Of a DNA stretch of 64,000 bases, positions 1-64,000 are shown one piece after another. How positions within the stretch are numbered: position 1 is the first letter of the stretch; each line of letters opens with the position of its first letter. The notes beneath the pieces were generated by a model. The model worked only from the letters and a program-made list of their open reading frames with translations, did no database searches and was not told the DNA's origin. Made by a program: the position numbers and the translations under genes. The DNA is from Escherichia coli (GTDB taxonomy: Bacteria; Pseudomonadota; Gammaproteobacteria; Enterobacterales; Enterobacteriaceae), in assembly GCF_003991155.1 (NCBI RefSeq), contig NZ_CP031293.1. One strand, written 5' to 3'.

Positions 1-1393
<1,393 letters not shown>

Positions 1394-1399
1394 TGCTGT

Positions 1400-1530
1400 G
1401 AAATGCCGGATGCGGCGTGAACGCCTTGTCCGGCCTACAAAACCGAAACGTATGTAGGCCTGGTAAGGCGCGTCAGCGTCGCATCAGGCAGTTGTTGTCG
1501 GATAAGGCGTGAAAGCCTTATCCGTCCTGG
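1400..1530. repeat. REP/BIME palindromic units in the malE-malF intergenic region
   Basis: Repeated GCCGGATGCGGCG...GCCTTATCCGGCCTAC-like imperfect palindromes between malE stop and malF start. Confidence 0.8.
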
Positions 1531-1546
1531 AATGAGGAAGAACCCC

Positions 1547-3091
1547 ATGGATGTCATTAAAAAGAAACATTGGTGGCAAAGCGACGCGCTGAAATGGTCA
1601 GTGTTAGGTCTGCTCGGCCTGCTGGTGGGTTACCTTGTTGTTTTAATGTACGCACAAGGGGAATACCTGTTCGCCATTACCACGCTGATATTGAGTTCAG
1701 CGGGGCTGTATATTTTCGCCAATCGTAAAGCCTACGCCTGGCGCTATGTTTACCCGGGAATGGCTGGAATGGGATTATTCGTCCTCTTCCCTTTGGTCTG
1801 CACCATCGCCATTGCCTTTACCAACTACAGCAGCACTAACCAGCTGACTTTTGAACGTGCGCAGGAAGTGTTGTTAGATCGCTCCTGGCAAGCAGGCAAA
1901 ACCTATAATTTTGGTCTTTACCCGGCGGGCGATGAGTGGCAACTGGCGCTCAGCGACGGCGAAACCGGCAAAAATTACCTCTCCGACGCGTTTAAATTTG
2001 GCGGCGAGCAAAAACTGCAACTGAAAGAAACGACCGCCCAGCCCGAAGGCGAACGCGCGAATCTGCGCGTGATTACCCAGAATCGTCAGGCACTGAGTGA
2101 CATTACCGCCATTCTGCCGGATGGCAACAAAGTGATGATGAGCTCCCTGCGCCAGTTTTCTGGCACGCAGCCGCTCTACACACTCGACGGTGACGGCACG
2201 CTGACCAATAATCAGAGTGGCGTAAAATATCGTCCAAACGACCAGATTGGTTTTTACCAGTCCATCACTGCTGACGGCAACTGGGGTGATGAAAAGCTAA
2301 GCCCCGGTTACACCGTGACCACCGGCTGGAAAAACTTTACCCGCGTCTTTACCGACGAAGGCATTCAGAAACCGTTCCTCGCCATTTTCGTCTGGACCGT
2401 GGTGTTCTCGCTGATCACTGTCTTTTTAACGGTGGCGGTCGGCATGGTTCTGGCGTGTCTGGTGCAGTGGGAAGCGTTGCGCGGCAAAGCGGTCTATCGC
2501 GTCCTGCTTATTCTGCCCTACGCGGTGCCATCGTTCATTTCAATCTTGATTTTCAAAGGGTTGTTTAACCAGAGCTTCGGTGAGATCAACATGATGTTGA
2601 GCGCGCTGTTTGGCGTGAAGCCCGCCTGGTTCAGCGATCCGACCACCGCCCGAACGATGCTGATTATCGTCAATACCTGGCTGGGTTATCCGTACATGAT
2701 GATCCTCTGCATGGGCTTGCTGAAAGCGATTCCGGACGATTTGTATGAAGCCTCAGCAATGGATGGCGCAGGTCCGTTCCAGAACTTCTTTAAGATTACG
2801 CTGCCGCTGCTGATTAAACCGCTGACGCCGCTGATGATCGCCAGCTTCGCCTTTAACTTTAACAACTTCGTGCTGATTCAACTGTTAACCAACGGCGGCC
2901 CGGATCGTCTTGGCACGACCACGCCAGCCGGTTATACCGACCTGCTTGTTAACTACACCTACCGCATCGCTTTTGAAGGCGGCGGGGGTCAGGACTTCGG
3001 TCTGGCAGCAGCAATTGCCACGCTGATCTTCCTGCTGGTGGGTGCGCTGGCGATAGTGAACCTGAAAGCCACGCGAATGAAGTTTGATTAA
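1547..3091 (+). CDS. malF: Maltose ABC transporter permease MalF
   Basis: ORF translation from [17 protein letters not shown]; 514 aa from the internal ATG at 1547; adjacent to malE and malG. Confidence 0.95.
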
Positions 3092-3105
3092 GGGAGATAA
3101 CAAAA

Positions 3106-3996
3106 ATGGCAATGGTCCAACCGAAATCGCAAAAAGCACGTTTGTTTATTACTCACCTGCTACTGCTACTTTTTATCGCGGCGATTATGTTCCCGCTGCT
3201 GATGGTCGTCGCCATCTCGCTGCGTCAGGGGAACTTCGCGACTGGCAGCCTGATCCCGGAGCAAATCTCCTGGGATCACTGGAAACTGGCGTTAGGTTTT
3301 AGTGTGGAACAGGCTGATGGTCGCATTACGCCACCGCCATTCCCGGTACTGCTGTGGCTGTGGAACTCGGTAAAGGTCGCCGGGATTTCCGCGATTGGCA
3401 TTGTGGCGCTCTCCACCACCTGCGCCTACGCTTTCGCCCGTATGCGCTTTCCAGGCAAAGCGACGCTGCTGAAAGGAATGCTGATTTTCCAGATGTTCCC
3501 GGCAGTACTTTCACTGGTCGCGTTGTATGCGTTGTTTGATCGTCTGGGTGAGTACATTCCATTCATTGGCCTGAATACTCACGGCGGCGTAATTTTCGCG
3601 TATCTGGGCGGGATTGCGCTGCATGTCTGGACCATCAAAGGTTATTTCGAAACCATCGACAGTTCGCTGGAAGAAGCGGCGGCGCTGGATGGTGCGACAC
3701 CGTGGCAGGCCTTCCGCCTTGTCCTGTTGCCGCTGTCAGTACCGATTCTGGCGGTGGTGTTCATCCTGTCGTTTATCGCTGCCATTACTGAAGTTCCGGT
3801 CGCGTCGCTATTACTGCGTGACGTAAACAGCTACACCCTGGCTGTGGGGATGCAGCAATACCTCAACCCGCAAAACTACCTGTGGGGTGACTTTGCCGCC
3901 GCTGCCGTGATGTCTGCATTACCGATCACCATCGTCTTCTTGCTGGCTCAACGCTGGCTGGTCAACGGCCTGACGGCAGGTGGTGTGAAAGGTTAA
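3106..3996 (+). CDS. malG: Maltose ABC transporter permease MalG
   Basis: 296-aa [24 protein letters not shown]...; operon context. Confidence 0.97.
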
Positions 3997-4063
3997 AGAT
4001 GTTGTTCTGCCAATGTTATGCCGCTGCACCCTCAACTTACGTTATCCCAACTTGTGACTGTTA

Positions 4064-4092
4064 TTCGGCGCTCCACGGAGCGCCTTTTTTTA
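4064..4092 (+). terminator. Rho-independent terminator after malG (GC hairpin GGCGCTCCACGGAGCGCC plus T-run), overlapping the psiE stop
   Basis: Perfect inverted repeat followed by TTTTTTT at 4085-4091; between convergent malG and psiE. Confidence 0.6.
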
Positions 4093-4500
4093 CTCCCGCT
4101 TCAGCCGTTTCGAATTACACAGCCACAGGGTGATCACCAGTAACAGGATCGCTGCCGAGTAGATCAACACATCCAGTGGCGATTTATGATCGACGATGAT
4201 CAAGCGCACAATGGCGGTGATCCCAATATAGACAAAGTAACGTAGCGGGAAGTGAAAACCGGACTGAAAGTACTTCACAATCAGCGCGATAAATTCGAAA
4301 TAGAGAAAGTAAACCACCAGCCCTTCTACCAGCTCATATTTGCTGGTTTGTTCTGGCGCGAACAGCACATCAGCCAGATGCACCGTTTCTTTGCCGAGGA
4401 AGACAACCAAAATAAGGCCGAGGCACAGCAGGCCAAGATTGAGTACGGTCTGCAAAATGGTGGAGATAAACTCCACGCGCGGACGAGAGAGTGACGTCAT
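4090..4500 (-). CDS. psiE: Phosphate-starvation-inducible inner membrane protein PsiE
   Basis: Translation from internal start [25 protein letters not shown]... (136 aa); the longer ORF 4090..4635 has an N-terminal extension judged spurious. Confidence 0.9.
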
Positions 4501-4714
4501 AGCAGTACCTCCTTCACAGTGGCGAGCTTCCTGTATAACGCAAAAATGTGACGGAGATCTATATTTTTTGTGTATGTTTTGTTCAGCTAGATTAAGTGGG
4601 CATCCCCCATCAACGTCGCATCTGGCAAAACACACAGCCCAAAAAAATCACCCATTCAGGTGATTCCCAGCCACCAGCAATGCGAGAAAAATCGACAATG
4701 TTCCTCTGGAACAA

Positions 4715-4993
4715 ATGAAACGTAACCTGATAAAGGTGGTAAAAATGAAGCCTTATTTTGCTGCTTTGATGTTATCAGTCTCTGTTCTTCCTGCTTATGC
4801 TGGTCCGCTCGGTACTGCTGATAAAACCGACCTACCGCAAAGCAATGTCTCCAGCCCAATGATGGCCCAGTCGCTCAGGCAACCAGACCTGCAACCAATA
4901 TCGACGGACAGGAAGACAGAATGTTTTCGCCTTTACACACCAGATCGCAAACCGGGGGTGAACTGCGTTCCTGATGGCTCGACAGGCCATTAA
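4715..4993 (+). CDS. yjbT: Small secreted protein (92 aa, N-terminal signal peptide); probably YjbT
   Basis: 92-aa ORF with signal-peptide-like MKPYFAALMLSVSVLPAYA; position between psiE and yjbH; symbol recalled from memory, not verified. Confidence 0.5.
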   Translation: MKRNLIKVVKMKPYFAALMLSVSVLPAYAGPLGTADKTDLPQSNVSSPMMAQSLRQPDLQPISTDRKTECFRLYTPDRKPGVNCVPDGSTGH

Positions 4994-5039
4994 GAATAAA
5001 GGTGCCAGTGAGTGCGAAAACTGGCACCTTTCCCATGAC

Positions 5040-7136
5040 TTAGCGGAAATTGACGCTACGGTCGCTGGTCATGTCATACAACTGGAACTTACGCCCAAGT
5101 TGCTGACCACCGTCACGCGTCAGCGGCGTCCAGCCAATTGCCGCACGACTGCGTGTTGGGCCAGACGAGAAGAGATCCAGCGGTACAGAGACATATACGC
5201 CTTTGGTGAAGTCCCCTTCGCCGTACTCCTCTTTCGAAACATTCGTGATGGTGGCATAGCCCCCCACTACCACGCCGCTATCAAAGCGTTTGGCGATCTC
5301 CAGCGTGCCGCCTTTATCCCCAGCCAGATACTGCCCGACGCTCGCTTTCACTAACACATCCTGAGCGAAAGATGGCGTCCAGTAGGCGGTCAGATGTCCG
5401 GTTTTCACACTGTAGTCGGTGAATTTCATCATATCTTTTGCACTACGCCAGTCGCGCTGTTTAACGTAGTTGGCATCCACACCAAACGCCCAGTTGCTGT
5501 CCAGCGGGCGATACAACACTTCTGCCCCCGCACCGCCAAACATGGTTTCGAGATAACCTCCGTAGACCTGGCCGTAGAAGCCGTTGCCCAGATGCTGGAA
5601 GTAGTTGGCTTGCAGGTTATTCACATAGACATCATTCTGCACATACTCGCGCACATGGGTACGCACGCGCGGTAAGTGCGAGTCCTGCGGTGGATTGGTG
5701 TAGTTAAACTTGTCGTAGTTGTTGGCAAGGTTAGCAAACAGGCTGCCGGTGGTGAGCAGATGGTCCGTCAGCCACAAATCCGCCGTTCCCATCACGCCCA
5801 GCTGATACATGTAAAAGTTTTCCGGGCCACCGACCGACTGGTTCAGCACCGGATCGATATGAAAATCAAAGCGCGATTTGTCGATATACCAGCCCTGCTC
5901 GGTGGACTTCGGAACCACTGGCTCGACGCGTTTTTGCGCCAGCTTCGTTTCGTGGCCCAACGGCTCTCCGGCGAGATGATTTTTCAGGCTGGCGACATCG
6001 GTTTCCGTCGTCACCTGCGGCATGTTAAGGCGATTTTCCGTAATGCGGATCGTTTTGATCCCATCCGGCAGATCGTTCATCACGATCCGATTAGCACGGA
6101 TGATCCCTTCGCGCGAATCACGATATTTCACCTGCTCGCCCGTGACATACAGCGTATCGCCTTTCGCCTGGATCTGCGGATCGGCCAGTCCGGCGTTGTA
6201 TTTCAGCAACGTTAACTGATTCGCCACCACCGAATGCTGCAAAATGGCATCCTGTGGCTGCGGTTGATATTGCGGGCGGGCGTTATCGTTATACGAAGGA
6301 CGCAGATCGTTAAAGTTGGTGCGCAGCGTGACGCCAAACATAAAGGTGTTGCCACGTTCATAGCTAAGGTTAACGTCGGCCCAATCGGTAACGCGATAAA
6401 TCGCCCCGACGTTAAACTTACTTTTTTGCTCCAGCTTCCCGGCAAAATCCTGCTGATAATTATTGCCTTCATACTCCAGTTTCAGGCGCAGCGGCTGCCA
6501 GGGTGTCTGGTATTCCACGCCGCCAAACAGTGAGGCAGGACCGTGGAACATCTGGCTACCGTCGATAGCTCCCGCCTGTTTGTAGCTGTTATCGCGATAG
6601 CAATATTTATCACTGGCTGAACAGAGCGGATTTTTCACATTACCGCTGGTGCCCAGATATCCCCAGCCCAGGCCGAGCGTAAAATCGAACGGCCCCCAGG
6701 CTTTGCTGGCAACAAGATATTCCGCATCAAACAGCCCCGTACCGCCGATATCCCGCGCACCAACCGCCACTTGCGGCAGCCAGTAACTCTCTTCCCACAA
6801 ACGCAGTTTGAGATCGAAGGCTTTATCTTTATACGTTTGATCGCCAGAGAACGCTTCGACGCTGCTGTACTGCCGGGTGCGCACGTCGGTGTAGCGCAGC
6901 GTTGTTTCCAGCCACGGGAAGAGTTGCACTGAAGCTGAGTAATAACGGTACTGATCGTTATCGCGATAGTTCAGGCTCAGCTCCCCTTCCCGCGCCATGC
7001 GCGCGGTGGGCGTTTGTAATAATCCTACGCCACCGAAATCCGATTGCGACGGACCAATGGGCGCAGGATATGTTTCGCCGTAGCAAGCTGTGCTAATGCC
7101 CAGCGCCAGTAAGCTAAGCAGATGTCTTTTTTTCAT
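5040..7136 (-). CDS. yjbH: YjbH, outer-membrane/lipoprotein component of the yjbEFGH exopolysaccharide-associated operon
   Basis: 698-aa [31 protein letters not shown]...; last gene of a four-gene minus-strand operon. Confidence 0.9.
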
Positions 7137-7873
7137 TATTGGGGTATCCGCTGCGTCAGAGTCTGAAGAATGTCGGAGTTAAGGGCATCAGGTATCTCAC
7201 TCCAGACGGAGTCCGCGAGGCCAACATAAATAATGCTGCCGGGCATCGGCTCTACGTGACGCTTGTTCCAGTAAGCCACCGGCGCTTTTTGCGTGCGTCC
7301 GTCCGGGTAAACCACCCACGCGTAGCTGCGATCCGCACCGCTGAGCAGGCTCTGGTCAGAGAGATAGCTCGCCACGTCGCGACCTGGAGTGAATGACTGC
7401 TTGCCAGGACGACTGATAAGCCCGAACAACGTGACCGTGGACGGCGGCGGTCCGACCCACAGCGTGTAGTTGCCCTGCAACGGCGGGTTACCGCGTTCGG
7501 CAACGCGGACGATATCAGGATCAAGATTGATTTTTTGTCTGCCCGTCACCTTCAACGCCTGAATTTGCTGGCGTAAGGCGTTAATGGCGGCGGCATCGTC
7601 GGTGCTGGAGTCTGCGGTTAGTTCTGCCAGCCGTGTCAGCAACGCCTGCTGCTGACGCAATGCTGCCGCCGTTGCCAGCTCTTCGCTGATCACCGCACCA
7701 GGCCACCAGCTGTTTGCCAGCCGCGGTTGGCCTACCAGATCGATTAAATGCTCTGCGCCCGTCAGCGTTTTGGCCTCACTGCTGCCATTGCTGAACACCT
7801 TGACGGTTCCCGCCGCGAAGACTGATGACGCCCCCGCACTCAAAAGCAACGCGACAATAGTTTGTTTAATCAT
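7136..7873 (-). CDS. yjbG: YjbG (extracellular polysaccharide production, secreted protein)
   Basis: Internal start [20 protein letters not shown] (245 aa); ATGA overlap with the yjbF stop. Confidence 0.85.
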
Positions 7874-8538
7874 TGTTTTGCCGCCTTGATGAGAGTGGTT
7901 TTCACCGGGAAATAATCCGCGCCAATATACTGTTCCGACTGGCGAATTTGCCCTTCGCTGTCGATCCAATAGCGGTTATGCCAGCGCGCCTGGTCAGTGA
8001 AGACTTCTTCGTCCAGCACGCGAACCGGGGTTTCATCGCTGCCGACTTTGACGGTATCGGTGCCATTCCATTTGAAGACTGAGCGCGCGGTGGCGTAGCG
8101 TACCTGCTGGTACTCGGTCCAGCCCATCGTGCGCGTCCAGGTTGCACCATCAATGATTTGTGCGGGTTTAATCAGCGGGTCGGTGGCAAGGTTATTCACT
8201 TCAATCAGGTTGTCGCCGCCAAGCAAAGTCTTCACCAGACGACCATGTTGTGTGACAAGGGTGGCCTGATCCTGAGTGACCCATTTTTGTTGTCCGTCTT
8301 CAGCGAAGGCCAGCACCACAAATAACTGCGGCCCGCCATTAAGCTGCATGTACTGGCTGGCGTAGGGCATATTTTGAATATCATCGTCCGTCAGCTGTAC
8401 GCCTGGCGTACCGAACAGACTGTCCCACAGTGAATTGCCCAGCTCTTTAGTCGTGGCTGAACAGGCCTGTAAAAGCAGGCAGATAAGAATGAGTGCAGGT
8501 CGCTTCACGACTCTTCTCCAGAGGGGCAGAATAACCAC
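7870..8538 (-). CDS. yjbF: YjbF lipoprotein
   Basis: ORF with lipobox-like LLLQAC; operon context; exact start uncertain. Confidence 0.8.
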   Translation of the reverse strand: MVILPLWRRVVKRPALILICLLLQACSATTKELGNSLWDSLFGTPGVQLTDDDIQNMPYASQYMQLNGGPQLFVVLAFAEDGQQKWVTQDQATLVTQHGRLVKTLLGGDNLIEVNNLATDPLIKPAQIIDGATWTRTMGWTEYQQVRYATARSVFKWNGTDTVKVGSDETPVRVLDEEVFTDQARWHNRYWIDSEGQIRQSEQYIGADYFPVKTTLIKAAKQ

Positions 8539-8621
8539 ACCGGAGTGTGGTTATGGTAAATCCCTTCATACTTCAAGCCACAGATGCGATGACTCGAATT
8601 ATTTTGGGGATACATACTTTA

Positions 8622-8864
8622 TTACTGGGTACTGGTGGTCGTGGTTGTGGTGGTCCCGGTATTAGAACCATCACCGCCACCGGTTGCCGCGAGCGCGACA
8701 CCCACCGCCGAGCTTACGGTGCTGACGCTGGTCGCGGAGGAACTCCCCGCCGAAACCGACGTTGCTGCCGACCCTGCCGCTTCGCCCACCTGTACAGGTG
8801 CAGCCCACGCAGAAGTCGCCGCAAGCGCAGATATGGCAAAAATGCCATACAGAACTTTTTTCAT
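8622..8864 (-). CDS. yjbE: YjbE, small secreted Ser/Thr/Ala/Gly-rich protein
   Basis: 80-aa [24 protein letters not shown]... with low-complexity T-rich C-terminus. Confidence 0.85.
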
Positions 8865-9171
8865 AACAATTTCCCTTCATTGAATGAATGGAGATTTACC
8901 CAAAAACATTTCGGGCGGGATCGAGTATACACAACTAAAGCATGCGAATTACGGCGCGGGTAATTAGTGATGGGGTTTTAGGATAATTGGAATGAATATC
9001 AAATATAAGCTTCATCTTATATATAAATAAGATTAAAAATCAAAAAGTTAAAATAAAATCAGAAATAATTAACCTACGTATTTTCCGAAATAAACCGTGA
9101 TTAAAAATCTATTTTAGGATTAACCTCACGGTATGATTTCCGTTAAATCACAGACAAGAGGATTTATCTGA

Positions 9172-9204
9172 TAAAAAATGCCGACATAACGTCGGCATTT
9201 TTAT
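9172..9204 (-). terminator. Bidirectional hairpin terminator downstream of pgi
   Basis: ATGCCGACataacgTCGGCAT flanked by A-run and T-run. Confidence 0.6.
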
Positions 9205-9217
9205 TAAGGTTATTTAA

Positions 9218-10867
9218 TTAACCGCGCCACGCTTTATAGCGGTTAATCAGACCATTGGTCGAGCTATCGTGGCTGCTGATTTCTTTGTCATCTTTCAGCT
9301 CTGGCAGAATACGGTTCGCCAGCTGTTTACCCAGTTCCACGCCCCACTGGTCGAAGGTGAAGATGTTCAGGATCACGCCCTGAGTAAAGATTTTGTGCTC
9401 ATACAGCGCAATCAACGCACCCAGGCTGAACGGAGTGATTTCACGCAGCAGGATGGAGTTGGTCGGGCGGTTACCTTCGAACACTTTGAACGGCACCACG
9501 TAGTCAAGCGTTGCCGGATCTTTACCCTGATCGCGATATTCCTGCTCAACCACTTCGCGGGATTTACCAAACGCCAGCGCTTCGGTCTGAGCAAAGAAGT
9601 TAGACAGCAGTTTCTGGTGATGATCAGAGAGCGGGTTATGGGTGATAGCCGGAGCGATGAAATCGCACGGTACCATTTTGGTTCCCTGGTGGATCAGCTG
9701 ATAGAACGCGTGCTGACCGTTCGTACCTGGTTCACCCCAGATAATCGGGCCAGTCTGGTAATCCACAACCTTACCGTTACGGTCAACATACTTACCGTTG
9801 GACTCCATATTGCCCTGCTGGAAGTACGCCGCGAAACGGTGCATATACTGGTCATAAGGCAGAATCGCTTCAGTTTCCGCGCCAAAGAAATTGTTGTACC
9901 AGATGCCAATCAGCGCCAGCAGTACAGGCAGGTTTTTCTCGGCAGGCGTGGTGGAGAAATGCTTGTCCATCGCGTGTGCGCCAGAAAGCAGTTCAACGAA
10001 GTTATCAAAGCCGATGGAGAGAACAATCGACAGGCCAATCGCTGACCACAAAGAGTAACGACCGCCGACCCAGTCCCAGAATTCGAACATGTTGGCAGTA
10101 TCAATACCAAACTCGCCAACGGCTTTGGCGTTGGTGGAAAGCGCCGCAAAGTGTTTCGCAACGTGTTTCTCATCACCTGCCGCTTTCAGGAACCAGTCAC
10201 GCGCGCTATGGGCGTTGGTCATGGTTTCCTGAGTGGTGAAGGTTTTAGATGCTACCAGGAACAGCGTGGTTTCCGGGTTTACTTTTTTCAGCACTTCCGC
10301 GATGTGAGTCCCATCGACGTTAGAAACAAAGTGCATGTTCAGGTGGTTTTTGTATGGACGCAGTGCTTCAGTCACCATGTACGGGCCGAGGTCAGAACCG
10401 CCGATCCCGATGTTCACTACGTCAGTGATTGCTTTGCCGGTATAGCCTTTCCACTCACCGGAAATAATCGCTTCCGAGAAGGTTTTCATCTTCTCCAGCA
10501 CCGCGTTGACTTCCGGCATTACGTCTTTGCCATCAACCAGAATCGGGGTATTGCTACGGTTACGCAGCGCTACGTGCAGCACGGCGCGGTTTTCAGTGCG
10601 GTTGATCTTCTCGCCAGAGAACATCGACTTAATCGCGCCCGCCAGATCGCACTCTTTCGCCAGATCCTGTAATTTCGCCAGCGTCTCTTCAGTGATGCGG
10701 TTTTTGGAGTAATCCACCAGCATCTGATCGTCGAAGGTTGCGGAGAACTTAGAAAAACGATCGCCGTCTTTAGCAAAAAGATCGGCGATCGTAACGTCTT
10801 TCATTTCATCGAAGTGTTTCTGTAGTGCCTGCCAGGCAGCGGTCTGCGTTGGATTGATGTTTTTCAT
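9218..10867 (-). CDS. pgi: Glucose-6-phosphate isomerase
   Basis: Translation [31 protein letters not shown]... (549 aa from the third codon of the ORF). Confidence 0.97.
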
Positions 10868-11099
10868 TAGCAATACTCTTCTGATTTTGAGAATTGTGAC
10901 TTTGGAAGATTGTAGCGCCAGTCACAGAAAAATGTGATGGTTTTAGTGCCGTTAGCGTAATGTTGAGTGTAAACCCTTAGCGCAGTGAAGCATTTATTAG
11001 CTGAACTACTGACCGCCAGGAGTGGATGAAAAATCCGCATGACCCCATCGTTGACAACCGCCCCGCTCACCCTTTATTTATAAATGTACTACCTGCGCT

Positions 11100-11385
11100 A
11101 GCGCAGGCCAGAAGAGGCGCGTTGCCCAAGTAACGGTGTTGGAGGAGCCAGTCCTGTGATAACACCTGAGGGGGTGCATCGCCGAGGTGATTGAACGGCT
11201 GGCCACGTTCATCATCGGCTACAGGGGCTGAATCCCCTGGGTTGTCACCAGAAGCGTTCGCAGTCGGGCGTTTCGCAAGTGGTGGAGCACTTCTGGGTGA
11301 AAATAGTAGCGAAGTATCGCTCTGCGCCCACCCGTCTTCCGCTCTTCCCTTGTGCCAAGGCTGAAAATGGATCCCCTGACACGAG
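11100..11385 (+). promoter_or_regulatory. lysC 5' leader containing the lysine riboswitch (L box)
   Basis: About 290-nt untranslated leader immediately upstream of lysC with conserved GAAGAGGCGCGTTGCCCAAGTAACGGTGTTGGAGGAGCCAG-type sequence; the antisense ORF here (11067..11612) is spurious. Confidence 0.75.
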
Positions 11386-11391
11386 GTAGTT

Positions 11392-12741
11392 ATGTCTGAA
11401 ATTGTTGTCTCCAAATTTGGCGGTACCAGCGTAGCTGATTTTGACGCCATGAACCGCAGCGCTGATATTGTGCTTTCTGATGCCAACGTGCGTTTAGTTG
11501 TCCTCTCGGCTTCTGCTGGTATCACTAATCTGCTGGTCGCTTTAGCTGAAGGACTGGAACCTGGCGAGCGATTCGAAAAACTCGACGCAATCCGCAATAT
11601 CCAGTTTGCCATTCTGGAACGTCTGCGTTACCCGAACGTTATCCGTGAAGAGATTGAACGTCTGCTGGAGAACATTACTGTTCTGGCAGAAGCGGCGGCG
11701 CTGGCAACGTCTCCGGCGCTGACAGATGAACTGGTCAGCCACGGCGAGCTGATGTCGACCCTGCTGTTTGTCGAAATCCTGCGCGAACGCGATGTTCAGG
11801 CACAGTGGTTTGATGTACGTAAAGTGATGCGTACCAACGACCGATTTGGTCGTGCAGAGCCAGATGTAGCCGCGCTGGCGGAACTGGCCGCGCTGCAGCT
11901 GCTCCCACGCCTCAATGAAGGCTTAGTGATCACCCAGGGATTTATCGGTAGCGAAAATAAAGGTCGGACAACGACGCTTGGCCGTGGAGGCAGCGATTAT
12001 ACGGCAGCCTTGCTGGCGGAGGCTTTACACGCATCTCGTGTTGATATCTGGACCGACGTCCCGGGCATCTACACCACCGATCCACGCGTGGTTTCCGCAG
12101 CAAAACGCATTGATGAAATCGCGTTTGCCGAAGCGGCAGAGATGGCAACTTTTGGTGCAAAAGTACTGCATCCGGCAACGTTGCTACCCGCAGTACGCAG
12201 CGATATCCCGGTCTTTGTCGGCTCCAGCAAAGACCCACGCGCAGGTGGTACGCTGGTGTGCAATAAAACTGAAAATCCGCCGCTGTTTCGCGCGCTGGCG
12301 CTTCGTCGCAATCAGACTCTGCTCACTTTGCACAGCCTGAATATGCTGCATTCTCGCGGTTTCCTCGCGGAAGTTTTCGGCATCCTCGCGCGGCATAATA
12401 TTTCGGTAGACTTAATCACCACGTCAGAAGTGAGCGTGGCATTAACCCTTGATACCACCGGTTCAACCTCCACTGGCGATACCTTGCTGACGCAATCTCT
12501 GCTGATGGAGCTGTCTGCACTATGCCGGGTAGAAGTGGAGGAAGGTCTGGCGCTGGTCGCGTTGATTGGCAATGACCTGTCAAAAGCCTGCGGCGTAGGC
12601 AAAGAGGTATTCGGCGTACTGGAACCGTTCAACATTCGCATGATTTGTTACGGCGCATCCAGCCATAACCTGTGCTTCCTGGTGCCCGGCGAAGATGCCG
12701 AGCAGGTGGTGCAGAAGCTGCATTTTAATTTGTTTGAGTAA
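11392..12741 (+). CDS. lysC: Lysine-sensitive aspartokinase III
   Basis: 449-aa ORF MSEIVVSKFGGTSVADFDAMNRSADIVLSDANVRLVVLSASAG... Confidence 0.97.
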   Translation: MSEIVVSKFGGTSVADFDAMNRSADIVLSDANVRLVVLSASAGITNLLVALAEGLEPGERFEKLDAIRNIQFAILERLRYPNVIREEIERLLENITVLAEAAALATSPALTDELVSHGELMSTLLFVEILRERDVQAQWFDVRKVMRTNDRFGRAEPDVAALAELAALQLLPRLNEGLVITQGFIGSENKGRTTTLGRGGSDYTAALLAEALHASRVDIWTDVPGIYTTDPRVVSAAKRIDEIAFAEAAEMATFGAKVLHPATLLPAVRSDIPVFVGSSKDPRAGGTLVCNKTENPPLFRALALRRNQTLLTLHSLNMLHSRGFLAEVFGILARHNISVDLITTSEVSVALTLDTTGSTSTGDTLLTQSLLMELSALCRVEVEEGLALVALIGNDLSKACGVGKEVFGVLEPFNIRMICYGASSHNLCFLVPGEDAEQVVQKLHFNLFE

Positions 12742-12753
12742 ACGATCAGTAGA

Positions 12754-12783
12754 GGTGAATAGCGACCCACGACGCTATTCACC
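12754..12783. repeat. Perfect 11-bp inverted repeat (GGTGAATAGCG ... CGCTATTCACC) at the lysC 3' end / island junction
   Basis: Seen directly; no adjacent T-run; could be lysC terminator stem or junction element. Confidence 0.5.
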
Positions 12784-12795
12784 ATGCCGGTTCAA

Positions 12796-13143
12796 TTACG
12801 AATTACTGCGGCGCTGTTGCTTTTCCGCATGTACGCGTTTCACAATCTTATAAATCCATTGCAGCGTCAGATTATATTTCTTCGCTAATTCGGCGTAGTT
12901 GCGCCCATCGCACTCGCTATAGATTTGGTAGTCACGCTCCGATGCTCGTCCGGAGATCCCCTTAGGGAAATAAATGCTTTGTCCGCCCCAGTTACGCATC
13001 ATTCGGTCGGCAATGGCAAAGCCCACATTTTCTGCCGATGAACTGTCGAGATTGATGCTTTCAATCAGAACTTGCGATGCATGAAAAGCCAGGTCGTTAA
13101 TGATCTCCGGTGTCCGGGCCATCTCTTTTGATTTTCGTATCAT
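12796..13143 (-). CDS. Mor/C-family (phage Mu middle/late) transcriptional activator
   Basis: 115-aa ORF; C-terminus GGQSIYFPKG...RDYQIYSECDGRNYAELAKKYNLTLQWIYKIVKR matches the conserved Mor/C HTH region (Mu Mor GGGQVYIPRG...RIWNDFNGRNVSELTTRYGVTFNTVYKAIRR); GGAG RBS 7 nt upstream. Confidence 0.8.
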   Translation of the reverse strand: MIRKSKEMARTPEIINDLAFHASQVLIESINLDSSSAENVGFAIADRMMRNWGGQSIYFPKGISGRASERDYQIYSECDGRNYAELAKKYNLTLQWIYKIVKRVHAEKQQRRSNS

Positions 13144-13364
13144 TTTTCATCTCCATATATCTTGCATCCTGAATAAGACCCGATGCGTGTAAAACCACGG
13201 ATATACGCTAAGCAGTTGTCATTACTGCTACTCAATACATTCAACAAACAAATAAACAATTAACAAAAATATAAATTTTTAATATTAATGAACGCCATAA
13301 ATTCATGAAATAGATATATTGTTTGCGTTATGTTTCTTGTCAACAGGTGTATCATTTTACACGA

Positions 13365-13384
13365 TACTGTATACACATACAGTA
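13365..13384. promoter_or_regulatory. LexA operator (SOS box) TACTGTATACACATACAGTA
   Basis: Matches consensus TACTGTATATATATACAGTA at 18/20 with both CTG/CAG half-sites perfect; flanked by inverted TTTTACAC / GTGTAAAA; overlaps a candidate plus-strand sigma-70 promoter (TTTACA-16-TACAGT). Confidence 0.7.
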
Positions 13385-13680
13385 TTATTTTTACTTGTAG
13401 TGTAAAAAGATCGTTTCCCTCACAGTCGCTGACTTTCTTAAACAAACTTTAAAAATCAAATAACTACTGACTATTCCTACGATTCACCATCATCTTTTCC
13501 CTGCATAATGACGCGCTTATTCGCGAGGTCACCTTTTGCTCTTTAATTGCTGAGTGGATTTATTAGCGGGCATGTTCATTTATAGAGAATCTATTTTTTA
13601 AACTTATTTATTAAAGCTTTTTTCATTCTTCACTGGCGGGTTCTGGCGACACTAAACGCTCACTTATCAGGAGATACCGT

Positions 13681-13968
13681 ATGAAAAAAGTCACTCTTCC
13701 CCGGCTTTCCGGTTGGCTGGTCGCTTCCGTCGCGCTGTTTGTCGTGATCGGCTGGACCTCTTCAGCACAAATCCCGGTCGTCATTTATAAACTAAGCCTG
13801 GTTTCGCTTTCCGCGGTGCTGGGATACTGGCTCGATCGCAGTTTGTTCCCCTGGGCACGGCCTGACTCTTTTTGCCCCTGGAAGGAACCGCGTTGCTGCG
13901 CGGCGGCAATGATTCGCCGGGCTATCATCGTTGCTGCCGTCTGCCTTTCCGTCGCGTTAGGGCTATAG
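13681..13968 (+). CDS. Putative holin-like small membrane protein (three predicted hydrophobic segments)
   Basis: 95-aa ORF with hydrophobic helices, immediately upstream of the endolysin gene; function inferred from position. Confidence 0.45.
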   Translation: MKKVTLPRLSGWLVASVALFVVIGWTSSAQIPVVIYKLSLVSLSAVLGYWLDRSLFPWARPDSFCPWKEPRCCAAAMIRRAIIVAAVCLSVALGL

Positions 13969-13970
13969 TG

Positions 13971-14576
13971 ATGTGGCTGAAATATATCGCGTCTATGATT
14001 ATTTTCGTTCTTTTCCCACTCAACGCCTCTGAACCGCCGAGAGCCTCTCTGGCATGGCGAAACGAACTAATTCGTACAGCTCGAGAAGTCTGGGGGCTGA
14101 ATGCCCCAGTGGCCGACTTTGCCGGGCAATTACACCAGGAGTCCGCCTGGCAGCCAATGGTACGTTCCCCCGTTGGCGCACAAGGTATGGCGCAATTTAT
14201 GCCTGCTACAGCGACATGGATAAGCCAGTTGTATCCACAATTGCGTGAAAACAAACCGTATAACCCAACCTGGGCGATTCGCGCGCTGGTGCAATATGAC
14301 CAGCATTTGTGGAAAAACATCTCTGCGAAAAATGATTGTCAGCGTATGGCGTTTACCCTAAGCGCCTATAACGGCGGTCAGGGGTGGGTTAACCGGGATA
14401 AAAAACTGGCTGCATCCAAAGGGTTAGATGCCACTAGCTGGTTTGGTCATGTTGAGCAAGTCAACGCCGGGCGCAGCGCCACGAACTGGCGAGAAAATCG
14501 TCGCTATCCAAAGATGATCCTCTATCAACATGCCGCCCGCTATTTACTCTGGGGACAGGCAAGCTGTCTTCATTAA
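13971..14576 (+). CDS. Endolysin, lytic transglycosylase (SLT domain) with hydrophobic N-terminus (signal or SAR-like)
   Basis: Motifs HQESAW and GAQGMAQFMPATA typical of the SLT catalytic region; start taken at the internal ATG at 13971 just after the upstream ORF stop. Confidence 0.8.
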   Translation: MWLKYIASMIIFVLFPLNASEPPRASLAWRNELIRTAREVWGLNAPVADFAGQLHQESAWQPMVRSPVGAQGMAQFMPATATWISQLYPQLRENKPYNPTWAIRALVQYDQHLWKNISAKNDCQRMAFTLSAYNGGQGWVNRDKKLAASKGLDATSWFGHVEQVNAGRSATNWRENRRYPKMILYQHAARYLLWGQASCLH

Positions 14577-14588
14577 TCAGAGGGGCCG

Positions 14589-14903
14589 ATGAAACTCAGT
14601 ATCGATTTTTGGGAAGTGATCTCCCTTATGCTTTCCTTCGTTGGATTAATGTTTGCTGCCGGAAAACTGCTGTTAGCACAAATTGAAAAACGACTTAATG
14701 AGCGTTTTGAATCTCTGGAAAACGCGCGCCGGGAATCAGAAACAAGTTGGTCGAAACTGGAAAGAGAATTTCTCGAATTTCGTGCCGAGCTTCCGCTGCA
14801 TTATGTCCGCAGAGAAGATTATCTTCGTGGGCAAGCAGTATTAGAAGCGAAGCTGGATGCCTTATATAGCAAAATCGAGCTGTTACAACGTGGCAGTTAT
14901 TGA
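14589..14903 (+). CDS. Putative spanin-like lysis accessory protein (N-terminal TM helix plus coiled coil)
   Basis: 104-aa ORF, N-terminal hydrophobic segment followed by charged coiled-coil-like sequence; position after endolysin. Confidence 0.4.
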   Translation: MKLSIDFWEVISLMLSFVGLMFAAGKLLLAQIEKRLNERFESLENARRESETSWSKLEREFLEFRAELPLHYVRREDYLRGQAVLEAKLDALYSKIELLQRGSY

Positions 14904-14904
14904 A

Positions 14905-14941
14905 AAATCCCCACCCTTATGTAAGGGTGGGGATTTTTTTA
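14905..14941 (+). terminator. Strong rho-independent terminator (ATCCCCACCCTTatgtAAGGGTGGGGAT plus T7) between lysis cassette and tail genes
   Basis: 12-bp perfect stem followed by TTTTTTT; A-run on the other side makes it bidirectional. Confidence 0.7.
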
Positions 14942-15047
14942 ACCATTCAATTTTTTCTCTAAATCACATTAAAAGATTCTTCACCTTCGCTGCTTCAGAA
15001 TACATTTCAACGATAACGAAGTGAGCGGTAATTAAGGTACAGCCTAT

Positions 15048-15503
15048 ATGGAAATTTTATCTGTAATGAATTCTGTTGTGACCAGATTACGTGAACACAA
15101 CTCCGAAATGGATATATTTATTTCATCTAAGGATGCCCAGAAATATATTCCACAGACACAACGAGTTGCAGTGATTATTAATTATAGCGGTTCTGTCTTT
15201 GCTACGCCCGAAAGCAGTAATGCCATCGTGCAACAGCAAATACTCCGCTTAACCGCCACCGTTATTGTTGGCAAAAATTGTGATGCATTAAACGCACTTG
15301 ATCACATACGCAGCGCATTGGGTGGCCTTCAGCTTCCTGATTGCGATCGTCTTCTTTGGCTTGAAAAAGAAATTAATACGGGTGAGAGCGGCGGTTTCTG
15401 CCGCTACATCCTGGAAATGGCGACCAGCTCGCTATTTATCGCTGAACAGGAAAGCACGGATCTTCCCCTGCTTACGGAAGTTAACTACGAGGAAACTGAA
15501 TGA
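15048..15503 (+). CDS. Hypothetical tail-associated protein (first gene of tail operon; possibly tail completion/terminator)
   Basis: 151-aa ORF translationally coupled (ATGA) to the next ORF; role inferred only from position upstream of sheath. Confidence 0.5.
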   Translation: MEILSVMNSVVTRLREHNSEMDIFISSKDAQKYIPQTQRVAVIINYSGSVFATPESSNAIVQQQILRLTATVIVGKNCDALNALDHIRSALGGLQLPDCDRLLWLEKEINTGESGGFCRYILEMATSSLFIAEQESTDLPLLTEVNYEETE

Positions 15504-15697
15504 AATACATCTACAACGGCCCAGCAAGCGGCGTCACCCTTGCCGATGGACAAGAAATCTTATTGTGGCCGAACAGTGAAATTGATCTGCCAGAAGACAA
15601 CGAGTGGGTCATGACCATGATTGCCCGCAATCATCTGACTCCTGTCATCACTCAGGAAGAACAAAATAACGTAGAGGAAATTGTACATGGCAGCTAA
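15500..15697 (+). CDS. Small hypothetical protein (65 aa) preceding tail sheath
   Basis: ORF overlapping neighbours at both ends; typical of small conserved proteins upstream of Mu-like sheath genes. Confidence 0.4.
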   Translation: MKYIYNGPASGVTLADGQEILLWPNSEIDLPEDNEWVMTMIARNHLTPVITQEEQNNVEEIVHGS

Positions 15698-17111
15698 TTA
15701 TCTGCACGGTGTAGAAACTATTGAAATTGAAACCGGCCCGCGTCCGGTTAAAGCGGTAAAATCCGCCGTCATCGCTTTAATCGGTACAGCCCCCTGCGGT
15801 CCGGTAAATAAACCAACATTATGCCTTTCTGAAAGCGATGCTGCGCAGTTTGGCTCGACTCAGGCTAACTTTACGATCCCACAGGCACTGAAGGCAATTT
15901 ATGACCACGGTGCCGGTACGGTGGTGGTGATTAACGTGCTGGATCCGGCAAAACATGGCTCCAACATCAGCAATGAGAGTATCACTTTTGATGCTAACAA
16001 CCAGGCGAAGCTCGCTCACCGCAATGTGCGTAACGTGGTACTAAAGCCCTCTTCATCAAATTCATCAACCTTTAACACCGCAGCATTTAGCGTAGATGAA
16101 CAAACAGGCATAATTACCCGTAAAGGAGCCGACATTCCTCCTGGTGCGAAAGTTTGTGCCTATTATTCCTGGTGCGACCCTACAAAGGTCACCGCAGCCG
16201 ATATTATCGGTACCGTAAATACCGCAGGCGACCGCACGGGGATGAAACTGCTACAGGACACCTATAACCTGTATGGTTTCTACGCCAAAATCCTGCTTGC
16301 TCCCGTGTTCTGTACGCAAAAATCAGTAACTACAGAGCTGATTGCACAAGCGGAAAAACTTGGTGCGATTACCTACATTGATGCCCCGATTGGGACGACA
16401 TTCCAGCAGGTATTGGCAGGACGCGGTTCGCAAGGGGCTATCAACTTCAACACCAGCTCTGATCGTGCGCGTTTATGTTACCCACACGTCAAAGTTTACG
16501 ATGGCATCACTAACCAGGAAGTTCTCGAACCGCTCTCTTCGCGCGCTGCCGGGCTACGTGCCAAAGTAGACCTCGAAAAAGGTTTCTGGTGGAGCAACTC
16601 AAACCAAGAAATTCAGGGTATTACCGGTATTGAACGTTCGCTTTCCGCAATGATTGATGATCCACAAAGCGAAGTGAATCAGCTAAACGAAAACGGCATT
16701 ACCACTATTTTCAATAGTTACGGCTCTGGTCTGCGCTTGTGGGGCAACCGCACTGCAGCGTGGCCTACCGTGACCCATATGCGTAACTTTGAAAACGTCC
16801 GCCGGACAGGCGATGTAATTAATGAGTCAATCCGTTATTTCAGTCAGCAGTATATTGATATGCCGATTAATCAGGCGCTGATTGATGCCCTGACCGAATC
16901 GGTAAATACCTGGGGCCGTAAGCTGATTGCCGACGGCGCACTGCTTGGCTTTGAATGCTGGTACGATCCGGCGCGAAATTCACCGACTGAACTCAGCGCT
17001 GGGCATTTATTGCTGAGCTATAAATTCACCCCACCGCCGCCGCTGGAACGTCTGACGTTTGAAACTGAAATTACTTCTGAATATTTAGTCTCTCTGGAGA
17101 GCAATAGCTAA
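15687..17111 (+). CDS. Contractile phage tail sheath protein
   Basis: About 474-aa ORF starting MAANYLHGVETIEIETGPRPV...; size and N-terminal motif typical of Mu gpL / P2 FI-type sheath proteins; RBS GAGGAAA upstream of the ATG at 15687. Confidence 0.85.
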   Translation: MAANYLHGVETIEIETGPRPVKAVKSAVIALIGTAPCGPVNKPTLCLSESDAAQFGSTQANFTIPQALKAIYDHGAGTVVVINVLDPAKHGSNISNESITFDANNQAKLAHRNVRNVVLKPSSSNSSTFNTAAFSVDEQTGIITRKGADIPPGAKVCAYYSWCDPTKVTAADIIGTVNTAGDRTGMKLLQDTYNLYGFYAKILLAPVFCTQKSVTTELIAQAEKLGAITYIDAPIGTTFQQVLAGRGSQGAINFNTSSDRARLCYPHVKVYDGITNQEVLEPLSSRAAGLRAKVDLEKGFWWSNSNQEIQGITGIERSLSAMIDDPQSEVNQLNENGITTIFNSYGSGLRLWGNRTAAWPTVTHMRNFENVRRTGDVINESIRYFSQQYIDMPINQALIDALTESVNTWGRKLIADGALLGFECWYDPARNSPTELSAGHLLLSYKFTPPPPLERLTFETEITSEYLVSLESNS

Positions 17112-17635
17112 TGGCTGGAAAAATTCAAATTAACCGTATTACCAACGCCAATATTTATCTCGATGGTAATAACCTTTTAGGTCGTGCAACCGAAATTAAA
17201 TTGCCGGATGTCAGTTTAATTATGCAGGAGCATAAAGCACTGGGCATGGTGGGTAAAATCGAACTCCCGGCGGGTTTCGATAAACTGGAGGGCGAAATTA
17301 AATGGAACTCCTTCTATCAGGACGTAATGCGTAAAACGGCAAACCCGTGGCAGGCGGTTGCATTACAGTGCCGCTCCAGTATTGATTGCTATAACTCCCA
17401 GGGGAAAGCGAATCAATTAGCGCTAGTGACACATTTAACCGTGATGTTTAAAAAGAATCCACTGGGCACATTTAAACAGAATGAAAACCCGGAATTCAGC
17501 AGCGCCTTTGGTTGCACTTATATTAAACAAGTAGTTGATGGTGAAACGCTGCTTGAACTTGATTATATGGCCAATATTTTCCGGGTTAATGGTGTGGATC
17601 AATTAAGTACCTATCGCAATAACATCGGTGGCTAA
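17111..17635 (+). CDS. Phage tail tube protein
   Basis: 174-aa ORF directly following sheath (TAATG overlap); sheath-tube order conserved in contractile tails. Confidence 0.8.
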   Translation: MAGKIQINRITNANIYLDGNNLLGRATEIKLPDVSLIMQEHKALGMVGKIELPAGFDKLEGEIKWNSFYQDVMRKTANPWQAVALQCRSSIDCYNSQGKANQLALVTHLTVMFKKNPLGTFKQNENPEFSSAFGCTYIKQVVDGETLLELDYMANIFRVNGVDQLSTYRNNIGG

Positions 17636-17685
17636 GTTATTCGGGGCTACGGCCCCGAACTTTGCAAAATAAATAAGGACACAAA

Positions 17686-18003
17686 ATGAAAGAACATTAT
17701 ATCTTACAGTTCCCGTTTACTTCAGCGGCGGGAGACGTAATTAACACTCTGCAATTACGTCGCCTGAAAGTAAAAGATATGCGCAACGCGCGCCGGATCA
17801 GCGAAAAACCTGAAGAGTGGGATGAACCGCTAATGGCGGCAATGACCGGACTGGTGCCAGAAGATTTAGCTGAAATGGATTTGCTGGATTACCAGGCATT
17901 GCAGAAACGATTTCAATCCATGCTTAGCGTGGCTACAGAATCCGCCACTGTTATGGCAAGCGATGGCGTTACTGGCGAGATGGTTTCGCTTTCCACCCAG
18001 TGA
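17686..18003 (+). CDS. Putative tail assembly chaperone (gpE-like position)
   Basis: 105-aa acidic ORF between tube and tape measure genes. Confidence 0.5.
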   Translation: MKEHYILQFPFTSAAGDVINTLQLRRLKVKDMRNARRISEKPEEWDEPLMAAMTGLVPEDLAEMDLLDYQALQKRFQSMLSVATESATVMASDGVTGEMVSLSTQ

Positions 18004-18192
18004 GATAGACGCCCTTACCGTCGATGACTTTAGCAACTGGCTGGATGAAGCCAGCGCCCAAATAAAAATCGAATATGACTCGCAGACCTGATGTCTGCGA
18101 GTTTCCCAAGCCCGTCAGGTTTATTTCTTCCCTGCCCCTTTTTTTAGAAAAATAACCAGCGGGCCATTATCAATATTTAAAGAGAAACAATT

Positions 18193-20568
18193 TTGGCCAA
18201 CGATATTATTACCCAGCTTCAGGCGCGTAATGAGACGTTGACGCAGGCAATAGCCCGTTACGGCTCACTCAACGCCAGAACATTGTTAACTCTCTCTACT
18301 CAGCAGGCGACAGTTATCAAACTAACGCAGCAGCTTGCCGATTCCGCTCTCCGCCTGGAGGAAAATAGCCGCAGCCGCGCTAATCTGATGGAGAAAACCC
18401 AAACATTTGCCGGGCAATTTAGCAAAGTATTCAATGTTGAAGCCCCCGACTGGAAGTTGCCGTATGAGTTTCAGGACAACATGGTCAATATGGCGACCAA
18501 AGGTGGGATGAATGCTACAACCCGCGAGACGCTCAGCCTTAATCTGCGCGACTGGAGCATGGATTTTAACCAGCAGCAGACCACCTTACAGAACGCAGCC
18601 CAAACGCTGATCGAAGGCAATTTGTCGTCGATACAGGATCTCAACCGTTATATGCCGGAGATCGCCAAAGCTGCCACCGCCACGCGCGAAAGTGCTGAAA
18701 CATGGGCGAATGCCGCGCTCGCAACCCATGATCGACTGAATATTGCCCCGGAAAATTTCCACGCCGCGCAAAACATGATGTACGGCATTAGCAAAAGCGG
18801 TGGGCCTGCCATTGCTGAACAAACGCAGTGGATAGAGAAATTTGCAGGTAAAACCGGCGCTCAGGGTCTGGAAGGTATGGCTGAACTGACCGCCACCATG
18901 CAGATCGCCATGAAAAACGGGGCCAGCGCCAGTGCGGCGGCGGAGAATTTCGACCACTTTCTGCAAACCACCTTTTCGAAAAAAACCGATTACTGGTTCG
19001 TCAGCCAGGGCGTTGATCTGCAAGGCTCTCTGCTTGAGCATCAGCAAAACGGTATGGGTGTTAGCGAAGCCATGACTCATATCGTGCAAATGCAGCTTGA
19101 GAAGATGAATCCGGCGATCCTCGACACCTTCAAACGCACCATGCAGATCGAAGATTTATCTGCCCGCAGCAATGCGCTGCAATCGATGGTGACGCAGTTT
19201 AATCTGGGGGAAATGTTCGGCGATGCGCAAACAGTGGAATTCCTGGCCCCTATGCTGGCGAATATGGAGGAATATCGCCAGTTAAAAGCCTCTGCCATGC
19301 AAGCCACCAGCAAGAATCTGATTGATGCCGACTTTTCTGCGCAAATGGCCTCGCCCATTGAACAGACTAAAGCGTTACAGCTGGCGTTAAATGATTTATG
19401 GCTCAGCATTGGCTTGCAATTAATGCCGCTGATTGGCGAGCTGGCACAAAGCCTTACGCCGGTTATTCGTCAGTTCAGCGCCTGGCTACGTGAGCACCCG
19501 ACACTGGTGCAAAACATCGCGAAAATCGTCGGGGCGATTTGGCTGTTTAACGGTGCGCTGAATGTTTTAAAGCTGGGCGCGAACCTCATCACCTCGCCGT
19601 TTATTCGTCTGGTCGATATCTTCCTGAAAGTCAAGGCAAGTCTGGCGCTCACAGGCGGGGCAAGTAAGATGCTATCAGCGGTTAAGTCATTGGGTGGCGG
19701 CGCAAAATGGCTAACGCAACTGCTTGGTCGTGGCCTGATTGGAACATTGAAACTGGTTGGTCGGACCGTTCTCTCACTAGGCCGGGTGCTACTGATGAAT
19801 CCCATTGGTCTGGTCATCACTGCGATTGCGGGCGCTGCTTATCTGATTTATCGCAACTGGGAGCCTATCTCCAGGTTCTTTTCGACCATCTGGCAACGTA
19901 TCACCACGGCCTTTGACGGCGGCATTGCAGGAATTTGTCGGTTGATTCTCGACTGGTCACCGCTGGAGTTGTTCTATAGCGCCTTTTCCAGTGTGATGAA
20001 TTGGTTTGGTGTCGAGATGCCTGCAAGTTTTAGCGAGTTCGGCAGCAATCTTCTGGGCAGTCTGGTTGACGGCATAATGAATGCCTTCCCCGCTCTGAAA
20101 GGCATTATTGATCAGGTAAAAAACGCCATCCCAGACTGGCTAAAAACCACGATGGGTATTAGTACAGAAGGATCGGCTACAGCTATTACAAGCACGACTA
20201 ATACCGCATCCGTCTCCCCCGCGACCGTTGTTCCAGGCGTTGCCGGTGCGATTTTAACGCCGCCGGTGGGCAAACAACTCGCGCCATCCGGCAAAACGGC
20301 TACGCCGTCATCGGCGCCAGCGGCAAAAAATACAGCCGCCAAACCCGTATCTGCCTCTTTACCTGGTAAATCCGTAACCAAAGCGGCGACGCTACCTTCC
20401 CGTTCCTCAGGAAAAGTTCAGGTGAATTTTTCGCCACAAATTACCGTGCAGGGTAACGGACAAAACACCACTAAAGAGATTCAGAACGTGTTGACGATGA
20501 GTAAACGCGAACTGGAAAGAATGATTAACGATGTAATGGCGCAGCAGCAGCGCCGGGGGTATGCCTAA
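18193..20568 (+). CDS. Tail tape measure protein
   Basis: 791-aa ORF, alpha-helical and Ala/Gln-rich with central hydrophobic segments; position after chaperone; start codon uncertain (TTG at 18193 in track). Confidence 0.8.
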   Translation: MANDIITQLQARNETLTQAIARYGSLNARTLLTLSTQQATVIKLTQQLADSALRLEENSRSRANLMEKTQTFAGQFSKVFNVEAPDWKLPYEFQDNMVNMATKGGMNATTRETLSLNLRDWSMDFNQQQTTLQNAAQTLIEGNLSSIQDLNRYMPEIAKAATATRESAETWANAALATHDRLNIAPENFHAAQNMMYGISKSGGPAIAEQTQWIEKFAGKTGAQGLEGMAELTATMQIAMKNGASASAAAENFDHFLQTTFSKKTDYWFVSQGVDLQGSLLEHQQNGMGVSEAMTHIVQMQLEKMNPAILDTFKRTMQIEDLSARSNALQSMVTQFNLGEMFGDAQTVEFLAPMLANMEEYRQLKASAMQATSKNLIDADFSAQMASPIEQTKALQLALNDLWLSIGLQLMPLIGELAQSLTPVIRQFSAWLREHPTLVQNIAKIVGAIWLFNGALNVLKLGANLITSPFIRLVDIFLKVKASLALTGGASKMLSAVKSLGGGAKWLTQLLGRGLIGTLKLVGRTVLSLGRVLLMNPIGLVITAIAGAAYLIYRNWEPISRFFSTIWQRITTAFDGGIAGICRLILDWSPLELFYSAFSSVMNWFGVEMPASFSEFGSNLLGSLVDGIMNAFPALKGIIDQVKNAIPDWLKTTMGISTEGSATAITSTTNTASVSPATVVPGVAGAILTPPVGKQLAPSGKTATPSSAPAAKNTAAKPVSASLPGKSVTKAATLPSRSSGKVQVNFSPQITVQGNGQNTTKEIQNVLTMSKRELERMINDVMAQQQRRGYA

Positions 20569-21521
20569 TGTATGCCGTTTTAGGAGAGATTGAATTTAAG
20601 GTTGTCACATTCTGGGACGGCTTTAAAAGCACAATGGGCGTGGATTACGCCACACATGCCCGTATAGAAGGCAAACCCGGCGTGCAGTTTATTGGCGATA
20701 AGCTGGATATGCTGGCGCTGGAATTTTCCCTGCACAGCCAGTTTTGCCAGCCCACAACAGAGCTGAACCGACTGCGTGAAGCCATGCTTGCTCACAAGGC
20801 GATGGCACTGGTATTTGGCAATGGCGATTATCGCGGCTGGTTTGTGATTACGGAGCTAACCGCCACCCACCAGCACACCGATCCCTGGGGCAATGTGATT
20901 GCCCAAAACGGAACGATGTCGCTCCAGGAGTACACCGGCGATCCTAAAAATCCACTTTTACCTCCGGCGATTACCACCCAGGAGCCCAACATCGAGGAAA
21001 AGGCGAGCGATTTTCCCGACAAGGTGGAGTCCTGGTTTGATCAGATATTAAACGCCATTGAAGAAGGTATGCGTAAGGCCAAAGAGATGCTGGATGAACT
21101 GACACAATCCATTGAAGATATTAAAAAAACGGTGGCAAAAGTGAAAGCAATGATTAAAGAGGCCAAAGCGTTAAAAGAAAAGTGTGAAAAGATAATTACG
21201 TCATTGAAAAAGACAATCGACGCCATCGAAACCCTGTTTAAACAGCCAATGGATCTGCAAACGCTGGCAGGCCTACCAAAAGCGTTGTCGGCGCAGATTA
21301 AAGCTTTACTGGGTAACATGCCAGGTATCCGGGACTGCGCCAATGACGCCAGTACGCTGGTTGACCATGCTCAGGCGCTTTTCGACGACATTACCAGCGA
21401 CATCGCCGAAGCGACGTTCGATAAAGCCACGTCGTTGGTTGAGCAGGCACGTACAACGGTACAACAAACCACTCCCGCAGTGAGCCAGCTTGCTGCCGTA
21501 ACCATTACCAGGAGCTGGTAA
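20568..21521 (+). CDS. Tail protein, P2 gpU-like N-terminal domain with coiled-coil C-terminal extension
   Basis: N-terminal region (ARIEGKPGVQFIG...WFVITELTATHQHT) resembles the P2 gpU / Mu N N-terminal family; overlaps TMP stop. Confidence 0.7.
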   Translation: MYAVLGEIEFKVVTFWDGFKSTMGVDYATHARIEGKPGVQFIGDKLDMLALEFSLHSQFCQPTTELNRLREAMLAHKAMALVFGNGDYRGWFVITELTATHQHTDPWGNVIAQNGTMSLQEYTGDPKNPLLPPAITTQEPNIEEKASDFPDKVESWFDQILNAIEEGMRKAKEMLDELTQSIEDIKKTVAKVKAMIKEAKALKEKCEKIITSLKKTIDAIETLFKQPMDLQTLAGLPKALSAQIKALLGNMPGIRDCANDASTLVDHAQALFDDITSDIAEATFDKATSLVEQARTTVQQTTPAVSQLAAVTITRSW

Positions 21522-21730
21522 TGCGATACCTTGAACATATCACCACCGATGGCGAACGCTGGGATAACCTGGCATGGCATTACTACGGTGATGCGCTGGC
21601 TTATGAACGCATAATCGCCGCCAATCCACATGTAGCCATTTACCCGGTACTGCCTTCCGGTATTCAGCTCATTATTCCGGTCATTTCCGTTAATAAAACC
21701 TTATCGGAGATCCCACCATGGCTGAGATGA
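21521..21730 (+). CDS. Tail protein X-like (small LysM-like tail protein)
   Basis: 69-aa ORF with AANP...LP.G pattern as in P2 gpX; located between U-like and D-like genes as in R-type pyocin clusters. Confidence 0.7.
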   Translation: MRYLEHITTDGERWDNLAWHYYGDALAYERIIAANPHVAIYPVLPSGIQLIIPVISVNKTLSEIPPWLR

Positions 21731-22758
21731 GCGTAACTGGTGGCGTCTTTGCCACACTCACGCCCATTTTTACCCTCTGGTATGGGCATAAAGATATCAC
21801 TTATGACATCACACCCTATGTCACCAGCATCAGTTACCACGACAGCATCAAAAACGAGTCGGATACCATCGCAATTACACTGGATGACACAGATGGACGC
21901 TGGATAAAAGAGTGGTATCCCGGCAAAGGCGATACGCTGGCGCTGCATATAGGTTATCAGGGGGAAAAGCTGCTCGATTGTGGCCAGTATATTATTGATA
22001 AAATTGATATTTCAGCGCCACCTTCCACGGTAAATATTGATGGCATCGCCACTTCCGTCAATCAGGCGCTGCGCACCCGTAACAGCCAGGGCTTTGAAGA
22101 AACGACGCTTTCGGCGATCGCCAGCCGTATTGCCCAAACGCACGGTCTGAAACTGGTGGGCAAAATCGAGTCGCTCACCATCGACCGGGTAACGCAGTAT
22201 GGTGAAACCGATGTCGGATTTCTCAAACGTCTGGCCAGTGAATATGGTTATGCCGTAAAAGTGACGACAAAAGAGCTGATTTTTTCACATTTACCCACGC
22301 TGCGCTGCCTGACGCCTGTGAAAAAGATCGATCGCAAAGAGGTTTCTCATTTTACCTTCAAAGACACCATTAACCGGATCTACAAGAACGCCACCGTACA
22401 GCATCAAAATAGTAAGAAAAAAGAACTGGTTATCTACACTCACAACAGCCAGCAAAAACCATCTGTCCGTGGAGTCGGCACTAGTGCCGACACGCTAAAA
22501 CTGAACAGTCGGGCGACGGACGTTGGCGCAGCACAGGCAAAGGCTAACGCTGCACTCGACAGCCACAACGAATATCAGCAAACCGGAACGCTCACAATGA
22601 TGGGCTGCCCGGAACTGACGGCGGGCAATAAAATTGAACTGACCGATTTTGGCGTGATTTCCGGTCAGTGGCTGATTGATAAATCTACTCACAGTTTTGT
22701 GCGCAGCGGCTATACCACTGAAATCGACGTGTCACGCGGGCCAGCGACCAGCCAGTAA
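21718..22758 (+). CDS. Phage late control D-like / Mu gpP-like tail (baseplate hub) protein
   Basis: 346-aa ORF in the conserved U-X-D position. Confidence 0.75.
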   Translation: MAEMSVTGGVFATLTPIFTLWYGHKDITYDITPYVTSISYHDSIKNESDTIAITLDDTDGRWIKEWYPGKGDTLALHIGYQGEKLLDCGQYIIDKIDISAPPSTVNIDGIATSVNQALRTRNSQGFEETTLSAIASRIAQTHGLKLVGKIESLTIDRVTQYGETDVGFLKRLASEYGYAVKVTTKELIFSHLPTLRCLTPVKKIDRKEVSHFTFKDTINRIYKNATVQHQNSKKKELVIYTHNSQQKPSVRGVGTSADTLKLNSRATDVGAAQAKANAALDSHNEYQQTGTLTMMGCPELTAGNKIELTDFGVISGQWLIDKSTHSFVRSGYTTEIDVSRGPATSQ

Positions 22759-22767
22759 GGAGGAAAT

Positions 22768-23469
22768 ATGAAAGGAGTAACCCGTCAAACGGGGATTATC
22801 AGCGATATTGACGAAACCAGTGTTCGGGTACGGGTCACTCTACCAGAGTGTGACAATCTGAAGAGCAACTGGCTTGCGGTACTTCAACGCAATTCCCAGG
22901 ACAATAAAGACTACTGGCTACCGGATATGGGCGAGCAAGTGGAAGTTCTGCTGGACGATAACGGTGAAGATGGCGTGGTGCTGGGTGCCGTTTATTCTAC
23001 GGTTGACACCGCGCCTGTAGCCTCGCGCGACAAACGTTACGTCCAGTTTTCTGATGGCGCAGCGTTTGAATATGACCGCAGCACGCACCAGCTGACGATT
23101 AACGGCGGTATCGAGAAAATCGTGATTGAGGTTATCGACAGCACCCGCCTGACATCGCCCAACGTTGAGATTAAAGCCCAACACGTCACCGTGACTTCCG
23201 ATACCGTCGATGTTAAAGCGACCGATGTCAGCATCGACGCCACTAAGGTCGAGGTTAAAGCAGCAGCAGTGACGGTAGATGCGCCCATGAGCACCTTTAC
23301 TGGCAACGTCACGGTAATGAAAAAACTCACCTGGCTTGGCGGGATGGCAGGAAGTGGAGGCATCGGTAACGCAGCCACGATAACCGGCAATGTCAACGTG
23401 ATCGGCAACGTTCAGGCCAGCGGCGCATTGCAGGACAGCGGTGGCAACTCCAACCACCATTCACACTGA
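22768..23469 (+). CDS. Baseplate assembly protein V-like (central spike)
   Basis: 233-aa ORF; N-terminal OB-fold-like region and C-terminal repetitive beta region (VTVTSDTVDVKATDVSIDATKVEVKAAAVTVDA) typical of gpV spikes. Confidence 0.8.
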   Translation: MKGVTRQTGIISDIDETSVRVRVTLPECDNLKSNWLAVLQRNSQDNKDYWLPDMGEQVEVLLDDNGEDGVVLGAVYSTVDTAPVASRDKRYVQFSDGAAFEYDRSTHQLTINGGIEKIVIEVIDSTRLTSPNVEIKAQHVTVTSDTVDVKATDVSIDATKVEVKAAAVTVDAPMSTFTGNVTVMKKLTWLGGMAGSGGIGNAATITGNVNVIGNVQASGALQDSGGNSNHHSH

Positions 23470-23472
23470 CTT

Positions 23473-23505
23473 TTAACCCGCCTGATGGCGGGTTTTCTCT
23501 TTTTA
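23473..23505 (+). terminator. Hairpin (AACCCGCCtgatGGCGGGTT) plus T-rich tract after the spike gene; possible partial intra-operon terminator
   Basis: Perfect 8-bp stem followed by TTCTCTTTTT. Confidence 0.5.
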
Positions 23506-23567
23506 ATCAATCAGTTTTCTAAATCGCTTTAATATCTCCACAGCCCGTTCAGGGCGAAAATACCCTC

Positions 23568-23927
23568 ATGAACACAAAAACACGCCCCTCAACGCTGCAC
23601 TGGCAACCGGCCTTGCAGCGGCCTGAAGAATACGTCTGCGGGCTGGATGATATTCACCAGGCAATACACATCATTCTGCGTACACCGCGCGGCAGTGATC
23701 CCCACAGACCGCTGTTTGGCAGCAACTTGTGGCACTACATCGATTACCCCATCGAGCGGGCTATCCCGCATGTGGTACGGGAGTCGGTGGAAGCCATCCG
23801 CCAGTGGGAACCGCGCTGTCGGTTGCTGAAGGTGACACCAGTAATCGACGGCGAACATCTGACGTTACGTGTGCAATGGCGCGCCGCTGACGGCGTTATC
23901 AACTCAACGGAGGTGTTATGGCGATAG
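23568..23927 (+). CDS. Baseplate wedge protein gpW / gp25-like
   Basis: 119-aa ORF; PRGSDPHRPLFGSNLWHYIDYP resembles the GPW_gp25 family core. Confidence 0.75.
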   Translation: MNTKTRPSTLHWQPALQRPEEYVCGLDDIHQAIHIILRTPRGSDPHRPLFGSNLWHYIDYPIERAIPHVVRESVEAIRQWEPRCRLLKVTPVIDGEHLTLRVQWRAADGVINSTEVLWR

Positions 23928-25033
23928 CCGAACCCAATTTTATTGACCGCGATCCTGCGCAAATTACCAGTGAGATGATTGCGCAATACGAAGATGCCAG
24001 TGGTAAAAAACTCTATCCGGCACAGGCTGAGCGGTTGCTCATCGACCTGTTTGCCTATCGTGAAAACCTTGTACGCATCGCCATTCAGGAAGCGGCGAAA
24101 CAAAACCTGGTCGCGTATTCCCGCGCGCCAATGCTGGATTATTTAGGGGAGTTGGTGGGAGTTCACCGTTTGCCTGCGCAGCCTGCAAAAACGACGTTGC
24201 AGTTTTCGGTCGTTAGTGCGTATCCCGGCAATATCCTGATTCCCCAGGGGACGCGGGCCAGTGCCTCTGATAGCGTGATGTTCGCCACCGATGAAGATGT
24301 TCTGCTTCCGGCCAGGAGTTTGCATATCGCCGTTCCTGCCACCAGCCTCGCAGCAGGTGAACAGGGTAACGGCTGGCAGCCTGCACAAATTAGCGCACTG
24401 GTCGACAGGATTGGTCATTATGACATCAACGTAACCAACCTGACTGCGTCAACGGGCGGCTGCGGTGAAGAGAGCGATGACGCATTGCGCCAGCGTATCC
24501 AACTGGCACCAGAAAGCTTTAGTAATGCGGGCAGCTATGGTGCCTACCGCTTTCATACGCTTTCTGTTAGCCAGTCGATTATTGACGTTGCAGTACTGGG
24601 GCCGGACGAGGGATTGCCAGAAGGCTGCGTGGAGATCTACCCGCTAACCCTGAATGGTCTACCCGGCACGGAGTTGCTGGCGCAGATTGAACAAGAAGTC
24701 AGCAAGGAGAAAAAACGACCGCTGACCGACAAAGTGAGTGCGAAATGCGCTCTTCGAGTGCCGTATGAGATCCGTGCGCAGCTAATGCTGTTTACCACCG
24801 CCGATCAGGAGACAACGCTGGCTGCGGCGCGTAAAGCGATTAGCCTCTGGACGCAACAGCGGCAGAAACATCTGGGGCAGGACATTGTGCCAAACCAGAT
24901 AATCAAAGTGTTACAGGTCGATGGCGTCTATGACGTTGCGCTGAATATGCCTACAAAACGTATTTTGCAGGCGCATGAATGGGCGGAATGCACTGCAATA
25001 GACGTCACGATTGCCGGAGTCAGCGATGGATAA
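23918..25033 (+). CDS. Baseplate protein J-like
   Basis: 371-aa ORF after gpW with GGAGG RBS; W-J-I order. Confidence 0.8.
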   Translation: MAIAEPNFIDRDPAQITSEMIAQYEDASGKKLYPAQAERLLIDLFAYRENLVRIAIQEAAKQNLVAYSRAPMLDYLGELVGVHRLPAQPAKTTLQFSVVSAYPGNILIPQGTRASASDSVMFATDEDVLLPARSLHIAVPATSLAAGEQGNGWQPAQISALVDRIGHYDINVTNLTASTGGCGEESDDALRQRIQLAPESFSNAGSYGAYRFHTLSVSQSIIDVAVLGPDEGLPEGCVEIYPLTLNGLPGTELLAQIEQEVSKEKKRPLTDKVSAKCALRVPYEIRAQLMLFTTADQETTLAAARKAISLWTQQRQKHLGQDIVPNQIIKVLQVDGVYDVALNMPTKRILQAHEWAECTAIDVTIAGVSDG

Positions 25034-25742
25034 ATTGCTGCCACCGCCGCCGCTTGCCAGCGATGAGCGTTTTTCGATTCTGGCAAACATCGCCGCCGAG
25101 CGTTTTGCCCAACTCGATCTGACGGCGTTGATGGTTTATCTGGTCGACCTGGTTGATGCTTCGGCATTACCAGCCCTTGCAGAACAATTTCACGTTCAGG
25201 GGCTGGAAGGTTGGTTATTTACCACCGATGAGCGGGAGAAACGCGAGTTAATTAAACAAGCCATTGAACTGCATAAATATAAAGGAACAATTTGGGCGGT
25301 ACGGCGAGTGCTGGAAATACTTTCCTTACCCGGAACTATTTCAGAATGGTTTGAATATGGGGGAAGGGCTTATTTTTTTAAGGTAAATATTACACTAGAG
25401 GAAAAAGGATTAAATGAAGATGAATTCAATGCACTTATCACATTAATTCATGAATATAAAAATGTTCGTTCAAAGCTGGAAAGCATTGTTATTTGGCTTA
25501 TTAATCGAAGCCCAATACCAGTTATTGGCAGCGCCATGCAAGGAGGGGAAGTCATTACAGTATTGCCTCCTGTTGCAGAAAGCCTCAGCCAGTCATCAGG
25601 AATATTTTTAGCGACGGGTTATTGTGTGGAGGAATATATCCAACTACTACCTTATCAACCCGATCGCCTTACACAATCCCAACCGATGAAGGTCGGCACA
25701 GGATACTGGAGCACCGAAATTATGTCTGTATATCCGGAGTAA
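25026..25742 (+). CDS. Tail protein I-like (baseplate)
   Basis: About 238-aa ORF from ATG 25026 overlapping J stop; position before tail fiber. Confidence 0.7.
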
Positions 25743-25744
25743 TA

Positions 25745-27325
25745 ATGGCAAGTGAATTTTTTACAATATTAACTGCTGCAGGCAAAGCCAAAATTGCCTC
25801 AGCACTGGCCGAGCAAAAACAGATCCGTCTGCAAACTATGGTAGTTGGCGACGGTAATGGTAAATATATCGAACCGACAGAAAGTCAGACCAAAGTAGTC
25901 CATGAGGTCTGGCGTGGTCAGCTCAATACATTAAAAATTGCGCCAGATAATCCGGCCTGGGTTATCGCAGAAGCGATTATTCCCGAACAAGTCGGAGGCT
26001 GGTATGTACGCGAAGTTGGGTTACTGGATACCGACGGCACGCTGGTCGCTATTGGTAAATTCCCGGAAACCTATAAGCCACGATTACCTGCGGGGGCCAG
26101 TAAGCAAATCGTTATACGCGCGGTCATGGAAGTCACCAATGCAGACGCGGTGACGCTTTTGATCGACCCTTCAGTCGTTGTGGCAACCAGGGAATATGTC
26201 GATGACGCGTTGAAAACACATCAGCAATCACGAAATCATCCTGATGCGACGCTGACACAAAAAGGTTTTACGCAGCTCAGTAATGCAACTAATAGCGATG
26301 ATGAGACTAAAGCAGCCACGCCAAAAGCGGTAAAAACGGCATATGACCTGGCAAATAGCAAAGCCGCAACCAGTCATACTCATGCCTGGAATCAGATTAC
26401 TGGTATCCCTGACGGTACACTGACGCAGAAAGGAGTCGTTAAACTTAACAACACAACAAATAGCACCAGTACAACGGAAGCTGCAACGCCAAGTGCGGTT
26501 AAAGCAGCGATGGACAAGGCTATTGCTGCGGCGCCGTCCAGCCATACCCATGCCTGGGGGCAAATAACAGGTATCCCCGACGGTACGCTGACACAAAAAG
26601 GGGTCGTGAAACTTAATAATGCGACCAACAGCACCAGTACGACGGAAGCTGCGACGCCGAACGCGGTTAAGGCAGCGATGGATAAGGCTATTGCTGCGGA
26701 AAGCTGTCCTGTTGGGATGCCTATTCCCTGGCCATCTGATTCTGTACCTTCAGGCTACGCTCTGATGACAGGTCAGACATTTAATAAAACCTCCTATCCC
26801 AAACTGGCAATTGCATATCCATCTGGTGTTATTCCTGATATGCGCGGATGGATAATTAAAGGAAAACCATCCAGTGGGCGCGCTATATTATCTACTGAAC
26901 TGGATGGAGTTAAATCACATAACCATACGGGCAGTATTTCGAGTACTGATTTAGGGACGAAAACCACACCCCTCACAGACTTGGGGACTAAAACTGCATC
27001 ATCATTTAACCATGGAAATAAAACAACAAGTTCATCTGGCTCAGGCTCGGCAACTGCAACAGTAAGAACAGGGACATCTTCACCAGAGGGCCAAGGCGAC
27101 TGGACATCATATGGCCCTGGTACCGGATCATCTTTGGCAATTAATGTTCCATCACACGTTCATAGTGTTACAATTGGTTCCCATTCGCACACTGTTGCGC
27201 TCGGCACCCATTCGCATTCAATTGCACTTGGTTCCCATAACCACTCCCTAACCATTAATAATACCGGCAGCACCGAAAACACCGTCAAAAATATCGCATT
27301 CAACTATATTGTGAGGCTAGCATGA
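25745..27325 (+). CDS. Tail fiber protein (P2 gpH-like N-terminal anchor, repeat region, His-x-His tip)
   Basis: N-terminus [23 protein letters not shown]...HEVWRGQLN...[12 protein letters not shown] resembles the conserved P2 H N-terminal domain; three tandem ~45-aa repeats; C-terminal [22 protein letters not shown]. Confidence 0.85.
26244..26700 (+). repeat. Intragenic tandem repeats (three ~135-bp units) within the tail fiber gene
   Basis: Repeated [12 protein letters not shown](A/T)[12 protein letters not shown](S/N)[12 protein letters not shown]...HTHAW(N/G)QITGIPDG seen at DNA and protein level. Confidence 0.7.
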
Positions 27326-28029
27326 ATACTTTTACCTTTTCTGATGAAGCTCAAATACTAACTGTATATAATTTTTCACAAGACTCCCAAGAATATATCG
27401 GTGAGTCTGATGCATACATTGCACCTAATACAGGCTTGCCAAATTATTGCACATTAATTTCACCTCCCGAAAAGGCTCCTGGTTTTACTCCAGTGTGGGA
27501 GAATGAAACATGGAGACTTATTGAAGATCATCGAGGCCAAACTGTTTATAACAAAGTTGATGGTAGCCAGCTTATTATTCAAGAATTGGGCCAATTACCT
27601 GAAAATGTAACAGTCATTTCCCCGACAGGTTCTTTTGAACGTTGGGATGGTGAAAAATGGCAACCATCTATAACCGATGCTAAAGAGGCGAAATACTCTG
27701 CAATCAAAAATCAACGCGATGCCATCACAACCGATTACATCATCATCAACAACCATCACTTCCACAGTGATACAAATAGCCGTATCCAACAGCTTTCACT
27801 CACAAAAATGGGAGCGGAGAAAAAAATTCCGCCAGGGTTAATGTGGAAAACTAAAAATAATGGTCTGATTGAGTTAACCAACGAAATCGCTGCCCAGTTT
27901 GAATCGGTCACCATGGATCACGATATGCGCTTGTTCGCAAACGCCCAGCGTCATATCGCGGCGGTGGAAGCACTGGACGATATTCAGGCGGTGCTCGACT
28001 ACGATTATTCAACAGGCTGGCAACCATGA
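27322..28029 (+). CDS. Tail fiber assembly (chaperone) protein
   Basis: 235-aa ORF overlapping the fiber stop (ATGA); lower GC than surrounding genes, typical of host-range modules. Confidence 0.75.
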
Positions 28030-28481
28030 GTAAAACCACTGTCTGGCTCGCTTGTTATAAGGGCCGAACAGAGCACCGTGGTATTGCCCGACTGGCTGAC
28101 TGGCTTACCCGTAAAATCACACGCGGTAGTTATTCCCACTGTGAATTAGCCGTTAAGCATGGTGAAAAGAGATACCTTTGTTACTCCGCATCACTGCGCG
28201 ATCGCGGTGTACGCGGAAAAATAATGCCATTGCCAGCGGATAAGTGGGATATGCTGCCGCTCCAGGCCAGCCTTCAGGATGTGGAAACTTTTTTCCGTAA
28301 ACATGATGGCAAAAAATATGACTGGCGCGGAGCATTAGGAATTATTATCGGTAATAAAGAACAGCGCGATCGCCTGTTTTGCAGTGAATTTTGTGCTGAA
28401 TTTCTGCAACTGAAGGAAAGCTGGCGCTATTCTCCAAACCACTTGTACGCTTTAGTCAGTAGCTGGCAATATCAGCCGTAA
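28026..28481 (+). CDS. Hypothetical protein (151 aa), Cys/His-containing, translationally coupled to tail fiber assembly gene
   Basis: Intact ORF with ATGA overlap to upstream gene; no confident family assignment. Confidence 0.5.
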   Translation: MSKTTVWLACYKGRTEHRGIARLADWLTRKITRGSYSHCELAVKHGEKRYLCYSASLRDRGVRGKIMPLPADKWDMLPLQASLQDVETFFRKHDGKKYDWRGALGIIIGNKEQRDRLFCSEFCAEFLQLKESWRYSPNHLYALVSSWQYQP

Positions 28482-28495
28482 AATAACGCCGGGCA

Positions 28496-29296
28496 TCACG
28501 CCCGGCGCATTACCGTCTGGTACAGTAAACTATCCAGTTCCTTAACGTCCCCTTCTCTGCTATCCGGTAACACTGGTGGAGTTTCCCCGCGCGCCAGCTC
28601 CGCGCGAATAAACGCATGTAACAAAGGACGACGCGGACCATATTCCGCCTCCCCCGCTCGCTGTTTACGCTCCAGCAGTTCGTCTATTTCTACGCGTAAC
28701 GGCGCATCAAGCTCGCTTCCCGCCAGTAACTCGGAAAAGCGCATTGGCGGCACGCCTTTTCCCGCTTCAACCCAGCGTACGGCCAGCAGCGGACGCAGCA
28801 CGTAAAAGTATTTTTTCAGTCGAACTTCATCGCCCTGCAAATAGCCGCGGAAGTTTTTCTGCGCCATCGAATAGTAATGCCAGCGTGCACGCAACGAAGA
28901 AAACCACATTGGGACCATTGCCTTAAGCGCCGTTATCGTTTCTTCATCTTGTTGATAGACCACCGGAGAATCCAGCCATTCTATCAGCGTCGGATTCGCG
29001 CCTTTCAATAATCCCAGCGCCTTACGCCACTCCCAACCGGAAACATCTAATTCGTCGTCGATGGGCAGCTCGATAACATCGCGCGGTGACTCTACACGCA
29101 GATACCATTCCAGCGGATGGACATACAAAAACCGTACATCGTAGTCGCTATCGGGCGAGGCAAATCCCCAGCCGCGGCTGCCTGATTCGCAGGCGTACAG
29201 CACTTTCACGCCATAGAGACGTTCTATTTCTTTTAACTGCTGCGATACCCGTTCGCGCATCGCAGCACTGACTCCATTTAATGGCATGTTACTCAC
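28496..29296 (-). CDS. Pol-beta-superfamily nucleotidyltransferase-domain protein
   Basis: 266-aa ORF with N-terminal motif ESGSRGWGFASPDSDYDVRF (GS-x9-12-D-x-D nucleotidyltransferase signature); C-terminal ~200 aa unassigned. Confidence 0.7.
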   Translation of the reverse strand: MSNMPLNGVSAAMRERVSQQLKEIERLYGVKVLYACESGSRGWGFASPDSDYDVRFLYVHPLEWYLRVESPRDVIELPIDDELDVSGWEWRKALGLLKGANPTLIEWLDSPVVYQQDEETITALKAMVPMWFSSLRARWHYYSMAQKNFRGYLQGDEVRLKKYFYVLRPLLAVRWVEAGKGVPPMRFSELLAGSELDAPLRVEIDELLERKQRAGEAEYGPRRPLLHAFIRAELARGETPPVLPDSREGDVKELDSLLYQTVMRRA

Positions 29297-30420
29297 CCTT
29301 TGATATTAACCAACCCATGCAGAACCTGATCCAGACCGCCAAATACAGAGATGTTATCGATCCGCTCAGCCACTCTCTCCAGCGTTTCCAGTTCTTTTAA
29401 GCGTAACGCCACCGGGTTGTTTTCCATGACTTTAGCGGTATTGAGTAACGAACGTGTCGCTGCCGTTTCTTCACGCCGACGAATCACATTCGCCTGCGCA
29501 GATTTCTCTGCCTCAACCAGCTGCGCGAGGATATTTTTCATATCACCAGGCAGGACGATATCTTTCACCCCTAATGAGGCAATCTCCATACCAAATGGCA
29601 ACATACGCGATTTAACCTGTTCGCTGACAACGTCATCAATGACCTGTTTATCTTCCAGCAACTCATCCAGCGTACGCGTACCTACCGCTTCACGCAGTGC
29701 AAATTGCAATTCCCGATACAAATGATCAATCGGCTTCGTTAACTGACTAAATGCCAATAACACGTCGCTGTAGCGCCAGTTGGCGGCGAGGTTAATCCGC
29801 AGATTGACCTTATCTTTCGTTAAGATTTCTTGCCCGCTGACTTCCAGTACCTGCAAGCGGGTGTCAACCACTTCAGCTTCAACCAGATGGTTAATTTTCC
29901 AGTACGCAGTCAGCCCCGGCGGTAACAGCGCCTGCGTTTCACCATCGATTTTCAGTACACCTACGTGCCAGGCCGGAACCTGCACCGTCAGTATCGCATC
30001 GCGGCCTTTAACTGCCCCTTTGCGCCGTGGCTGCAATACCGCATTCATCACCTCCGTTTGAACCTGGACTTGCTGCGTATTCATCCGCACCAGCGTCAAA
30101 TCATCCTCTACACGCCAGTACAAACGACGCGTTGATGGCGGCAGGATCTCCAGCAAAATACCGTCCATATACAACGCCCCGGCTTCAGTCTCCGACAAGT
30201 CGGCCACCACGCAATATCTTTCCACCCAATCAGGCTGAAAGCGGCGCAAATAATCCGCCAGCACGTCGGGAACTTCGCTGCCATCGAACGTAATCAGCAA
30301 GACTTCTGGCGTATTTAACCAGGGTAAAAGATGCTCGCCTGCATGCAGCACTTTGTAGTAATCGCCATTTCTGGAGAGTAATGCCAGCTGATCTTTTCTT
30401 ACGCTTATTTTCTTAATCAT
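29293..30420 (-). CDS. SPFH (band-7/stomatin-prohibitin-flotillin) domain protein with ~170-aa N-terminal extension
   Basis: 375-aa ORF; C-terminal half shows SPFH-like region followed by coiled coil (EAEKSAQANVIRRREETAATR...); 4-nt overlap with downstream NTase gene; AGGAA RBS. Confidence 0.75.
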   Translation of the reverse strand: MIKKISVRKDQLALLSRNGDYYKVLHAGEHLLPWLNTPEVLLITFDGSEVPDVLADYLRRFQPDWVERYCVVADLSETEAGALYMDGILLEILPPSTRRLYWRVEDDLTLVRMNTQQVQVQTEVMNAVLQPRRKGAVKGRDAILTVQVPAWHVGVLKIDGETQALLPPGLTAYWKINHLVEAEVVDTRLQVLEVSGQEILTKDKVNLRINLAANWRYSDVLLAFSQLTKPIDHLYRELQFALREAVGTRTLDELLEDKQVIDDVVSEQVKSRMLPFGMEIASLGVKDIVLPGDMKNILAQLVEAEKSAQANVIRRREETAATRSLLNTAKVMENNPVALRLKELETLERVAERIDNISVFGGLDQVLHGLVNIKG

Positions 30421-30948
30421 TATCTATTCCTTGCTTAACAGCCGTCGCGGAAGCAGATACGAAGCGACAGGGGAATTCCCTTTTGCCTGTTACCCGGCGT
30501 CTTTATCGGCGACGTTATCGGGGATCGCTGACTGTGCAATCCCTCATTTTTTATTTAATAAGTTACAACCAGTATTCATTTCAGGAATGAATTCGGGAAT
30601 CGAACCCATAATTGGCGTCAAAGGCTGACGGAACACGCCCGGAAAACAGCCTGGCCGTTCCTGGTGTGCCGACGGGGTTTAATCCCCTTTGAAATTCAGT
30701 ATCAACGCAAAAGTGTTATTGCGAGAAGCGTGCCAGAATTGAGAAAAACCATTAACAAAATGAAAAATAAAGAGTTAATAAATTACTGTTGTTTGTAGGG
30801 GGAAAACTTTTTGCTAAATTTTTATCTGTATTTATCGTCAATTATCAAGAAAGATAGATATTTAAGAAGGGAACAAAGGAATATTATCAGTTCTGCTCGC
30901 AAACGAATTCCCGTACACTGAACTCTCTGGCTCACTGAGGGCACCATC

Positions 30949-31221
30949 ATGGCACTCCCCCGTATTACCCAAAAAGAGATGACTGAACGCGAGCAGCGTG
31001 AACTTAAAACATTGCTGGATCGGGCGCGGATTGCGCATGGTCGCGTACTGACCAACTCCGAAACCAACAGCATTAAGAAAGAGTACATCGATAAATTAAT
31101 GGTCGAGCGTGAGGCTGAAGCGAAAAAAGCCCGCCAATTGAAGAAAAAGCAGGCTTATAAACCGGATCCTGAGGCGTCATTTAGCTGGTCAGCAAATACG
31201 TCGACGCGCGGCAGGCGCTGA
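30949..31221 (+). CDS. yjbD: YjbD (DUF3811 family small protein)
   Basis: 90-aa ORF MALPRITQKEMTEREQRELKTLLDRARIAHGRVLTNSE... Confidence 0.85.
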   Translation: MALPRITQKEMTEREQRELKTLLDRARIAHGRVLTNSETNSIKKEYIDKLMVEREAEAKKARQLKKKQAYKPDPEASFSWSANTSTRGRR

Positions 31222-32094
31222 TTAACGCCCCTTCTTTTTGCGCCCCGGCGAGGTAAAACGCTTACCGTTGGACGCCGGGCGACCGCCTTTTTCCGCCGTT
31301 TTTTCCATCTTAACGACTGGACGTTTGATGCCTACCGTTTTCGGTTTGGCCTTCGCTTTAGGTTTTGCCTCGGAAGAGGAATTTTCGATGAGCCTAAAGA
31401 GGTCGATTAACTCATCGTCGGTTAAATCGCGCCACTCCCCCAGCGGAATGCCGCTTAAGCTGACGTTCATAATGCGCGTACGTTCCAGCTTTTTCACTTC
31501 GTAACCAAAGTGCTCGCACATGCGACGGATCTGACGGTTCAGCCCCTGCACCAGGGTAATGCGGAAGACAAACGGCGCTTCTTTTTTGACTTTGCACTTT
31601 TTCGTCACCGTCCCGAGGATCGGCACTCCCGCCCCCATACCACGAATAAATTCATCGGTAATCGGTTTATCAACCGTCACCAGATACTCTTTCTCATGAT
31701 CGTTACCCGCACGGAGGATCTTATTCACCAGATCGCCGTGATTGGTGAGGAAAATCAGCCCCTGGGAGTCTTTATCCAGGCGGCCAATCGGGAACACGCG
31801 TTTGCTGTGGTTAACGAAATCGACAATGTTATCGCGCTCGCCATCTTCGGTGGTGCTGACAATACCGACGGGCTTGTTCAGGGCGATAAGTACCAAATCT
31901 TCGGCTTCCCGAGGCTCAATCAACTGACCATTTACTTTCACAACGTCGCCGGGTTTCACCTGATCGCCAATGGTGGCTCGCTTGCCATTAAGGAACACAT
32001 TGCCTTGCTCGATATAGCGATCCGCTTCGCGGCGTGAGCAAATTCCGCTTTCGCTGATGTATTTATTTAAACGGACTGATGAGTCGGGCAGCAT
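31222..32094 (-). CDS. rluF: 23S rRNA pseudouridine synthase F
   Basis: 290-aa ORF with S4 domain N-terminus ([26 protein letters not shown]) and RluA/RsuA-type catalytic core; basic C-terminal tail. Confidence 0.93.
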
Positions 32095-32441
32095 AAATTC
32101 TCCTGTAAAACGCGGAATATACCGTACCTCTTAGCGGGGAAAAACAGGGTTATGCGGCAACGTCGAAATTAAATGTGATCTGCCACGCCTTTTATCACAA
32201 AAGTGTCTCCGGAAGTACGATGCAAATTTGCCTGGCAAAATAAGGATAATCAACATATTACGAATCGCTGCACACCTGTGCTGATGACTACTACGCAGAG
32301 AAACAAATGTGCAAGAGAAAGCGCTATTTCTCCCCATGCAAAGAGTGAAAAATCGCTTTGAAAGGCCATCATGATGGGGTTATATCAGATCAAGCGGTGA
32401 GAAAGCGTATTTGCACAAATGTGCAGAACCAGGAGGCGGCA

Positions 32442-33389
32442 ATGGAAAACAGTGACGATATCCGTTTGATTGTGAAGATTGCCCAACTCTATTACGAACA
32501 GGATATGACGCAGGCGCAAATCGCGTGCGAACTGGGTATTTACCGCACCACCATCAGCCGCTTGCTTAAACGAGGCCGCGATCAGGGAATTGTCACCATC
32601 GCCATCAACTATGACTACAACGAAAATCTCTGGCTGGAGCAGCAACTGAAGCAAAAGTTTGGCCTGAAAGACGTTGTGGTGGTGTCGGGAAATGATGAGG
32701 ATGAAGAGACTCAACTGGCGATGATGGGGTTACACGGCGCGCAACTGCTGGATCGCTTGCTGGAGCCTGGCGATATTGTCGGTTTTTCCTGGGGTCGCGC
32801 GGTGAGCGCACTGGTTGAAAACTTGCCGCAGGCGGGGCAATCGCGGCAGTTAATCTGCATACCAATTATTGGCGGCCCGTCCGGTAAACTCGAAAGCCGC
32901 TATCATGTAAACACATTAACCTACAGCGCGGCAGCGAAGTTGAAAGGGGAATCGCATCTCGCGGATTTTCCGGCTCTACTGGATAACCCCTTAATTCGTA
33001 ATGGGATCATGCAGTCTCAGCACTTTAAAACCATCTCTGCCTACTGGGATAATCTGGATGTCGCCCTGGTGGGAATTGGCTCACCGGCCATTCGCGACGG
33101 CGCTAACTGGCATGCGTTTTATGGTGGTGAAGAGAGTGACGACCTGAATGCCCGCCAGGTTGCTGGCGATATTTGCTCGCGCTTTTTTGATATTCACGGC
33201 GCAATGGTTGAAACGAATATGAGCGAAAAAACACTCTCTATCGAAATGAATAAATTAAAGCAGGCACGATATTCCATTGGCATTGCCATGAGTGAAGAAA
33301 AATACAGCGGAATTGTTGGTGCACTGCGTGGAAAATATATTAATTGTCTGGTAACGAATAGCAGCACAGCTGAACTATTACTGAAATAA
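32442..33389 (+). CDS. sorC: SorC-family transcriptional regulator of the L-sorbose operon
   Basis: Translation from internal start MENSDDIRLIVKIAQLYYEQDMTQAQIACELGIYRTTISRLLKRG (HTH) followed by sugar-binding domain; first gene of sor cluster. Confidence 0.85.
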   Translation: MENSDDIRLIVKIAQLYYEQDMTQAQIACELGIYRTTISRLLKRGRDQGIVTIAINYDYNENLWLEQQLKQKFGLKDVVVVSGNDEDEETQLAMMGLHGAQLLDRLLEPGDIVGFSWGRAVSALVENLPQAGQSRQLICIPIIGGPSGKLESRYHVNTLTYSAAAKLKGESHLADFPALLDNPLIRNGIMQSQHFKTISAYWDNLDVALVGIGSPAIRDGANWHAFYGGEESDDLNARQVAGDICSRFFDIHGAMVETNMSEKTLSIEMNKLKQARYSIGIAMSEEKYSGIVGALRGKYINCLVTNSSTAELLLK

Positions 33390-33458
33390 AAATCTTCCCG
33401 ATGTTTACCGTAATAAAAATTACGGCGGGTCCCTATTATCTAAAATCAGGAGTCTGTT

Positions 33459-34265
33459 ATGCAAACGTGGTTAAATTTGCAGAATAAAATCATTATTGTC
33501 ACCGGTGGCGCATCCGGCATTGGTCTGGCGATTGTGGATGAATTATTAGCACAAGGCGCGAATGTACAGATGGTCGATATTCACGGTGGCGATGGACAAT
33601 ATGAAGGTCATAAAGGCTATCAGTTTTGGCCGACCGATATTTCCAGCGCCAAAGAGGTAAATCATACGGTAGCAGAAATTATCCAGCGTTTTGGTCGCAT
33701 CGACGGTCTGGTCAATAACGCCGGGGTCAATTTTCCGCGTCTGCTGGTCGATGAGAAAGCGCCTGCCGGGCAGTATGAACTCAACGAAGCGGCATTCGAA
33801 AAAATGGTCAATATCAACCAGAAAGGCGTTTTTCTGATGTCGCAGGCGGTGGCGCGACAGATGGTCAAACAACATGATGGCGTGATTGTGAATGTTTCCT
33901 CAGAAAGTGGGCTGGAAGGCTCAGAAGGCCAAAGCTGTTACGCCGCGACCAAAGCCGCGCTCAATAGCTTCACGCGCTCCTGGTCGAAAGAGCTGGGTAA
34001 GCACGGTATCCGTGTGGTCGGTATCGCGCCGGGGATTCTGGAAAAAACAGGACTGCGCACGCCGGAATATGAAGAAGCGCTGGCTTGGACGCGCAATATC
34101 ACCGTCGAGCAGCTGCGTGAAGGCTATACCAAAAACGCCATTCCTATTGGGCGCGCCGGAAGATTAGCAGAAGTGGCTGATTTTGTTTGTTATCTGCTGT
34201 CTGAACGCGCCAGCTATATCACCGGAGTAACCACTAACATTGCGGGCGGCAAAACGCGCGGCTAA
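33459..34265 (+). CDS. sorD: Short-chain dehydrogenase (D-glucitol-6-phosphate dehydrogenase SorD-like)
   Basis: 268-aa SDR with TGGASGIG Rossmann motif; operon position. Confidence 0.8.
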   Translation: MQTWLNLQNKIIIVTGGASGIGLAIVDELLAQGANVQMVDIHGGDGQYEGHKGYQFWPTDISSAKEVNHTVAEIIQRFGRIDGLVNNAGVNFPRLLVDEKAPAGQYELNEAAFEKMVNINQKGVFLMSQAVARQMVKQHDGVIVNVSSESGLEGSEGQSCYAATKAALNSFTRSWSKELGKHGIRVVGIAPGILEKTGLRTPEYEEALAWTRNITVEQLREGYTKNAIPIGRAGRLAEVADFVCYLLSERASYITGVTTNIAGGKTRG

Positions 34266-34274
34266 GGAGGCTTT

Positions 34275-34682
34275 ATGGTCAATGCCATTTTTTGCGCCCA
34301 CGGCAAATTAGCCTGCGCCATGCTGGAATCGGTTCAGATGGTGTACGGCGATGCCAGGGTCGAGGCAGTTGAATTTGTGCCCGGCGAGAACGCCGGAGAC
34401 ATTGTGGCAAAGCTGGAGAAGTTAGTGAGCATTCACAATCATGACGAGTGGCTAATCGCCGTGGATTTACAGTGCGGCAGCCCGTGGAATGCGGCAGCGG
34501 TGCTTGCGATGCGCAATCCTCGTCTGCGGGTAATCAGCGGCCTTTCACTGCCGCTGGCGCTCGAACTGGTTGATAACCAGGACAGCATGAATGTTGATGA
34601 ACTGTGTGAACACCTGACGCAAATCGCAAAGCAATCCTGCGTCGTCTGGAGACAGGTGGCAACGGCAGAGGAGGATTTCTGA
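34275..34682 (+). CDS. sorF: PTS sorbose-family EIIA component
   Basis: 135-aa ORF with mannose-family EIIA N-terminus (AIFCAHGKLA); operon position. Confidence 0.8.
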   Translation: MVNAIFCAHGKLACAMLESVQMVYGDARVEAVEFVPGENAGDIVAKLEKLVSIHNHDEWLIAVDLQCGSPWNAAAVLAMRNPRLRVISGLSLPLALELVDNQDSMNVDELCEHLTQIAKQSCVVWRQVATAEEDF

Positions 34683-35176
34683 TGAACATTACGCTCGCCC
34701 GCATTGATGACCGCCTGATCCACGGTCAGGTCACTACCGTCTGGTCGAAAGTGGCTAACGCCCAGCGCATTATTATCTGCAATGACGAAGTTTATAACGA
34801 TGAAGTTCGCCGGACATTATTGCGTCAGGCTGCGCCACCGGGAATGAAGGTTAACGTGGTCAATATTGAAAAAGCCGTCGCGGTTTATCACAACCCGCAA
34901 TATCAGGACGAAACCGTTTTTTATCTTTTCACTCGCCCACAGGATGCCTTAGCGATGGTTCGCCAGGGGGTAAAAATAGGTACCCTGAATATTGGCGGTA
35001 TGGCCTGGCGTCCTGGTAAAAAACAGTTAACCAAAGCAGTTTCATTAGATGACGATGATATTAACGCATTTCATGAGTTAAATAATCTTGGCGTCATACT
35101 GGATTTACGCGTCGTAGCGTCAGATCCCTCAATCAATATTATCGACAAAATAAACGAACAGTTAATCGCAAATTAA
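34682..35176 (+). CDS. sorB: PTS sorbose-family EIIB component
   Basis: 164-aa ORF MNITLARIDDRLIHGQVTTVWSK (mannose-family EIIB motif). Confidence 0.85.
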   Translation: MNITLARIDDRLIHGQVTTVWSKVANAQRIIICNDEVYNDEVRRTLLRQAAPPGMKVNVVNIEKAVAVYHNPQYQDETVFYLFTRPQDALAMVRQGVKIGTLNIGGMAWRPGKKQLTKAVSLDDDDINAFHELNNLGVILDLRVVASDPSINIIDKINEQLIAN

Positions 35177-35241
35177 ATAATAGCGCCTGTGTACATATGC
35201 TTTAACAGGCAGGGATGACGACACTTAAAAGGTGACAAATC

Positions 35242-36039
35242 ATGGAAATAAGTACCCTACAAATTATTGCTATATTTCTTTTTTCCTGTATTGCCGGAAT
35301 GGGCAGCGTGCTGGATGAATTTCAGACTCATCGTCCGTTAATTGCCTGTACGGTGATTGGTTTAATTCTCGGTGATTTAAAAACCGGAATTATGCTCGGT
35401 GGTACGCTGGAATTGATAGCTCTCGGCTGGATGAACGTCGGCGCGGCGCAATCTCCGGATTCTGCACTCGCCAGCATAATCTCCGCCATTCTGGTTATCG
35501 TTGGTCAGCAAAGCATCGCCACCGGAATCGCCATCGCGTTGCCTGTGGCTGCGGCAGGCCAGGTGCTAACGGTGTTTGCCCGTACCATCACCGTAGTGTT
35601 CCAGCACGCGGCGGATAAAGCAGCGGAAGAAGCACGGTTTCGCACTCTCGATATTCTGCATGTCTCCGCGCTTGGCGTGCAGGCACTGCGCGTTGCTATT
35701 CCGGCACTGATTGTCTCGCTGTTCGTCAGCGCCGATATGGTGAGCAATATGCTGAGCGCCATTCCCGAATTTGTGACCCGTGGACTGCAGATTGCTGGCG
35801 GTTTTATCGTGGTGGTCGGTTACGCCATGGTGCTTCGCATGATGGGCGTGAAATATTTGATGCCTTTCTTTTTCCTCGGTTTCCTCGCAGGTGGCTACCT
35901 CGATCTCAGTCTGCTGGCGTTCGGTGGCGTCGGCGTGATCATGGCCCTGCTCTACATCCAGTTAAATCCACAGTGGCGTAAAGCTGAACCACATCCCCAG
36001 ACCACCACTATCACCGCCCTTGACCAACTTGATGATTAA
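35242..36039 (+). CDS. sorA: PTS sorbose-family EIIC component
   Basis: 265-aa polytopic membrane ORF. Confidence 0.85.
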   Translation: MEISTLQIIAIFLFSCIAGMGSVLDEFQTHRPLIACTVIGLILGDLKTGIMLGGTLELIALGWMNVGAAQSPDSALASIISAILVIVGQQSIATGIAIALPVAAAGQVLTVFARTITVVFQHAADKAAEEARFRTLDILHVSALGVQALRVAIPALIVSLFVSADMVSNMLSAIPEFVTRGLQIAGGFIVVVGYAMVLRMMGVKYLMPFFFLGFLAGGYLDLSLLAFGGVGVIMALLYIQLNPQWRKAEPHPQTTTITALDQLDD

Positions 36040-36049
36040 CGGAGCCATC

Positions 36050-36874
36050 ATGGAACAGAGAAAAATTACACGCAGCGATCTGGTGAGCATGTTTCTGCGC
36101 TCCAACCTGCAACAGGCATCCTTTAACTTTGAACGTATTCACGGGCTGGGTTTTTGCTACGACATGATCCCCGCCATCAAACGACTTTACCCATTAAAAG
36201 AGGATCAGGTTGCGGCGCTCAGGCGACACCTGGTGTTCTTCAATACCACGCCAGCCGTATGTGGCCCGGTCATCGGCGTCACTGCCGCCATGGAAGAGGC
36301 GCGAGCCAACGGCGCGGAAATTGATGACGGTACCATTAACGGCATCAAAGTAGGTCTGATGGGACCATTGGCAGGAGTTGGCGATCCACTGGTCTGGGGA
36401 ACGCTGCGCCCGATTACCGCCGCGCTCGGCGCATCTCTGGCACTTTCGGGCAACATTCTCGGCCCCCTGCTGTTCTTCTTTATTTTCAATGCAGTACGTC
36501 TGGCAATGAAATGGTATGGGCTGCAACTGGGCTTTCGTAAAGGGGTGAATATCGTCAGCGATATGGGCGGTAATTTGCTGCAAAAACTGACCGAAGGCGC
36601 GTCGATTCTCGGGCTGTTTGTAATGGGCGTACTGGTGACCAAATGGACATCGATCAACGTGCCGTTAGTGGTTTCACAAACGCCTGCCGCCGATGGTGCC
36701 ACCGTCACTATGACCGTACAGAACATTCTCGACCAGCTTTGCCCTGGATTGCTGGCGCTCGGTTTGACGCTGCTGATGGTACGTCTGCTCAACAAAAAAA
36801 TTAACCCGGTATGGCTGATTTTCGCCCTGTTTGGTTTAGGGATTATCGGTAATGCGCTGGGCTTCCTGTCCTGA
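36050..36874 (+). CDS. sorM: PTS sorbose-family EIID component
   Basis: Membrane ORF from ATG 36050 (GGAG RBS), 274 aa; typical EIID. Confidence 0.85.
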   Translation: MEQRKITRSDLVSMFLRSNLQQASFNFERIHGLGFCYDMIPAIKRLYPLKEDQVAALRRHLVFFNTTPAVCGPVIGVTAAMEEARANGAEIDDGTINGIKVGLMGPLAGVGDPLVWGTLRPITAALGASLALSGNILGPLLFFFIFNAVRLAMKWYGLQLGFRKGVNIVSDMGGNLLQKLTEGASILGLFVMGVLVTKWTSINVPLVVSQTPAADGATVTMTVQNILDQLCPGLLALGLTLLMVRLLNKKINPVWLIFALFGLGIIGNALGFLS

Positions 36875-36925
36875 TTCTTCGCCCCGGCGCAACCGTCGGG
36901 GCCATCGTTCAACATGAGGTGGTTT

Positions 36926-38155
36926 ATGAAAACAACAGCTCTGCGTCTTTATGGTAAACGTGATTTACGCCTGGAAACCTTTGACCTTCCTGAAATGCAG
37001 GAGGATGAAATCCTCGCAACGGTGGTCACTGACAGCCTGTGCCTCTCTTCCTGGAAAGAGGCCAATCTGGGGGAAAACCATAAAAAAGTACCCGACGATG
37101 TGGCGACCAATCCCATCATCATCGGCCACGAATTTTGCGGCGATATTCTGGCCGTGGGTAAAAAGTGGCAGCACAAATTCCAGCCGGGTCAGCGTTATGT
37201 GATTCAGGCCAACCTGCAACTCCCCGACCGCCCGGACTGCCCCGGCTACTCCTTCCCGTGGGTAGGCGGCGAAGCGACGCATGTGGTTATTCCCAACGAG
37301 GTCATGGAACAAGATTGCCTGCTGGCATACGACGGCGAAACCTATTTTGAAGGCTCGCTGGTTGAACCGCTTTCCTGCGTGATTGGCGCGTTCAACGCCA
37401 ACTATCATCTTCAGGAAGGTAGTTATAACCACACGATGGGGATTCGCCCGCAAGGGCGCACGCTGATCCTCGGCGGCACCGGACCAATGGGACTGTTGGC
37501 GATTGATTATGCGCTACATGGACCCGTTAACCCTTCGCTGCTCGTCATTACCGATACCGACAACGACAAATTGAGTTATGCGCGCAAGCACTATCCATCA
37601 GAACCGCAAACACTGATTCATTATCTCAATGCCACCGATGCAGCATTTGATACGTTAATGGCGCTGAGTGGCGGTCACGGCTTCGATGATATTTTCGTCT
37701 TTGTGCCTAATGAAGGACTGGTGACTCTCGCCTCTTCCTTGCTGGCGACAGATGGTTGCCTGAATTTCTTCGCCGGACCGCAGGATAAGCACTTCAGCGC
37801 GCCAATTAATTTCTACGATGTGCATTATGCATTTACCCACTACGTAGGCACGTCAGGCGGCAATACCGACGACATGCGCGCAGCGGTCAAATTGATTGAA
37901 GAGAAAAAAGTGCAGGCCGCAAAAGTGGTAACACATATTCTTGGGCTGAATGCCGCGGGCGAAACCACGCTTGAATTGCCTGCCGTCGGCGGCGGGAAAA
38001 AACTGGTGTATACCGGGAAATATCTGCCGCTGACATCACTCACGCAGATTCAGGATGAAGAACTGGCGGCGATTCTGGCGCGTCATCAGGGAGTCTGGTC
38101 CGGCGAGGCGGAGCAGTACCTGCTCGCCCATGCAGAGGCGATTTCCCATGATTAA
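36926..38155 (+). CDS. sorE: Zinc-type alcohol dehydrogenase family, L-sorbose-1-phosphate reductase-like
   Basis: 409-aa ORF from MKTTALRLYGKRDLRLETFDLPE...; MDR/ADH family features; operon position. Confidence 0.8.
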   Translation: MKTTALRLYGKRDLRLETFDLPEMQEDEILATVVTDSLCLSSWKEANLGENHKKVPDDVATNPIIIGHEFCGDILAVGKKWQHKFQPGQRYVIQANLQLPDRPDCPGYSFPWVGGEATHVVIPNEVMEQDCLLAYDGETYFEGSLVEPLSCVIGAFNANYHLQEGSYNHTMGIRPQGRTLILGGTGPMGLLAIDYALHGPVNPSLLVITDTDNDKLSYARKHYPSEPQTLIHYLNATDAAFDTLMALSGGHGFDDIFVFVPNEGLVTLASSLLATDGCLNFFAGPQDKHFSAPINFYDVHYAFTHYVGTSGGNTDDMRAAVKLIEEKKVQAAKVVTHILGLNAAGETTLELPAVGGGKKLVYTGKYLPLTSLTQIQDEELAAILARHQGVWSGEAEQYLLAHAEAISHD

Positions 38156-38960
38156 TCGCGATACTCAACTCTGCATGTCGCTGGCCGGCTGCCCCGGTAA
38201 CTTCGGCACGCGTTTTCACAATTATCTTTATGAAAAGCTGGGGCTGAATTTCATCTATAAAGCGTTCACCACCCAGGATATTGCAGCGGCGGTGAAAGGG
38301 GTTCGCGCGTTGGGTATTCGCGGTTGCGCTGTGTCGATGCCGTTTAAAGAAAGCTGCATGCCTTTTCTCGACGCGATCGATCCGTCGGCGAAGGTCATTG
38401 ATTCCGTGAATACCATCGTGAATGACGACGGCAGGCTGACCGGGTTTAACACCGACTATATCGCGGTGAAAAGCCTGATTACCCACCACCAGCTCAATAC
38501 CACCACGCGAGTGATGATTCGCGGCAGTGGCGGCATGGGCAAAGCGGTGATTGCCGCCTTTCGCGACGCGGGGTTTACGGATGTTATCATTGCCGCCCGC
38601 AACCGCGAGAGCGGCCCGGCGCTGGCGAAGCAGTATGGGTTTCAGTGGCAACCGCAGCCGGAAGGCATCGCCTGCGACATTCTGGTCAACGTGACGCCCG
38701 TTGGCATGAGCGGCGGTAAAGAGAGCCATGAGCTGGCCTTCAGCGAAGCGATGGTCTCAACGGCAAGCGTCGTTTTTGATGTCGTGGCCTTGCCGCCGGA
38801 AACGCCGCTCATTCGCCTGGCGCAACGGCTTGATAAGCAGACGATTAGCGGTGCGGAGGTGATTGCTTTACAGGCCGTCGAGCAGTTCGCAATGTATACC
38901 GGCGTACGGCCTGATGCGCAACTGATTGCTGAGGCGGCACAATTTGCACGAGAAGGATAA
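38148..38960 (+). CDS. Shikimate 5-dehydrogenase-like protein (AroE/YdiB family paralog)
   Basis: About 270-aa ORF from MINRDTQLCMSLAG...; motifs VSMPFKES and NTDY match the AroE family (VTVPFKEE, NTDG); start overlaps sorE stop by 8 nt. Confidence 0.75.
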   Translation: MINRDTQLCMSLAGCPGNFGTRFHNYLYEKLGLNFIYKAFTTQDIAAAVKGVRALGIRGCAVSMPFKESCMPFLDAIDPSAKVIDSVNTIVNDDGRLTGFNTDYIAVKSLITHHQLNTTTRVMIRGSGGMGKAVIAAFRDAGFTDVIIAARNRESGPALAKQYGFQWQPQPEGIACDILVNVTPVGMSGGKESHELAFSEAMVSTASVVFDVVALPPETPLIRLAQRLDKQTISGAEVIALQAVEQFAMYTGVRPDAQLIAEAAQFAREG

Positions 38961-39082
38961 GAAACATCAGCGCCTTGTTTGCCACGCCAGAAGCAATGCG
39001 CAACATCGTGAGCCATGTCAGTAAGCGGTTAAAATCACAGTGGTAGCATGGCTCCCGTGATTTCTTACTAACCGGAGAAGTA

Positions 39083-39772
39083 ATGGAACTGCTTTTATTG
39101 AGTAACTCGACGCTGCCGGGTAAAGCCTGGCTGGAACACGCGCTGCCGCTGATTGCTGAACAGTTGCAGGGTCGCCGTTCAGCGGTATTTATTCCTTTCG
39201 CTGGCGTAACGCAGACCTGGGATGATTACACAGCGAAAACGGCTGCGGTTCTCGCTCCGCTGGGTGTTTCTGTCACCGGTATTCATAGCGTTGTCGATCC
39301 CGTTGCCGCGATTGAAAATGCTGAGATCGTGATTGTCGGCGGCGGGAATACTTTCCAGTTGCTGAAACAGTGCCGCGAGCGCGGGCTGCTGGCACCAATT
39401 ACTGACGTGGTGAAACGTGGCGCGCTGTATATTGGCTGGAGCGCAGGCGCTAACCTTGCTTGCCCAACCATTCGTACCACCAACGATATGCCGATTGTCG
39501 ATCCGCAAGGTTTCGATGCGCTGAATCTGTTCCCGTTGCAAATCAACCCGCACTTCACCAACGCGCTGCCGGAAGGCCATAAAGGTGAAACGCGTGAGCA
39601 GCGTATTCGCGAACTGCTGGTCGTCGCGCCAGAACTCACAATTATTGGTCTACCGGAAGGTAACTGGATCACGGTGAGTAAAGGTCACGCTACGCTGGGT
39701 GGCCCGAACACCACTTATGTGTTTAAGGCTGGTGAAGAAGCGGTGCCGCTGGAAGCGGGTCACCGTTTTTAA
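39083..39772 (+). CDS. pepE: Peptidase E (alpha-aspartyl dipeptidase)
   Basis: 229-aa [33 protein letters not shown]... Confidence 0.95.
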
Positions 39773-39779
39773 GTGAATT

Positions 39780-39860
39780 GCCGGATGCATAATCCGGCAT
39801 CTTGTTCATCGTGCCTGATGCGACGCTTTACGCGTCTTATCAGGCCTACAGGGTCACGGT
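39780..39860. repeat. REP-like palindromic elements between convergent pepE and yjbB
   Basis: GCCGGATGCATAATCCGGC and CTGATGCGACGC...GCGTCTTATCAGGCCTAC motifs. Confidence 0.6.
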
Positions 39861-39861
39861 A

Positions 39862-41493
39862 TTAATACTCGTCCCGTCCTTCGTCTTCATCCGGCTGTTC
39901 CAGCACACTGTAAGCCACCGAACAAAACAGCGAGTTCAGACGCTGCATATCTCCCAGTAAGCCTAAATGTAGCGAACTGGTTTCAATGCTTTGCACGTTT
40001 TGCTGATGCAGGCGATCGACGTGAGCATGGGAATAACGGCGATTAAGAATGCGAAAGCGATGCTTGCTGCGGCGCAAACGACGGGCGCTGGTAACATCGC
40101 CAGAGAAGAAAACCGACATTGCCAGTTTTAAATTACTGAGCAATTGCTCATAGAGCGCATCCAGTTCCTTCAAGCCATCAAGCGAAAATGCCCGCCGTGC
40201 TGCCAGCGATTTATCGGCAATTTCGCTCCCCATGCGCTCGACGATATCGGAGGCCTGTTCAAGGTTGAGCGACATTTCGATGATCTCCGCCCAGCGGCGC
40301 GACTCTTCCTCCGCCAGCTCTTCTTTTGGCATCCGCGCCAGATACAGCTTAATGGCGGTATAGAGAACGTTGATATCATCTGCCAGCTTACGCAGCTCTT
40401 TCTCCTGCCGTGGCTCGCCGTGCATCACTTTATTCAGCCCTTCCATCATCTGTTCCATGGCGTCGCCAATGCGCAGGGTTTCGCGCGCGGCGTTCGCCAG
40501 AGCAAGCGTGGGCGTATCCAGCGCGCTGACATCCAGATGTTTGGGTCGTAGCTGGGTATCCAGTTCCGGTTCATCGCGAATAATCGTTTTGCAAAACCGT
40601 GCCATCGGGTCAACAAATGGCAGCATGACCAGGCAGCGTACAAGGTTGTAGAAGACGTGGAAATAGATCACCAGTTCCGCTTTTGGCAGTGGCAACTTCC
40701 CCATTGTCTCTGCCAGCAAATGGACAAACGGCAGGATAATCAGGCTACCCACCAGCTTAAACAGCAGGCTACCCAGCGCGACACGGCGGGCTGCGGCATT
40801 GGCGGCACTGTTGTTGAGCATCGCCAGCAGACCGGAACCGAGGTTAGCACCAATCACCAGACAGAGCGCCACGGGGAAGGAGATAATGCCTGCGGCGGTC
40901 AGAGTCGCGGTCAGCAGTACAGCAGCAAGGCTGGAGTAGCTGATAATGGCGAACATCGCGCCAATCAGCGCATCCAGCAGAATATCGCCGGTCAGCGAGG
41001 CAAAGATCACCTGAACGCCGTTTGCCTGGGTGATCGGCGTTACGGCCTGCACAATCAACTCCAGCGCCAGCAAAATCAGCCCAAGACCAATACCGACGCG
41101 GCCCAGTTGCCCGGCGCGTGACTGTTTGCGTCCGAGGAAAAAAATCACGCCGATAAAAATAAGTAACGGTGACAGCCAGGATAAGTCGAAGGTGAGAATA
41201 CGCGCCATTAGCGCCGTCCCGACATCTGCACCCAGCACAATCACCAGAGCCGGTGCGAGGGCTACCAGATCCTGAGCGACAAACGAGGTCACCAGCATGG
41301 TGGTGGCATTACTGCTCTGCACCAGTGCGGTAACGCCTATCCCCGCGCAAAAGGCGAGCGGCTTCTTTTCGACGCTTCGGCTAAGAACAGTACGCAGACG
41401 CGCGCCGAAGACGCGCATTACGCCGGTTCGAACAATATGAGTCCCCCAGACCAGCAGGGCGACGGCAGAAAGCAGGTGAAGCAAAGTTAGCAC
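39862..41493 (-). CDS. yjbB: Na+/phosphate symporter family protein YjbB
   Basis: 543-aa polytopic ORF MLTLLHLLSAVALLVWGTHIVRTGVMRVFG... with C-terminal PhoU-like region. Confidence 0.93.
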   Translation of the reverse strand: MLTLLHLLSAVALLVWGTHIVRTGVMRVFGARLRTVLSRSVEKKPLAFCAGIGVTALVQSSNATTMLVTSFVAQDLVALAPALVIVLGADVGTALMARILTFDLSWLSPLLIFIGVIFFLGRKQSRAGQLGRVGIGLGLILLALELIVQAVTPITQANGVQVIFASLTGDILLDALIGAMFAIISYSSLAAVLLTATLTAAGIISFPVALCLVIGANLGSGLLAMLNNSAANAAARRVALGSLLFKLVGSLIILPFVHLLAETMGKLPLPKAELVIYFHVFYNLVRCLVMLPFVDPMARFCKTIIRDEPELDTQLRPKHLDVSALDTPTLALANAARETLRIGDAMEQMMEGLNKVMHGEPRQEKELRKLADDINVLYTAIKLYLARMPKEELAEEESRRWAEIIEMSLNLEQASDIVERMGSEIADKSLAARRAFSLDGLKELDALYEQLLSNLKLAMSVFFSGDVTSARRLRRSKHRFRILNRRYSHAHVDRLHQQNVQSIETSSLHLGLLGDMQRLNSLFCSVAYSVLEQPDEDEGRDEY

Positions 41494-41663
41494 GGAATCA
41501 GGTTCTCCTTTTTGTTATGCATTTTCCTGTTAAGATTTTTCTAATCACGTTATTTTTATCCAGGCATTTCTCTTGTATGTACTTTCAGTATAAGAGATTT
41601 ATACAAGAAAGCATTTAAAAAGGCATTTATATAAAAATCCACCTGTATCTGTTGCTATTTCTG

Positions 41664-42113
41664 TCACACTTTCCCCTGTCGTTTACACCAGATAATCGTT
41701 GTCACTTTTGTGACCTCTGAGAAGATAAACAACGAAATATTTAAGACCAGATCCTGTGAATGAAAATAATTAAGTAACAACGGTATTACGGAGATTGAAC
41801 AGCTTACGGTAGCAAAACGCATAAACTCCTGAATCGCCAAAAAAGAGAAACTAAATAATTCTTGTCTTAAAAAACATTGCGCAGAAAAGAATAAAGAGAA
41901 CAATAATACTATTTGTAGCGTAACAGTGGCGACTGCATAAGCGTAAAAACCGCCTTCAACACCGATATCCTTAAGTAAAGAAAGTGAATGAACGATATCG
42001 GAATAAAAAGGGATACGACCATTACCAAGCGAGTAGAACAAATATGTGGCTATCGCGATAACATCCATGACACCCCAAAAAAGAAGAATGTATTTTTTAT
42101 ATTGACGTTGCAT
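41664..42113 (-). CDS. Hypothetical small membrane protein (about 4 predicted TM helices), AT-rich
   Basis: 149-aa ORF in a ~30% GC islet; hydrophobic segments; no family recognised. Confidence 0.5.
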   Translation of the reverse strand: MQRQYKKYILLFWGVMDVIAIATYLFYSLGNGRIPFYSDIVHSLSLLKDIGVEGGFYAYAVATVTLQIVLLFSLFFSAQCFLRQELFSFSFLAIQEFMRFATVSCSISVIPLLLNYFHSQDLVLNISLFIFSEVTKVTTIIWCKRQGKV

Positions 42114-42155
42114 AAAGTAAATCCTTTTTACGAAAACAAATATTACCAGGAATTA

Positions 42156-42482
42156 TTATAATTGCGGGCGTTTTTGGATTAACACTCCACCCGTATTTTT
42201 AAAAATCCTGTCAGCCATACCTTCACTAAACAAGACATCGATACGCCCTTTACTTTTATCGTGATACAGAATACTGCATGAGATACACCTTATACCCTCT
42301 TTGGATTTACGAAAATCTAACCAAAAACGACCATCATAAAAGACCCACTCCACACCTGTTTTTATATTAATTATCCAATCATTATAACCTGTTGGTTTTT
42401 TTCCTAATAGTTCAGTAACTTCGGACTCTGAACATCCTTCGAAAGCAAAAAAATCTATTTCATCGATTTTTATCATGTTCAA
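42156..42482 (-). CDS. Hypothetical small soluble protein (108 aa), AT-rich
   Basis: 108-aa ORF immediately upstream (same strand) of the membrane ORF; atypical codon usage. Confidence 0.5.
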   Translation of the reverse strand: MNMIKIDEIDFFAFEGCSESEVTELLGKKPTGYNDWIINIKTGVEWVFYDGRFWLDFRKSKEGIRCISCSILYHDKSKGRIDVLFSEGMADRIFKNTGGVLIQKRPQL

Positions 42483-42535
42483 TAATCCATTATTTATGAC
42501 ATTAAAAACCGGGGCAAATACCCCGGTGTTATCAC

Positions 42536-46219
<3,684 letters not shown>

Positions 46220-46418
46220 ACTTGCTCCCGACACGCTCAACCCAGATTTAATAAAAATTCAACAAACCATACTGGCATAAACGCATCTGTGGTAAAAGCA
46301 ACCACTACCCAACATGAGATTTGTTCAACATTAACTCATCGGATCAGTTCAGCAACTATTGCATTAGCTAACAATAAAAATGAAAATGATTTCCACGATA
46401 CAGAAAAAGGAGACTGTC

Positions 46419-47243
46419 ATGGTCGCACCCATTCCCGCGAAACGCGGCAGAAAACCCGCCGTTGCCACCGCACCAGCGACTGGGCAGGTTCAGTCTTTAA
46501 CGCGTGGCCTGAAATTACTGGAGTGGATTGCCGAATCCAATGGCAGTGTGGCACTCACGGAGCTGGCGCAACAAGCTGGGTTACCCAATTCCACGACCCA
46601 CCGCCTGCTAACCACGATGCAACAGCAGGGTTTCGTGCGTCAGGTTGGCGAACTGGGACACTGGGCAATCGGCGCACATGCCTTTATGGTCGGCAGCAGC
46701 TTTCTCCAGAGCCGTAATTTGTTAGCAATTGTTCACCCTATCCTGCGCAATCTAATGGAAGAGTCTGGCGAAACGGTCAATATGGCGGTGCTTGATCAAA
46801 GCGATCATGAAGCGATTATTATCGACCAGGTACAGTGTACCCACCTGATGCGAATGTCCGCGCCTATCGGCGGTAAATTACCTATGCACGCTTCCGGTGC
46901 GGGTAAAGCCTTTTTAGCCCAACTGAGCGAAGAACAGGTGACGAAGCTGCTGCACCGCAAAGGGTTACATGCCTATACCCACGCAACGCTGGTGTCTCCT
47001 GTGCATTTAAAAGAAGATCTCGCCCAAACGCGCAAACGGGGTTATTCATTTGACGATGAGGAACATGCGCTGGGGCTACGTTGCCTTGCAGCGTGTATTT
47101 TCGATGAGCACCGTGAACCGTTTGCCGCAATTTCTATTTCCGGACCGATTTCACGTATTACCGATGACCGCGTGACCGAGTTTGGCGCGATGGTGATTAA
47201 AGCGGCGAAGGAAGTGACGCTGGCGTACGGTGGAATGCGCTGA
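46419..47243 (+). CDS. iclR: Glyoxylate shunt repressor IclR
   Basis: Translation from MVAPIPAKRGRKPAVATAPATGQVQSLTRGLKLLEWIAES (274 aa). Confidence 0.95.
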   Translation: MVAPIPAKRGRKPAVATAPATGQVQSLTRGLKLLEWIAESNGSVALTELAQQAGLPNSTTHRLLTTMQQQGFVRQVGELGHWAIGAHAFMVGSSFLQSRNLLAIVHPILRNLMEESGETVNMAVLDQSDHEAIIIDQVQCTHLMRMSAPIGGKLPMHASGAGKAFLAQLSEEQVTKLLHRKGLHAYTHATLVSPVHLKEDLAQTRKRGYSFDDEEHALGLRCLAACIFDEHREPFAAISISGPISRITDDRVTEFGAMVIKAAKEVTLAYGGMR

Positions 47244-47259
47244 CTTTTTCGCCTCTGAT

Positions 47260-48984
<1,725 letters not shown>

Positions 48985-48989
48985 TTAGC

Positions 48990-49165
48990 GCCCTCATCAG
49001 GAGCAGAGAATTGCCGGATGCGGCGTAAACGCCTTATCCAGCCTACGTTCGGCAACGGTTGTAGGCATGATAAGACGCGCAAGCGTCGCATCAGGCATCG
49101 TGCACCGATTGCCGGATGCGGCGTAAATGCCTTATCCGGCCTACAGTCAGCAACGTTTGTAGGTT
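48990..49165. repeat. REP/BIME cluster between aceK and aceA
   Basis: Two copies of TTGCCGGATGCGGCGTAAA(C/T)GCCTTATCC(A/G)GCCTAC-like units. Confidence 0.75.
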
Positions 49166-49167
49166 GC

Positions 49168-50472
49168 TTAGAACTGCGATTCTTCAGTGGAGCCAGTCAG
49201 TGCGGTAACCGACGACGTGCCGCCCTGAATAATGGTCGTCACTTTATCGAAGTAACCTGTACCCACTTCCTGCTGGTGAGATACGAAGGTATAGCCATCT
49301 TTCGCGGCGGCAAATTCCGGCTGCTGCACTTTCTCAACATAGTGCTTCATACCCTCGCCCTGGGCATAGGCGTTTGCCAGGTCAAACATGTTGAACCACA
49401 TGCTGTGGATACCTGCCAGGGTGATGAACTGGAACTTGTAGCCCATATCCGACAGCTGCTGCTGGAAGCTGGCAATAGTTTTGTCGTCGAGGTTTTTCTG
49501 CCAGTTGAACGACGGCGAGCAGTTATAAGCCAGCAGTTTGCCCGGATATTTCGCGTGGATGGCTTGTGCAAAGCGACGTGCCAGTTCCAGATCCGGCGTG
49601 GAGGTTTCACACCATACCAGGTCAGCATATGGCGCATACGCCAGGCCACGGCTGATTGCTTGTTCAATACCTGCATGAGTACGGAAGAAGCCTTCGCTGG
49701 TACGCTCGCCGGTAATAAATTCGCTGTCATATGGGTCGCAATCGGAGGTAATCAGATCCGCCGCATCGGCATCGGTACGAGCAACCAGCAGGGTTGGAAC
49801 GCCCGTCACGTCAGCTGCCAGACGCGCCGCGACCAGTTTCTGAATAGCTTCCTGAGTTGGCACTAAAACTTTGCCGCCCATGTGACCGCATTTCTTCACT
49901 GATGCCAGCTGATCTTCGAAGTGAACTGCCGCTGCACCGGCTTCAATCATCGCTTTCATCAGTTCAAAGGCATTCAGGACACCGCCAAAACCGGCTTCCG
50001 CATCGGCAACGATCGGCAGGAAGTAATCGACATAGCGCGGATCGCCCGGCTCAATGCCTGCGGACCATTGGATCTGATCCGCACGGCGGAAGGTGTTGTT
50101 GATCCGCTCCACCACAGCTGGCACCGAGTTTGCCGGATAGAGCGACTGATCCGGATACATGCTGGCCGCCAGGTTAGCGTCCGCCGCTACCTGCCATCCC
50201 GACAGATAGACTGCTTCAATACCCGCTTTCGCCTGTTGCAGCGCCTGACCGCCAGTCAGTGCACCGAGGCTGTTGATGTAGCCTTTTTTCGACTCGCCGT
50301 GCAGCAGACGCCACATTTTCGCCGCACCCAGTTGCGCCAGCGTGCATTCAGGATTGACTGAACCGCGTAATTTCACCACATCTTCCGCGTTGTACGGGCG
50401 AGTAATGCCTTCCCAACGCGGTTGAGTCCACTCTTTCTGTAATTCTTCAATTTGTTGTGTACGGGTTTTCAT
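49168..50472 (-). CDS. aceA: Isocitrate lyase
   Basis: Translation from [27 protein letters not shown] (434 aa). Confidence 0.97.
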
Positions 50473-50501
50473 GTGCAGATGCTCCATAGTTATGTGGTGG
50501 T

Positions 50502-52103
50502 TTACGCTAACAGGCGGTAGCCTGGCAGGGTCAGGAAATCAATTAACTCATCGGAAGTGGTGATCTGTTCCATCAAACGTGCGGCATCGTCAAAACGCCC
50601 CTGGGAGAAACGTTCTTCGCCCAGTTCGCTGGCAATGACTTTCATCTCTTCGCCCAGCATCTGGCGGAACAAGGCTTTGGTCACCGGTTTGCCATTGCTC
50701 AACGTTTTTTGATGATGGATCCACTGCCAGATTGAGGTACGGGAAATTTCAGCCGTCGCCGCATCTTCCATCAGGCCATAAATCGGCACACAGCCGTTGC
50801 CAGAGATCCACGCTTCGATGTACTGCACAGCCACGCGAATGTTGGCGCGCATACCTTCTTCGGTGCGTTCACCATCACAAGGTGCCAGCAGCTGATCGGC
50901 AGTAATCGGCGCGTCTTGTTCGCGCATCACTTCAAGCTGATTTTTACGGGAGCCGAGAATGTCGTTGAATACCGCCATTGCCGTATCCGCAAGGCCTGGG
51001 TGGGCAATCCATGTGCCATCGTGACCGTTATTAGCTTCCAGCGATTTATCCGCTTTTACTTTGTTGAGCACCTGGTTATTGCGCTCTTCATCTTTGCTCG
51101 GAATAAATGCCGCCATACCGCCCATCGCAAAAGCACCGCGTTTATGGCAGGTTTTAATCAACAGGCGTGAGTAAGCATTCAGGAAGGGTTTATCCATCTT
51201 CACTGCCTGTCTATCTGGCAGGACGCGATCGGGATAGTTTTTCAACGTTTTGATATAACTGAAGATGTAATCCCAACGACCGCAGTTCAGACCAACAATA
51301 TGGTCACGCAGCGCGTGAAGGATTTCGTCCATCTGGAACACGGCGGGCAGCGTTTCAATCAGCAACGTCGCCTTGATGGTGCCGCGCGGCAGATTAAAGC
51401 GATCTTCTGCATAGCTGAAGACTTCGCTCCACCAGGCCGCTTCCTGCCAGGACTGGGTTTTCGGCAGATAGAAATAGGGACCGCTGCCCTTTGCCAACAG
51501 TGCCTGATAGTTGTGGAAGAAATAGAGCGCAAAATCAAACAGGCTACCGGGGATTGCCTCACCACGCCAGGTGACATGTTTTTCCGGCAAGTGCAGACCA
51601 CGTACCCGACAAATCAACACCGCTGGATTGGGCTTGAGCTGATAAATTTTGCCTGCTTCATTGGTATAGCTGATGGTGCCGTTAACCGCATCGCGCAGGT
51701 TAATTTGCCCGTCGATCACTTTGTTCCAGTCCGGGGCCAGTGAATCTTCGAAATCGGCCATAAAGACTTTCACATTGGCGTTGAGCGCGTTGATCACCAT
51801 CTTGCGCTCAACCGGGCCAGTTATCTCGACTCGACGATCTTGTAAGTCCGCGGGAATACCACGAATTTTCCAGTCAGCATCACGAATGGAAGCTGTTTCC
51901 GAAATAAAATCAGGCAACGTTCCGTTATCGATATCCTGCTGCTGCTGAATGCGCGCTGCCAGAAGTTTATTGCGTTGTGGCGTAAAATGCGTCACCAGCT
52001 CAGTCAGAAATTCTACCGCTTCGGCAGTAAGAATTTGCTTCTCCTGCTCGCCATACGGCCTTATGAAAGCCAGTTCATCGGTTGTTGTTGCCTGTTCAGT
52101 CAT
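50502..52103 (-). CDS. aceB: Malate synthase A
   Basis: Translation from [13 protein letters not shown]... (533 aa). Confidence 0.97.
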
Positions 52104-52199
52104 CGTGCAGCTCCTCGTCATGGATCCGAAAACTTCCCCACTGTGAACGAAGGATCGTTGTGCGCTTTTCGTTCAGCACAACTAAGACTACTCATTTAA

Positions 52200-52235
52200 A
52201 ATGCAAAATCAAAAACAATTTCCATTTTAATTAAA
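52200..52235 (-). promoter_or_regulatory. aceBAK promoter region with IclR-operator-like TGGAAAT half-site
   Basis: AAAATGGAAATTGTTTTTGATTTTGCATTT on the minus strand upstream of aceB; recalled as the IclR-bound region; not scored. Confidence 0.45.
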
Positions 52236-52301
52236 AATACTTGATAACTTATTGATAACAATATGAATAAATTTTATTCACCTACTGAGGTGCGTTTCGG
52301 A

Positions 52302-52328
52302 AATAAAAAAGGCACCCGAAGGTGCCTG
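52302..52328 (-). terminator. Rho-independent terminator downstream of metA
   Basis: On minus strand GGCACCttcGGGTGCC followed by TTTTTTATTT. Confidence 0.6.
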
Positions 52329-52371
52329 AGGTAAGGTGCTGAATCGCTTAACGATCGACTATCACAGAAGA

Positions 52372-53301
52372 TTAATCCAGCGTTGGATTCATGTGCCGTA
52401 GATCGTATGGCGTGATCTGGTAGACGTAATAGTTGAGCCAGTTGGTAAACAGCAAATTACCGTGACTACGCCAGCTCGCTCGCGGTTTGTTTTGCGGATC
52501 ATTGTGCGGGAAATAGTTATACGGTACTTCCGGGTCTAGTCCGGCTTCCACATCGCGGAAATATTCCTGCGCCAGCGTTTGCGCATCATATTCGGGATGG
52601 CCCGTCACAAAGGCAATGCGCTTATCTTTGCTGGCAAACAGATATGCATCCCCTTCTTCCGTCTCTGCCAGAATTTCCAGATCGGTGTAATCACGAATCA
52701 ACGCTGCCGGAAAGTCAGCATAGCGCGAATGCGGTGCCAGGAATGAATCATCAAAGCCACGCGTCAGAAGCGCATGAGGATGGAGAATATGATGCTCGTA
52801 AACGCCAGAGAGTTTGTCGGTGCGAGTTTGCTTAGGAATGCCGTAGAGGATATTTAGCGCGGCCTGTACCGCCCAGCAGACAAACAGCGTCGAGGTGACG
52901 TGATCTTTCGACCACTCCAGCACCTGTTTGATCTGCGGCCAGTAAGCGACATCATTAAACTCCACCAGGCCCAGCGGCGCGCCGGTAACTATCAGACCGT
53001 CAAAGTTTTGTTCCTGAATATCTTCAAAGTTACAGTAGAAGTTATTCAGATGCTCTGCGGGCGTGTTGCGCGATTCACGGGAATCAATGCGCAACAGCTG
53101 AATATCGACCTGCAAAGGTGAGTTTGAAAGCAGGCGCAGAAACTGATTTTCAGTTTCGATCTTCTTCGGCATCAGGTTAAGGATAAGTACCTTTAGCGGA
53201 CGAATTTCCTGACCAGACGCACGAGAAGTTGTCATCACAAAGACGTTTTCTTCACGCAAGAAATTGACGGCGGGTAGCTCGTCCGGCACACGAATCGGCA
53301 T
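52372..53301 (-). CDS. metA: Homoserine O-succinyltransferase
   Basis: 309-aa [48 protein letters not shown]... Confidence 0.97.
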
Positions 53302-53457
53302 AACCTGATTACCTCACTACATACGCTTATACGTTTAGACATCCAGATAGCTGAAGATAACCAGAAAATTTGCCAATGTCGAGTCTGCATGTTGAAGGTG
53401 AGAAAGTTTCAAGGAAAAGGCTACGTTAGAATATAAGAATGACGAAAAGGAGAGAAA

Positions 53458-53901
53458 ATGGTTATTAGTATTCGCCGCTCACGGCATGAGGAAGGGGAGG
53501 AACTCGTTGCGATTTGGTGTCGTTCTGTCGATGCCACTCACGATTTTTTATCAGCAGAGTATCGGGCCGAGCTGGAGGAGCTAGTTCGTTCCTTCTTGCC
53601 GGAAGCGCCGTTGTGGGTCGCGGTTAATGAGCGGGATCGGCTGGTTGGGTTTATGTTGTTAAGTGGGCAGCATATGGATGCGCTTTTTGTCGATCCTGAT
53701 GCGCGCGGTTGTGGCGTGGGCCGGATGCTGGTGGAACATGCGCTCTCGATGGCACCGGAACTGACAACCAATGTTAATGAGCAAAATAAGCAGGCTGTTG
53801 GGTTCTATAAGAAGATGGGTTTTAAGGTTACGGGACGCTCTGAGGTGGACGATTTGGGGAAACCGTATCCATTGCTGAATCTGGCATATGTGGGGGAATA
53901 A
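53458..53901 (+). CDS. yjaB: GNAT-family N-acetyltransferase YjaB
   Basis: 147-aa ORF with GNAT motif (RGCGVGRMLVEHAL...GFYKKMGF). Confidence 0.9.
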   Translation: MVISIRRSRHEEGEELVAIWCRSVDATHDFLSAEYRAELEELVRSFLPEAPLWVAVNERDRLVGFMLLSGQHMDALFVDPDARGCGVGRMLVEHALSMAPELTTNVNEQNKQAVGFYKKMGFKVTGRSEVDDLGKPYPLLNLAYVGE

Positions 53902-53981
53902 GCTGCCCCCTATCGTGCTATCGTGCCTGCGTAAGCTGGAGCAGACGCGCCAGCGTCGCAGCCGGCCGTTTTCTGCACCAG

Positions 53982-54012
53982 CGCAAAAAGGCCATCCTGA
54001 CGGATGGCCTTC
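53982..54012 (-). terminator. rrnE operon terminator hairpin
   Basis: On minus strand AGGCCATCCGTCAGGATGGCC followed by TTTTTGCGC, immediately 3' of 5S rRNA. Confidence 0.6.
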
Positions 54013-54023
54013 TGCTAAATTTG

Positions 54024-54143
54024 ATGCCTGGCAGTTCCCTACTCTCGCATGGGGAGACCCCACACTACCATCGGCGCTACGGCGTTTCACTTCTGAGTTC
54101 GGCATGGGGTCAGGTGGGACCACCGCGCTAAGGCCGCCAGGCA
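54024..54143 (-). rRNA. rrfE: 5S ribosomal RNA
   Basis: Reverse complement matches E. coli 5S rRNA (TGCCTGGCGGC...AACTGCCAGGCAT), 120 nt. Confidence 0.97.
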
Positions 54144-54235
54144 AATTCTGTTTATCAGACCGCTTCTGCGTTCTGATTTAATCTGTATCAGGCTGAAAAT
54201 CTTCTCTCAATCCGCCAAAACACCTTCGGCGTTGT

Positions 54236-57141
<2,906 letters not shown>

Positions 57142-57325
57142 TCACAACCCGAAGATGTTTCACTTCAGAGTTGCGAAAATTTGAGAGACTCACGAACAAC
57201 TTTCGTTGTTCAGTGTTTCAATTTTCAGCTTGATCCAGATTTTTAAAGAGCAAATATCTCAAACATCACCCGAAGATGAGTTTTGAGATATTAAGGCAGG
57301 TGACTTTCACTCACAAACCAGCAAG

Positions 57326-57401
57326 TGGCGTCCCCTAGGGGATTCGAACCCCTGTTACCGCCGTGAAAGGGCGGTGTCCTGGGCCTCTAGACGAAGGGGA
57401 C
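57326..57401 (-). tRNA. gltV: tRNA-Glu in the 16S-23S spacer
   Basis: Reverse complement GTCCCCTTCGTCTAGAGGCCCAGGACACCGCCCTTTCACGGCGGTAACAGGGGTTCGAATCCCCTAGGGGACGCCA (76 nt). Confidence 0.97.
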
Positions 57402-57486
57402 GTATCAGTCTGCTTCGCAAGACGCCTTGCTTTTCACTTTCTATCAGACAATCTGTGTGAGCACTGCAAAGTACGCTTCTTTAAGG

Positions 57487-59028
<1,542 letters not shown>

Positions 59029-59199
59029 AAAAGTTTGATGCTCAAAGAATTAAACTTCGTAATGAATTACGTGTTCACTCTTGAGACTTGGTATTCATTT
59101 TTCGTCTTGCGACGTTAAGAATCCGTATCTTCGAGTGCCCACACAGATTGTCTGATAAATTGTTAAAGAGCAGTTGCGACGCGGCTTTCAGCTCACTGT

Positions 59200-59420
59200 C
59201 GCGAGGTGGCGTATATTACGCTTTCCTCTTTCAGAGTCAACCCTGAATTTCAGGATTTTTCTCTTCAACCGAACCGGCTGTTTGTGTGAAGTGATTCACA
59301 TCCGCCGTGTCGATGGAGGCGCATTATAGGGAGTTCTCCGCAGGCCGCAATAGAAAAATTGCAGAAAAATGACTGACTGCTGCATTCCCCAGCAAAACCC
59401 CGCTTTATACCTTTTTACGC
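59200..59420 (-). promoter_or_regulatory. rrn operon tandem promoters P2 (TTGACT-16-TAATAT, 59213-59240) and P1 (TTGCGG-16-TATAAT, 59323-59350) with upstream AT-rich UP/FIS region
   Basis: Hexamers read on the minus strand; spacing 16 bp; GC-rich discriminator after the P1 -10. Confidence 0.7.
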
Positions 59421-59521
59421 ACAGAGTTATCCACAATCATCAATGTAATTTCTGTATTTTTCCCACGGTAAACACTGTCAAAATTGTGATCACCATTGAA
59501 AGAGAAAAATTCGCGAGCGTT

Positions 59522-59537
59522 GCGCAAACGTTTTCGT
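59522..59537. promoter_or_regulatory. PurR operator (PUR box) upstream of purHD
   Basis: GCGCAAACGTTTTCGT matches the PurR consensus aCGCAAACGTTTtCgT; about 110 bp upstream of the purH ATG. Confidence 0.7.
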
Positions 59538-59644
59538 TACAATGCGGGCGAAAAATAAGGATGCCCCGTTAGGGGCGTTAGCTGAGTTTTTCGCGAAAAA
59601 TTCAGCTAACGCTCTCTGTAATAGTCAAATCCAGGGGATTTACC

Positions 59645-61234
59645 ATGCAACAACGTCGTCCAGTCCGCCGCGCTCTGCTCAGTGTTTCTGACAAAGCCGG
59701 TATCGTCGAATTCGCCCAGGCACTTTCCGCACGCGGTGTGGAGCTGCTGTCTACAGGGGGCACAGCCCGTCTGTTAGCAGAAAAAGGTCTGCCGGTAACC
59801 GAAGTTTCCGATTACACCGGTTTCCCGGAGATGATGGATGGACGCGTGAAGACCCTGCATCCGAAAGTACATGGTGGCATTCTGGGCCGTCGCGGCCAGG
59901 ACGATGCCATTATGGAAGAACATCAGATCCAGCCTATCGATATGGTGGTTGTTAATCTGTATCCGTTCGCCCAGACCGTTGCTCGTGAAGGCTGCTCGCT
60001 GGAAGATGCGGTTGAGAACATCGATATCGGCGGCCCGACGATGGTGCGCTCTGCCGCCAAGAACCATAAAGATGTCGCCATCGTGGTGAAGAGCAGCGAC
60101 TACGACGCCATTATTAAAGAGATAGATGCCAATGAAGGCTCCCTGACTCTGGAAACTCGCTTTGACCTTGCCATCAAAGCCTTCGAACACACCGCCGCCT
60201 ACGACAGCATGATTGCCAACTACTTCGGCAGCATGGTTCCGGCTTACCACGGTGAAAGCAAAGAAGCCGCCGGTCGCTTCCCACGCACGCTGAACCTGAA
60301 CTTCATTAAGAGGCAGGATATGCGTTACGGCGAGAACAGCCACCAGCAGGCTGCCTTCTATATAGAAGAGAATGTCAAAGAAGCCTCCGTTGCTACCGCA
60401 ACCCAGGTTCAGGGTAAAGCCCTCTCTTATAACAACATCGCCGATACCGATGCGGCGCTGGAGTGCGTGAAAGAGTTCGCCGAGCCGGCATGTGTGATTG
60501 TGAAGCACGCCAACCCTTGCGGCGTGGCTATCGGCAATTCCATTCTTGATGCTTACGATCGCGCGTACAAAACCGACCCGACCTCCGCATTCGGCGGCAT
60601 TATCGCCTTTAACCGCGAGCTGGATGCGGAAACCGCGCAGGCCATCATTTCTCGTCAGTTTGTTGAAGTGATTATTGCGCCGTCCGCCAGCGAAGAAGCC
60701 CTGAAAATCACCGCCGCCAAACAGAACGTACGCGTCCTGACCTGCGGTCAGTGGGGCGAGCGTGTTCCGGGTCTTGATTTCAAACGCGTGAACGGCGGTC
60801 TGCTGGTTCAGGATCGCGATCTGGGAATGGTCGGTGCGGAAGAACTGCGCGTCGTCACCAAACGCCAGCCGAGCGAACAGGAACTGCGTGATGCGCTGTT
60901 CTGCTGGAAGGTGGCGAAGTTCGTGAAATCCAACGCCATCGTCTATGCCAAAAACAATATGACCATCGGCATTGGCGCGGGCCAGATGAGCCGCGTGTAC
61001 TCCGCGAAAATCGCCGGTATTAAAGCGGCCGATGAAGGTCTGGAAGTGAAAGGTTCCTCGATGGCTTCTGACGCGTTCTTCCCGTTCCGCGACGGTATTG
61101 ATGCCGCCGCCGCTGCGGGCGTGACCTGCGTAATCCAGCCTGGCGGTTCTATCCGTGATGACGAAGTGATTGCCGCCGCCGACGAGCACGGTATTGCAAT
61201 GCTCTTCACCGACATGCGCCACTTCCGCCATTAA
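59645..61234 (+). CDS. purH: Bifunctional AICAR transformylase / IMP cyclohydrolase
   Basis: 529-aa [44 protein letters not shown]... Confidence 0.97.
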
Positions 61235-61245
61235 TGGAGCAATAG

Positions 61246-62535
61246 ATGAAAGTATTAGTGATCGGTAATGGCGGGCGCGAGCACGCGCTGGCCTGGAAAG
61301 CGGCGCAGTCGCCGCTGGTTGAAACTGTTTTTGTTGCTCCGGGTAACGCAGGCACTGCGCTGGAACCTGCACTGCAAAACGTCGATATCGGCGTAACCGA
61401 TATCCCGGCGCTGCTGGATTTCGCACAAAACGAAAAGGTAGATCTAACCATCGTCGGCCCGGAAGCGCCGCTGGTGAAAGGCGTGGTTGACACCTTCCGC
61501 GCCGCCGGGCTGAAAATCTTCGGCCCAACCGCAGGTGCGGCCCAACTGGAAGGCTCAAAAGCGTTTACCAAAGATTTCCTGGCCCGCCATAAGATCCCTA
61601 CGGCGGAATACCAGAACTTCACCGAGGTAGAACCTGCGCTGGCGTATCTGCGTGAGAAAGGCGCGCCAATCGTCATTAAAGCTGACGGTCTGGCTGCCGG
61701 GAAAGGCGTTATCGTGGCGATGACGCAGGAAGAAGCGGAAGCGGCTGTTCACGATATGCTGGCGGGCAACGCTTTTGGCGACGCGGGGCATCGCATCGTT
61801 ATCGAAGAGTTCCTCGACGGCGAAGAAGCGAGCTTTATCGTGATGGTGGACGGTGAGCATGTGCTGCCGATGGCCACCAGCCAGGATCACAAACGCGTAG
61901 GCGATAAAGATACCGGGCCGAACACCGGCGGGATGGGCGCTTACTCCCCTGCGCCAGTAGTGACCGATGAGGTTCATCAGCGCACGATGGAACGAATCAT
62001 CTGGCCAACCGTGAAAGGCATGGCGGCAGAAGGCAACACCTACACTGGTTTTCTCTACGCGGGCCTGATGATCGACAAACAGGGCAATCCGAAGGTTATT
62101 GAATTTAACTGCCGCTTTGGCGATCCAGAAACCCAACCGATTATGCTGCGCATGAAGTCCGATCTGGTTGAACTCTGCCTGGCAGCCTGTGAAGGCAAGC
62201 TGGACGAGAAAACGTCCGAGTGGGATGAACGCGCTTCTCTCGGCGTGGTGATGGCTGCGGGTGGATATCCGGGCGATTACCGCACCGGCGATGTGATCCA
62301 CGGCCTGCCGCTGGAAGAAGTGTCTGACGGCAAAGTGTTCCACGCGGGCACGAAACTGGCGGATGACGAGCAGGTAGTGACCAGCGGCGGGCGCGTACTG
62401 TGCGTCACCGCGCTGGGTCATACCGTGGCAGAAGCGCAGAAACGCGCTTATGCCTTAATGACCGATATCCATTGGGACGACTGCTTCTGCCGGAAAGATA
62501 TCGGCTGGCGCGCTATCGAACGCGAGCAGAACTAA
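61246..62535 (+). CDS. purD: Phosphoribosylamine-glycine ligase
   Basis: 429-aa ORF MKVLVIGNGGREHALAWKAAQSPLVETVFVAPGNAGTA... Confidence 0.97.
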   Translation: MKVLVIGNGGREHALAWKAAQSPLVETVFVAPGNAGTALEPALQNVDIGVTDIPALLDFAQNEKVDLTIVGPEAPLVKGVVDTFRAAGLKIFGPTAGAAQLEGSKAFTKDFLARHKIPTAEYQNFTEVEPALAYLREKGAPIVIKADGLAAGKGVIVAMTQEEAEAAVHDMLAGNAFGDAGHRIVIEEFLDGEEASFIVMVDGEHVLPMATSQDHKRVGDKDTGPNTGGMGAYSPAPVVTDEVHQRTMERIIWPTVKGMAAEGNTYTGFLYAGLMIDKQGNPKVIEFNCRFGDPETQPIMLRMKSDLVELCLAACEGKLDEKTSEWDERASLGVVMAAGGYPGDYRTGDVIHGLPLEEVSDGKVFHAGTKLADDEQVVTSGGRVLCVTALGHTVAEAQKRAYALMTDIHWDDCFCRKDIGWRAIEREQN

Positions 62536-63857
62536 CGCGACAGTTTTGCCAAGAGCGTTTTGCGCGTGATCCCTAACTGACGGGCGGCTTCGGTTTTGTT
62601 GCCGCCCGTTTTCTCCAGTGCCGCAAGAATCACCTCTTTTTCGACTTCCACCAGCGGCTGAATATCCTGACTTTGTACCAGCGGGATCGGCGTACTCGCA
62701 ATCGCCAGCGGCAGCTCGCGTTCGGAAATATATTCCCCGGTCAGCAGCACCACCGCCCGTTCCACCGCGTTTTCCAGTTCACGAATATTTCCCGGCCAGT
62801 CGTAGTGAATCAGCAGATCCATCGCCTGGGGCGTAAAACCTTTTACCGCCTTGCGATTACGCTCGGCAAAGCGCTGAAGAAAATGGTTTGCCAGCAGAGG
62901 AATATCTTCCCGCCGCTGACGCAGCGACGGAACTTCAATCGCCACCACGTTCAGGCGATAGTAGAGATCCTGGCGAAAACGCCCGGCATTCACCTCTGCG
63001 GCAAGATCGCGATGAGTCGCCGCAATCAGCCGGACATCAACCGAGATGGTCTGGTTGCTGCCGACACGCTGAACTTCGCGCTCCTGAATCGCACGCAGCA
63101 GACGAACCTGCATCATCGGCGAGATATCGCCAATTTCATCGAGAAACAGCGTGCCGCCGTCCGCCTCAACAAAGCGCCCTTCCCGCCGTTTGTCGGCTCC
63201 GGTAAACGCCCCTTTTTCGTGACCGAACAATTCAGATTCCAGCAAGGATTCGTTGAGTGCCGCACAGTTGAGCGTTACCAGTGGTTTTTCACTCCGTGCG
63301 CTACTGGCGTGAATCGCCCTGGCGACCAGCTCTTTACCGGTGCCGGAATCGCCGTGGATCAGCACTGTGGCTTCCGATGGCGCGACGAGGGCGATTTCAC
63401 TGAGCAGGTGTTGCATCGCCGGGCTTTTACCGACCATACCGAACTGGCTGGCAGACACCGCAGGCGTTTCAGCGTCAATACTGTGCGTATGCGCGAGCGC
63501 CTTTTCCAGCGTCGCCTGCAGGTTATCGAAATCCAGCGGCTTGATGAGATAATCCAGCGCCCCGGTTTTCAACGCCTCTACCGCCGTCTCGACGCTGGAG
63601 TACGCGGTCATAATCAGTACCGGAATTGCCGGATTTAACGCTTTGATCTCTTTGAGCGTGGCGATGCCGTCCATCTCTGCCATTCGCACATCGCAAAGCA
63701 CAAGATCAAAAACCTGTTCCCGCACCTGCTCCAGCGCCTGTCGCCCGCTGTTCGCCAGCGCGACGTTATAGCCCCAGCCGCGCAGCAAAGCCTGCAAAAT
63801 AGTGCAGTGGCTAATGTCATCATCCACCACCAGAATATCGATATTATCGTGCGTCAT
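62532..63857 (-). CDS. zraR: Sigma-54-dependent two-component response regulator ZraR (HydG)
   Basis: 441-aa ORF with receiver domain (DILVVDDD...), AAA+ sigma-54 activator core ([14 protein letters not shown]) and C-terminal HTH. Confidence 0.93.
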
Positions 63858-64000
63858 CCTTGTGGGTCCTTACGCGTAATATTGACCGGAAGCCAGAGGG
63901 TGAACGTTGCGCCTTTTCCCTCCTGGCTTGCGACCTGAATTGTACCACCGTGTTGTTCAACAATATTATGCACGACCGCCAGCCCCAGTCCGGTGCCTTC
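63854..64000 (-). CDS. zraS: Sensor histidine kinase ZraS (HydH), 3' end only (partial, runs off window)
   Basis: Open frame on minus strand ending in a TGA that overlaps the zraR ATG (ATGA); assignment from conserved zraSR synteny. Confidence 0.7.

What the first reader, a model, noticed from the sequence alone, without database searches (positions are those of the whole stretch)
3997..4089. xylE appears absent: malG and psiE are separated by only 93 bp
As I recall the K-12 map, the D-xylose/proton symporter gene xylE lies between malG and psiE. Here the two genes are convergent and share a single hairpin terminator with no room for another gene, indicating a strain lacking xylE or a clean deletion.
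Basis: partly seen in the sequence, partly recalled or inferred. Interest (0 to 1): 0.3.

Follow-up and report, generated by a model that had tools for sequence, protein, structure and literature searches.

The report
Ancestral xylE-free malG–psiE junction
This E. coli strain has no xylE xylose-transporter gene between malG and psiE, but this is the common, original gene arrangement (K-12's xylE is a later insertion), and the 93-bp gap holds the known small RNA MalH, so the finding is correct but ordinary.

Summary
malG (3106-3996, +) and psiE (4090-4500, -) converge across exactly 93 bp, with one hairpin (4067-4084) followed by a T7 run.

The "clean deletion" reading is not supported. The same scar-free junction occurs in 1,786 of 5,426 complete E. 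coli genomes, including reference strains of phylogroups B2, D and F. It also occurs in four non-coli Escherichia species and in most other Enterobacteriaceae genera, as far as Klebsiella. xylE is present in A, B1 and E strains. Absence is therefore ancestral, and xylE is a cassette inserted right after the malG terminator T-run.

Real xylE losses leave scars, as in C. braakii and E. coli PCN061. The matching strain (2016C-3878, 99.99% identical to the window) has no xylE anywhere on its chromosome. xylFGH is near-universal in E. coli.

The 93-bp spacer is not empty. It is the known 3'UTR-derived sRNA MalH (window 3989-4091, identical to K-12 malH b4807), and its terminator T-run overlaps the psiE stop codon.

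All of this is already published: xylE absence in strain 042 (2010), xylE gain in the A/B1 lineage (2019) and MalH (2020). Interest is low.

The parts
3106..3996 (+). malG, last gene of malEFG (maltose ABC transporter permease)
   Evidence: ORF and translation. Annotated malG, WP_001252058.1, in the matching record.
3989..4091 (+). [quoted passage not shown]
   Evidence: MG1655 annotation malH b4807 at 4242531-4242633 overlaps the malG 3' end by 8 nt. Window 3980-4091 is identical to K-12 over 112 nt. Described as a 104-nt sRNA in PMC8081044.
3997..4089 (.).
   Evidence: Sequence. It aligns end to end with the spacers of other Escherichia species and other genera.
4051..4060 (+). CTTGTGACTG box, the most conserved block in the 9-sequence alignment (first base differs in K. 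pneumoniae, TTGTGACTG invariant); lies inside MalH
   Evidence: Alignment A1 conservation line and invariant columns. Its role as seed or structure was not tested here.
4067..4091 (+). Intrinsic terminator of malEFG/MalH: 7-bp stem, 4-nt loop, T7 tract
   Evidence: Terminator scan and RNA fold. The stem is kept through compensatory changes in K. pneumoniae (AGCGGCC/GGCCGCT).
4085..4092 (.). Unoccupied xylE insertion point: the T-run that abuts and overlaps the psiE stop codon. K-12 has 1,797 bp inserted here.
   Evidence: BLAST breakpoints at query positions 588-592, i.e. window 4087-4091. K-12 boundary sequences: T7|CTTTCG... on the left and ...GTGCTGAC TTTTT|ACTCCC on the right.
4090..4500 (-). 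psiE (phosphate-starvation-inducible inner-membrane protein); its stop codon overlaps the last 2 nt of MalH
   Evidence: ORF and translation. Annotated psiE, WP_000202902.1.

Best explanation
The window shows the ancestral enterobacterial arrangement. The malEFG operon ends in the MalH sRNA and its intrinsic terminator, and the terminator T-run directly abuts the stop codon of the convergent psiE gene. xylE was never at this site in this lineage. In the E. coli clade containing phylogroups A, B1 and E (K-12 included), a self-contained 1.8-kb cassette was inserted exactly after the T-run. The cassette carries the xylE promoter region, xylE, and its own hairpin with a T-run. The strain here looks like phylogroup F: it lacks arpA and yjaA, and its closest reference strains for the phage-cluster segment searched are IAI39 and CE10. 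It belongs to the roughly one third of E. coli (B2, D, F) that keep the empty site. Such strains import xylose through XylFGH only. Shown here: the junction anatomy, the distribution across strains and species, and the absence of xylE from the chromosome. Inferred: the direction of change, by parsimony and lack of scars; the phenotype, from the literature on strain 042; and the insertion mechanism, which is unknown (no mobile-element signature, only duplicated T-runs).
For: 1. Counts: 1,786 of 5,426 complete genomes carry the contiguous junction at 98.5-100% identity. The xylE segment is in 3,639. The sum is 5,425, the number of genomes matching the locus at all, so the two states are complementary.
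2. Reference strains: 042 (D) and SMS-3-5 (F) have psiE-93 bp-malG, and ST131 (B2) has the contiguous junction. IAI39 and CE10 (F) show no xylE place. K-12, REL606, O157:H7 and IAI1 (B1) have xylE.
3. Outgroups: 61 of 70 species-level loci where both gene ends could be placed lack xylE. These include E. albertii, E. whittamii, Escherichia sp. E1V33 and MOD1-EC7003, and most have spacers of about 81-220 bp. The alignment shows the same conserved box, hairpin, T-run and psiE stop from E. coli to Klebsiella, with compensatory stem changes.
4. No scar: the spacer is 100% alignable to outgroup spacers. Genuine xylE losses leave remnants. C. braakii has a 382-bp spacer made of promoter fragment, xylE 3' end and terminator, and E. 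coli PCN061 keeps only 275 bp of the segment.
5. K. oxytoca keeps a 15-nt remnant of the native psiE 3' end next to the malG terminator, to the left of its xylE cassette. This is an insertion signature.
6. Other cargo sits at the same point in other genera: a PTS/LacI cassette and a LysR+HAD pair.
7. Literature: xylE is listed as acquired by the A/B1 sublineage (PMC6896753). Strain 042 lacks xylE, respires xylose less well and keeps xylFGH (PMC2808357).
8. xylFGH is present in 5,419 of 5,426 genomes.
Against: xylE sits at the same site in the C. freundii complex and in K. oxytoca, and its divergence from E. coli xylE equals that of flanking malG (about 83-84% nt, about 58% third-position identity). 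That pattern would also fit ancient vertical presence followed by many losses. Because the cassette is flanked by T-runs (T7 and T5), a deletion between them would regenerate exactly the ancestral-looking junction, so the absence of a scar is not absolute proof. No donor for the E. coli cassette was identified. E. fergusonii, E. marmotae, E. ruysiae and Salmonella were not among the 80 loci returned. Phylogroups of the reference strains are taken from prior knowledge, and no core-genome tree was built here.
Confidence: 0.88

Rival explanations
1. Precise deletion: an xylE-positive ancestor of this lineage lost the 1,797-bp cassette by slippage or illegitimate recombination between the two flanking T-runs (T7 after the malG hairpin, T5 after the xylE hairpin). 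This would restore a junction indistinguishable from the ancestral one.
For: The cassette in K-12 is bounded by T-runs on both sides, so such an event would leave no scar. xylE divergence between genera equals core divergence, which is compatible with an old presence.
Against: It would have to occur independently and precisely in D, F, B2 and every non-coli Escherichia sampled. The observed real losses are imprecise (C. braakii, PCN061). A 5-7-nt homopolymer is very weak homology for a 1.8-kb deletion. K. oxytoca shows a positive insertion signature.
Confidence: 0.05
2. Allelic replacement: the lineage once had xylE and later received the xylE-free allele by homologous recombination of the malG-psiE region from another E. 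coli lineage.
For: Recombination of core regions is common in E. coli (established knowledge). The flanks are 98.8-99.4% identical between xylE-positive and xylE-free strains, so crossing over would be easy.
Against: All sampled F-type relatives (SMS-3-5, IAI39, CE10 and over 30 near-identical strains) lack xylE. MalF in this strain is identical to that of SMS-3-5, WP_001361466.1, so the locus looks native to its lineage.
Confidence: 0.04
3. Artefact: xylE is missing because of an assembly collapse or a window-extraction error.
For: None found.
Against: The junction is present in 1,786 independent complete genomes. The window is 99.99-100% identical to a finished chromosome across all 64 kb.
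Confidence: 0.01

Closest known systems
E. coli K-12 malG-malH-xylE-psiE locus (b4032, b4807, b4031, b4030)
   Same: malG, MalH (112 nt identical, including the terminator) and psiE are the same genes in the same convergent orientation.
   Different: K-12 has 1,797 bp more (xylE promoter region, xylE, xylE terminator) inserted after the MalH T-run. Here the MalH T-run itself overlaps the psiE stop codon.
E. coli 042 (phylogroup D) and SMS-3-5 (phylogroup F) malG-psiE locus
   Same: Identical architecture: psiE, 93 bp, malG, with no xylE. The absence of xylE from 042 and its weaker xylose metabolism are published (PMC2808357).
   Different: Only strain-level SNPs. 042 carries arpA, and this strain does not.
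MalH sRNA (Iosub et al. 2020, RNA Biol, PMC8081044)
   Same: Same sequence, same position at the 3' end of malG, same Rho-independent terminator.
   Different: MalH was characterised in K-12, where xylE lies downstream. Here the convergent psiE gene ends inside the MalH terminator T-run. Expression and processing in this context are untested.
xylE cassette at the same site in the Citrobacter freundii complex and Klebsiella oxytoca
   Same: Same insertion point (after the malG terminator T-run), same orientation, and its own hairpin terminator abutting the psiE stop.
   Different: Absent from this window. The left boundaries differ between genera: K. oxytoca has about 280 extra bp plus a psiE-end remnant, E. 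coli about 65 extra bp, and Citrobacter none.

Membership tests
Ancestral xylE-free malG-psiE allele (E. coli phylogroups B2/D/F, other Escherichia, most Enterobacteriaceae) | malG and psiE are convergent and adjacent, with a spacer of about 80-120 bp | tested here: met
   93 bp. Other Escherichia species have 93-94 bp.
Ancestral xylE-free malG-psiE allele (E. coli phylogroups B2/D/F, other Escherichia, most Enterobacteriaceae) | The malG terminator T-run directly abuts or overlaps the psiE stop codon, with no foreign sequence between them | tested here: met
   T7 at 4085-4091 and psiE stop at 4090-4092. The same holds in the alignment of 9 taxa, apart from a 21-nt insert in Kluyvera cryocrescens.
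Ancestral xylE-free malG-psiE allele (E. coli phylogroups B2/D/F, other Escherichia, most Enterobacteriaceae) | No xylE anywhere else in the genome | tested here: met
   places_in_record = 1 for NZ_CP029747.1 with the chimeric query. The counts 1,786 + 3,639 = 5,425 are complementary. This test was DNA-level (megablast) only; tblastn was not available for this collection.
Secondary deletion of xylE | Remnants of the cassette (promoter region, xylE 3' end or xylE terminator) at the junction | tested here: not met
   The spacer aligns fully to outgroup spacers and contains no cassette sequence. Compare the scars in C. braakii and PCN061.
Secondary deletion of xylE | The xylE-free strain is nested within an xylE-positive clade | tested here: not met
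   Reference strains of D, F and B2 and four other Escherichia species all lack xylE. Only A, B1 and E strains have it. No formal tree was built.
MalH sRNA | Sequence homologous to K-12 malH (b4807) at the 3' end of malG, including the stop codon | tested here: met
   112/112 nt identical. Coordinates taken from the MG1655 annotation.
MalH sRNA | Rho-independent terminator at the 3' end | tested here: met
   Hairpin 4067-4084 plus T7.
MalH sRNA | RNase E-dependent processing from malEFG, Hfq binding, and regulation of ompC/ompA/MicA | not testable with these tools
   Reported for K-12 in PMC8081044. Needs Northern blots, CLASH or similar in this strain.
Bidirectional intrinsic terminator shared by convergent genes | A hairpin flanked by an A-tract upstream and a T-tract downstream, so that each strand's transcript ends in a U-tract | tested here: not met
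   The scan finds the site on the + strand only. On the - strand the hairpin is followed by GAAUAACAGU.
Rfam-curated RNA family | A match reaching the gathering score | tested here: not met
   The only hit is TarB at 18 bits against a gathering score of 80, E = 0.65, driven by the terminator hairpin. No MalH family matched.

The most novel reading that the evidence does not exclude
In xylE-free strains psiE has no canonical terminator of its own, and its stop codon lies inside the MalH terminator T-run. psiE transcripts, reported to be induced by phosphate starvation and cAMP-CRP, must therefore stop at or read through the MalH hairpin, antisense to MalH and malG. This could couple phosphate and carbon starvation signalling to MalH biogenesis or maltoporin tuning. 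The xylE insertion in the A/B1/E lineage, where MalH was characterised, would have removed that coupling by adding a 1.8-kb insulator.
Probability: 0.07. Interest if true: 0.4.

Novelty: already known. Interest (0 to 1): 0.08.

Why it matters
It matters little on its own. It is a textbook example of K-12 not being the reference state: a gene that looks "missing" relative to K-12 is actually a lineage-specific gain in K-12's clade. In practice, about one third of E. coli, including most extraintestinal pathogenic lineages (B2, D, F), rely on XylFGH alone for xylose uptake. This is relevant to metabolic models, phenotype arrays and strain engineering. It also shows that the MalH sRNA, studied only in K-12, has psiE rather than xylE as its immediate downstream neighbour in these strains, which could affect 3'-end formation.

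Tried and rejected
- Rfam scan of 3800-4300 gave only a chance TarB hit through the terminator hairpin.
- I looked for mobile-element signatures around the K-12 cassette (terminal inverted repeats, direct repeats, GC anomaly). Nothing turned up beyond the xylE terminator hairpin, an AT-rich promoter region and the T-runs.
- I tried to identify a donor with a protein search. The database is clustered at 90% identity, so E. coli, Citrobacter and K. oxytoca XylE are not resolved from one another, and the more distant homologues (Entomohabitans 88%, Shimwellia 82%, Salmonella Choleraesuis 81%) are patchy. No donor was found.
- I tested whether xylE is younger than its flanks by comparing divergence. 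It is not: it equals malG. This is uninformative because the enteric genera are roughly equidistant.
- I looked for a psiE-end remnant at the left edge of the E. coli cassette, like the one in K. oxytoca. Local alignments were insignificant.
- Comparing arpA counts with xylE counts showed that the xylE-free set (about 1,787 genomes) is larger than the arpA-free set (1,325). That pointed to phylogroup D, which strain 042 confirmed.
- The UMN026 accession was not in the collection.
- A literature search for xylE + malG + psiE together found nothing.
- A regex for the terminator in the longer spacers failed, so those were inspected by eye.

Full report
**Observation.** The sequence shows malG at 3106-3996 (+) and psiE at 4090-4500 (-). 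Both are full length, giving a 296-aa MalG and a 136-aa PsiE. The spacer is 3997-4089, exactly 93 bp, and the genes converge. It contains one strong hairpin, GGCGCTC-CACG-GAGCGCC at 4067-4084, followed by seven Ts at 4085-4091. The last two Ts are also the first two bases of the psiE stop codon on the other strand.

**Identity of the window.** The window is E. coli. It matches the chromosome of strain 2016C-3878 (NZ_CP029747.1) at 99.99-100% identity over all 64 kb.

**K-12 comparison.** K-12-type genomes have malG, xylE and psiE in that order, so the recalled map is right. BLAST breakpoints place the difference at window 4087-4091, inside the T-run.
- In K-12 the malG hairpin and T7 are followed by 1,797 extra bp (L001 4593-6389).
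- These comprise an AT-rich promoter region, xylE, and a second hairpin (CAGCACGCCG...CGGCGTGCTG) with a T5 run that then abuts the psiE stop.
- The cassette has no terminal inverted repeats and no IS-like features, and the GC content of the coding part is ordinary.

**Frequency within E. coli.** Of 5,426 complete E. coli genomes, 1,786 have the contiguous malG-psiE junction at 98.5-100% identity, and 3,639 have the xylE segment. The sum equals the 5,425 genomes that match the locus at all, so the two states are complementary.
- A chimeric query (2 kb unique to this strain's phage-tail cluster plus K-12 xylE) listed NZ_CP029747.1 first with a single matching place. The chromosome therefore has no xylE copy elsewhere.
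- xylFGH, the ABC xylose transporter, is found in 5,419 of 5,426 genomes.

**Which lineages lack xylE.** Phylogroup assignments below rest on established knowledge of these reference strains.
- Lacking xylE: 042 (phylogroup D, arpA-positive) and SMS-3-5 (F), both with psiE-93 bp-malG. An O25b:H4-ST131 strain (B2) has the contiguous junction. IAI39 and CE10 (F) showed no xylE place.
- Carrying xylE: K-12 and REL606 (A), IAI1 (B1) and O157:H7 (E).
- The arpA-free set (1,325 genomes) is smaller than the xylE-free set (about 1,787). That fits with D being xylE-free although arpA-positive.
- The window itself lacks arpA (iclR and aceK are 16 bp apart) and yjaA (against K-12). Its phage-cluster segment is closest to IAI39 and CE10, so the strain looks like phylogroup F.

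**Direction of the change.** A scan of species-representative genomes with PsiE returned 80 loci.
- In 70 of them both gene ends could be placed, and 61 of those lack xylE. Most have spacers of about 81-220 bp.
- The xylE-free loci include E. albertii, E. whittamii, Escherichia sp. E1V33 and Escherichia sp. MOD1-EC7003.
- An alignment of nine taxa shows the same architecture throughout: the conserved boxes ATGCC.CTG, CCTCA and (C)TTGTGACTG, then the hairpin, the T-run and the psiE stop. In K. pneumoniae the hairpin is kept through compensatory changes.
- xylE sits between the genes only in E. coli, nine loci of the C. freundii complex, and K. oxytoca. Its sister species K. michiganensis and K. 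grimontii do not have it.
- Real losses look different. C. braakii keeps a 382-bp scar made of promoter fragment, xylE 3' end and xylE terminator. E. coli PCN061 retains only the first 275 bp of the segment.
- K. oxytoca carries, to the left of its cassette, a 15-nt remnant of the native Klebsiella-type psiE 3' end (TTATTCGCGTTTCAGG) directly after the malG terminator. This is a footprint of insertion.
- In other genera different cargo occupies the same point, always leaving the MalH-like hairpin and T-run next to malG. One locus has a PTS EIIBC / isomerase / asparaginase / LacI cassette, and another has a LysR + HAD pair.
- Together these results make the xylE-free junction ancestral and xylE a gain in the A/B1/(C)/E clade. 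This agrees with a published gain/loss analysis that lists xylE as acquired by the A/B1 sublineage (PMC6896753). My data extend the presence to phylogroup E.

**A caveat.** xylE of E. coli differs from that of Citrobacter and K. oxytoca by as much as the flanking malG does: 83-84% nt identity and about 58% third-position identity. The cassette is therefore old in the family and was not recently passed among these three genera.
- This would also fit ancient presence with many losses. A deletion between the flanking T-runs would leave no scar.
- I consider that unlikely. It needs many independent precise events, whereas the observed losses are imprecise.
- The enteric genera are also roughly equidistant, so an unsampled donor genus would give the same numbers.
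- No donor was found.

**What the spacer is.** It is not empty. MG1655 annotates the ncRNA malH (b4807) at 4242531-4242633, overlapping the last 8 nt of malG. That maps to window 3989-4091, and the 112 nt from 3980 to 4091 are identical to K-12.
- MalH is a published 104-nt, Hfq-associated sRNA processed from the malEFG transcript. [quoted passage not shown]
- It represses ompC and ompA, lowers MicA and thereby tunes LamB (PMC8081044).
- This explains the unusual conservation of the spacer across genera. It may also explain why insertions land only after the T-run.
- Rfam gave no MalH match, only a chance TarB hit.

**Termination.** The hairpin is a canonical intrinsic terminator only for the + strand (malG/MalH). 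On the psiE strand it is preceded by an A-run and followed by GAAUAACAGU, and the scan reports no terminator on that strand. "Shared terminator" is thus only half right. How psiE transcripts end here is not known.

**Function and phenotype (inferred).** Strains with this allele import xylose through XylFGH only. For strain 042, lower xylose respiration than MG1655 was attributed to the lack of xylE, with xylFGH present in both strains (PMC2808357).

**Verdict.** It is a common ancestral state already described in the literature, not a deletion. The only mildly open point is whether the direct psiE/MalH 3'-end overlap in xylE-free strains has regulatory consequences.

Noticed in passing
window 12796-30420: A roughly 17.6-kb phage-tail-only cluster lies between lysC and yjbD. 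It carries a Mor activator, holin, lytic transglycosylase, sheath, tube, a tape-measure pseudogene with an internal stop, baseplate genes, tail fibre and DUF4376, plus slipin and nucleotidyltransferase genes. No head or integrase genes are annotated. K-12 has nothing at this site, and IAI1 has only slipin, nucleotidyltransferase and a zeta toxin. It could be a Mu/P2-like remnant or a tailocin-like cluster.
   Followed up: no
window 46419-48984 and 53458-54150: arpA is absent (iclR and aceK are 16 bp apart), and yjaA is absent between yjaB and the rrnE 5S gene. Both are Clermont phylotyping markers. With the closest reference strains for the phage-cluster segment searched being IAI39 and CE10, this points to a phylogroup F-like strain.
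   Followed up: partly
window 32442-38960: An L-sorbose PTS operon (regulator, SDR oxidoreductase, EIIA-D, sorE, shikimate-dehydrogenase-like gene) lies between rluF and pepE. It is absent from K-12 and IAI1 but present in strain 042, making it another variable sugar cassette in this region.
   Followed up: no
L040:5412-10143; L044:5412-7188; L034, L036: The point just after the malG/MalH terminator T-run, at the psiE stop, carries different cargo in other Enterobacteriaceae: a PTS EIIBC + GlcN6P-isomerase-like + asparaginase_2 + LacI cassette, a LysR + HAD pair, and 0.5-0.7-kb inserts. It looks like a recurrent insertion hotspot.
   Followed up: partly
L068 (K. oxytoca) spacer, about 310-330 nt after the malG stop: A 15-nt remnant of the native psiE 3' end (TTATTCGCGTTTCAGG) sits between the malG terminator and the xylE cassette. 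The intact psiE downstream ends with a slightly different sequence (TTACTCGCGTTTCAGTCGG). This suggests the cassette arrived together with part of a foreign psiE.
   Followed up: partly
L020 (C. braakii ATCC 51113) 382-bp malG-psiE spacer: xylE has an internal deletion that leaves about 130 bp of the promoter region joined to the last ~100 bp of xylE plus its terminator. This is a genuine, scarred loss of xylE.
   Followed up: yes
L068, L080, L082, L051, L062 malG 3'UTRs: Klebsiella, Kosakonia and related species carry ERIC-like repeat sequence (…GTGACTGGGGTGAGCG…) between the malG stop and the conserved MalH-like boxes. This lengthens the 3'UTR to about 190-340 nt.
   Followed up: no
E. coli genome hits H31, H66, H70: Some xylE-positive E. 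coli have xylE disrupted by IS1 (strains 675SK2 and 2017.04... relatives), or largely deleted (PCN061 keeps 275 bp). xylE is therefore also being lost secondarily in the clade that gained it.
   Followed up: no

Follow-up and report, generated by a model that had tools for sequence, protein, structure and literature searches.

A headless contractile-tail gene cluster beside lysC in Escherichia coli, most likely a carotovoricin-related, DNA-damage-inducible tailocin not described before

Between lysC and yjbD in the 64-kb stretch of Escherichia coli DNA analyzed here (the window) lies an island of regulatory, lysis and contractile-tail genes, raising the question of whether it is a prophage, the remnant of one, or a tail put to use by its host. 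Judged from its sequence, the island most likely represents a tailocin that is inducible by DNA damage, related to carotovoricin and so far undescribed; we consider it probable that it derives from a BcepMu-like transposable myovirus, has lost the head and been domesticated, and works as an R-type tailocin. Neither a paper describing the lysC-linked locus as a tailocin nor any experiment on it was found in the literature.

Limits and gene content of the island

When the K-12 lysC-yjbD spacer was compared with the window by blastn, homology stopped at 12742 and resumed at 30819, which places the whole island (no strand assigned) at 12743-30818 and corrects the limits of 12742-30948 given in an earlier note on this DNA. 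Relative to the K-12 empty site, 121 bp of spacer are swapped for the island, which is flanked by the stop codon of lysC on one side and by the conserved region upstream of yjbD on the other. The island was found in 195 of 5426 complete E. coli genomes and is thus dispensable. Genes were called from an ORF list, the RefSeq annotation of an identical locus and PHROGs scans; features lie on the plus strand unless stated otherwise. All genes listed in the earlier note were present and intact by these three sources, although its list had omitted Gp37, a gp38-like gene, a 151-aa gene and the RlaP and slipin genes, all described below.

The lysis cassette begins with a 95-aa holin (13681-13968; PHROG 1528 holin, E 1e-35; Pfam Holin_2-3 in orthologues) and a 201-aa SLT-domain endolysin with a hydrophobic N-terminus (13971-14576; PHROG 669 endolysin, E 2e-61), which is 64% identical to the lytic transglycosylase of Escherichia phage PhiKM, the closest E. 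coli phage to the island. The third product, a membrane protein (14589-14903; PHROG 462) whose N-terminal transmembrane segment leads into a charged stretch that is probably helical, is 50% identical to that of the final lysis-cassette gene of PhiKM and is a possible inner-membrane spanin. The lipoprotein gene that lies between SLT and membrane protein in PhiKM and is retained in carotovoricin is missing from the island, and no outer-membrane lipoprotein partner or outer-membrane spanin was found, so that particle release may be inefficient.

The contractile-tail set is complete, comprising terminator, sheath, tube, chaperones, tape measure, hub, spike, wedges, fibre and fibre chaperone. Its first gene encodes a Gp37 family protein (15048-15503; Pfam Gp37), a probable tail terminator that matches PDB entry 2GJV (six chains; E 1.3e-54), which we take to be STM4215, a gpU-like terminator. 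It is followed by a 65-aa gp38-like small tail protein (15500-15697; PHROG 895), 58% identical to the product of the PhiKM gene between gp37 and sheath, by the tail sheath (15687-17111; PHROG 23, E 2e-144), a homologue of PA0622, the sheath of R2 pyocin (E 5e-45), and by the tail tube (17111-17635; RefSeq 'phage major tail tube protein'; Pfam Phage_tube in orthologues), 77% identical to the PhiKM tube. The tail assembly chaperone (17686-18091) consists of a frame at 17686-18003 and a conserved next-frame extension to 18091, whose peptide LLARWFRFPPSEIDAL... is kept in E. coli alleles, Salmonella and PhiKM; in PhiKM there is no ATG at the extension. Downstream are a 791-aa tape measure protein (18193-20568; PHROG 28 and 5690), the baseplate hub region with a GpU-like protein (20568-21521; PHROG 788; Pfam Phage_P2_GpU), X (21521-21730; PHROG 46; Pfam Phage_tail_X) and D (21718-22758; PHROG 52; Pfam Phage_GPD), the spike protein V (22768-23469; over the cut-off of NCBIfam TIGR01644 phage_P2_V), and the baseplate wedge proteins W (23568-23927; PHROG 43), J (23918-25033; PHROG 6) and I (25026-25742; PHROG 48).

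The 526-aa tail fibre (25745-27325) has a conserved N-terminus, repeats of ~50 aa and a C-terminal tip with five HxH motifs. This tip type is common to the window and Salmonella and shares ~60% identity with fibre tips of T4-like, P2-like and lambdoid type; other E. coli alleles have a Gly-rich tip instead. Between E. coli alleles, fibre tips thus differ while structural genes are conserved. A DUF4376 fibre assembly protein (27322-28029; PHROGs 1807/105) and a 151-aa protein (28026-28481; PHROG 1128; no Pfam match) follow, both conserved in Salmonella. At the right end, on the minus strand, lies cargo encoding an RlaP-family nucleotidyltransferase and an SPFH/slipin protein (28496-30420; Pfam RlaP, E 5e-96; Band_7, E 1e-23), so far seen only in E. 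coli alleles and without a match in a PADLOC scan.

Different genes occupy the right-end position in Salmonella, and both the V-W junction and the right end hold differing cargo in different genera. This pattern would fit an island that persists chiefly as a cargo carrier (gtrABC in Salmonella; RlaP nucleotidyltransferase and slipin in E. coli) with the tail genes as passengers. We regard that reading as extremely improbable, as it is the tail, lysis and Mor genes that are conserved between genera and not the cargo, and passenger status would not keep 20 reading frames open.

Descent from BcepMu-like phages and relation to known tailocins

When all 51 proteins of PhiKM were used in tblastn against the whole 64-kb window (E <= 0.01), neither the head and packaging proteins (terminase, portal, F, G, protease, major head protein, Mup36) nor the transposase, B-like protein, gam, GemA and repressor had a match. 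Together with the ORF list, this search gave no sign in the island of genes for capsid, portal, terminase, replication/transposition or integration, in agreement with the earlier note. Of the findings that the note had named as refuting its reading, neither contiguous head, terminase or integrase genes nor frameshifts or stops came to light. A functional Mu-like (Bcepmuvirus) prophage was rejected, there being no transposase A/B, repressor, head or packaging module.

The closest complete phages are members of Bcepmuvirus (BcepMu, phiE255, PhiKM and Klebsiella phage KP12), with sheaths 71-74% and tubes 77% identical to those of the island, an identical late-promoter motif, and Mor/C, holin, SLT and all tail genes collinear; their transposase, B-like protein, gam, GemA, repressor, terminase, portal, protease, major head protein and Mup36 genes are missing in the island. 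These similarities place its ancestry in Bcepmuvirus rather than Mu or P2, so that the Mu/P2-like affinity first proposed has to be replaced. Unlike these phages, which have transposed to variable sites, the island occupies a single, constant chromosomal site. Gene retention begins precisely at Gp37, the adjacent upstream Mup36 gene being lost. The site of the head-gene deletion holds an intrinsic terminator, a hairpin with a T-run (14904-14941), whose stem sequence varies across four genera with pairing retained and which is lacking in one E. coli allele. Next to it, upstream of gp37, is a candidate late promoter motif, TTTTTTCTCTAAATCACATTAAAAG (14951-14975), common to PhiKM (5' of the head protease gene) and to the headless clusters of carotovoricin, Brenneria and Chromobacterium (5' of gp37).

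Carotovoricin (Ctv) of Pectobacterium is an experimentally established R-type phage-tail-like bacteriocin with a constant chassis and variable fibres, encoded at the tolC_2-ybiB locus (PMC13195805). It shares with the island the BcepMu-like order holin, SLT, gp37, gp38, sheath, tube, chaperone, tape measure, U, X, D, V, W, J, I and fibre, the loss of head genes between the same neighbours (membrane protein and gp37), a sheath 75-76% identical, and similar dyad motifs 5' of holin, gp37 and W. It is the closest proven relative of the island. Fibre switching in Ctv proceeds via an invertase. The two differ in chromosomal site (tolC_2-ybiB versus lysC) and in that Ctv loci lack a LexA box and, in the 10 kb upstream, a Mor gene, whereas the island has both. 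Since the Ctv sheaths form a separate clade nested among full prophages, the two domestications were probably independent, and the island was rejected as a Ctv orthologue, given the differing locus and the separate clade, in favour of a homologue.

R2 pyocin of Pseudomonas aeruginosa likewise combines a headless contractile tail, a lysis cassette and an activator, but it descends from a P2-like phage and its gene order is unlike that of the island. R2 pyocin is SOS-induced; its regulators are PrtN and PrtR, the latter cleaved in a RecA-dependent manner. For the island, SOS control is predicted from a LexA box and would act through this box directly and a Mor-family activator. A headless Mu-like R-type cluster has been described as the Pseudomonas R-type syringacin (PMC4542187). 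Such headless Mu-like Pseudomonas clusters resemble the island in that a Mu-type tail was co-opted, independently; the headless Pseudomonas loci compared here, possibly other than the published syringacin, have sheaths 59-60% identical to that of the island and belong to a distant clade with different flanks.

Conservation across genera and the function of the tail

The headless layout was also found beside pgi-lysC in E. albertii, Salmonella (STM4198-4219), Citrobacter, Enterobacter, Superficieibacter and Phytobacter, so that a headless island stands next to lysC in at least six enterobacterial genera, and the sheaths of these pgi-lysC-linked elements group in a single clade. Between E. coli and Salmonella, dS is 0.6-2.5, saturated like that of lysC (1.26), and dN/dS is 0.04-0.24 in the 18 of 20 genes where it could be estimated, a ratio that is approximate between genera because dS above 1 is saturated; stops were found in none of the 20 genes. 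Among the E. coli alleles, whose entire divergence took place after the heads were lost, dN/dS stays below 0.3 in most structural genes. These data indicate that the island genes are under purifying selection. A fixed locus, purifying selection and a variable fibre thus occur together, as for a selected host gene cluster.

It is because an intact headless tail and lysis set is kept under such selection beside lysC in at least six genera that we consider the island a likely tailocin. The view of the earlier note that a regulator, lysis genes and a tail alone are the architecture of a tailocin and not of a prophage is borne out by the conserved headless layout (at least six other taxa), the purifying selection, the fibre-tip diversity, the chaperone extension and the homology to Ctv. 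The tailocin reading also draws on the homology to the R2 pyocin sheath and on expression of the Salmonella sheath orthologue STM4213, which proteomics detected and whose mRNA is inducible.

A functionless prophage remnant, still intact by chance and slowly decaying, could be read from the absence of the island from most E. coli, from the IS element (ISKox3) inserted in some copies, and from the two pseudogene pieces as which RefSeq flags the fibre in some genomes. The pseudogene flag is an annotation artefact, because the reading frame is continuous and unbroken across 526 codons. Decay is further countered by the headless layout shared across genera, by reading frames that are open for all 20 genes in both E. 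coli and Salmonella although synonymous sites are saturated, by the low dN/dS given above, and by the conservation across genera of regulatory boxes, a pairing-preserving terminator and a frameshift signal; shared deletion junctions and a shared locus argue against recent independent captures from active phages. A remnant is therefore very unlikely.

Purifying selection shows function of whatever kind, and the tail might have been domesticated for a non-bactericidal use: lending tails to the capsids of a BcepMu-like phage or satellite resident in the same host, lysis programmed to release DNA or public goods, or an effect on eukaryotic cells. Of the 5426 E. coli genomes, 628 have related genes for sheath and tube (~70% identical) at variable sites, and the loci with such genes examined in other species are full prophages with head genes, with which the island could interact. 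In Salmonella, the sheath protein was detected during amoeba infection. Against these uses stand the deletion of the Mup36 gene just 5' of gp37, the diversification of fibre tips on a conserved chassis, which is a signature of bacteriocin-type targeting, and the nearest characterized relative being a bacteriocin (PMC13195805). Moreover, no toxin cargo, AAA ATPase or Afp/PVC-type genes were found by PHROGs in the 20 genes from Mor to fibre assembly, or by NCBIfam and PADLOC in a gene subset including the cargo. We therefore hold a non-bactericidal use to be unlikely. The sheath matches Afp3 and Pvc2 weakly (E ~1e-4); an extracellular contractile injection system of Afp/PVC type was rejected, as these scans of the 20 genes and of the subset did not find an Afp-type gene set with its AAA ATPase, tail-length and toxin cargo genes.

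Predicted control and mode of action

The regulator is a 115-aa Mor/C-family late transcription activator on the minus strand (12796-13143; PHROG 532 late transcriptional activator, E 1e-35). It shares 44% identity with PhiKM protein C/Mup21 in tblastn, its orthologues match Pfam Mor, and its dN/dS among E. coli alleles is 0.03-0.13. Between Mor and holin lies a predicted SOS control element (13353-13384, no strand assigned), made up of the near-consensus LexA box TACTGTATACACATACAGTA (13365-13384), the sole match in the window where 0.03 were expected, and the adjoining decamer CATTTTACAC (13353-13362), identical across all seven aligned loci. The decamer is ambiguous: it can be read as a rightward -35 TTTACA with a -10 TACAGT inside the LexA box, or alternatively as a leftward -10 TAAAAT facing Mor. 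The box is kept in E. coli alleles, Salmonella, Superficieibacter, Phytobacter and E. albertii and has a variant form in Citrobacter; a near-consensus box between Mor and holin is present in five of the six genera compared with the window, conserved although synonymous divergence is saturated. It is absent from Enterobacter cancerogenus, the carotovoricin loci and PhiKM. Of the Mu-like control logic earlier proposed, the Mor-family activator thus stands, but control is not purely Mu-like, given the conserved LexA box.

Candidate family-wide late-promoter motifs were found upstream of three genes, the holin, the tail terminator gene and W. The first, TTAAACAAACTTTAAAAATCAA (13438-13459), matches the motif 5' of holin in carotovoricin, Brenneria and PhiKM, is kept in Salmonella, Phytobacter, Citrobacter and E. 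albertii, and is a putative Mor-dependent lysis promoter. Further downstream, 65-90 bp upstream of holin, the non-coding block CATTTTTTAAAsTTATTTATTAAAG (13590-13616) varies at only two positions in an alignment of seven loci from four genera. Upstream of W, a hairpin with a T-run (23477-23504) is followed by the motif CTAAATCGCTTTAATATC (23519-23536), which is kept in four genera and also lies 5' of W in PhiKM, Samsonia and Brenneria; the Pectobacterium version differs by one base.

We infer a LexA-controlled promoter, Mor action at the motifs, and particle assembly, release and killing. Upon DNA damage, self-cleavage of LexA would derepress the divergent Mor-holin control region, and the Mor produced would activate three late promoters with the family dyad motif, one each before the lysis genes, the genes from tail terminator to spike, and the wedge and fibre genes. 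Headless tails would then assemble, and holin and SLT endolysin would lyse the producer and release particles that may attach to related bacteria by the strain-variable fibre tip and kill them via sheath contraction. Mor is also retained beside the tail genes in the independent headless cluster of Chromobacterium.

Gene content and phage ancestry of the island

The window is E. coli chromosomal DNA, and an identical locus is present in RefSeq NZ_AP017617.1. In the annotation of that record, lysC at the left flank is followed by a leftward Mor-family activator gene and then, in this order, by genes for a holin, an SLT-domain transglycosylase, a membrane protein, a Gp37-family protein, a 65-aa protein, the sheath, the tube, a tail assembly protein, the tape measure, a GpU-like tail protein, X, D, V, W, J, I, the tail fibre, a DUF4376 protein and a 151-aa protein, the last without a Pfam match; a nucleotidyltransferase and a slipin, both leftward, occupy the right end before yjbD. 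Each assignment was backed by PHROGs profiles (E 1e-13 to 1e-213), and the cluster of tail, lysis and regulatory genes described in an earlier note was thus confirmed by both sources. Compared with the empty site of K-12, homology ends at the lysC stop codon (12742) and restarts at 30819; the island therefore spans 12743-30818, replacing 121 bp of K-12 spacer. The lysine riboswitch upstream of lysC (11104-11300, +) is the sole Rfam match in the region, and no Rfam family was found inside the island.

The nearest complete phages are the BcepMu-like transposable myoviruses BcepMu, phiE255, Escherichia phage PhiKM and Klebsiella phage KP12, whose sheaths are 71-74% identical to that of the island. 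When the translations of all 51 annotated PhiKM genes were searched against the full 64-kb window by tblastn (E <= 0.01), only Mor/C, the holin, SLT, the last lysis-cassette gene, gp37, gp38 and the tail genes were matched. At this cut-off the head and packaging proteins (terminase small and large subunits, portal, F, G, protease, major head protein and Mup36) and the early proteins (transposase, B-like protein, gam, GemA and repressor) had no match anywhere in the window, and the PhiKM proteins together revealed no head, early or integrase remnant in it, in agreement with the earlier note, which had seen no contiguous head, terminase or integrase genes. Two PhiKM segments are missing from the island: the early region, which in the phage separates Mor from the lysis genes, and the head module, which lies between these genes and gp37, the exact start of the retained tail block. 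The gp37 protein matches PDB 2GJV (E 1.3e-54), an entry of six chains, which we take to be STM4215; Pell and co-workers reportedly noted in 2009 that this protein resembles the lambda tail terminator gpU.

No internal stop was found in any island gene, and the tail genes are indeed intact as first described. The sheath protein is 474 aa long and the tube protein 174 aa. The chaperone gene continues in the next reading frame, and the peptide of this extension (LLARWFRFPPSEIDAL...) shows conservation across three E. coli alleles (the window locus and divergent copies in CP104371 and CP062901), Salmonella and PhiKM. PhiKM has no ATG there, fitting a programmed frameshift, which is typical of tail assembly chaperones. 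The fibre gene (25745-27325) is an uninterrupted frame of 526 codons, although RefSeq splits it in two, calling the pieces partial pseudogenes in some genomes and 'phage tail protein' in others; given the continuous frame, the pseudogene label and the split look like artefacts of a mosaic, repeat-containing sequence. In both PhiKM and the carotovoricin cluster a lipoprotein gene lies between the SLT and membrane-protein genes, whereas the island has none there. Nor was an embedded lipoprotein frame found, suggesting that the outer-membrane spanin may be missing.

Judged from its sequence, the island is best read as an SOS-linked, Mor-driven R-type tailocin of BcepMu ancestry, conserved beside lysC in many Enterobacteriaceae. 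The tailocin interpretation proposed earlier is supported by the absence of head genes in the tblastn search, the intact frames, purifying selection and the conserved headless locus.

Control region and late-promoter motifs

A LexA box, TACTGTATACACATACAGTA, is located between Mor and the holin at 13365-13384. It is the sole window match to TACTGT-N8-ACAGTA with at most one mismatch (0.03 expected), and by direct comparison 18 of its 20 positions agree with the textbook LexA consensus. Across seven loci from four genera, the box is the only CTGT-N8-ACAG site in each Mor-holin spacer and lies 224-294 bp upstream of the Mor start codon. It was also found in E. albertii and, in a variant form, in Citrobacter, while none was found in Enterobacter cancerogenus, the carotovoricin loci, Brenneria, Lonsdalea, Chromobacterium or PhiKM. 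The orthologous island of Enterobacter cancerogenus (locus L088, 4503-5006) keeps the downstream conserved blocks without the box, and control may have been rewired in that lineage.

The decamer adjoining the box, CATTTTACAC, is invariant in seven aligned loci and can be read in two ways: rightward, it would provide a -35 element TTTACA followed after 16 nt by TACAGT inside the box; leftward, it would provide a -10 element (TAAAAT) directed at Mor, and the -35 element and spacer would fall under the box. The leftward reading would give the simpler circuit. Consensus scanning gave no assignment of Mor's own promoter. No small conserved ORF was found in the Mor-holin spacer, and the stretch from the LexA box to the holin folded no better than shuffled sequence (z +1.6), giving no indication of a structured leader RNA.

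A dyad-like motif, yTAAA-N4-5-WTTAAWA, is present at 13439-13454, 14960-14974 and 23520-23534, upstream of the lysis genes, gp37 and W, respectively. Six matches were observed in the window against 0.64 expected, a comparison that is only indicative because the pattern was defined after the sites had been seen; the fourth lies in reverse orientation within the conserved block upstream of the holin, and the remaining two are outside the island. Its placement in relatives is more informative than this count. The motif sites of PhiKM are upstream of the holin, the head protease gene and W, those of Pectobacterium, Samsonia and Brenneria are upstream of the holin, gp37 and W (some as one-base variants), and that of Chromobacterium is between Mor and gp37. 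By this placement, the gp37 motif of the headless clusters is the phage motif preceding the head-protease gene.

A terminator hairpin follows the membrane-protein gene (14904-14941), its stem varying in sequence with pairing kept across four genera, and a second hairpin precedes the W motif. Together, the motifs and terminators point to a layout of three transcription units with the late promoters typical of the family and the family's late activator. In Mu, Mor and C activate middle and late promoters, a scheme that the island layout resembles. We infer that Mor probably binds the late-promoter motifs; LexA would act on Mor and Mor on the late promoters, a simple two-step control circuit. The hairpin at 14904-14941 is deleted in one E. 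coli allele, CP104371 (locus L005, 15860-16013).

Distribution, descent and selection

Sheath and tube genes of the island type (at least 90% identical) were found in 195 of 5426 complete E. coli genomes (3.6%), and the E. coli island alleles share 92% to 100% identity; strains MRY15-117, HB42 and STEFF_1 are among the carriers. The divergent alleles in CP104371 and CP062901 occupy the same site in the same headless order, with all genes annotated as intact. Across genera the common layout is pgi-lysC-Mor-holin-SLT-membrane protein-Gp37-sheath onward, and it was found in Salmonella (LT2 tags STM4198-STM4219, from record notes), two Superficieibacter species, Phytobacter, Citrobacter freundii, E. 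albertii and Enterobacter cancerogenus; in the last of these the island lies just after yjbD instead of before it. Database names suggest further carriers in Dryocola, Lelliottia and many Salmonella subspecies, and one Salmonella cluster comprises 1281 member sequences. In NZ_CP195049.1 and NZ_CP024826.1 (genome matches H1 and H21), otherwise identical, the region matches in two pieces with an ISKox3 (ISL3-like) transposase annotated under the split, suggesting an insertion.

In a neighbour-joining sheath tree, the lysC-linked elements form one clade, apart from full prophages and other headless clusters. Within this clade the sheath tree departs from the species tree, suggesting some exchange between genera, perhaps via the conserved flanks. 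By Nei-Gojobori estimates, the island genes differ between E. coli and Salmonella with dS of 0.6-2.5, compared to 1.26 for the flanking lysC, as expected of descent since the Escherichia/Salmonella split. Saturation prevented a dS estimate for Mor, the fibre and the 151-aa protein; for the 18 genes with estimable dS, dN/dS is 0.04-0.24, a ratio that is approximate between genera because synonymous sites are saturated once dS exceeds 1. Among the E. coli alleles, whose divergence arose wholly within the headless state, dS is 0.03-0.55 and dN/dS mostly below 0.3, and few or no amino-acid changes separate the alleles of the tube, X, W and membrane proteins despite dS of 0.07-0.26. On these sequence comparisons the island does not appear to be a decaying remnant. 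Independent recent captures from active phages are argued against by the deletion junctions, locus and non-coding elements, all of which are shared.

We also considered a fuller reading, in which the tailocin was domesticated before the Escherichia/Salmonella split and retained next to lysC throughout Enterobacteriaceae, with Salmonella Typhimurium LT2 (STM4198-4219) among its carriers, the LexA box acts directly on Mor, Mor fires three phage-type late promoters in a circuit undescribed for tailocins, and gtrABC genes in Salmonella could be self-immunity; as a whole, we regard it as tentative, slightly less probable than its opposite. No paper describing the locus or STM4198-4219 as a tailocin was found in the full-text literature searched, which covers only a minority of subscription journals, so an older description may exist. 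STM4200, the fibre gene, appears in the literature found only as a diagnostic PCR target. The 2014 work of Bobay et al. on prophage domestication may include this element. Should killing particles indeed be produced, Salmonella and E. coli lineages would possess a hitherto unstudied weapon, inducible by DNA damage and relevant to strain competition in the gut, where inflammation and antibiotics elicit the SOS response.

Related headless clusters, fibre tips and accessory genes

The Pectobacterium and Samsonia loci from our scan are headless, with sheaths 75-76% identical to that of the island. Directly upstream of the holin, Pectobacterium aroidearum carries a TolC-family gene of type I secretion, matching the published left border of the carotovoricin cluster, tolC_2; carotovoricin is an experimentally established tailocin (PMC13195805). 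In contrast to the island, carotovoricin lies at another locus, its sheath clade is separate and nested among full prophages, and it lacks a LexA box and, within 10 kb, a Mor gene. These differences suggest that the island is a homologue and a parallel domestication rather than the carotovoricin orthologue. The R2 pyocin sheath is also homologous to the island sheath. Two named elements were rejected as the identity of the island: the 'ST131 tailocin' (PMC9205054), a different, P2-like element, and kosakonicin, which is P2-derived.

In Chromobacterium spp. (loci L041 and L045-L049), only an interval with the late-promoter motif separates a divergent Mor from gp37-gp38-sheath-tube, and the short upstream stretch of 1-1.6 kb showed neither head nor lysis genes; this cluster appears to be another independent headless derivative. 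The lysC clade, carotovoricin and Chromobacterium all have gp37 preceded by the motif found upstream of the PhiKM head-protease gene. Heads were probably lost separately in these three and in Pseudomonas, which would make this phage tail a clear example of convergent domestication occurring more than once. In Brenneria (L010, L013) and Lonsdalea (L024-L026), the head module is lost between the same neighbours, the membrane protein and gp37, and a transposase about 72-81% identical to that of PhiKM is kept, together with Mor in Brenneria; these clusters may be intermediate stages of domestication.

The first ~200 residues of the fibre are conserved, while repeat number and tip vary between alleles. 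The HxH tip reported earlier was borne out by five HxH motifs in the window fibre; this tip type is common to the window and Salmonella, whereas in the other two E. coli alleles the tip is rich in glycine. Changes of the tip are accompanied by changes in the I protein and the DUF4376 chaperone. The window tip is ~60% identical to T4-like, P2-like and lambdoid side-fibre tips. Carotovoricin likewise combines a conserved chassis with swapped tips (PMC13195805). Its naturally exchangeable fibre tips would make the locus a ready-made chassis on which to engineer narrow-spectrum antibacterials for use in enterobacteria.

In Salmonella Infantis SARB27 (locus L003, 18227-21062; LT2 tags STM4204-4206), a gtrABC-type O-antigen glucosylation operon has been inserted between V and W without loss of the motif upstream of W. 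As a speculation, gtrABC could serve self-protection if the particle receptor is the O antigen. The Salmonella sheath orthologue STM4213 was among the proteins detected during Dictyostelium infection (PMC5797601), and its mRNA rose about six-fold with indole (PMC3405474); these studies report protein and mRNA data, with particles outside their scope. All three E. coli alleles carry, at the right end of the island, a leftward gene pair encoding an RlaP-family nucleotidyltransferase (PF10127) and an SPFH/slipin protein (28496-30420, -). The pair is absent from Salmonella, PADLOC and NCBIfam gave no defence family for it, and it may be an uncharacterised defence or stress module. Beyond the island, the rluF-pepE interval (window 32358-34265 and beyond) holds mannose-type PTS genes together with genes for a sugar-binding regulator and an SDR oxidoreductase, all of them also in CP062901 and absent from K-12 and CP104371, indicating a second variable segment adjoining the island.

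What the first reader, a model, noticed from the sequence alone, without database searches (positions are those of the whole stretch)
12754..12783. Perfect 11-bp inverted repeat exactly at the lysC / island boundary
GGTGAATAGCG...CGCTATTCACC forms a strong stem with no T-run, 12 bp after the lysC stop and 13 bp before the Mor-like gene stop. It may be the native lysC terminator stem, a bidirectional terminator for the convergent genes, or a remnant of the integration junction.
Basis: seen in the sequence. Interest (0 to 1): 0.2.

Follow-up and report, generated by a model that had tools for sequence, protein, structure and literature searches.

The report
Conserved hairpin between lysC and mor
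The 11-bp inverted repeat is real and belongs to the phage-tail island rather than to lysC; its pairing has been kept across several enterobacterial genera, and it most likely marks transcript ends between lysC and the island's mor gene, which makes it well supported but ordinary.

Summary
Arms lie at 12754-12764 and 12773-12783, are perfectly complementary, and enclose an 8-nt loop. No T-run follows on either strand.

It is not the native lysC terminator. In 3757 of 5426 complete E. coli genomes lysC is followed by a different, canonical terminator, and homology to the window stops at 12741-12751.

The hairpin travels with the island's Mor-family gene. It lies about 10-14 nt past the mor stop in E. 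coli, Salmonella, Phytobacter and Superficieibacter, and in metagenomic contigs with no lysC within the 1.5 kb held. A further 1434 E. coli genomes keep a homologous hairpin but carry a zeta-toxin gene instead of mor and the tail genes.

Across seven variants, 6 of 11 stem pairs change on both sides while 96% of cells stay paired. Loops range from 4 to 11 nt and are unrelated in sequence.

Best reading (inferred, no transcript data): an island-borne stem-loop that forms transcript 3' ends between convergent lysC and mor, of the U-tract-less bidirectional terminator kind.

No matching half-site or direct repeat supports an integration-junction origin.

The surrounding island is a tail-only remnant of a BcepMu-like phage.

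Low interest; a new member of a known kind.

The parts
11392..12741 (+). lysC (lysine-sensitive aspartokinase III); stop TAA at 12739-12741
   Evidence: ORF listing; RefSeq annotation of the 100%-identical record NZ_CP029747.1; lysine riboswitch upstream at 11104-11300
12742..12753 (.). 12-nt spacer holding the junction between core-genome DNA and island DNA
   Evidence: Megablast homology to island-free genomes ends at query positions 342-352, which is window 12741-12751; alignments
12754..12764 (.). Left arm of the stem, GGTGAATAGCG
12765..12772 (.). Loop, ACCCACGA; length and sequence are not conserved among homologues (4-11 nt)
12773..12783 (.). Right arm of the stem, CGCTATTCACC
   Evidence: covariation count
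12784..12795 (.). 12-nt spacer between the stem and the mor stop codon; partly conserved with mor (CCGGCAT / CCGGGCAT in the mor sense)
   Evidence: Alignment
12796..13143 (-). Mor-family transcription activator gene, convergent with lysC; homologue of BcepMu gp01
   Evidence: Pfam PF08765, E = 7e-38; tblastn 49% identity to BcepMu gp01 and 90% to Salmonella STM4219

Best explanation
The inverted repeat is an island-borne stem-loop whose structure has been conserved. It came in with the mor gene of a BcepMu-like, tail-only phage remnant, and it now occupies the whole gap between the convergent stop codons of lysC and mor. In this haplotype it replaces the native lysC terminator. Because the arms are a perfect palindrome, the same 11-bp stem forms in both the lysC and the mor transcript. 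I infer that it acts at the RNA level as a transcript-end element in both directions. It could pause RNA polymerase and define 3' ends, as proposed for U-tract-less 'overlapping bidirectional terminators' between convergent E. coli genes. It could also protect 3' ends made further downstream from exonucleases. Either way it would keep lysC transcription out of mor and the reverse. Shown here: its position, its membership of the island, its absence from island-free genomes, its compensatory evolution, and the lack of U-tracts. Inferred: termination or 3'-end formation, and action in both directions.
For: Island membership, not lysC:
- Homology to island-free genomes stops at 12741-12751.
- K-12-type genomes (3757 of 5426) have a different canonical terminator, and their first 80 intergenic nt have no counterpart in the window.

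The hairpin travels with mor:
- It lies about 10-14 nt after the mor stop in E. coli (two haplotypes), Salmonella Infantis SARB27 (the STM4219 homologue), Phytobacter massiliensis and two Superficieibacter species.
- It is also present in metagenomic contigs L031-L033, where no lysC lies within the 1.5 kb downstream that is held.

Structural selection:
- On seven variants, 96.1% of cells pair and 6 of 11 pairs change on both sides.
- None of 500 shuffles reaches the observed values, and slid controls pair only 20-45%.
- Loops are 4-11 nt and unrelated in sequence.
- In a diverged IAI1-type flank, 7 substitutions in 144 nt include 1 in the loop and none in the stem.

Retention without mor:
- 1434 E. 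coli genomes keep the hairpin directly after lysC although mor and the tail genes are replaced by a zeta-toxin gene. This suggests it also serves lysC.

Position matches phage relatives:
- In Pasteurellaceae Mu-like prophages (Mor 45% identical) a canonical terminator follows the mor stop directly.

Precedent:
- Bidirectional terminators between convergent E. coli genes encode hairpins, do not resemble intrinsic terminators and do not depend on Rho (bioRxiv 10.1101/2022.10.23.513370, read).

Energetics:
- The stem is stable: -16.8 to -18.6 kcal/mol alone, -23.9 in context, z = -4.5.
Against: - No U-tract follows the stem on either strand in any of the eight variants (0-4 U in the first 8 nt; T-run weight 0.04-1.6, against 3.6-4.9 for most clear terminators tested in the same window). 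It therefore fails the definition of an intrinsic terminator.
- No transcript 3'-end data were available, so termination is not shown.
- In L031-L033 a second hairpin with a T-run follows directly, which could be the real mor terminator there.
- In Salmonella a REP-like palindrome lies between the hairpin and lysC and could serve lysC.
- Concerted changes in both arms of a DNA palindrome can also arise by template-switch (quasipalindrome) mutation without RNA-level selection (established knowledge, not tested here).
- The seven variants are few and related.
Confidence: 0.6

Rival explanations
1. It is the native lysC terminator stem and is present regardless of the island.
For: It starts 12 nt after the lysC stop. 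IAI1-type genomes without mor or tail genes keep a homologous hairpin there.
Against: 69% of E. coli genomes (3757) have a different, canonical terminator at that position and no trace of this hairpin. In Salmonella the hairpin is about 90 nt from lysC but 14 nt from mor. L031-L033 have mor plus the hairpin without lysC. The IAI1 spacer and stem resemble those of the Superficieibacter mor-bearing haplotype, which marks IAI1 as a derivative of a mor-bearing island.
Confidence: 0.02
2. It is a relic of the integration or transposition junction: an att site, or the terminal inverted repeat of the ancestral Mu-like (BcepMu-like) transposable phage, with no present function.
For: It sits 3-13 nt from the point where homology to island-free genomes ends. 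In BcepMu-like phages mor is the last gene before the left end. Window 12746-12764 shares 10 of 13 terminal nt with the BcepMu left end (TGAAGAGAGGTGA against TCAGTAGAGGTGA). A 10-of-11 inverted copy of the arm lies at 28425-28435, about 47 nt inside the right junction of the tail cluster.
Against: The 28425 site is coding sequence (WRYSP) and does not follow the hairpin's changes in Salmonella (CGCTACTCCCC against arm CGCTATACGCC) or in Ec-U9-2 (CGCTATTCCCC against CGCTACTCGCC). There is no half-site within 3 mismatches and no direct repeat of 8 nt or more at 30400-30960. The island has no integrase or transposase. A dead relic would not keep its pairing through six double-sided changes. The upstream 8 nt that resemble the BcepMu end are not conserved in the other variants.
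Confidence: 0.07
3. It is a double-stranded DNA palindrome bound by a dimeric protein, for example an operator for the Mor-like activator or a host regulator.
For: It has perfect 11-bp dyad symmetry. Mor and C family proteins bind dyad-symmetric sites (established knowledge of Mu Mor and C, not tested here). The arm core GGCGTATAGC is fairly conserved in sequence across genera.
Against: The spacing between half-sites varies from 4 to 11 nt, which a fixed dimer cannot accommodate. Symmetric double changes keep complementarity rather than sequence. The site lies downstream of both genes, not at a promoter. It persists in IAI1-type genomes that lack mor.
Confidence: 0.06
4. It is a palindrome with no function, kept symmetric by template-switch (quasipalindrome) repair, that persists by hitch-hiking next to mor.
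For: Perfect arm symmetry with concerted changes is what template switching produces (established knowledge, not tested here). There is no U-tract, and no experimental evidence of function.
Against: It is retained at the same place in at least four genera and in three different contexts (mor with lysC, mor alone, lysC with zeta toxin), while everything around it was deleted or replaced to within a few nt. An IS1-mediated deletion in strain MSB1_4I shows how easily the region is lost. Imperfect variants exist (a T-T mismatch in Ec-U9-2, a U-G pair in L031), so homogenisation is not complete.
Confidence: 0.12

Closest known systems
Overlapping bidirectional terminators between convergent E. coli genes (Ju, Li and Liu 2019, as cited in and extended by Wang et al., bioRxiv 10.1101/2022.10.23.513370)
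   Same: A single stem-loop sits in the short gap (54 nt here) between two convergent stop codons. It forms in both transcripts and does not look like an intrinsic terminator, having no U-tract.
   Different: No 3'-end mapping exists for this locus. The expression level of mor, needed for polymerase collisions, is unknown. The hairpin is also kept where the partner gene is absent (IAI1-type and L031-type contexts).
Canonical Rho-independent terminator, such as the native K-12 lysC terminator or the mor terminator of Pasteurellaceae Mu-like prophages
   Same: A stable stem-loop a few nt after a stop codon, in the same position relative to lysC (K-12) or to mor (the prophages).
   Different: It lacks the U-run on both strands in every variant. 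Its sequence is unrelated to the K-12 terminator.
3'-terminal protective stem-loops of Rho-terminated or processed transcripts, including REP-type stabilisers
   Same: A stable stem without a U-tract in a 3' untranslated region, which could block 3'-to-5' exonucleases.
   Different: It is single-copy per genome, so it is not a REP or BIME repeat. In Salmonella it lies next to a REP-like palindrome without resembling it.
Terminal repeats of BcepMu-like transposable phages
   Same: It lies where the phage left end would be, just beyond mor, and shows a short resemblance to the BcepMu terminal sequence.
   Different: There is no covarying copy at the other end, no transposase, no recognisable target duplication, and the stem is under structural conservation.

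Membership tests
Native lysC terminator | Present after lysC in genomes that lack the island | tested here: not met
   K-12, GN06156 and 3757 of 5426 genomes carry a different terminator; the hairpin is absent from them
Rho-independent (intrinsic) terminator | Stable G+C-containing stem-loop shortly after the stop codon | tested here: met
   11-bp stem, -16.8 to -18.6 kcal/mol, 12 nt from each stop codon
Rho-independent (intrinsic) terminator | U-rich tract directly 3' of the stem | tested here: not met
   2-3 U in the first 8 nt on either strand in the window and 0-4 across all variants; not called by the terminator scan
Overlapping bidirectional terminator of a convergent gene pair | Lies between convergent genes and encodes a hairpin in both transcripts | tested here: met
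   It is the only structured element in the 54-nt gap between lysC and mor, and its palindromic arms fold in both senses. The same arrangement occurs in Phytobacter and Superficieibacter
Overlapping bidirectional terminator of a convergent gene pair | Overlapping transcript 3' ends at the hairpin; independent of Rho | not testable with these tools
   Needs SEnd-seq or Term-seq, with and without bicyclomycin
Mu-like transposable-phage end / terminal inverted repeat | Matching inverted copy at the opposite end of the element, changing together with it in relatives | tested here: not met
   The only near-copy (28425-28435) is coding sequence and does not co-vary in Salmonella or Ec-U9-2; nothing at 30400-30960
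Mu-like transposable-phage end / terminal inverted repeat | Terminal 5'-TG and similarity to known ends | tested here: inconclusive
   10 of 13 match to the BcepMu left end, but with TC rather than TG, and the match is not conserved in the other variants
REP/BIME or other dispersed palindromic repeat | Many copies per genome | tested here: not met
   One place per genome (median 1, highest 2) in the 154 genomes with a match; only the two arms themselves in the window
Described RNA family (Rfam) | Match to a curated covariance model | tested here: not met
   Only the lysine riboswitch matches in 11000-14000 at E <= 1

The most novel reading that the evidence does not exclude
The hairpin could be more than a passive transcript end. 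It might be the one element that must survive every rearrangement at this hotspot, because it insulates the tail-cluster activator mor from lysC. Being a leaky, U-tract-less barrier, it would let lysC read-through, which rises when the lysine riboswitch is open, run antisense into mor. That would couple lysine supply to expression of the phage-tail (tailocin-like) cluster. A second version of this reading: the hairpin is the fixed left anchor at which cargo (tail cluster or zeta toxin) is exchanged.
Probability: 0.06. Interest if true: 0.5.

Novelty: new member of a known kind. Interest (0 to 1): 0.15.

Why it matters
On its own it matters little. It is a small untranslated stem-loop of a familiar kind.

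It is useful as a marker. It shows that the lysC-yjbD hotspot in E. coli has three haplotypes: the native terminator (69%), hairpin plus zeta toxin (26%), and hairpin plus mor plus a BcepMu-like tail cluster (3.6%). It also shows that the zeta-toxin haplotype derives from a mor-bearing one.

It is a clean natural example of a stem kept by compensatory changes without a U-tract between convergent genes. That makes it a convenient test case for collision-type bidirectional termination.

If it is leaky, it could link lysC transcription to the regulator of a tailocin-like cluster.

Tried and rejected
- **Native lysC terminator:** rejected by comparison with K-12, GN06156 and the census of E. coli flanks.
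- **Matching half-site at the right boundary:** nothing within 3 mismatches at 30400-30960, and no shared direct or inverted word of 8 nt or more.
- **The 10-of-11 site at 28425-28435:** it looked significant by position, with about a 0.004 chance of lying within 100 nt of the tail-cluster junction. It is coding sequence and does not co-vary in Salmonella or Ec-U9-2.
- **Resemblance to BcepMu terminal sequences**: not conserved in the other hairpin variants, so treated as chance.
- **Dispersed repeat, REP or attC-like element:** single copy per genome; integron core sites are not matched (by eye).
- **Rfam:** no family other than the lysine riboswitch.
- **d'Aubenton-Carafa-type terminator score** (formula recalled from memory, modern energy parameters): poorly calibrated, since even the K-12 terminator scored negative with my stem boundaries. 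Only the U counts and T-run weights are used.
- **Literature:** searches for STM4219 and for a tailocin next to lysC found nothing on this hairpin. The ST131 'tailocin' paper (PMC9205054) concerns a different, P2-like prophage.
- **IMG/VR prophage calls:** most end exactly at the mor stop codon and so do not include the hairpin.
- **MAFFT alignment A4:** it misaligned the Phytobacter right arm, so the covariation count rests on A3.

Full report
**Observation.**
The window reads GGTGAATAGCG (12754-12764), ACCCACGA (12765-12772), CGCTATTCACC (12773-12783). This is a perfect 11-bp inverted repeat with an 8-nt loop.
- The lysC stop codon is at 12739-12741, so 12 nt precede the stem.
- The convergent Mor-family ORF (12796-13143, minus strand; Pfam PF08765, E = 7e-38) has its stop at 12796-12798, so 12 nt follow the stem.
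- The region folds at -23.9 kcal/mol, z = -4.5 against shuffles.
- Perfect repeats of this size with a 3-12 nt loop occur at 4 loci in the window, against 0.2 expected. The other three have A/T runs on both sides like classical bidirectional terminators. This one has none.

**Where the window comes from and what surrounds the hairpin.**
The region is 100% identical to E. coli 2016C-3878 (NZ_CP029747.1). The gene order is as follows:
- pgi, the lysine riboswitch and lysC;
- the hairpin;
- mor on the minus strand;
- a holin, a lytic transglycosylase and a membrane protein;
- a contractile-tail gene set running from the Gp37-family gene to the tail fibre and its assembly proteins, ending at 28481;
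- an RlaP-type nucleotidyltransferase (28496-29296, minus strand);
- a slipin/SPFH protein (29293-30420, minus strand);
- yjbD.

Mor is 49% identical to gp01 of Burkholderia phage BcepMu, which is the last gene before the left end of that transposable phage. The lysis and tail genes follow BcepMu order. There are no head, transposase or repressor genes. The island is therefore a tail-only remnant of a BcepMu-like phage. Salmonella carries the same cluster next to lysC (LT2 tags STM4198-STM4219). Prophage surveys label it 'BcepMu' and infer that it was present in the ancestor of S. Typhimurium (PMC5945981, PMC7302871).

**It is not the native lysC terminator.**
Homology to most E. coli genomes stops at window 12741-12751. 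K-12 and GN06156 have lysC followed directly by GGCCyGGAAG...TTCGGGCC and a T-run, then yjbD 253 nt downstream of lysC. This flank is complete in 3757 of 5426 genomes. Its first 80 nt, which include the terminator, have no counterpart in the window. Only nt 81-103 (window 30487-30509) and nt 123-252 (window 30819-30948) match. The island and the native terminator segment are therefore alternative alleles, and the hairpin occupies the terminator's position.

**The hairpin belongs to the island and travels with mor.**
- The junction of lysC, hairpin and mor is present in 196 genomes. Of these, 154 carry this exact type, at one place per genome, so it is not a dispersed repeat.
- Ec-U9-2, a 94.7%-identical haplotype, has GGCGAGTTGCG...CGCTACTCGCC.
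- Salmonella has GGCGTATAGCG-cttgt-CGCTATACGCC, 14 nt from the mor stop but about 90 nt from lysC, with a REP-like palindrome in between.
- Phytobacter massiliensis and two Superficieibacter species have mor, then 7-9 nt, the hairpin, then 8-10 nt and the lysC stop.
- Three metagenomic viral contigs (L031-L033; Mor 88% identical) have the hairpin 12 nt after mor and no lysC in the 1.5 kb downstream that is held.
- In 1434 E. coli genomes of the IAI1 type, a homologous hairpin (GGCGTATAAC...GTTATACGCC) directly follows lysC, but a zeta-toxin gene replaces mor and the tail cluster. Homology to the window resumes at 28477-28482, at the 3' end of the nucleotidyltransferase gene.
- The IAI1 spacer and stem resemble the Superficieibacter version. 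I read the IAI1 haplotype as a derivative of a mor-bearing one in which the hairpin was spared.
- In strain MSB1_4I an IS1 sits in the right arm and the tail cluster is deleted.

**Structural conservation.**
On the seven-variant alignment A3:
- The 11-pair stem is paired in 96.1% of cells.
- Six pairs carry changes on both sides, for example U-A to C-G and A-U to U-A or G-C.
- None of 500 column shuffles reaches the observed values.
- Sliding the 3' arm by 1-3 columns drops pairing to 20-45%.
- Loops range from 4 to 11 nt with unrelated sequences.
- A diverged IAI1-type flank has 7 substitutions in 144 nt, one in the loop and none in the 20 stem positions.

The variable spacing argues against a dimeric DNA-binding site and for a folded single strand. 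Two caveats apply. The variants are few and related. Template-switch mutation can also produce concerted changes in palindromes.

**Mechanism.**
No variant has a U-tract on either strand. U counts in the first 8 nt are 0-4, and the T-run weight is 0.04-1.6, against 3.6-4.9 for most clear terminators tested in the same window and for the mor terminator of Pasteurellaceae Mu-like prophages. It is therefore not a canonical intrinsic terminator.

Three facts point to a transcript-end function that works in both senses:
- It sits immediately after mor in every context.
- It is the only structured element in the 54-nt gap between the convergent genes.
- It is retained after lysC where mor is gone.

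The closest described kind is the bidirectional terminator between convergent E. coli genes. Those elements encode a hairpin, do not resemble intrinsic terminators and are independent of Rho. They are proposed to pause polymerases so that head-on and trailing collisions release them (bioRxiv 10.1101/2022.10.23.513370). A role as a 3'-end protective stem after downstream termination is equally compatible with the sequence data. These functional steps are inferred. No transcript data could be consulted.

**The integration-junction idea.**
The hairpin is at the junction, but nothing links it to recombination.
- There is no integrase or transposase.
- There is no half-site within 3 mismatches and no direct repeat at 30400-30960.
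- The 10-of-11 copy at 28425-28435 is coding sequence that does not co-vary.
- The short resemblance of 12746-12764 to the BcepMu ends is not shared by the other variants.

**Verdict.**
The feature is real, non-random and conserved, and it is ordinary in kind. It is a stem-loop brought by the island that stands between lysC and mor in place of the native lysC terminator. Its most probable role is to form transcript ends in both directions. Interest is low. Its main value is as a marker of the haplotype history at the lysC-yjbD hotspot and as a tidy test case for U-tract-less bidirectional termination.

Noticed in passing
window 12796-28481: The 'island' is a tail-only cluster with no head, transposase or repressor genes. 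It holds a Mor activator, a holin, a lytic transglycosylase, and genes from sheath and tube to tail fibre, in BcepMu gene order. This is a tailocin-like remnant of a BcepMu-like transposable phage. The same cluster sits next to lysC in Salmonella (STM4198-STM4219), Phytobacter and Superficieibacter. RefSeq marks the tape-measure gene (18193-20568) as a pseudogene with an internal stop, although a 791-codon ORF is open there.
   Followed up: partly
window 28482-30420; L001 2343-4342: The lysC-yjbD gap is a three-haplotype hotspot in E. coli: bare (3757 genomes), hairpin plus zeta toxin plus RlaP-type nucleotidyltransferase plus slipin (1434), and hairpin plus tail cluster plus nucleotidyltransferase plus slipin (196). 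The tail cluster and the zeta-toxin gene are exact alternatives between the hairpin and AATAACGCCGGGC at the 3' end of the nucleotidyltransferase gene. This may be a defence or toxin module; it was not examined.
   Followed up: partly
window 30510-30818: About 309 nt between the slipin gene and yjbD have no counterpart in the K-12 intergenic region, which matches only 30487-30509 and 30819-30948. The content was not analysed.
   Followed up: no
L006 2538-2560 (E. coli MSB1_4I): An IS1 element is inserted inside the right arm of the hairpin (CGCTATT|GGTAATGACTCC...). The sequence from mor to part of the nucleotidyltransferase gene is missing, and an IS4 element lies beyond.
   Followed up: partly
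L021 7586-10421 (Salmonella Infantis SARB27): The Salmonella version of the tail cluster carries a gtrABC-like O-antigen glucosylation operon (STM4204-4206) inserted between the baseplate genes. It is absent from the E. coli window.
   Followed up: no
window 14903-14938: A 17-bp perfect inverted repeat (AAAAATCCCCACCCTTA / TAAGGGTGGGGATTTTT) lies right after the 104-aa membrane-protein gene of the lysis cassette. It is a textbook bidirectional terminator, in contrast to the hairpin studied here.
   Followed up: no
window 12746-12764 against L008 1-22 and 36727-36748: There is a short resemblance between the sequence entering the left arm (TCAGTAGAGGTGAATAG) and the BcepMu terminal repeats (TGAAGAGAGGTGAGATAT and TGAAGCGCGGCGCGATAT). 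It is probably chance, but it lies where a phage left end would be.
   Followed up: partly
NZ_CP020025.1 (E. coli WB61), hit H32: This genome has two places matching the 59-nt hairpin query, the only kind of exception to one copy per genome. The second place was not inspected.
   Followed up: no

What the first reader, a model, noticed from the sequence alone, without database searches (positions are those of the whole stretch)
13144..13680. Near-consensus LexA (SOS) box in the divergent control region between the Mor-like gene and the lysis/tail genes
TACTGTATACACATACAGTA (13365-13384) differs from the LexA consensus only in the central AT spacer. It sits in a 537-bp strongly AT-rich intergenic region between the minus-strand Mor-family activator and the plus-strand lysis cassette, overlapping a candidate plus-strand promoter (TTTACA-16-TACAGT) and flanked by an inverted TTTTACAC/GTGTAAAA pair. 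This suggests DNA damage directly de-represses the element via LexA (without a phage repressor), possibly feeding through Mor to the late promoters. Which transcription unit the box controls is not resolvable by eye.
Basis: seen in the sequence. Interest (0 to 1): 0.6.

Follow-up and report, generated by a model that had tools for sequence, protein, structure and literature searches.

The report
SOS switch of a headless phage-tail cluster
A near-perfect binding site for the DNA-damage repressor LexA lies in front of the only regulator gene of a headless phage-tail (tailocin-like) gene cluster next to lysC in E. coli, and its conservation in Salmonella and other genera suggests that DNA damage switches on tail production and cell lysis.

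Summary
TACTGTATACACATACAGTA lies at 13365-13384. It has two mismatches to the 20-mer LexA consensus, none expected by chance, and is the only strong LexA-like site in 64 kb.

It sits in the 537-bp AT-rich gap between a Mor/C-family activator gene (minus strand) and a holin/endolysin cassette followed by a full contractile-tail gene set. There are no head, transposase or repressor genes. The element looks like a BcepMu-like transposable prophage reduced to mor plus lysis plus tail, at the same lysC site in several genera.

Across E. coli, Salmonella (STM4198-STM4219), Phytobacter and Superficieibacter the gap has largely diverged. The LexA box with its adjoining 10 bp is the second most conserved island, and all box variation is confined to its central four bases.

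The lysis and tail operons have their own promoters without a -35 hexamer. They share register or motif with BcepMu late promoters, about 270 bp or more from the box.

Best reading: LexA represses mor; DNA damage lets Mor be made; Mor turns on lysis and tail genes. Published Salmonella RNA-seq shows the mor ortholog up 4-fold with nalidixic acid, but not the late genes. Which strand the box controls remains inferred. I class it as a new variant of a known kind, of moderate interest.

The parts
12796..13143 (-). mor-like gene (115 aa), a Mor/C-family transcription activator and the only regulator gene in the element
   Evidence: Pfam Mor 7.9e-38. PDB 1rr7 Mu Mor 5e-8 and Mu C 6.9e-5. PHROG 532 'late transcriptional activator' 1.2e-35. 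RefSeq annotation.
13365..13384 (.). LexA (SOS) box TACTGTATACACATACAGTA
   Evidence: Conserved in orthologs, with variation only in the central 4 nt.
13354..13395 (-). Candidate LexA-repressed mor promoter. -10 TAAAAT (13359-13354), weak -35 CTGTAT inside the box (13382-13377), and an A-tract just upstream (13385-13395, read on the minus strand). Predicted start near 13347.
   Evidence: The block GTGTAAAATG abutting the box is conserved in all box-bearing lineages. My own approximate sigma-70 score is 9.5 bits. This part is inferred, not mapped.
13356..13383 (+).
   Evidence: 10.4 bits. It is built from the same conserved bases, so conservation cannot tell the two directions apart.
13433..13457 (.). 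Conserved block of unknown role (+ strand CTTAAACAAACTTTAAAAATC)
   Evidence: Conserved in E. coli, Salmonella and Phytobacter, and partly in Enterobacter. It resembles the late-promoter repeat but is out of register.
13593..13653 (+). Lysis-operon promoter without a -35 hexamer. Conserved block ATTTTTTAAACTTATTTATTAAAG (13593-13616), then exactly 31 bp, then a -10-like GACACT (13648-13653), 27 nt before the holin ATG.
   Evidence: The spacing is identical in every lineage examined (E. coli read by hand). It is the most conserved 20-bp window of the gap, 0.97. It shares register with the BcepMu holin promoter.
13681..14903 (+). Lysis cassette: holin (13681-13968), SLT-type endolysin (13971-14576), membrane protein (14589-14903)
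14909..14940 (+). Intrinsic-terminator-like hairpin CCCCACCC-N8-GGGTGGGG followed by a T run, after the lysis cassette
   Evidence: Read from the sequence. A hairpin plus T run sits at the same place in most orthologs.
14960..15001 (+). Tail-operon promoter of BcepMu late type: TAAATCACATTAAAAG (14960-14975), 20 bp, then -10 CAGAAT (14996-15001)
   Evidence: Exact match to TAAA-N4-ATTAAAAG. The same motif and 20-bp spacing occur in Salmonella, Phytobacter and Superficieibacter. BcepMu carries TAAAGCCGATTAAAAG twice, upstream of holin gp21 and of gp32.
15048..28481 (+). Contractile-tail gene set in Mu/BcepMu order: gp37-like, sheath, tube, chaperone, tape measure, baseplate, fibre and accessory genes. 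No head genes.
   Evidence: RefSeq annotation of an identical locus. PHROGs. Gene order compared with BcepMu.
23526..23535 (+). GCTTTAATAT upstream of the gpW-like baseplate gene, after a terminator-like hairpin. The same string lies upstream of BcepMu gp49.
   Evidence: by eye only.

Best explanation
The box is a working LexA operator. It is the master switch of a domesticated BcepMu-like phage-tail (R-type tailocin-like) cluster.

**Uninduced cells.** A LexA dimer on 13365-13384 blocks a weak promoter that reads leftward into mor. That promoter has -10 TAAAAT right next to the box, its -35 region inside the box, and an A-tract upstream.

**After DNA damage.** RecA-stimulated LexA cleavage frees the promoter and Mor is made. 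Mor then activates the -35-less late promoters of the lysis operon (about 13593-13653) and the tail operon (14960-15001). Tails are built and the cell lyses.

**Evolutionary reading.** The whole early region of the ancestral phage (transposase, repressor and the rest) has been replaced by one host operator.

**Shown here.**
- The site, its strength and its conservation.
- The gene content of the element.
- The conserved geometry of the late promoters and their likeness to BcepMu.

**Inferred.**
- That LexA binds the site.
- The direction of the repressed promoter.
- That Mor is the activator of the late promoters.
- That particles are made.
For: **Site strength.** Two mismatches to the consensus, 0 of 100 shuffles give a match, approximate HI 2.7, next best site in the window 10.6.

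**Conservation.**
- The box is present in orthologous elements at the same lysC locus: E. coli variants, full Salmonella clusters, Phytobacter, Superficieibacter and a metagenomic relative.
- The arms CTGTAT/ATACAG never vary in any box-bearing sequence examined. All changes are in the central 4 nt.
- In a five-lineage alignment with mean pair identity 0.45, the box's right half plus GTGTAAAATG scores 0.94. That exceeds the windows at the two gene starts, about 0.82.

**No other regulator.** None is annotated in the element. In BcepMu, and in a Pasteurella bettyae relative by ORF layout, the mor homolog is the last gene of a long early operon with no promoter of its own. No strong LexA-like site (approximate HI below 11) lies near mor in six Pasteurellaceae loci.

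**Late operons have their own promoters.**
- Lysis promoter: the conserved block lies exactly 31 bp from GAYACT, and GAYACT lies 26-27 nt from the ATG, in all lineages. This is about 270 bp from the box.
- Tail promoter: it follows a terminator, carries the BcepMu motif TAAA-N4-ATTAAAAG, and lies 20 bp from its -10.
- In BcepMu the pattern TAAA-N4-ATTAAAAG gives 3 hits at up to 2 mismatches against 0.23 expected; two of them are the identical 16-mer TAAAGCCGATTAAAAG.
- Only one LexA site exists in the element, so SOS control of the tail genes needs a trans-acting relay.

**Fit to the Mor/C family.** Mu Mor and C activate promoters that have a -10 but no -35, from a 16-bp element centred at -43.5 (PMC4390567; PMC2582627).

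**Expression data.** In S. Typhimurium 14028 RNA-seq (PMC8072944, Dataset S1), STM14_5073 rises from 49 to 204 TPM (4.08-fold) with nalidixic acid. It is 348 bp, on the plus strand, at the position expected for STM4219. No neighbouring STM14_505x-507x gene is in the list of differentially expressed genes. This favours mor over the holin as the gene next to the derepressed promoter.
Against: - No binding or transcription data exist for E. coli.
- The minus-strand promoter has a poor -35 (2 of 6). It failed the consensus scan, which flagged only the plus-strand promoter.
- The predicted mor leader is about 200 nt, which is long.
- In the Salmonella data the late genes are not induced although mor is. 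The second step of the cascade is therefore unsupported there, and about 1,090 genes are 'up' because the two cultures also differ in growth state.
- The authors of that study did not list STM14_5073 among genes with an SOS box within 400 bp. I could not check that strain 14028 itself carries the box.
- An Enterobacter relative keeps the whole cluster but has no LexA-like site.
- A profile of the lysis-promoter block finds no significant second copy in the element. The link between the lysis and tail promoters rests on shared register, not on statistics.
Confidence: 0.6

Rival explanations
1. LexA represses the plus-strand promoter TTTACA-16-TACAGT (start near 13390). DNA damage then drives a long-leader transcript straight into the holin/endolysin operon. 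mor is expressed independently, or LexA controls both overlapping divergent promoters from one shared operator, as at ssb-uvrA.
For: - It is the only sigma-70-like hit in the scan: 9 of 12 matches with the key -10 bases.
- It has the best conserved-promoter score in my rough model, 10.4 bits.
- Its -35 and -10 are conserved in all box-bearing lineages.
- No terminator is predicted between it and the holin gene.
Against: - Its conserved bases are the LexA half-site and the same 10-bp block that would serve the minus-strand promoter, so conservation is not independent evidence.
- The lysis operon has its own strictly conserved promoter 26-27 nt from the ATG.
- Expressing the lysis genes at the same time as mor would risk lysis before tails are made.
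- In Salmonella RNA-seq the genes next to mor are not among those induced by nalidixic acid, while mor is.
- One promoter-like hit is fewer than the 2.8 expected by chance in this region.
Confidence: 0.25
2. The box is a functionless relic or a chance palindrome in AT-rich DNA, for example the leftover operator of a deleted SOS-inducible phage gene. The cluster is silent or controlled by something else, such as H-NS-type silencing of AT-rich DNA.
For: - The Enterobacter version of the cluster lacks the box.
- Many Salmonella genomes keep an orphan mor without it.
- The late genes are not induced in the Salmonella data set.
- The gap is very AT-rich.
Against: - No match in 100 shuffles at this level of similarity.
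- The box is kept in four genera while the flanks diverged. Substitutions are confined to the positions LexA tolerates.
- The loss in Salmonella is by deletion of the whole cluster, not by decay of the box.
Confidence: 0.07
3. The box controls an unannotated small gene or small RNA inside the gap rather than mor or the lysis operon.
For: - The distances to both flanking start codons are long, 221 and 296 bp.
- A conserved block of unknown role lies at 13433-13457.
Against: - No Rfam family matches inside the gap. The few weak hits lie at the terminator near 14900.
- The short ORFs have no conserved counterpart, because the surrounding sequence is not alignable between genera.
- No terminator is predicted in the gap.
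Confidence: 0.05

Closest known systems
R-pyocin control in Pseudomonas aeruginosa (PrtR represses prtN; PrtN activates the pyocin genes)
   Same: It is a two-tier SOS relay for a headless contractile tail with its own lysis genes. A RecA-sensitive repressor holds down a small activator gene, and the activator turns on the structural and lysis operons (summarised in PMC12066065).
   Different: Here the repressor would be the host's own LexA, acting at a canonical SOS box, rather than an element-encoded LexA-like PrtR. The activator belongs to the Mor/C family, not PrtN. The tail is of Mu/BcepMu type rather than P2 type. No homology is implied.
Phage Mu / BcepMu late-gene control by Mor/C-family activators
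   Same: The activator is a family member. The target promoters have a -10 but no -35, and a conserved upstream element in the -50 to -33 region. The tail promoter carries the very motif repeated in BcepMu. The gene order matches BcepMu.
   Different: In Mu and BcepMu, mor is the last gene of an early operon governed by a phage repressor. Here the early operon, the repressor and the head genes are gone, and mor stands alone behind a LexA box. There is one activator instead of Mu's Mor-then-C pair, as in BcepMu.
Host LexA acting directly on phage or bacteriocin genes: coliphage 186 tum, Gifsy antirepressors and dinI homologues, colicin operons (my own knowledge; Gifsy dinI genes are also listed in PMC8072944)
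   Same: A canonical SOS box in mobile-element DNA ties induction directly to host LexA, without a cleavable phage repressor.
   Different: In those cases LexA controls an antirepressor, an accessory gene or the toxin/lysis operon itself. Here the target would be the late-gene activator of a tail-only element.
The 'BcepMu-like incomplete prophage' of Salmonella Typhimurium (STM4198-STM4219)
   Same: It is the ortholog of this element: same lysC site, same genes, and a near-consensus box in the full Salmonella clusters examined. It is reported as ancestral and unusually invariant in S. Typhimurium (PMC7302871).
   Different: It has been described only as a prophage remnant. I found no paper on its regulation or on particle production. 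The Salmonella copy in L022 (serovar Infantis SARB27) carries gtrABC inserted between baseplate genes.

Membership tests
E. coli-type LexA operator (SOS box) | 20-bp palindrome TACTG(TA)5CAGTA with invariant CTG...CAG arms | tested here: met
   18 of 20 match, and both CTGTAT/ATACAG arms are intact.
E. coli-type LexA operator (SOS box) | Low heterology index, in the range of proven operators | tested here: met
   HI 2.7 with a matrix built from 26 sites recalled from memory (approximate). recA scores 4.8, and the next site in the window 10.6. PMC12527982 places the E. coli binding class around HI 7 and the non-binding class around 22.
E. coli-type LexA operator (SOS box) | Overlaps the core promoter of the regulated gene | tested here: inconclusive
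   It overlaps predicted promoters on both strands. No start site has been mapped.
E. coli-type LexA operator (SOS box) | LexA binding, and RecA/LexA-dependent induction | not testable with these tools
   The only indirect evidence is that the Salmonella ortholog STM14_5073 is up 4.08-fold with nalidixic acid.
Mor/C family of phage transcription activators | Mor domain: N-terminal dimerisation region plus C-terminal helix-turn-helix | tested here: met
   Pfam PF08765 7.9e-38 over residues 10-112. Mu Mor 1rr7 5e-8, Mu C 6.9e-5.
Mor/C family of phage transcription activators | Acts on promoters with a -10 but no -35, through an upstream element overlapping the -35 region | tested here: inconclusive
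   Two such conserved promoters exist in the element. Binding by this protein has not been shown.
R-type tailocin (phage tail-like bacteriocin) | Complete contractile-tail gene set with fibres | tested here: met
   Sheath, tube, chaperone, tape measure, baseplate and fibre genes are all open in the window.
R-type tailocin (phage tail-like bacteriocin) | No capsid, packaging, replication or integration genes | tested here: met
   Annotation of the identical locus. Comparison with BcepMu shows that gp02-gp20 and gp26-gp36 are missing.
R-type tailocin (phage tail-like bacteriocin) | Own lysis cassette | tested here: met
   Holin, SLT endolysin and a membrane protein. No Rz/Rz1 pair was recognised.
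R-type tailocin (phage tail-like bacteriocin) | Particles are released and kill related bacteria | not testable with these tools
   No experimental report was found.
PrtR/PrtN pyocin regulatory module | Element-encoded LexA-like repressor and PrtN-type activator | tested here: not met
   No repressor gene is present in the element, and the activator is Mor-type. It may work like this module but is not a member.

The most novel reading that the evidence does not exclude
A transposable BcepMu-like phage was domesticated into a tail-only weapon. It has been kept at the lysC locus across several enterobacterial genera. Its entire early region and repressor were replaced by a single host LexA operator in front of the late activator. 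That would make a minimal LexA -> Mor -> (lysis + tail) circuit, and a previously uncharacterised SOS-inducible tailocin of E. coli and Salmonella.
Probability: 0.5. Interest if true: 0.55.

Novelty: new variant of a known kind. Interest (0 to 1): 0.45.

Why it matters
- **An undescribed weapon.** About 3.5% of complete E. coli genomes (188-196 of 5,426), and Salmonella lineages including S. Typhimurium, carry this cluster. If the reading is right, E. coli and Salmonella have a chromosomal, SOS-inducible contractile bacteriocin that has not been described.
- **Clinical angle.** DNA-damaging antibiotics such as quinolones would trigger lysis and killing of competitors in carriers.
- **A model of domestication.** A phage regulatory cascade would have been cut down to one host operator plus one activator.
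- **Easy to test.** The switch is small enough to check with a few reporter fusions.
- **Natural knock-outs.** Repeated ISL3 insertions exactly in the operator would be natural knock-outs of the switch.

Tried and rejected
- **Flanking inverted pair TTTTACAC/GTGTAAAA.** Rejected as a feature. The distal arm varies within E. coli and is absent elsewhere.
- **Profile (nhmmer) of the lysis-promoter block against the E. coli and Salmonella elements.** Nothing significant beyond the block itself.
- **First motif search with the wrong spacing (N5).** It found nothing relevant. The correct spacing is N4.
- **Rfam search of 12700-15100.** Only sub-threshold hits, all on the terminator hairpin.
- **Short ORFs in the gap.** None is conserved.
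- **A second mor promoter nearer the gene.** A perfect TTGACA at 13343-13338 (minus strand) with a poor -10 is specific to E. coli and not conserved.
- **The published 'ST131 tailocin' (PMC9205054).** It is a different, P2-like prophage with head genes.
- **Pasteurellaceae Mor homologs.** No strong LexA-like site lies near mor in six loci. In the one locus whose ORFs I listed (L006), mor sits inside a co-directional operon. They are not informative about the box.
- **Literature searches for this element's regulation.** Nothing found.
- **Frye et al. 2005 (LT2 plus mitomycin C arrays).** The paper is not held.

Full report
**1. The observation**

The sequence TACTGTATACACATACAGTA lies at 13365-13384. 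It differs from the 20-mer LexA consensus only at two central positions.
- A search with up to three mismatches finds this site alone in 64 kb, and none of 100 shuffles gives a match.
- The bare core CTGT-N8-ACAG is not rare by itself: one found, 0.58 expected.
- I rebuilt a heterology-index matrix from 26 E. coli operators that I recalled from memory, so it is approximate. The site scores 2.7, better than recA (4.8) or sulA (3.7). The next best site in the window scores 10.6. PMC12527982 reports that E. coli sites fall into a binding class around HI 7 and a non-binding class around 22.
- The gap 13144-13680 is 537 bp with 33.5% GC, against 51.5% for the window.

**2. What the surrounding element is**

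The window is E. coli chromosome (mal operon, pgi, lysC). Directly after lysC comes a 15.7-kb insert:
- a minus-strand Mor-family gene, then the gap;
- on the plus strand a holin, an SLT-type endolysin and a membrane protein;
- a gp37-like gene, sheath, tube, chaperone, tape measure, baseplate and fibre genes.

No capsid, packaging, transposase, integrase or repressor gene is annotated.

The regulator is a clear Mor/C-family protein: Pfam 7.9e-38, Mu Mor structure 1rr7 5e-8 and Mu C 6.9e-5, and PHROG 'late transcriptional activator'. Its nearest phage relatives are BcepMu-like, at 49% identity.

In BcepMu the homolog gp01 is the last gene of the leftward early operon. The holin and SLT genes open the rightward late genes. 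Head genes gp26-gp36 lie between the lysis genes and gp37. The E. coli element therefore reads as a BcepMu-like prophage that has lost gp02-gp20 and the head block. That makes it a tail-only, tailocin-like cluster.

It is present in 188-196 of 5,426 complete E. coli genomes, always on the chromosome.

**3. Related loci**

The same cluster sits next to lysC-pgi in several other lineages:
- Salmonella, where it is STM4198-STM4219;
- Phytobacter and two Superficieibacter species;
- Enterobacter;
- a metagenomic relative.

The gap between mor and the holin gene has largely diverged. Mean pair identity is 0.45 over five lineages. Two islands stand out: a block about 65-90 bp upstream of the holin ATG (0.97), and the right half of the LexA box plus the adjoining GTGTAAAATG (0.94). 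Both exceed the windows at the two gene starts, which score about 0.82.

Every box-bearing sequence I examined keeps CTGTAT and ATACAG. All differences lie in the central four bases:
- E. coli: ACAC, ACAT, GCAC or GTAC;
- Salmonella: read on the mor strand (the reverse complement of the window's plus strand), ATAC, ATGC or ATAT. One Salmonella copy carries the perfect 16-bp consensus core CTGTATATATATACAG;
- evidence.

Exceptions:
- The Enterobacter copy has the cluster but no LexA-like site.
- Many Salmonella genomes have lost the whole cluster and the box, keeping an orphan mor.
- Mor homologs in Pasteurellaceae (45% identity) have no strong LexA-like site nearby. In the one locus whose ORFs I listed, mor lies inside a co-directional operon.

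**4. Which unit does the box control?**

The sequence alone does not settle this. Two overlapping promoters are possible.
- Plus strand: TTTACA-16-TACAGT. It is the only hit of the consensus scan, in a region where 2.8 hits are expected by chance.
- Minus strand: CTGTAT-17-TAAAAT, with an A-tract upstream.

My rough scoring gives 10.4 and 9.5 bits. Both use the same conserved bases, so conservation cannot separate them. Three lines of indirect evidence favour mor.

First, the lysis operon has its own promoter. In every lineage the block ending ATTAAAG lies exactly 31 bp from a -10-like GAYACT, which lies 26-27 nt from the holin ATG. The spacer sequence between them varies, and there is no -35 hexamer (E. 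coli read). This promoter is about 270 bp from the box.

Second, the lysis cassette ends in a strong hairpin plus T run (14909-14940). The tail genes then start behind TAAATCACATTAAAAG (14960-14975), followed by 20 bp and CAGAAT.
- The same motif and spacing occur in Salmonella, Phytobacter and Superficieibacter.
- BcepMu carries TAAAGCCGATTAAAAG twice, upstream of its holin gene and of gp32. Counting hits with up to 2 mismatches there are three, against 0.23 expected.
- When aligned on the -10, the TAAA(G) half-site falls at -48 to -44 in the BcepMu holin promoter and in both promoters of the enterobacterial element.
- The BcepMu -10 lies 27 nt from its holin ATG, the same distance as in E. 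coli.
- Mu Mor and C act on exactly this kind of promoter: a -10, no -35, and a 16-bp element centred at -43.5 (PMC4390567; PMC2582627).

There is one LexA site and at least two separate late promoters. SOS control of the tails therefore needs a relay, and Mor is the only candidate encoded in the element.

Third, published RNA-seq of S. Typhimurium 14028 (PMC8072944, Dataset S1) is informative.
- It lists STM14_5073 as up 4.08-fold with nalidixic acid, from 49 to 204 TPM. This gene is 348 bp, on the plus strand, about 23 kb from lexA, as expected for STM4219.
- No other STM14_505x-507x gene appears among the differentially expressed genes.
- A LexA-controlled rightward transcript should have raised the holin gene as well.

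**5. Caveats**

- The Salmonella experiment also differs in growth state, and about 1,090 genes are 'up'.
- The late genes were not induced there.
- The authors did not list this gene among those with an SOS box within 400 bp.
- I could not confirm the box in strain 14028 itself. All seven full-cluster Salmonella places returned, plus L017 and the SARB27 locus L022 (nine loci in all), have it.
- The minus-strand promoter has a weak -35 and a leader of about 200 nt.
- A profile of the lysis-promoter block finds no significant second copy.
- Nothing here shows that LexA binds, that Mor activates, or that particles are made.

**6. Comparison with known systems**

- **Logic.** The circuit resembles PrtR-PrtN control of R-pyocins: a RecA-sensitive repressor, then an activator, then tail and lysis genes (PMC12066065). 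The parts differ. Here the repressor is host LexA at a canonical box, the activator is Mor-type, and the tail is BcepMu-type.
- **Ancestry.** It is a BcepMu-like phage remnant. In Salmonella it is already catalogued as an ancestral, invariant 'BcepMu' prophage (PMC7302871).
- **Prior work.** I found no paper on its regulation. The published ST131 'tailocin' is a different, P2-like prophage.

**7. Verdict**

I put a functional LexA operator at about 0.85, mor as its main target at about 0.65, and the whole chain at about 0.6. I class it as a new variant of a known kind, of moderate interest.

Noticed in passing
window 13371-13378; L034 (CREC-544), L035 (AR_0013), L021 (AF14): ISL3-family elements are inserted at exactly the same 8 bp, the centre of the LexA box. 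They are ISKox3 in one orientation and ISEc53 carrying a ClbS/DfsB gene in the other. The 8-bp duplications are ATACACAT, ATGTACAT and ATGCACAT, so these are independent events. About 11 of 196 carrier genomes have a split gap. Each insertion destroys the operator and separates the -35 and -10 of both candidate promoters.
   Followed up: partly
L013/L014 2495-3000 (Enterobacter): This relative keeps mor, the lysis genes and the tail genes at lysC. It has no LexA-like site (best HI in the locus is 15), and its lysis-promoter block is altered. TAAAATG is still present where the box would abut it. How this copy is controlled is unknown.
   Followed up: partly
L011, L012, L023, L025, L028 (Salmonella): Many Salmonella genomes have lost the whole tail cluster and most of the gap, including the box. 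An orphan mor remains next to a hexapeptide-transferase gene.
   Followed up: partly
L022 5451-8286 (Salmonella Infantis SARB27): The Salmonella copy carries a gtrABC-type O-antigen glucosylation operon between the baseplate V-like and W-like genes. In E. coli that position holds only a terminator and the GCTTTAATAT string.
   Followed up: no
L001 23494-25869 (strain 2016C-3878); window 18193-20568: The tape-measure gene is open in the window (791 codons). In strain 2016C-3878 a single base difference creates a stop at codon 509, and RefSeq marks the gene there as a pseudogene. Some carriers may therefore be defective.
   Followed up: partly
window 13433-13457: A conserved block (CTTAAACAAACTTTAAAAATC) sits between the box and the lysis promoter. 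It resembles the late-promoter repeat TAAAG-N5-TAAAAG but with 11-bp instead of 10-bp spacing, and no conserved -10 follows it. Its role is unknown.
   Followed up: partly
window 13316-13343, minus strand: A perfect TTGACA with a 16-bp spacer and a weak CAATAT lies just downstream of the box on the mor side. It is specific to E. coli; other genera have GTGAAG there. It could give E. coli some LexA-independent mor transcription.
   Followed up: no
window 28496-30420, minus strand: A nucleotidyltransferase-domain gene and a slipin-family gene lie directly after the tail cluster, on the opposite strand. Whether they belong to the insert, or form a defence pair, was not examined.
   Followed up: no
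PMC8072944 Table 1 versus Dataset S1: The Salmonella SOS-regulon study shows STM14_5073 (the mor ortholog) up 4-fold. It does not list the gene among those with an SOS box within 400 bp, although full-cluster Salmonella loci carry a near-consensus box about 226 bp upstream. Either strain 14028 differs or the cross-reference missed it.
   Followed up: partly
window 11104-11300: The lysine riboswitch upstream of lysC is present, as annotated in RefSeq for the identical locus (L001 16405-16601). This is ordinary.
   Followed up: no

What the first reader, a model, noticed from the sequence alone, without database searches (positions are those of the whole stretch)
13605..14990. Shared TTAAAG...ATTCTTCAC motif upstream of both the lysis operon and the tail operon: candidate late-promoter element
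The 9-mer ATTCTTCAC, preceded by TTAAA(A)G, occurs about 50-65 nt upstream of the first ATG of the lysis cassette (13611-13633) and again upstream of the first tail-operon gene (14969-14984), just after the strong terminator. A shared element at equivalent positions of two operons in an island carrying a Mor/C-type activator is what would be expected for activator-dependent late promoters. The match could be coincidence (rough chance estimate for a shared 9-mer in two ~100-bp regions is a few percent).
Basis: seen in the sequence. Interest (0 to 1): 0.45.

Follow-up and report, generated by a model that had tools for sequence, protein, structure and literature searches.

The report
Mor-type late promoters of a tail island

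Summary
ATTCTTCAC occurs only twice in the window, at 13625 and 14976.

The 9-mer is not the functional element:
- It is absent from the orthologous tail promoter in five other genera (2-4 of 9 bases kept).
- It varies within E. coli.
- A comparable shared 9-mer appears in 8-15% of shuffles.

What is conserved is a box TAA-N6-TT(A/T), lying exactly 24 nt upstream of a conserved -10-like hexamer, with no -35. This is the layout of the mapped Mor site of phage Mu promoter Pm (TAAAGCCGGTTA, centre -43.5).

- The box sits before the lysis operon (13612-13623) and the tail operon (14960-14971).
- Phage BcepMu and related prophages carry near-identical boxes at the same gene junctions. The island derives from a BcepMu-type phage, and its Mor is 49% identical to BcepMu gp01.

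Verdict: the Mor-dependent late-promoter idea is supported by sequence comparison only, but with a different motif. This is a new member of a known kind and of modest interest.

The parts
12796..13143 (-). mor: Mor/C-family transcription activator (115 aa), the only regulator gene in the island
   Evidence: Pfam Mor PF08765, E = 7e-38. It is 49% identical to BcepMu gp01, 27% to Mu Mor and 34% to Mu C. Orthologues in five other taxa are 80-90% identical.
13356..13384 (+). LexA (SOS) box TACTGTATACACATACAGTA (13365-13384), overlapping a sigma-70-like promoter TTTACA-16-TACAGT (13356-13383) that points towards the lysis genes
   Evidence: It is the only such box in the window, with 0.03 expected. 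The promoter scan finds the + strand promoter. The box and the TTTACA hexamer are invariant in E. coli, Salmonella, Phytobacter and Superficieibacter, and are lost in the Enterobacter-type allele. Which transcript it controls is unresolved.
13439..13451 (.). Palindrome TAAAC-AAA-CTTTA, box-like but with one extra base between the arms; function unknown
   Evidence: It is conserved in E. coli, Salmonella and Phytobacter. No suitably spaced -10 was found on either strand.
13599..13610 (+). Extra complete dyad TAAACTTATTTA, 13 bp upstream of the lysis-promoter box; part of the 25-bp block that is invariant in five of the six taxa
   Evidence: The block is CATTTTTTAAAsTTATTTATTAAAG. It may be a second Mor site or an UP-like element (inference).
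13612..13623 (+). P1 (lysis promoter) Mor-type box TAAAGCTTTTTT: good left arm, weak right arm (TTT).
   Evidence: 7 of 12 columns are invariant in 6 taxa, against 4 of 24 in the spacer. It lies 24 nt from the hexamer, as in Mu Pm.
13625..13633 (+). It lies in the spacer at about -36..-28. A partly conserved rTTCTTC is specific to this promoter.
13648..13653 (+). P1 -10-like hexamer GACACT (consensus nAnACT); predicted start near 13660
   Evidence: Conserved in all taxa with no indels between box and hexamer. No -35 is present.
13681..14903 (+). Lysis operon: holin (13681-13968), SLT lytic transglycosylase (13971-14576) and a 104-aa membrane protein (14589-14903)
   Evidence: Pfam Holin_2-3 and SLT; RefSeq annotation.
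14902..14940 (+). Intrinsic terminator ending the lysis operon
   Evidence: -26.9 kcal/mol, z = -5.5, followed by a T7 run.
14960..14971 (+). P2 (tail promoter) Mor-type box TAAATCACATTA.
   Evidence: TAA.....ATTA is invariant in 6 taxa. The BcepMu boxes before gp21 and gp32 read TAAAGCCGATTAAAAGAC.
14976..14984 (+). It lies in an unconserved spacer at about -33..-25.
   Evidence: Only 2-4 of 9 bases are kept in other taxa. E. coli A10 has ATTCTCCAC.
14996..15001 (+). P2 -10-like hexamer CAGAAT (nAnAAT in most taxa); predicted start near 15008
   Evidence: The spacing of 24 nt is kept; Superficieibacter electus has 25.
15048..23469 (+). Tail operon 1: gp37, a 65-aa ORF, sheath, tube, chaperone, tape measure, gpU, gpX, gpD and gpV
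   Evidence: Pfam; RefSeq annotation.
23475..23505 (+). Intrinsic terminator after the baseplate V gene
   Evidence: -15.3 kcal/mol, z = -5.6, followed by a T-rich run.
23520..23531 (+). P3 (baseplate/fibre promoter) Mor-type box TAAATCGCTTTA; a perfect palindrome TAAAGCGCTTTA in Salmonella and Phytobacter
   Evidence: 10 of 12 columns are invariant in 6 taxa. It is the only extra hit in the window of the pattern shared by P1 and P2. The BcepMu homologue is TAGCCGGCTTTA before gpW.
23556..23561 (+). P3 -10-like hexamer GAAAAT, followed by 6 nt and then the ATG of gpW (23568). This predicts a leaderless mRNA.
   Evidence: The hexamer is invariant in 6 taxa, and there is no Shine-Dalgarno sequence. 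The same layout, CAACAT + 6 nt + ATG, is found in BcepMu.
23568..28481 (+). Tail operon 2: gpW, gpJ, gpI, tail fibre, fibre assembly protein and a 151-aa ORF
   Evidence: RefSeq annotation; ORF list.

Best explanation
The window carries a head-less, BcepMu-type phage tail cluster with its lysis cassette, lying beside lysC. Its three operons each start with an activator-dependent sigma-70 promoter.

Each promoter has three features:
- a -10-like hexamer (nAnACT or nAnAAT);
- no -35;
- 24 nt upstream of the hexamer, a 12-bp imperfect dyad TAA-N6-TT(A/T), with its centre near -43.5.

The island's Mor protein most likely binds this box. It would then recruit RNA polymerase by contacts with sigma region 4 and the alpha C-terminal domain, as Mu Mor does at Pm. 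T-rich DNA just upstream of the box may serve as the UP-like contact.

A LexA box between mor and the lysis operon suggests that DNA damage starts the cascade.

Shown here: the sequences, their spacing, their conservation, and their homology to Mu and BcepMu. Inferred: Mor binding, the transcription starts, and SOS control.
For: 1. The island encodes a Mor-family protein. It is 49% identical to gp01, the only Mor/C-family gene annotated in BcepMu, and the alignment runs through the C-terminal half that carries the helix-turn-helix in Mor-family proteins.
2. Alignments of six taxa show the box and hexamer conserved while the spacer drifts. Invariant columns: box 7/12, 7/12 and 10/12; spacer 4/24, 3/24 and 6/24.
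3. The spacing from box to hexamer is 24 nt in all three promoters. In Mu Pm, TAAAGCCGGTTA + 24 nt + TATCCT has the same spacing. I fixed the Mu numbering from the published -57G and -54A (PMC4390567). This places the published dyad (-51 to -36, centre -43.5) on AGTAAAGCCGGTTAAT.
4. No sigma-70 promoter with a -35 is detected at any of the three sites.
5. The pattern common to P1 and P2, taken in register, has one further hit in the 64 kb, against 0.145 expected in total. That hit lies on the right strand in the only other terminator-bounded gap of the tail cluster, at P3.
6. BcepMu carries TAAAGCCGATTAAAAGAC before both holin gp21 and head gene gp32, and TAGCCGGCTTTAATATC before gpW, each at the same distance from a nAnnAT hexamer.
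7. Pandoraea, Xenorhabdus and Photorhabdus prophages have TAA-N6-TTA-N24-hexamer before their holin genes. This holds in 11 of 26 loci, against a background of 0.0056 per 110 nt.
8. P2 and P3 each follow a strong terminator, so each operon needs its own promoter.
Against: - There are no transcription or binding data for this island. Starts, Mor dependence and SOS control are all inferred.
- The box is short and A/T-rich, so it has little information on its own.
- P1 has a poor right arm (TTT, no final A) and an extra upstream dyad, so its geometry may differ.
- The island Mor is only 27% identical to Mu Mor, so the likeness of the boxes could partly reflect common descent of the promoters rather than shared binding specificity.
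- The orthologous islands are related by descent, so their conservation counts as few independent observations.
- The Enterobacter-type allele has degraded versions: ATTAGAAG, hexamer AAAGCT, and no LexA box.
- I did not find a convincing promoter for mor itself.
Confidence: 0.7

Rival explanations
1. The shared ATTCTTCAC 9-mer, with its TTAAA(A)G prefix, is itself the activator recognition element or a special -35-like element of the late promoters.
For: There are exactly two copies in 64 kb, both on the coding strand, in the two promoter regions. Bases just downstream of the Mor site matter at Mu Pm (PMC2582627). A related rTTCTTC is partly conserved at the lysis promoter.
Against: At the tail promoter only 2-4 of 9 bases are kept in five other taxa, and the 9-mer varies within E. 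coli. It is absent from the third promoter and from the BcepMu, Pandoraea, Xenorhabdus and Photorhabdus promoters. The two copies are 3 bp out of register with the -10 hexamers. TTCAC lies too close to the hexamers (10-13 nt) to act as a -35. A comparable shared 9-mer arises in 8-15% of shuffles.
Confidence: 0.05
2. The conserved A/T-rich boxes are bound by a host protein (IHF, Fis, H-NS) or simply act as UP elements or curved DNA, and Mor acts elsewhere or not at all on these promoters.
For: The boxes and their flanks are A/T-rich with T-tracts. Mu Pm does have an UP-like proximal subsite (PMC4390567). P1 carries a 25-bp A/T block, invariant in five of the six taxa, that is longer than one Mor dyad.
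Against: The same box, TAAAGCCGATTAAAAG, stands out in G+C-rich Burkholderia and Pandoraea DNA at the same gene junctions. It matches the experimentally defined Mor site of Mu Pm at 11 of 12 positions, with identical spacing to the hexamer. Dyad symmetry is perfect in Salmonella P3. Mor is the only regulator gene kept in the island.
Confidence: 0.12
3. The island is a decaying prophage remnant whose promoters are conserved only by recent common descent and no longer function. Any transcription is read-through or from the LexA-controlled promoter.
For: RefSeq marks the tape-measure gene as a pseudogene in an identical E. coli copy. The Enterobacter-type allele has lost the LexA box and weakened the boxes. 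Some E. coli strains carry an IS insertion in this stretch. Salmonella has gtrABC inserted in the cluster.
Against: The island sits at the same locus in at least five genera, plus a sixth taxon known only from a metagenome contig that resembles Superficieibacter. Its proteins are 70-92% identical, apart from the faster-evolving gp37 (37-60%), while intergenic DNA outside the box, hexamer and LexA box is scrambled. This is the pattern of purifying selection on both genes and signals. The tape-measure frame is open over 18193-20568 in the window.
Confidence: 0.13

Closest known systems
Phage Mu middle promoter Pm and its activator Mor (Artsimovitch & Howe 1996; Ma & Howe 2015, PMC4390567; Mo & Howe 2014, PMC4287176)
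   Same: - A Mor-family activator is encoded in the element.
- There is a -10 hexamer and no -35.
- An imperfect dyad is centred at -43.5. Its core, TAAAGCCGGTTA, resembles the island boxes (TAAAGCGCTTTA in Salmonella P3).
- The box lies 24 nt from the hexamer in both.
- A/T-rich DNA lies just upstream.
   Different: - The island Mor is only 27% identical to Mu Mor.
- In Mu, Mor drives one promoter that makes C, and C drives the late promoters. Here a single activator appears to drive the lysis and tail promoters directly.
- P1 has a weak right arm and an extra upstream dyad.
- Nothing has been tested experimentally.
[quoted passage not shown]
   Same: Several late operons, lysis included, each have an activator site centred at -43.5 that overlaps the -35 region, and a non-consensus -10. 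The island Mor is 34% identical to C over the DNA-binding part.
   Different: I did not compare the C sites in detail. C is made from a Mor-dependent middle promoter, and no second activator exists in the island.
Burkholderia phage BcepMu (NC_005882) and BcepMu-like prophages
   Same: - Gene order and proteins match: holin, SLT endolysin, gp37, gp38, sheath, tube and on to the fibres.
- The only Mor/C-family gene annotated in BcepMu, gp01, is 49% identical to the island Mor.
- Near-identical boxes lie before the holin, before the next morphogenesis operon, and before gpW, with the same spacing.
- gpW has the same hexamer + 6 nt + ATG layout.
   Different: - BcepMu is a complete transposable phage with early, head and transposition genes. 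The island keeps only mor, lysis and tail genes.
- In the island, mor is a solitary, divergently oriented gene with a LexA box nearby, rather than the last gene of an early operon.
- I found no published description of BcepMu late promoters in the library searched.
SOS-induced R-type tailocins such as Pseudomonas R-pyocins (PrtR/PrtN and P-box) and Burkholderia BceTMilo (PMC5411513)
   Same: A tail plus lysis cluster without head genes. A dedicated activator has a repeated box before the structural operons. There is a link to DNA damage.
   Different: The activator family (Mor/C, not PrtN) and the tail lineage (BcepMu type, not P2 type) differ. The SOS link here is a direct LexA box, not a cleavable repressor. 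Particle production and killing have not been shown.

Membership tests
Mor/C-dependent promoters (Mu Pm type) | A Mor/C-family activator is encoded by the same element | tested here: met
   Pfam Mor, E = 7e-38. BLASTP against Mu Mor gives 9e-13, Mu C 6e-11 and BcepMu gp01 4e-37.
Mor/C-dependent promoters (Mu Pm type) | A recognisable -10 hexamer but no -35 hexamer | tested here: met
   Conserved hexamers are GAyACT, nAnAAT and GAAAAT. The consensus scan finds no sigma-70 promoter at the three sites. The -35 region matches TTGACA at 0-1 of 6 positions (read from the sequence).
Mor/C-dependent promoters (Mu Pm type) | An imperfect dyad centred at -43.5, overlapping the -35 region | tested here: met
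   TAA-N6-TTA lies 24 nt upstream of the hexamer at P2 and P3, with the same spacing as TAAAGCCGGTTA-24-TATCCT in Mu Pm. P1 has the left arm and TTT only, so it meets the feature in part.
Mor/C-dependent promoters (Mu Pm type) | An A/T-rich alpha-CTD (UP-like) contact just upstream of the activator site | tested here: inconclusive
   T-tracts are present and partly conserved upstream of all three boxes, but the sequence alone cannot show a contact.
Mor/C-dependent promoters (Mu Pm type) | Transcription depends on the activator, and the activator binds the dyad | not testable with these tools
   This needs reporter fusions, footprinting and start-site mapping.
BcepMu-like phage late regulatory signals | The same box at homologous gene junctions in BcepMu-type genomes | tested here: met
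   BcepMu carries it before gp21, gp32 and gp49. Pandoraea, Xenorhabdus and Photorhabdus carry it before the holin gene.
LexA (SOS) regulon operator | A 20-bp box TACTG(TA)5CAGTA with CTGT-N8-ACAG, placed over a promoter | tested here: met
   TACTGTATACACATACAGTA at 13365-13384 is unique in the window. It overlaps TTTACA-16-TACAGT and is conserved in four genera. LexA binding, and which gene it controls, were not testable.
R-type tailocin (phage tail-like bacteriocin) | A complete contractile-tail gene set plus lysis genes, with no head, replication or integration genes | tested here: met
   The annotation runs from mor to the fibre-assembly genes, and the flanks are lysC and host genes.
R-type tailocin (phage tail-like bacteriocin) | Production of tail particles that kill other strains | not testable with these tools
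   This needs induction, electron microscopy and killing assays. I found no report.

The most novel reading that the evidence does not exclude
A BcepMu-derived tail cluster has been kept at the lysC locus across at least five enterobacterial genera as a working tailocin.
- It is run by a stripped-down, one-activator Mor cascade. LexA release starts it, and Mor then fires three box-dependent promoters.
- One of these promoters makes a leaderless baseplate mRNA, a layout preserved since the common ancestor with a Burkholderia phage.
- The extra dyad at P1 and the 13-bp palindrome near the LexA box would be further Mor sites that time lysis or feed back on mor.
Probability: 0.3. Interest if true: 0.5.

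Novelty: new member of a known kind. Interest (0 to 1): 0.3.

Why it matters
If right, this gives a concrete and cheaply testable regulatory map for a phage-tail island. The island is present in about 3.6% of complete E. coli genomes, and in Salmonella (the known "phage remnant" that carries a gtrABC O-antigen operon), Enterobacter, Phytobacter and Superficieibacter.

It defines the recognition box of the BcepMu branch of the Mor/C family. It also shows that the box, its position at -43.5 and its spacing to the hexamer are shared between Mu and BcepMu-type elements, which helps annotate late promoters in many Mu-like prophages.

It does not change what is known about how such activators work. 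The practical lesson for the scan is that a shared exact word between two A/T-rich promoter regions was a false lead. Comparison with orthologues found the real signal.

Tried and rejected
- **Aligning the two promoters on ATTAAA(A)G.** This put the -10 hexamers 11 bp out of register. I rejected it once P3 and Salmonella P1 showed that the alignment anchored on the -10 hexamer shares TTAAAGC.
- **Treating TTCAC(T/C) of the 9-mer as a -35.** The spacers to the conserved hexamers are only 13 and 10 nt, and alternative downstream hexamers are not conserved.
- **Looking for 5-6-5 dyads by eye in the low-complexity DNA.** This was unproductive until Mu Pm had been numbered.
- **The palindrome at 13439-13451 as a fourth Mor promoter.** It has one extra base between the arms, and no convincing hexamer lies at the right distance on either strand. 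I left it unexplained.
- **The promoter of mor.** I found only an E. coli-specific TTGACA on the minus strand. The conserved sigma-70-like promoter at the LexA box points away from mor. This is unresolved.
- **A small ORF or structured RNA between the LexA box and the holin gene.** There is no conserved ORF, no stable fold and no Rfam family above threshold.
- **Literature.** Searches for the Salmonella locus tags, for tailocin plus Mor, and for BcepMu late promoters found nothing on the regulation of this island. The ST131 tailocin paper concerns a P2-like prophage.
- **Distant Mor homologues.** P0024 and P0032 gave contexts that were not informative.
Full report
**1. Where we are**

The window is E. 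coli chromosome. Its first 31 kb are collinear with strain 2016C-3878. Between lysC (11392-12741) and yjbD lies a roughly 16-kb island containing:
- a Mor-family gene on the minus strand (12796-13143; Pfam Mor, E = 7e-38);
- a lysis cassette: holin, SLT transglycosylase and a membrane protein, 13681-14903;
- a full contractile-tail gene set, 15048-28481.

There are no head, replication, transposition or integration genes. About 195 of 5426 complete E. coli genomes carry the island.

The same island sits beside lysC in Salmonella (STM4198-STM4219), Phytobacter, two Superficieibacter species, an Enterobacter-type lineage, and a metagenome contig that resembles Superficieibacter. Gene order and proteins are those of Burkholderia phage BcepMu. 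The only Mor/C-family gene annotated there, gp01, is 49% identical to the island Mor.

**2. The observation**

The strings are present exactly as described:
- TTAAAG 13611-13616, then 8 nt, then ATTCTTCAC 13625-13633, 47 nt before the holin ATG;
- TTAAAAG 14969-14975, directly followed by ATTCTTCAC 14976-14984, 63 nt before the gp37 ATG. This copy lies just after a strong terminator (14902-14940, -26.9 kcal/mol, z = -5.5).

The 9-mer occurs nowhere else in the window. Both regions are A/T- and T/C-rich, however. Dinucleotide-preserving shuffles of the two 120-nt regions share some 9-mer in 15% of trials, and a non-repetitive one in 7.6%. On its own, the shared word is weak evidence.

**3. Comparison with orthologues**

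I aligned the mor-holin and membrane-protein-gp37 intergenic regions of seven sequences from six taxa.

*Upstream of the holin gene:*
- A 25-bp block, CATTTTTTAAAsTTATTTATTAAAG, is invariant in five taxa.
- A hexamer GAyACT lies 31 nt after that block in every sequence, with no indels.
- The Shine-Dalgarno region is also conserved. Everything else is scrambled.

*Upstream of gp37:*
- ATTAAAAG, a preceding CTAAA, a T-tract, and a hexamer nAnAAT 20 nt after ATTAAAAG are conserved.

*The 9-mer columns are not conserved:*

| Promoter | Salmonella | Phytobacter | S. electus | Enterobacter-type | Metagenome contig |
|---|---|---|---|---|---|
| Tail (P2), bases of 9 matching | 4 | 2 | 4 | 3 | 4 |
| Lysis (P1), bases of 9 matching | 6 | 3 | 6 | 6 | 6 |

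E. coli strain A10 has ATTCTCCAC at the tail promoter. In no other genus do the two regions share a word at that place. The longest shared word elsewhere is in the Enterobacter-type allele: TTTTACTAAA, which is the T-tract plus the left arm of the box described below, in register.

**4. A third site and the correct register**

Within the tail cluster there is only one other sizeable gap bounded by a terminator. It lies between baseplate gene V (ends 23469) and gene W (starts 23568).

This gap holds a terminator (23475-23505, -15.3 kcal/mol, z = -5.6). After it comes TTTTCTAAATCGCTTTAATAT, then 20 nt, then GAAAAT, then 6 nt, then the ATG. That is the architecture of the gp37 promoter: CTAAATCACATTAAAAG, 20 nt, CAGAAT.

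The site is conserved in all six taxa: 10 of 12 box columns, all 6 hexamer columns, and the ATG context. In Salmonella and Phytobacter the box is the perfect palindrome TAAAGCGCTTTA. In Salmonella the site survives even though the gtrABC operon has been inserted just upstream of it.

Anchoring all three promoters on their hexamers puts a 12-bp element TAA-N6-TT(A/T) exactly 24 nt upstream of each:

| Promoter | Box | Coordinates |
|---|---|---|
| P1 (lysis) | TAAAGCTTTTTT | 13612-13623 |
| P2 (tail) | TAAATCACATTA | 14960-14971 |
| P3 (baseplate) | TAAATCGCTTTA | 23520-23531 |

The pattern common to P1 and P2 in this register is TAAA-N4-WTT-N26-AnAMT. It has three hits in 64 kb on both strands: P1, P2 and P3. 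Shuffles give a mean of 0.145. P3 was not used to define the pattern, so it serves as an independent confirmation.

The two 9-mer copies are 3 bp out of register, at about -36..-28 and -33..-25.

**5. Comparison with Mu**

The published facts on Mu Pm are these (PMC4390567, PMC4287176, PMC2582627):
- Mor binds a 16-bp imperfect dyad at -51 to -36, centre -43.5, made of two 5-bp inverted repeats around a G/C-rich hexamer.
- Pm has a -10 but no -35.
- A/T-rich DNA just upstream binds the alpha C-terminal domain.
- C binds a related dyad at the same position in the late promoters.

I read the Mu sequence and fixed the numbering from the published -57G and -54A. These fit only if +1 is base 725 of locus L072. 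The dyad is then AGTAAAGCCGGTTAAT, and the -10 is TATCCT at -13..-8. Its core TAAAGCCGGTTA is followed by 24 nt and then the hexamer, the same spacing as in the island.

In Mu numbering the island boxes are therefore centred at -43.5. None of the three sites has a -35 (0-1 matches to TTGACA by inspection).

**6. Comparison with BcepMu-type elements**

BcepMu carries three matching sites:
- CTAAAGCCGATTAAAAGAC before holin gp21;
- the identical TAAAGCCGATTAAAAGAC before head gene gp32, also downstream of a hairpin;
- TAGCCGGCTTTAATATC before gpW.

Each lies 24 nt from a nAnnAT hexamer. The gpW site again has hexamer + 6 nt + ATG. The BcepMu box matches the Mu Pm core at 11 of 12 positions (TAAAGCCGATTA against TAAAGCCGGTTA).

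A Pandoraea prophage has CTCTAAACCTGATTAAAAGAC, then 20 nt, then GATCAT before its holin gene. Three Xenorhabdus and six Photorhabdus species have TAACGCCCTTTA, then 24 nt, then AAAACT. Overall, 11 of 26 BcepMu-type loci carry TAA-N6-TTA-N24-nAnnnT within 150 nt upstream of the holin gene. The background is 0.0056 per 110 nt.

These boxes stand out in G+C-rich genomes. That argues against a mere composition effect or a host-specific factor.

The island promoters P1, P2 and P3 thus correspond to the BcepMu promoters before gp21, gp32 and gp49. P2 looks like the gp32 promoter fused to gp37 after loss of the head genes (inference).

**7. Mechanism proposed**

Mor binds the box and recruits sigma-70 RNA polymerase to three promoters that lack a -35. 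This produces the lysis operon, the sheath-to-spike operon and the baseplate-fibre operon. The last would be a leaderless mRNA starting at the A of the gpW ATG.

A recent preprint reports that Mor and C bind as tetramers covering about 26 bp (10.1101/2025.05.02.651988). This may explain why P1 has a second, complete dyad (TAAACTTATTTA, 13599-13610) 13 bp upstream of its proximal box, inside the 25-bp invariant block. That link is speculation.

What is shown: sequence, spacing, conservation and homology. What is inferred: binding, transcription starts and dependence on Mor.

**8. How it may be switched on**

A near-consensus LexA box (TACTGTATACACATACAGTA, 13365-13384) is unique in the window. 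It is conserved in four genera, together with a TTTACA hexamer on its mor side. Together they form a sigma-70-like promoter, TTTACA-16-TACAGT, that points towards the lysis genes.

Several points remain unclear:
- The distance from the mor ATG to the box is conserved (221-231 nt). The distance to the holin ATG is not.
- I found no conserved ORF, stable RNA fold or Rfam family downstream of the box.
- I found no convincing promoter for mor.

SOS control is therefore likely, but its wiring is open. A conserved palindrome, TAAAC-AAA-CTTTA (13439-13451), resembles the box with one extra base and is also unexplained.

**9. Verdict**

The motif named is not the operative one.

The finding is a new member of a known kind: Mor/C-dependent promoters, here of the BcepMu lineage in a probable tailocin. 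I found no prior description of these promoters, or of the island's regulation, in the library searched. The 2004 BcepMu paper was not available to me.

Noticed in passing
window 13356-13384: A near-consensus LexA box (TACTGTATACACATACAGTA) overlaps a sigma-70-like promoter, TTTACA-16-TACAGT, that points towards the lysis genes. It is conserved in E. coli, Salmonella, Phytobacter and Superficieibacter and lost in the Enterobacter-type allele. Its distance to the mor ATG is conserved (221-231 nt). Which transcript it controls is unclear.
   Followed up: partly
window 13439-13451: A conserved palindrome, TAAAC-AAA-CTTTA, lies between the LexA box and the lysis promoter. It looks like the Mor-type box with one extra base between the arms, and has no matching -10 at the expected distance on either strand.
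   Followed up: partly
window 23556-23570; L088 (BcepMu) about 30805-30825: The baseplate W gene has no Shine-Dalgarno sequence, and its ATG lies 6 nt after the predicted -10 hexamer. This predicts a leaderless mRNA. The same layout is kept in all six island taxa and in phage BcepMu.
   Followed up: partly
L080 (Salmonella AFYI01000007.1) 7423-10747, equivalent to window 23470-23510: In Salmonella the O-antigen glucosylation operon gtrABC (STM4204-4206) is inserted between baseplate genes V and W, just upstream of the intact P3 box. The terminator-promoter junction has served as a cargo insertion site.
   Followed up: partly
window 12796-28481; loci L002, L081-L084: The whole head-less BcepMu-type tail and lysis cluster sits at the same place, beside lysC, in at least five enterobacterial genera plus a sixth taxon known only from a metagenome contig. 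Most of its proteins are well conserved and its intergenic DNA is scrambled. This makes it a candidate domesticated tailocin. No functional report was found.
   Followed up: partly
window 18193-20568: RefSeq marks the tape-measure gene as a pseudogene ('internal stop') in an identical E. coli copy. Yet the frame is open over exactly these coordinates in the window, starting at a TTG. The 190-nt gap before it (18003-18193) may hold the usual frameshifted chaperone extension.
   Followed up: no
window 28496-30420, minus strand: Directly after the tail-fibre genes lie two genes on the opposite strand: a nucleotidyltransferase-domain protein and a slipin (SPFH) family protein. They may be cargo or a defence pair. 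I did not examine them.
   Followed up: no
hits H1 and H2 (E. coli CREC-544 and EC0585), within the stretch equivalent to window 12700-15700: Two strains carry an ISL3-family element (ISKox3) inserted in this 3-kb regulatory and lysis stretch. This may disrupt control of the island.
   Followed up: no
L087 (E. coli A10) 3360-3477: This E. coli allele lacks the terminator between the lysis and tail operons. Its P2 box resembles the Phytobacter one (TAAAGCAGATTA), so the island alleles within E. coli are mosaic.
   Followed up: no
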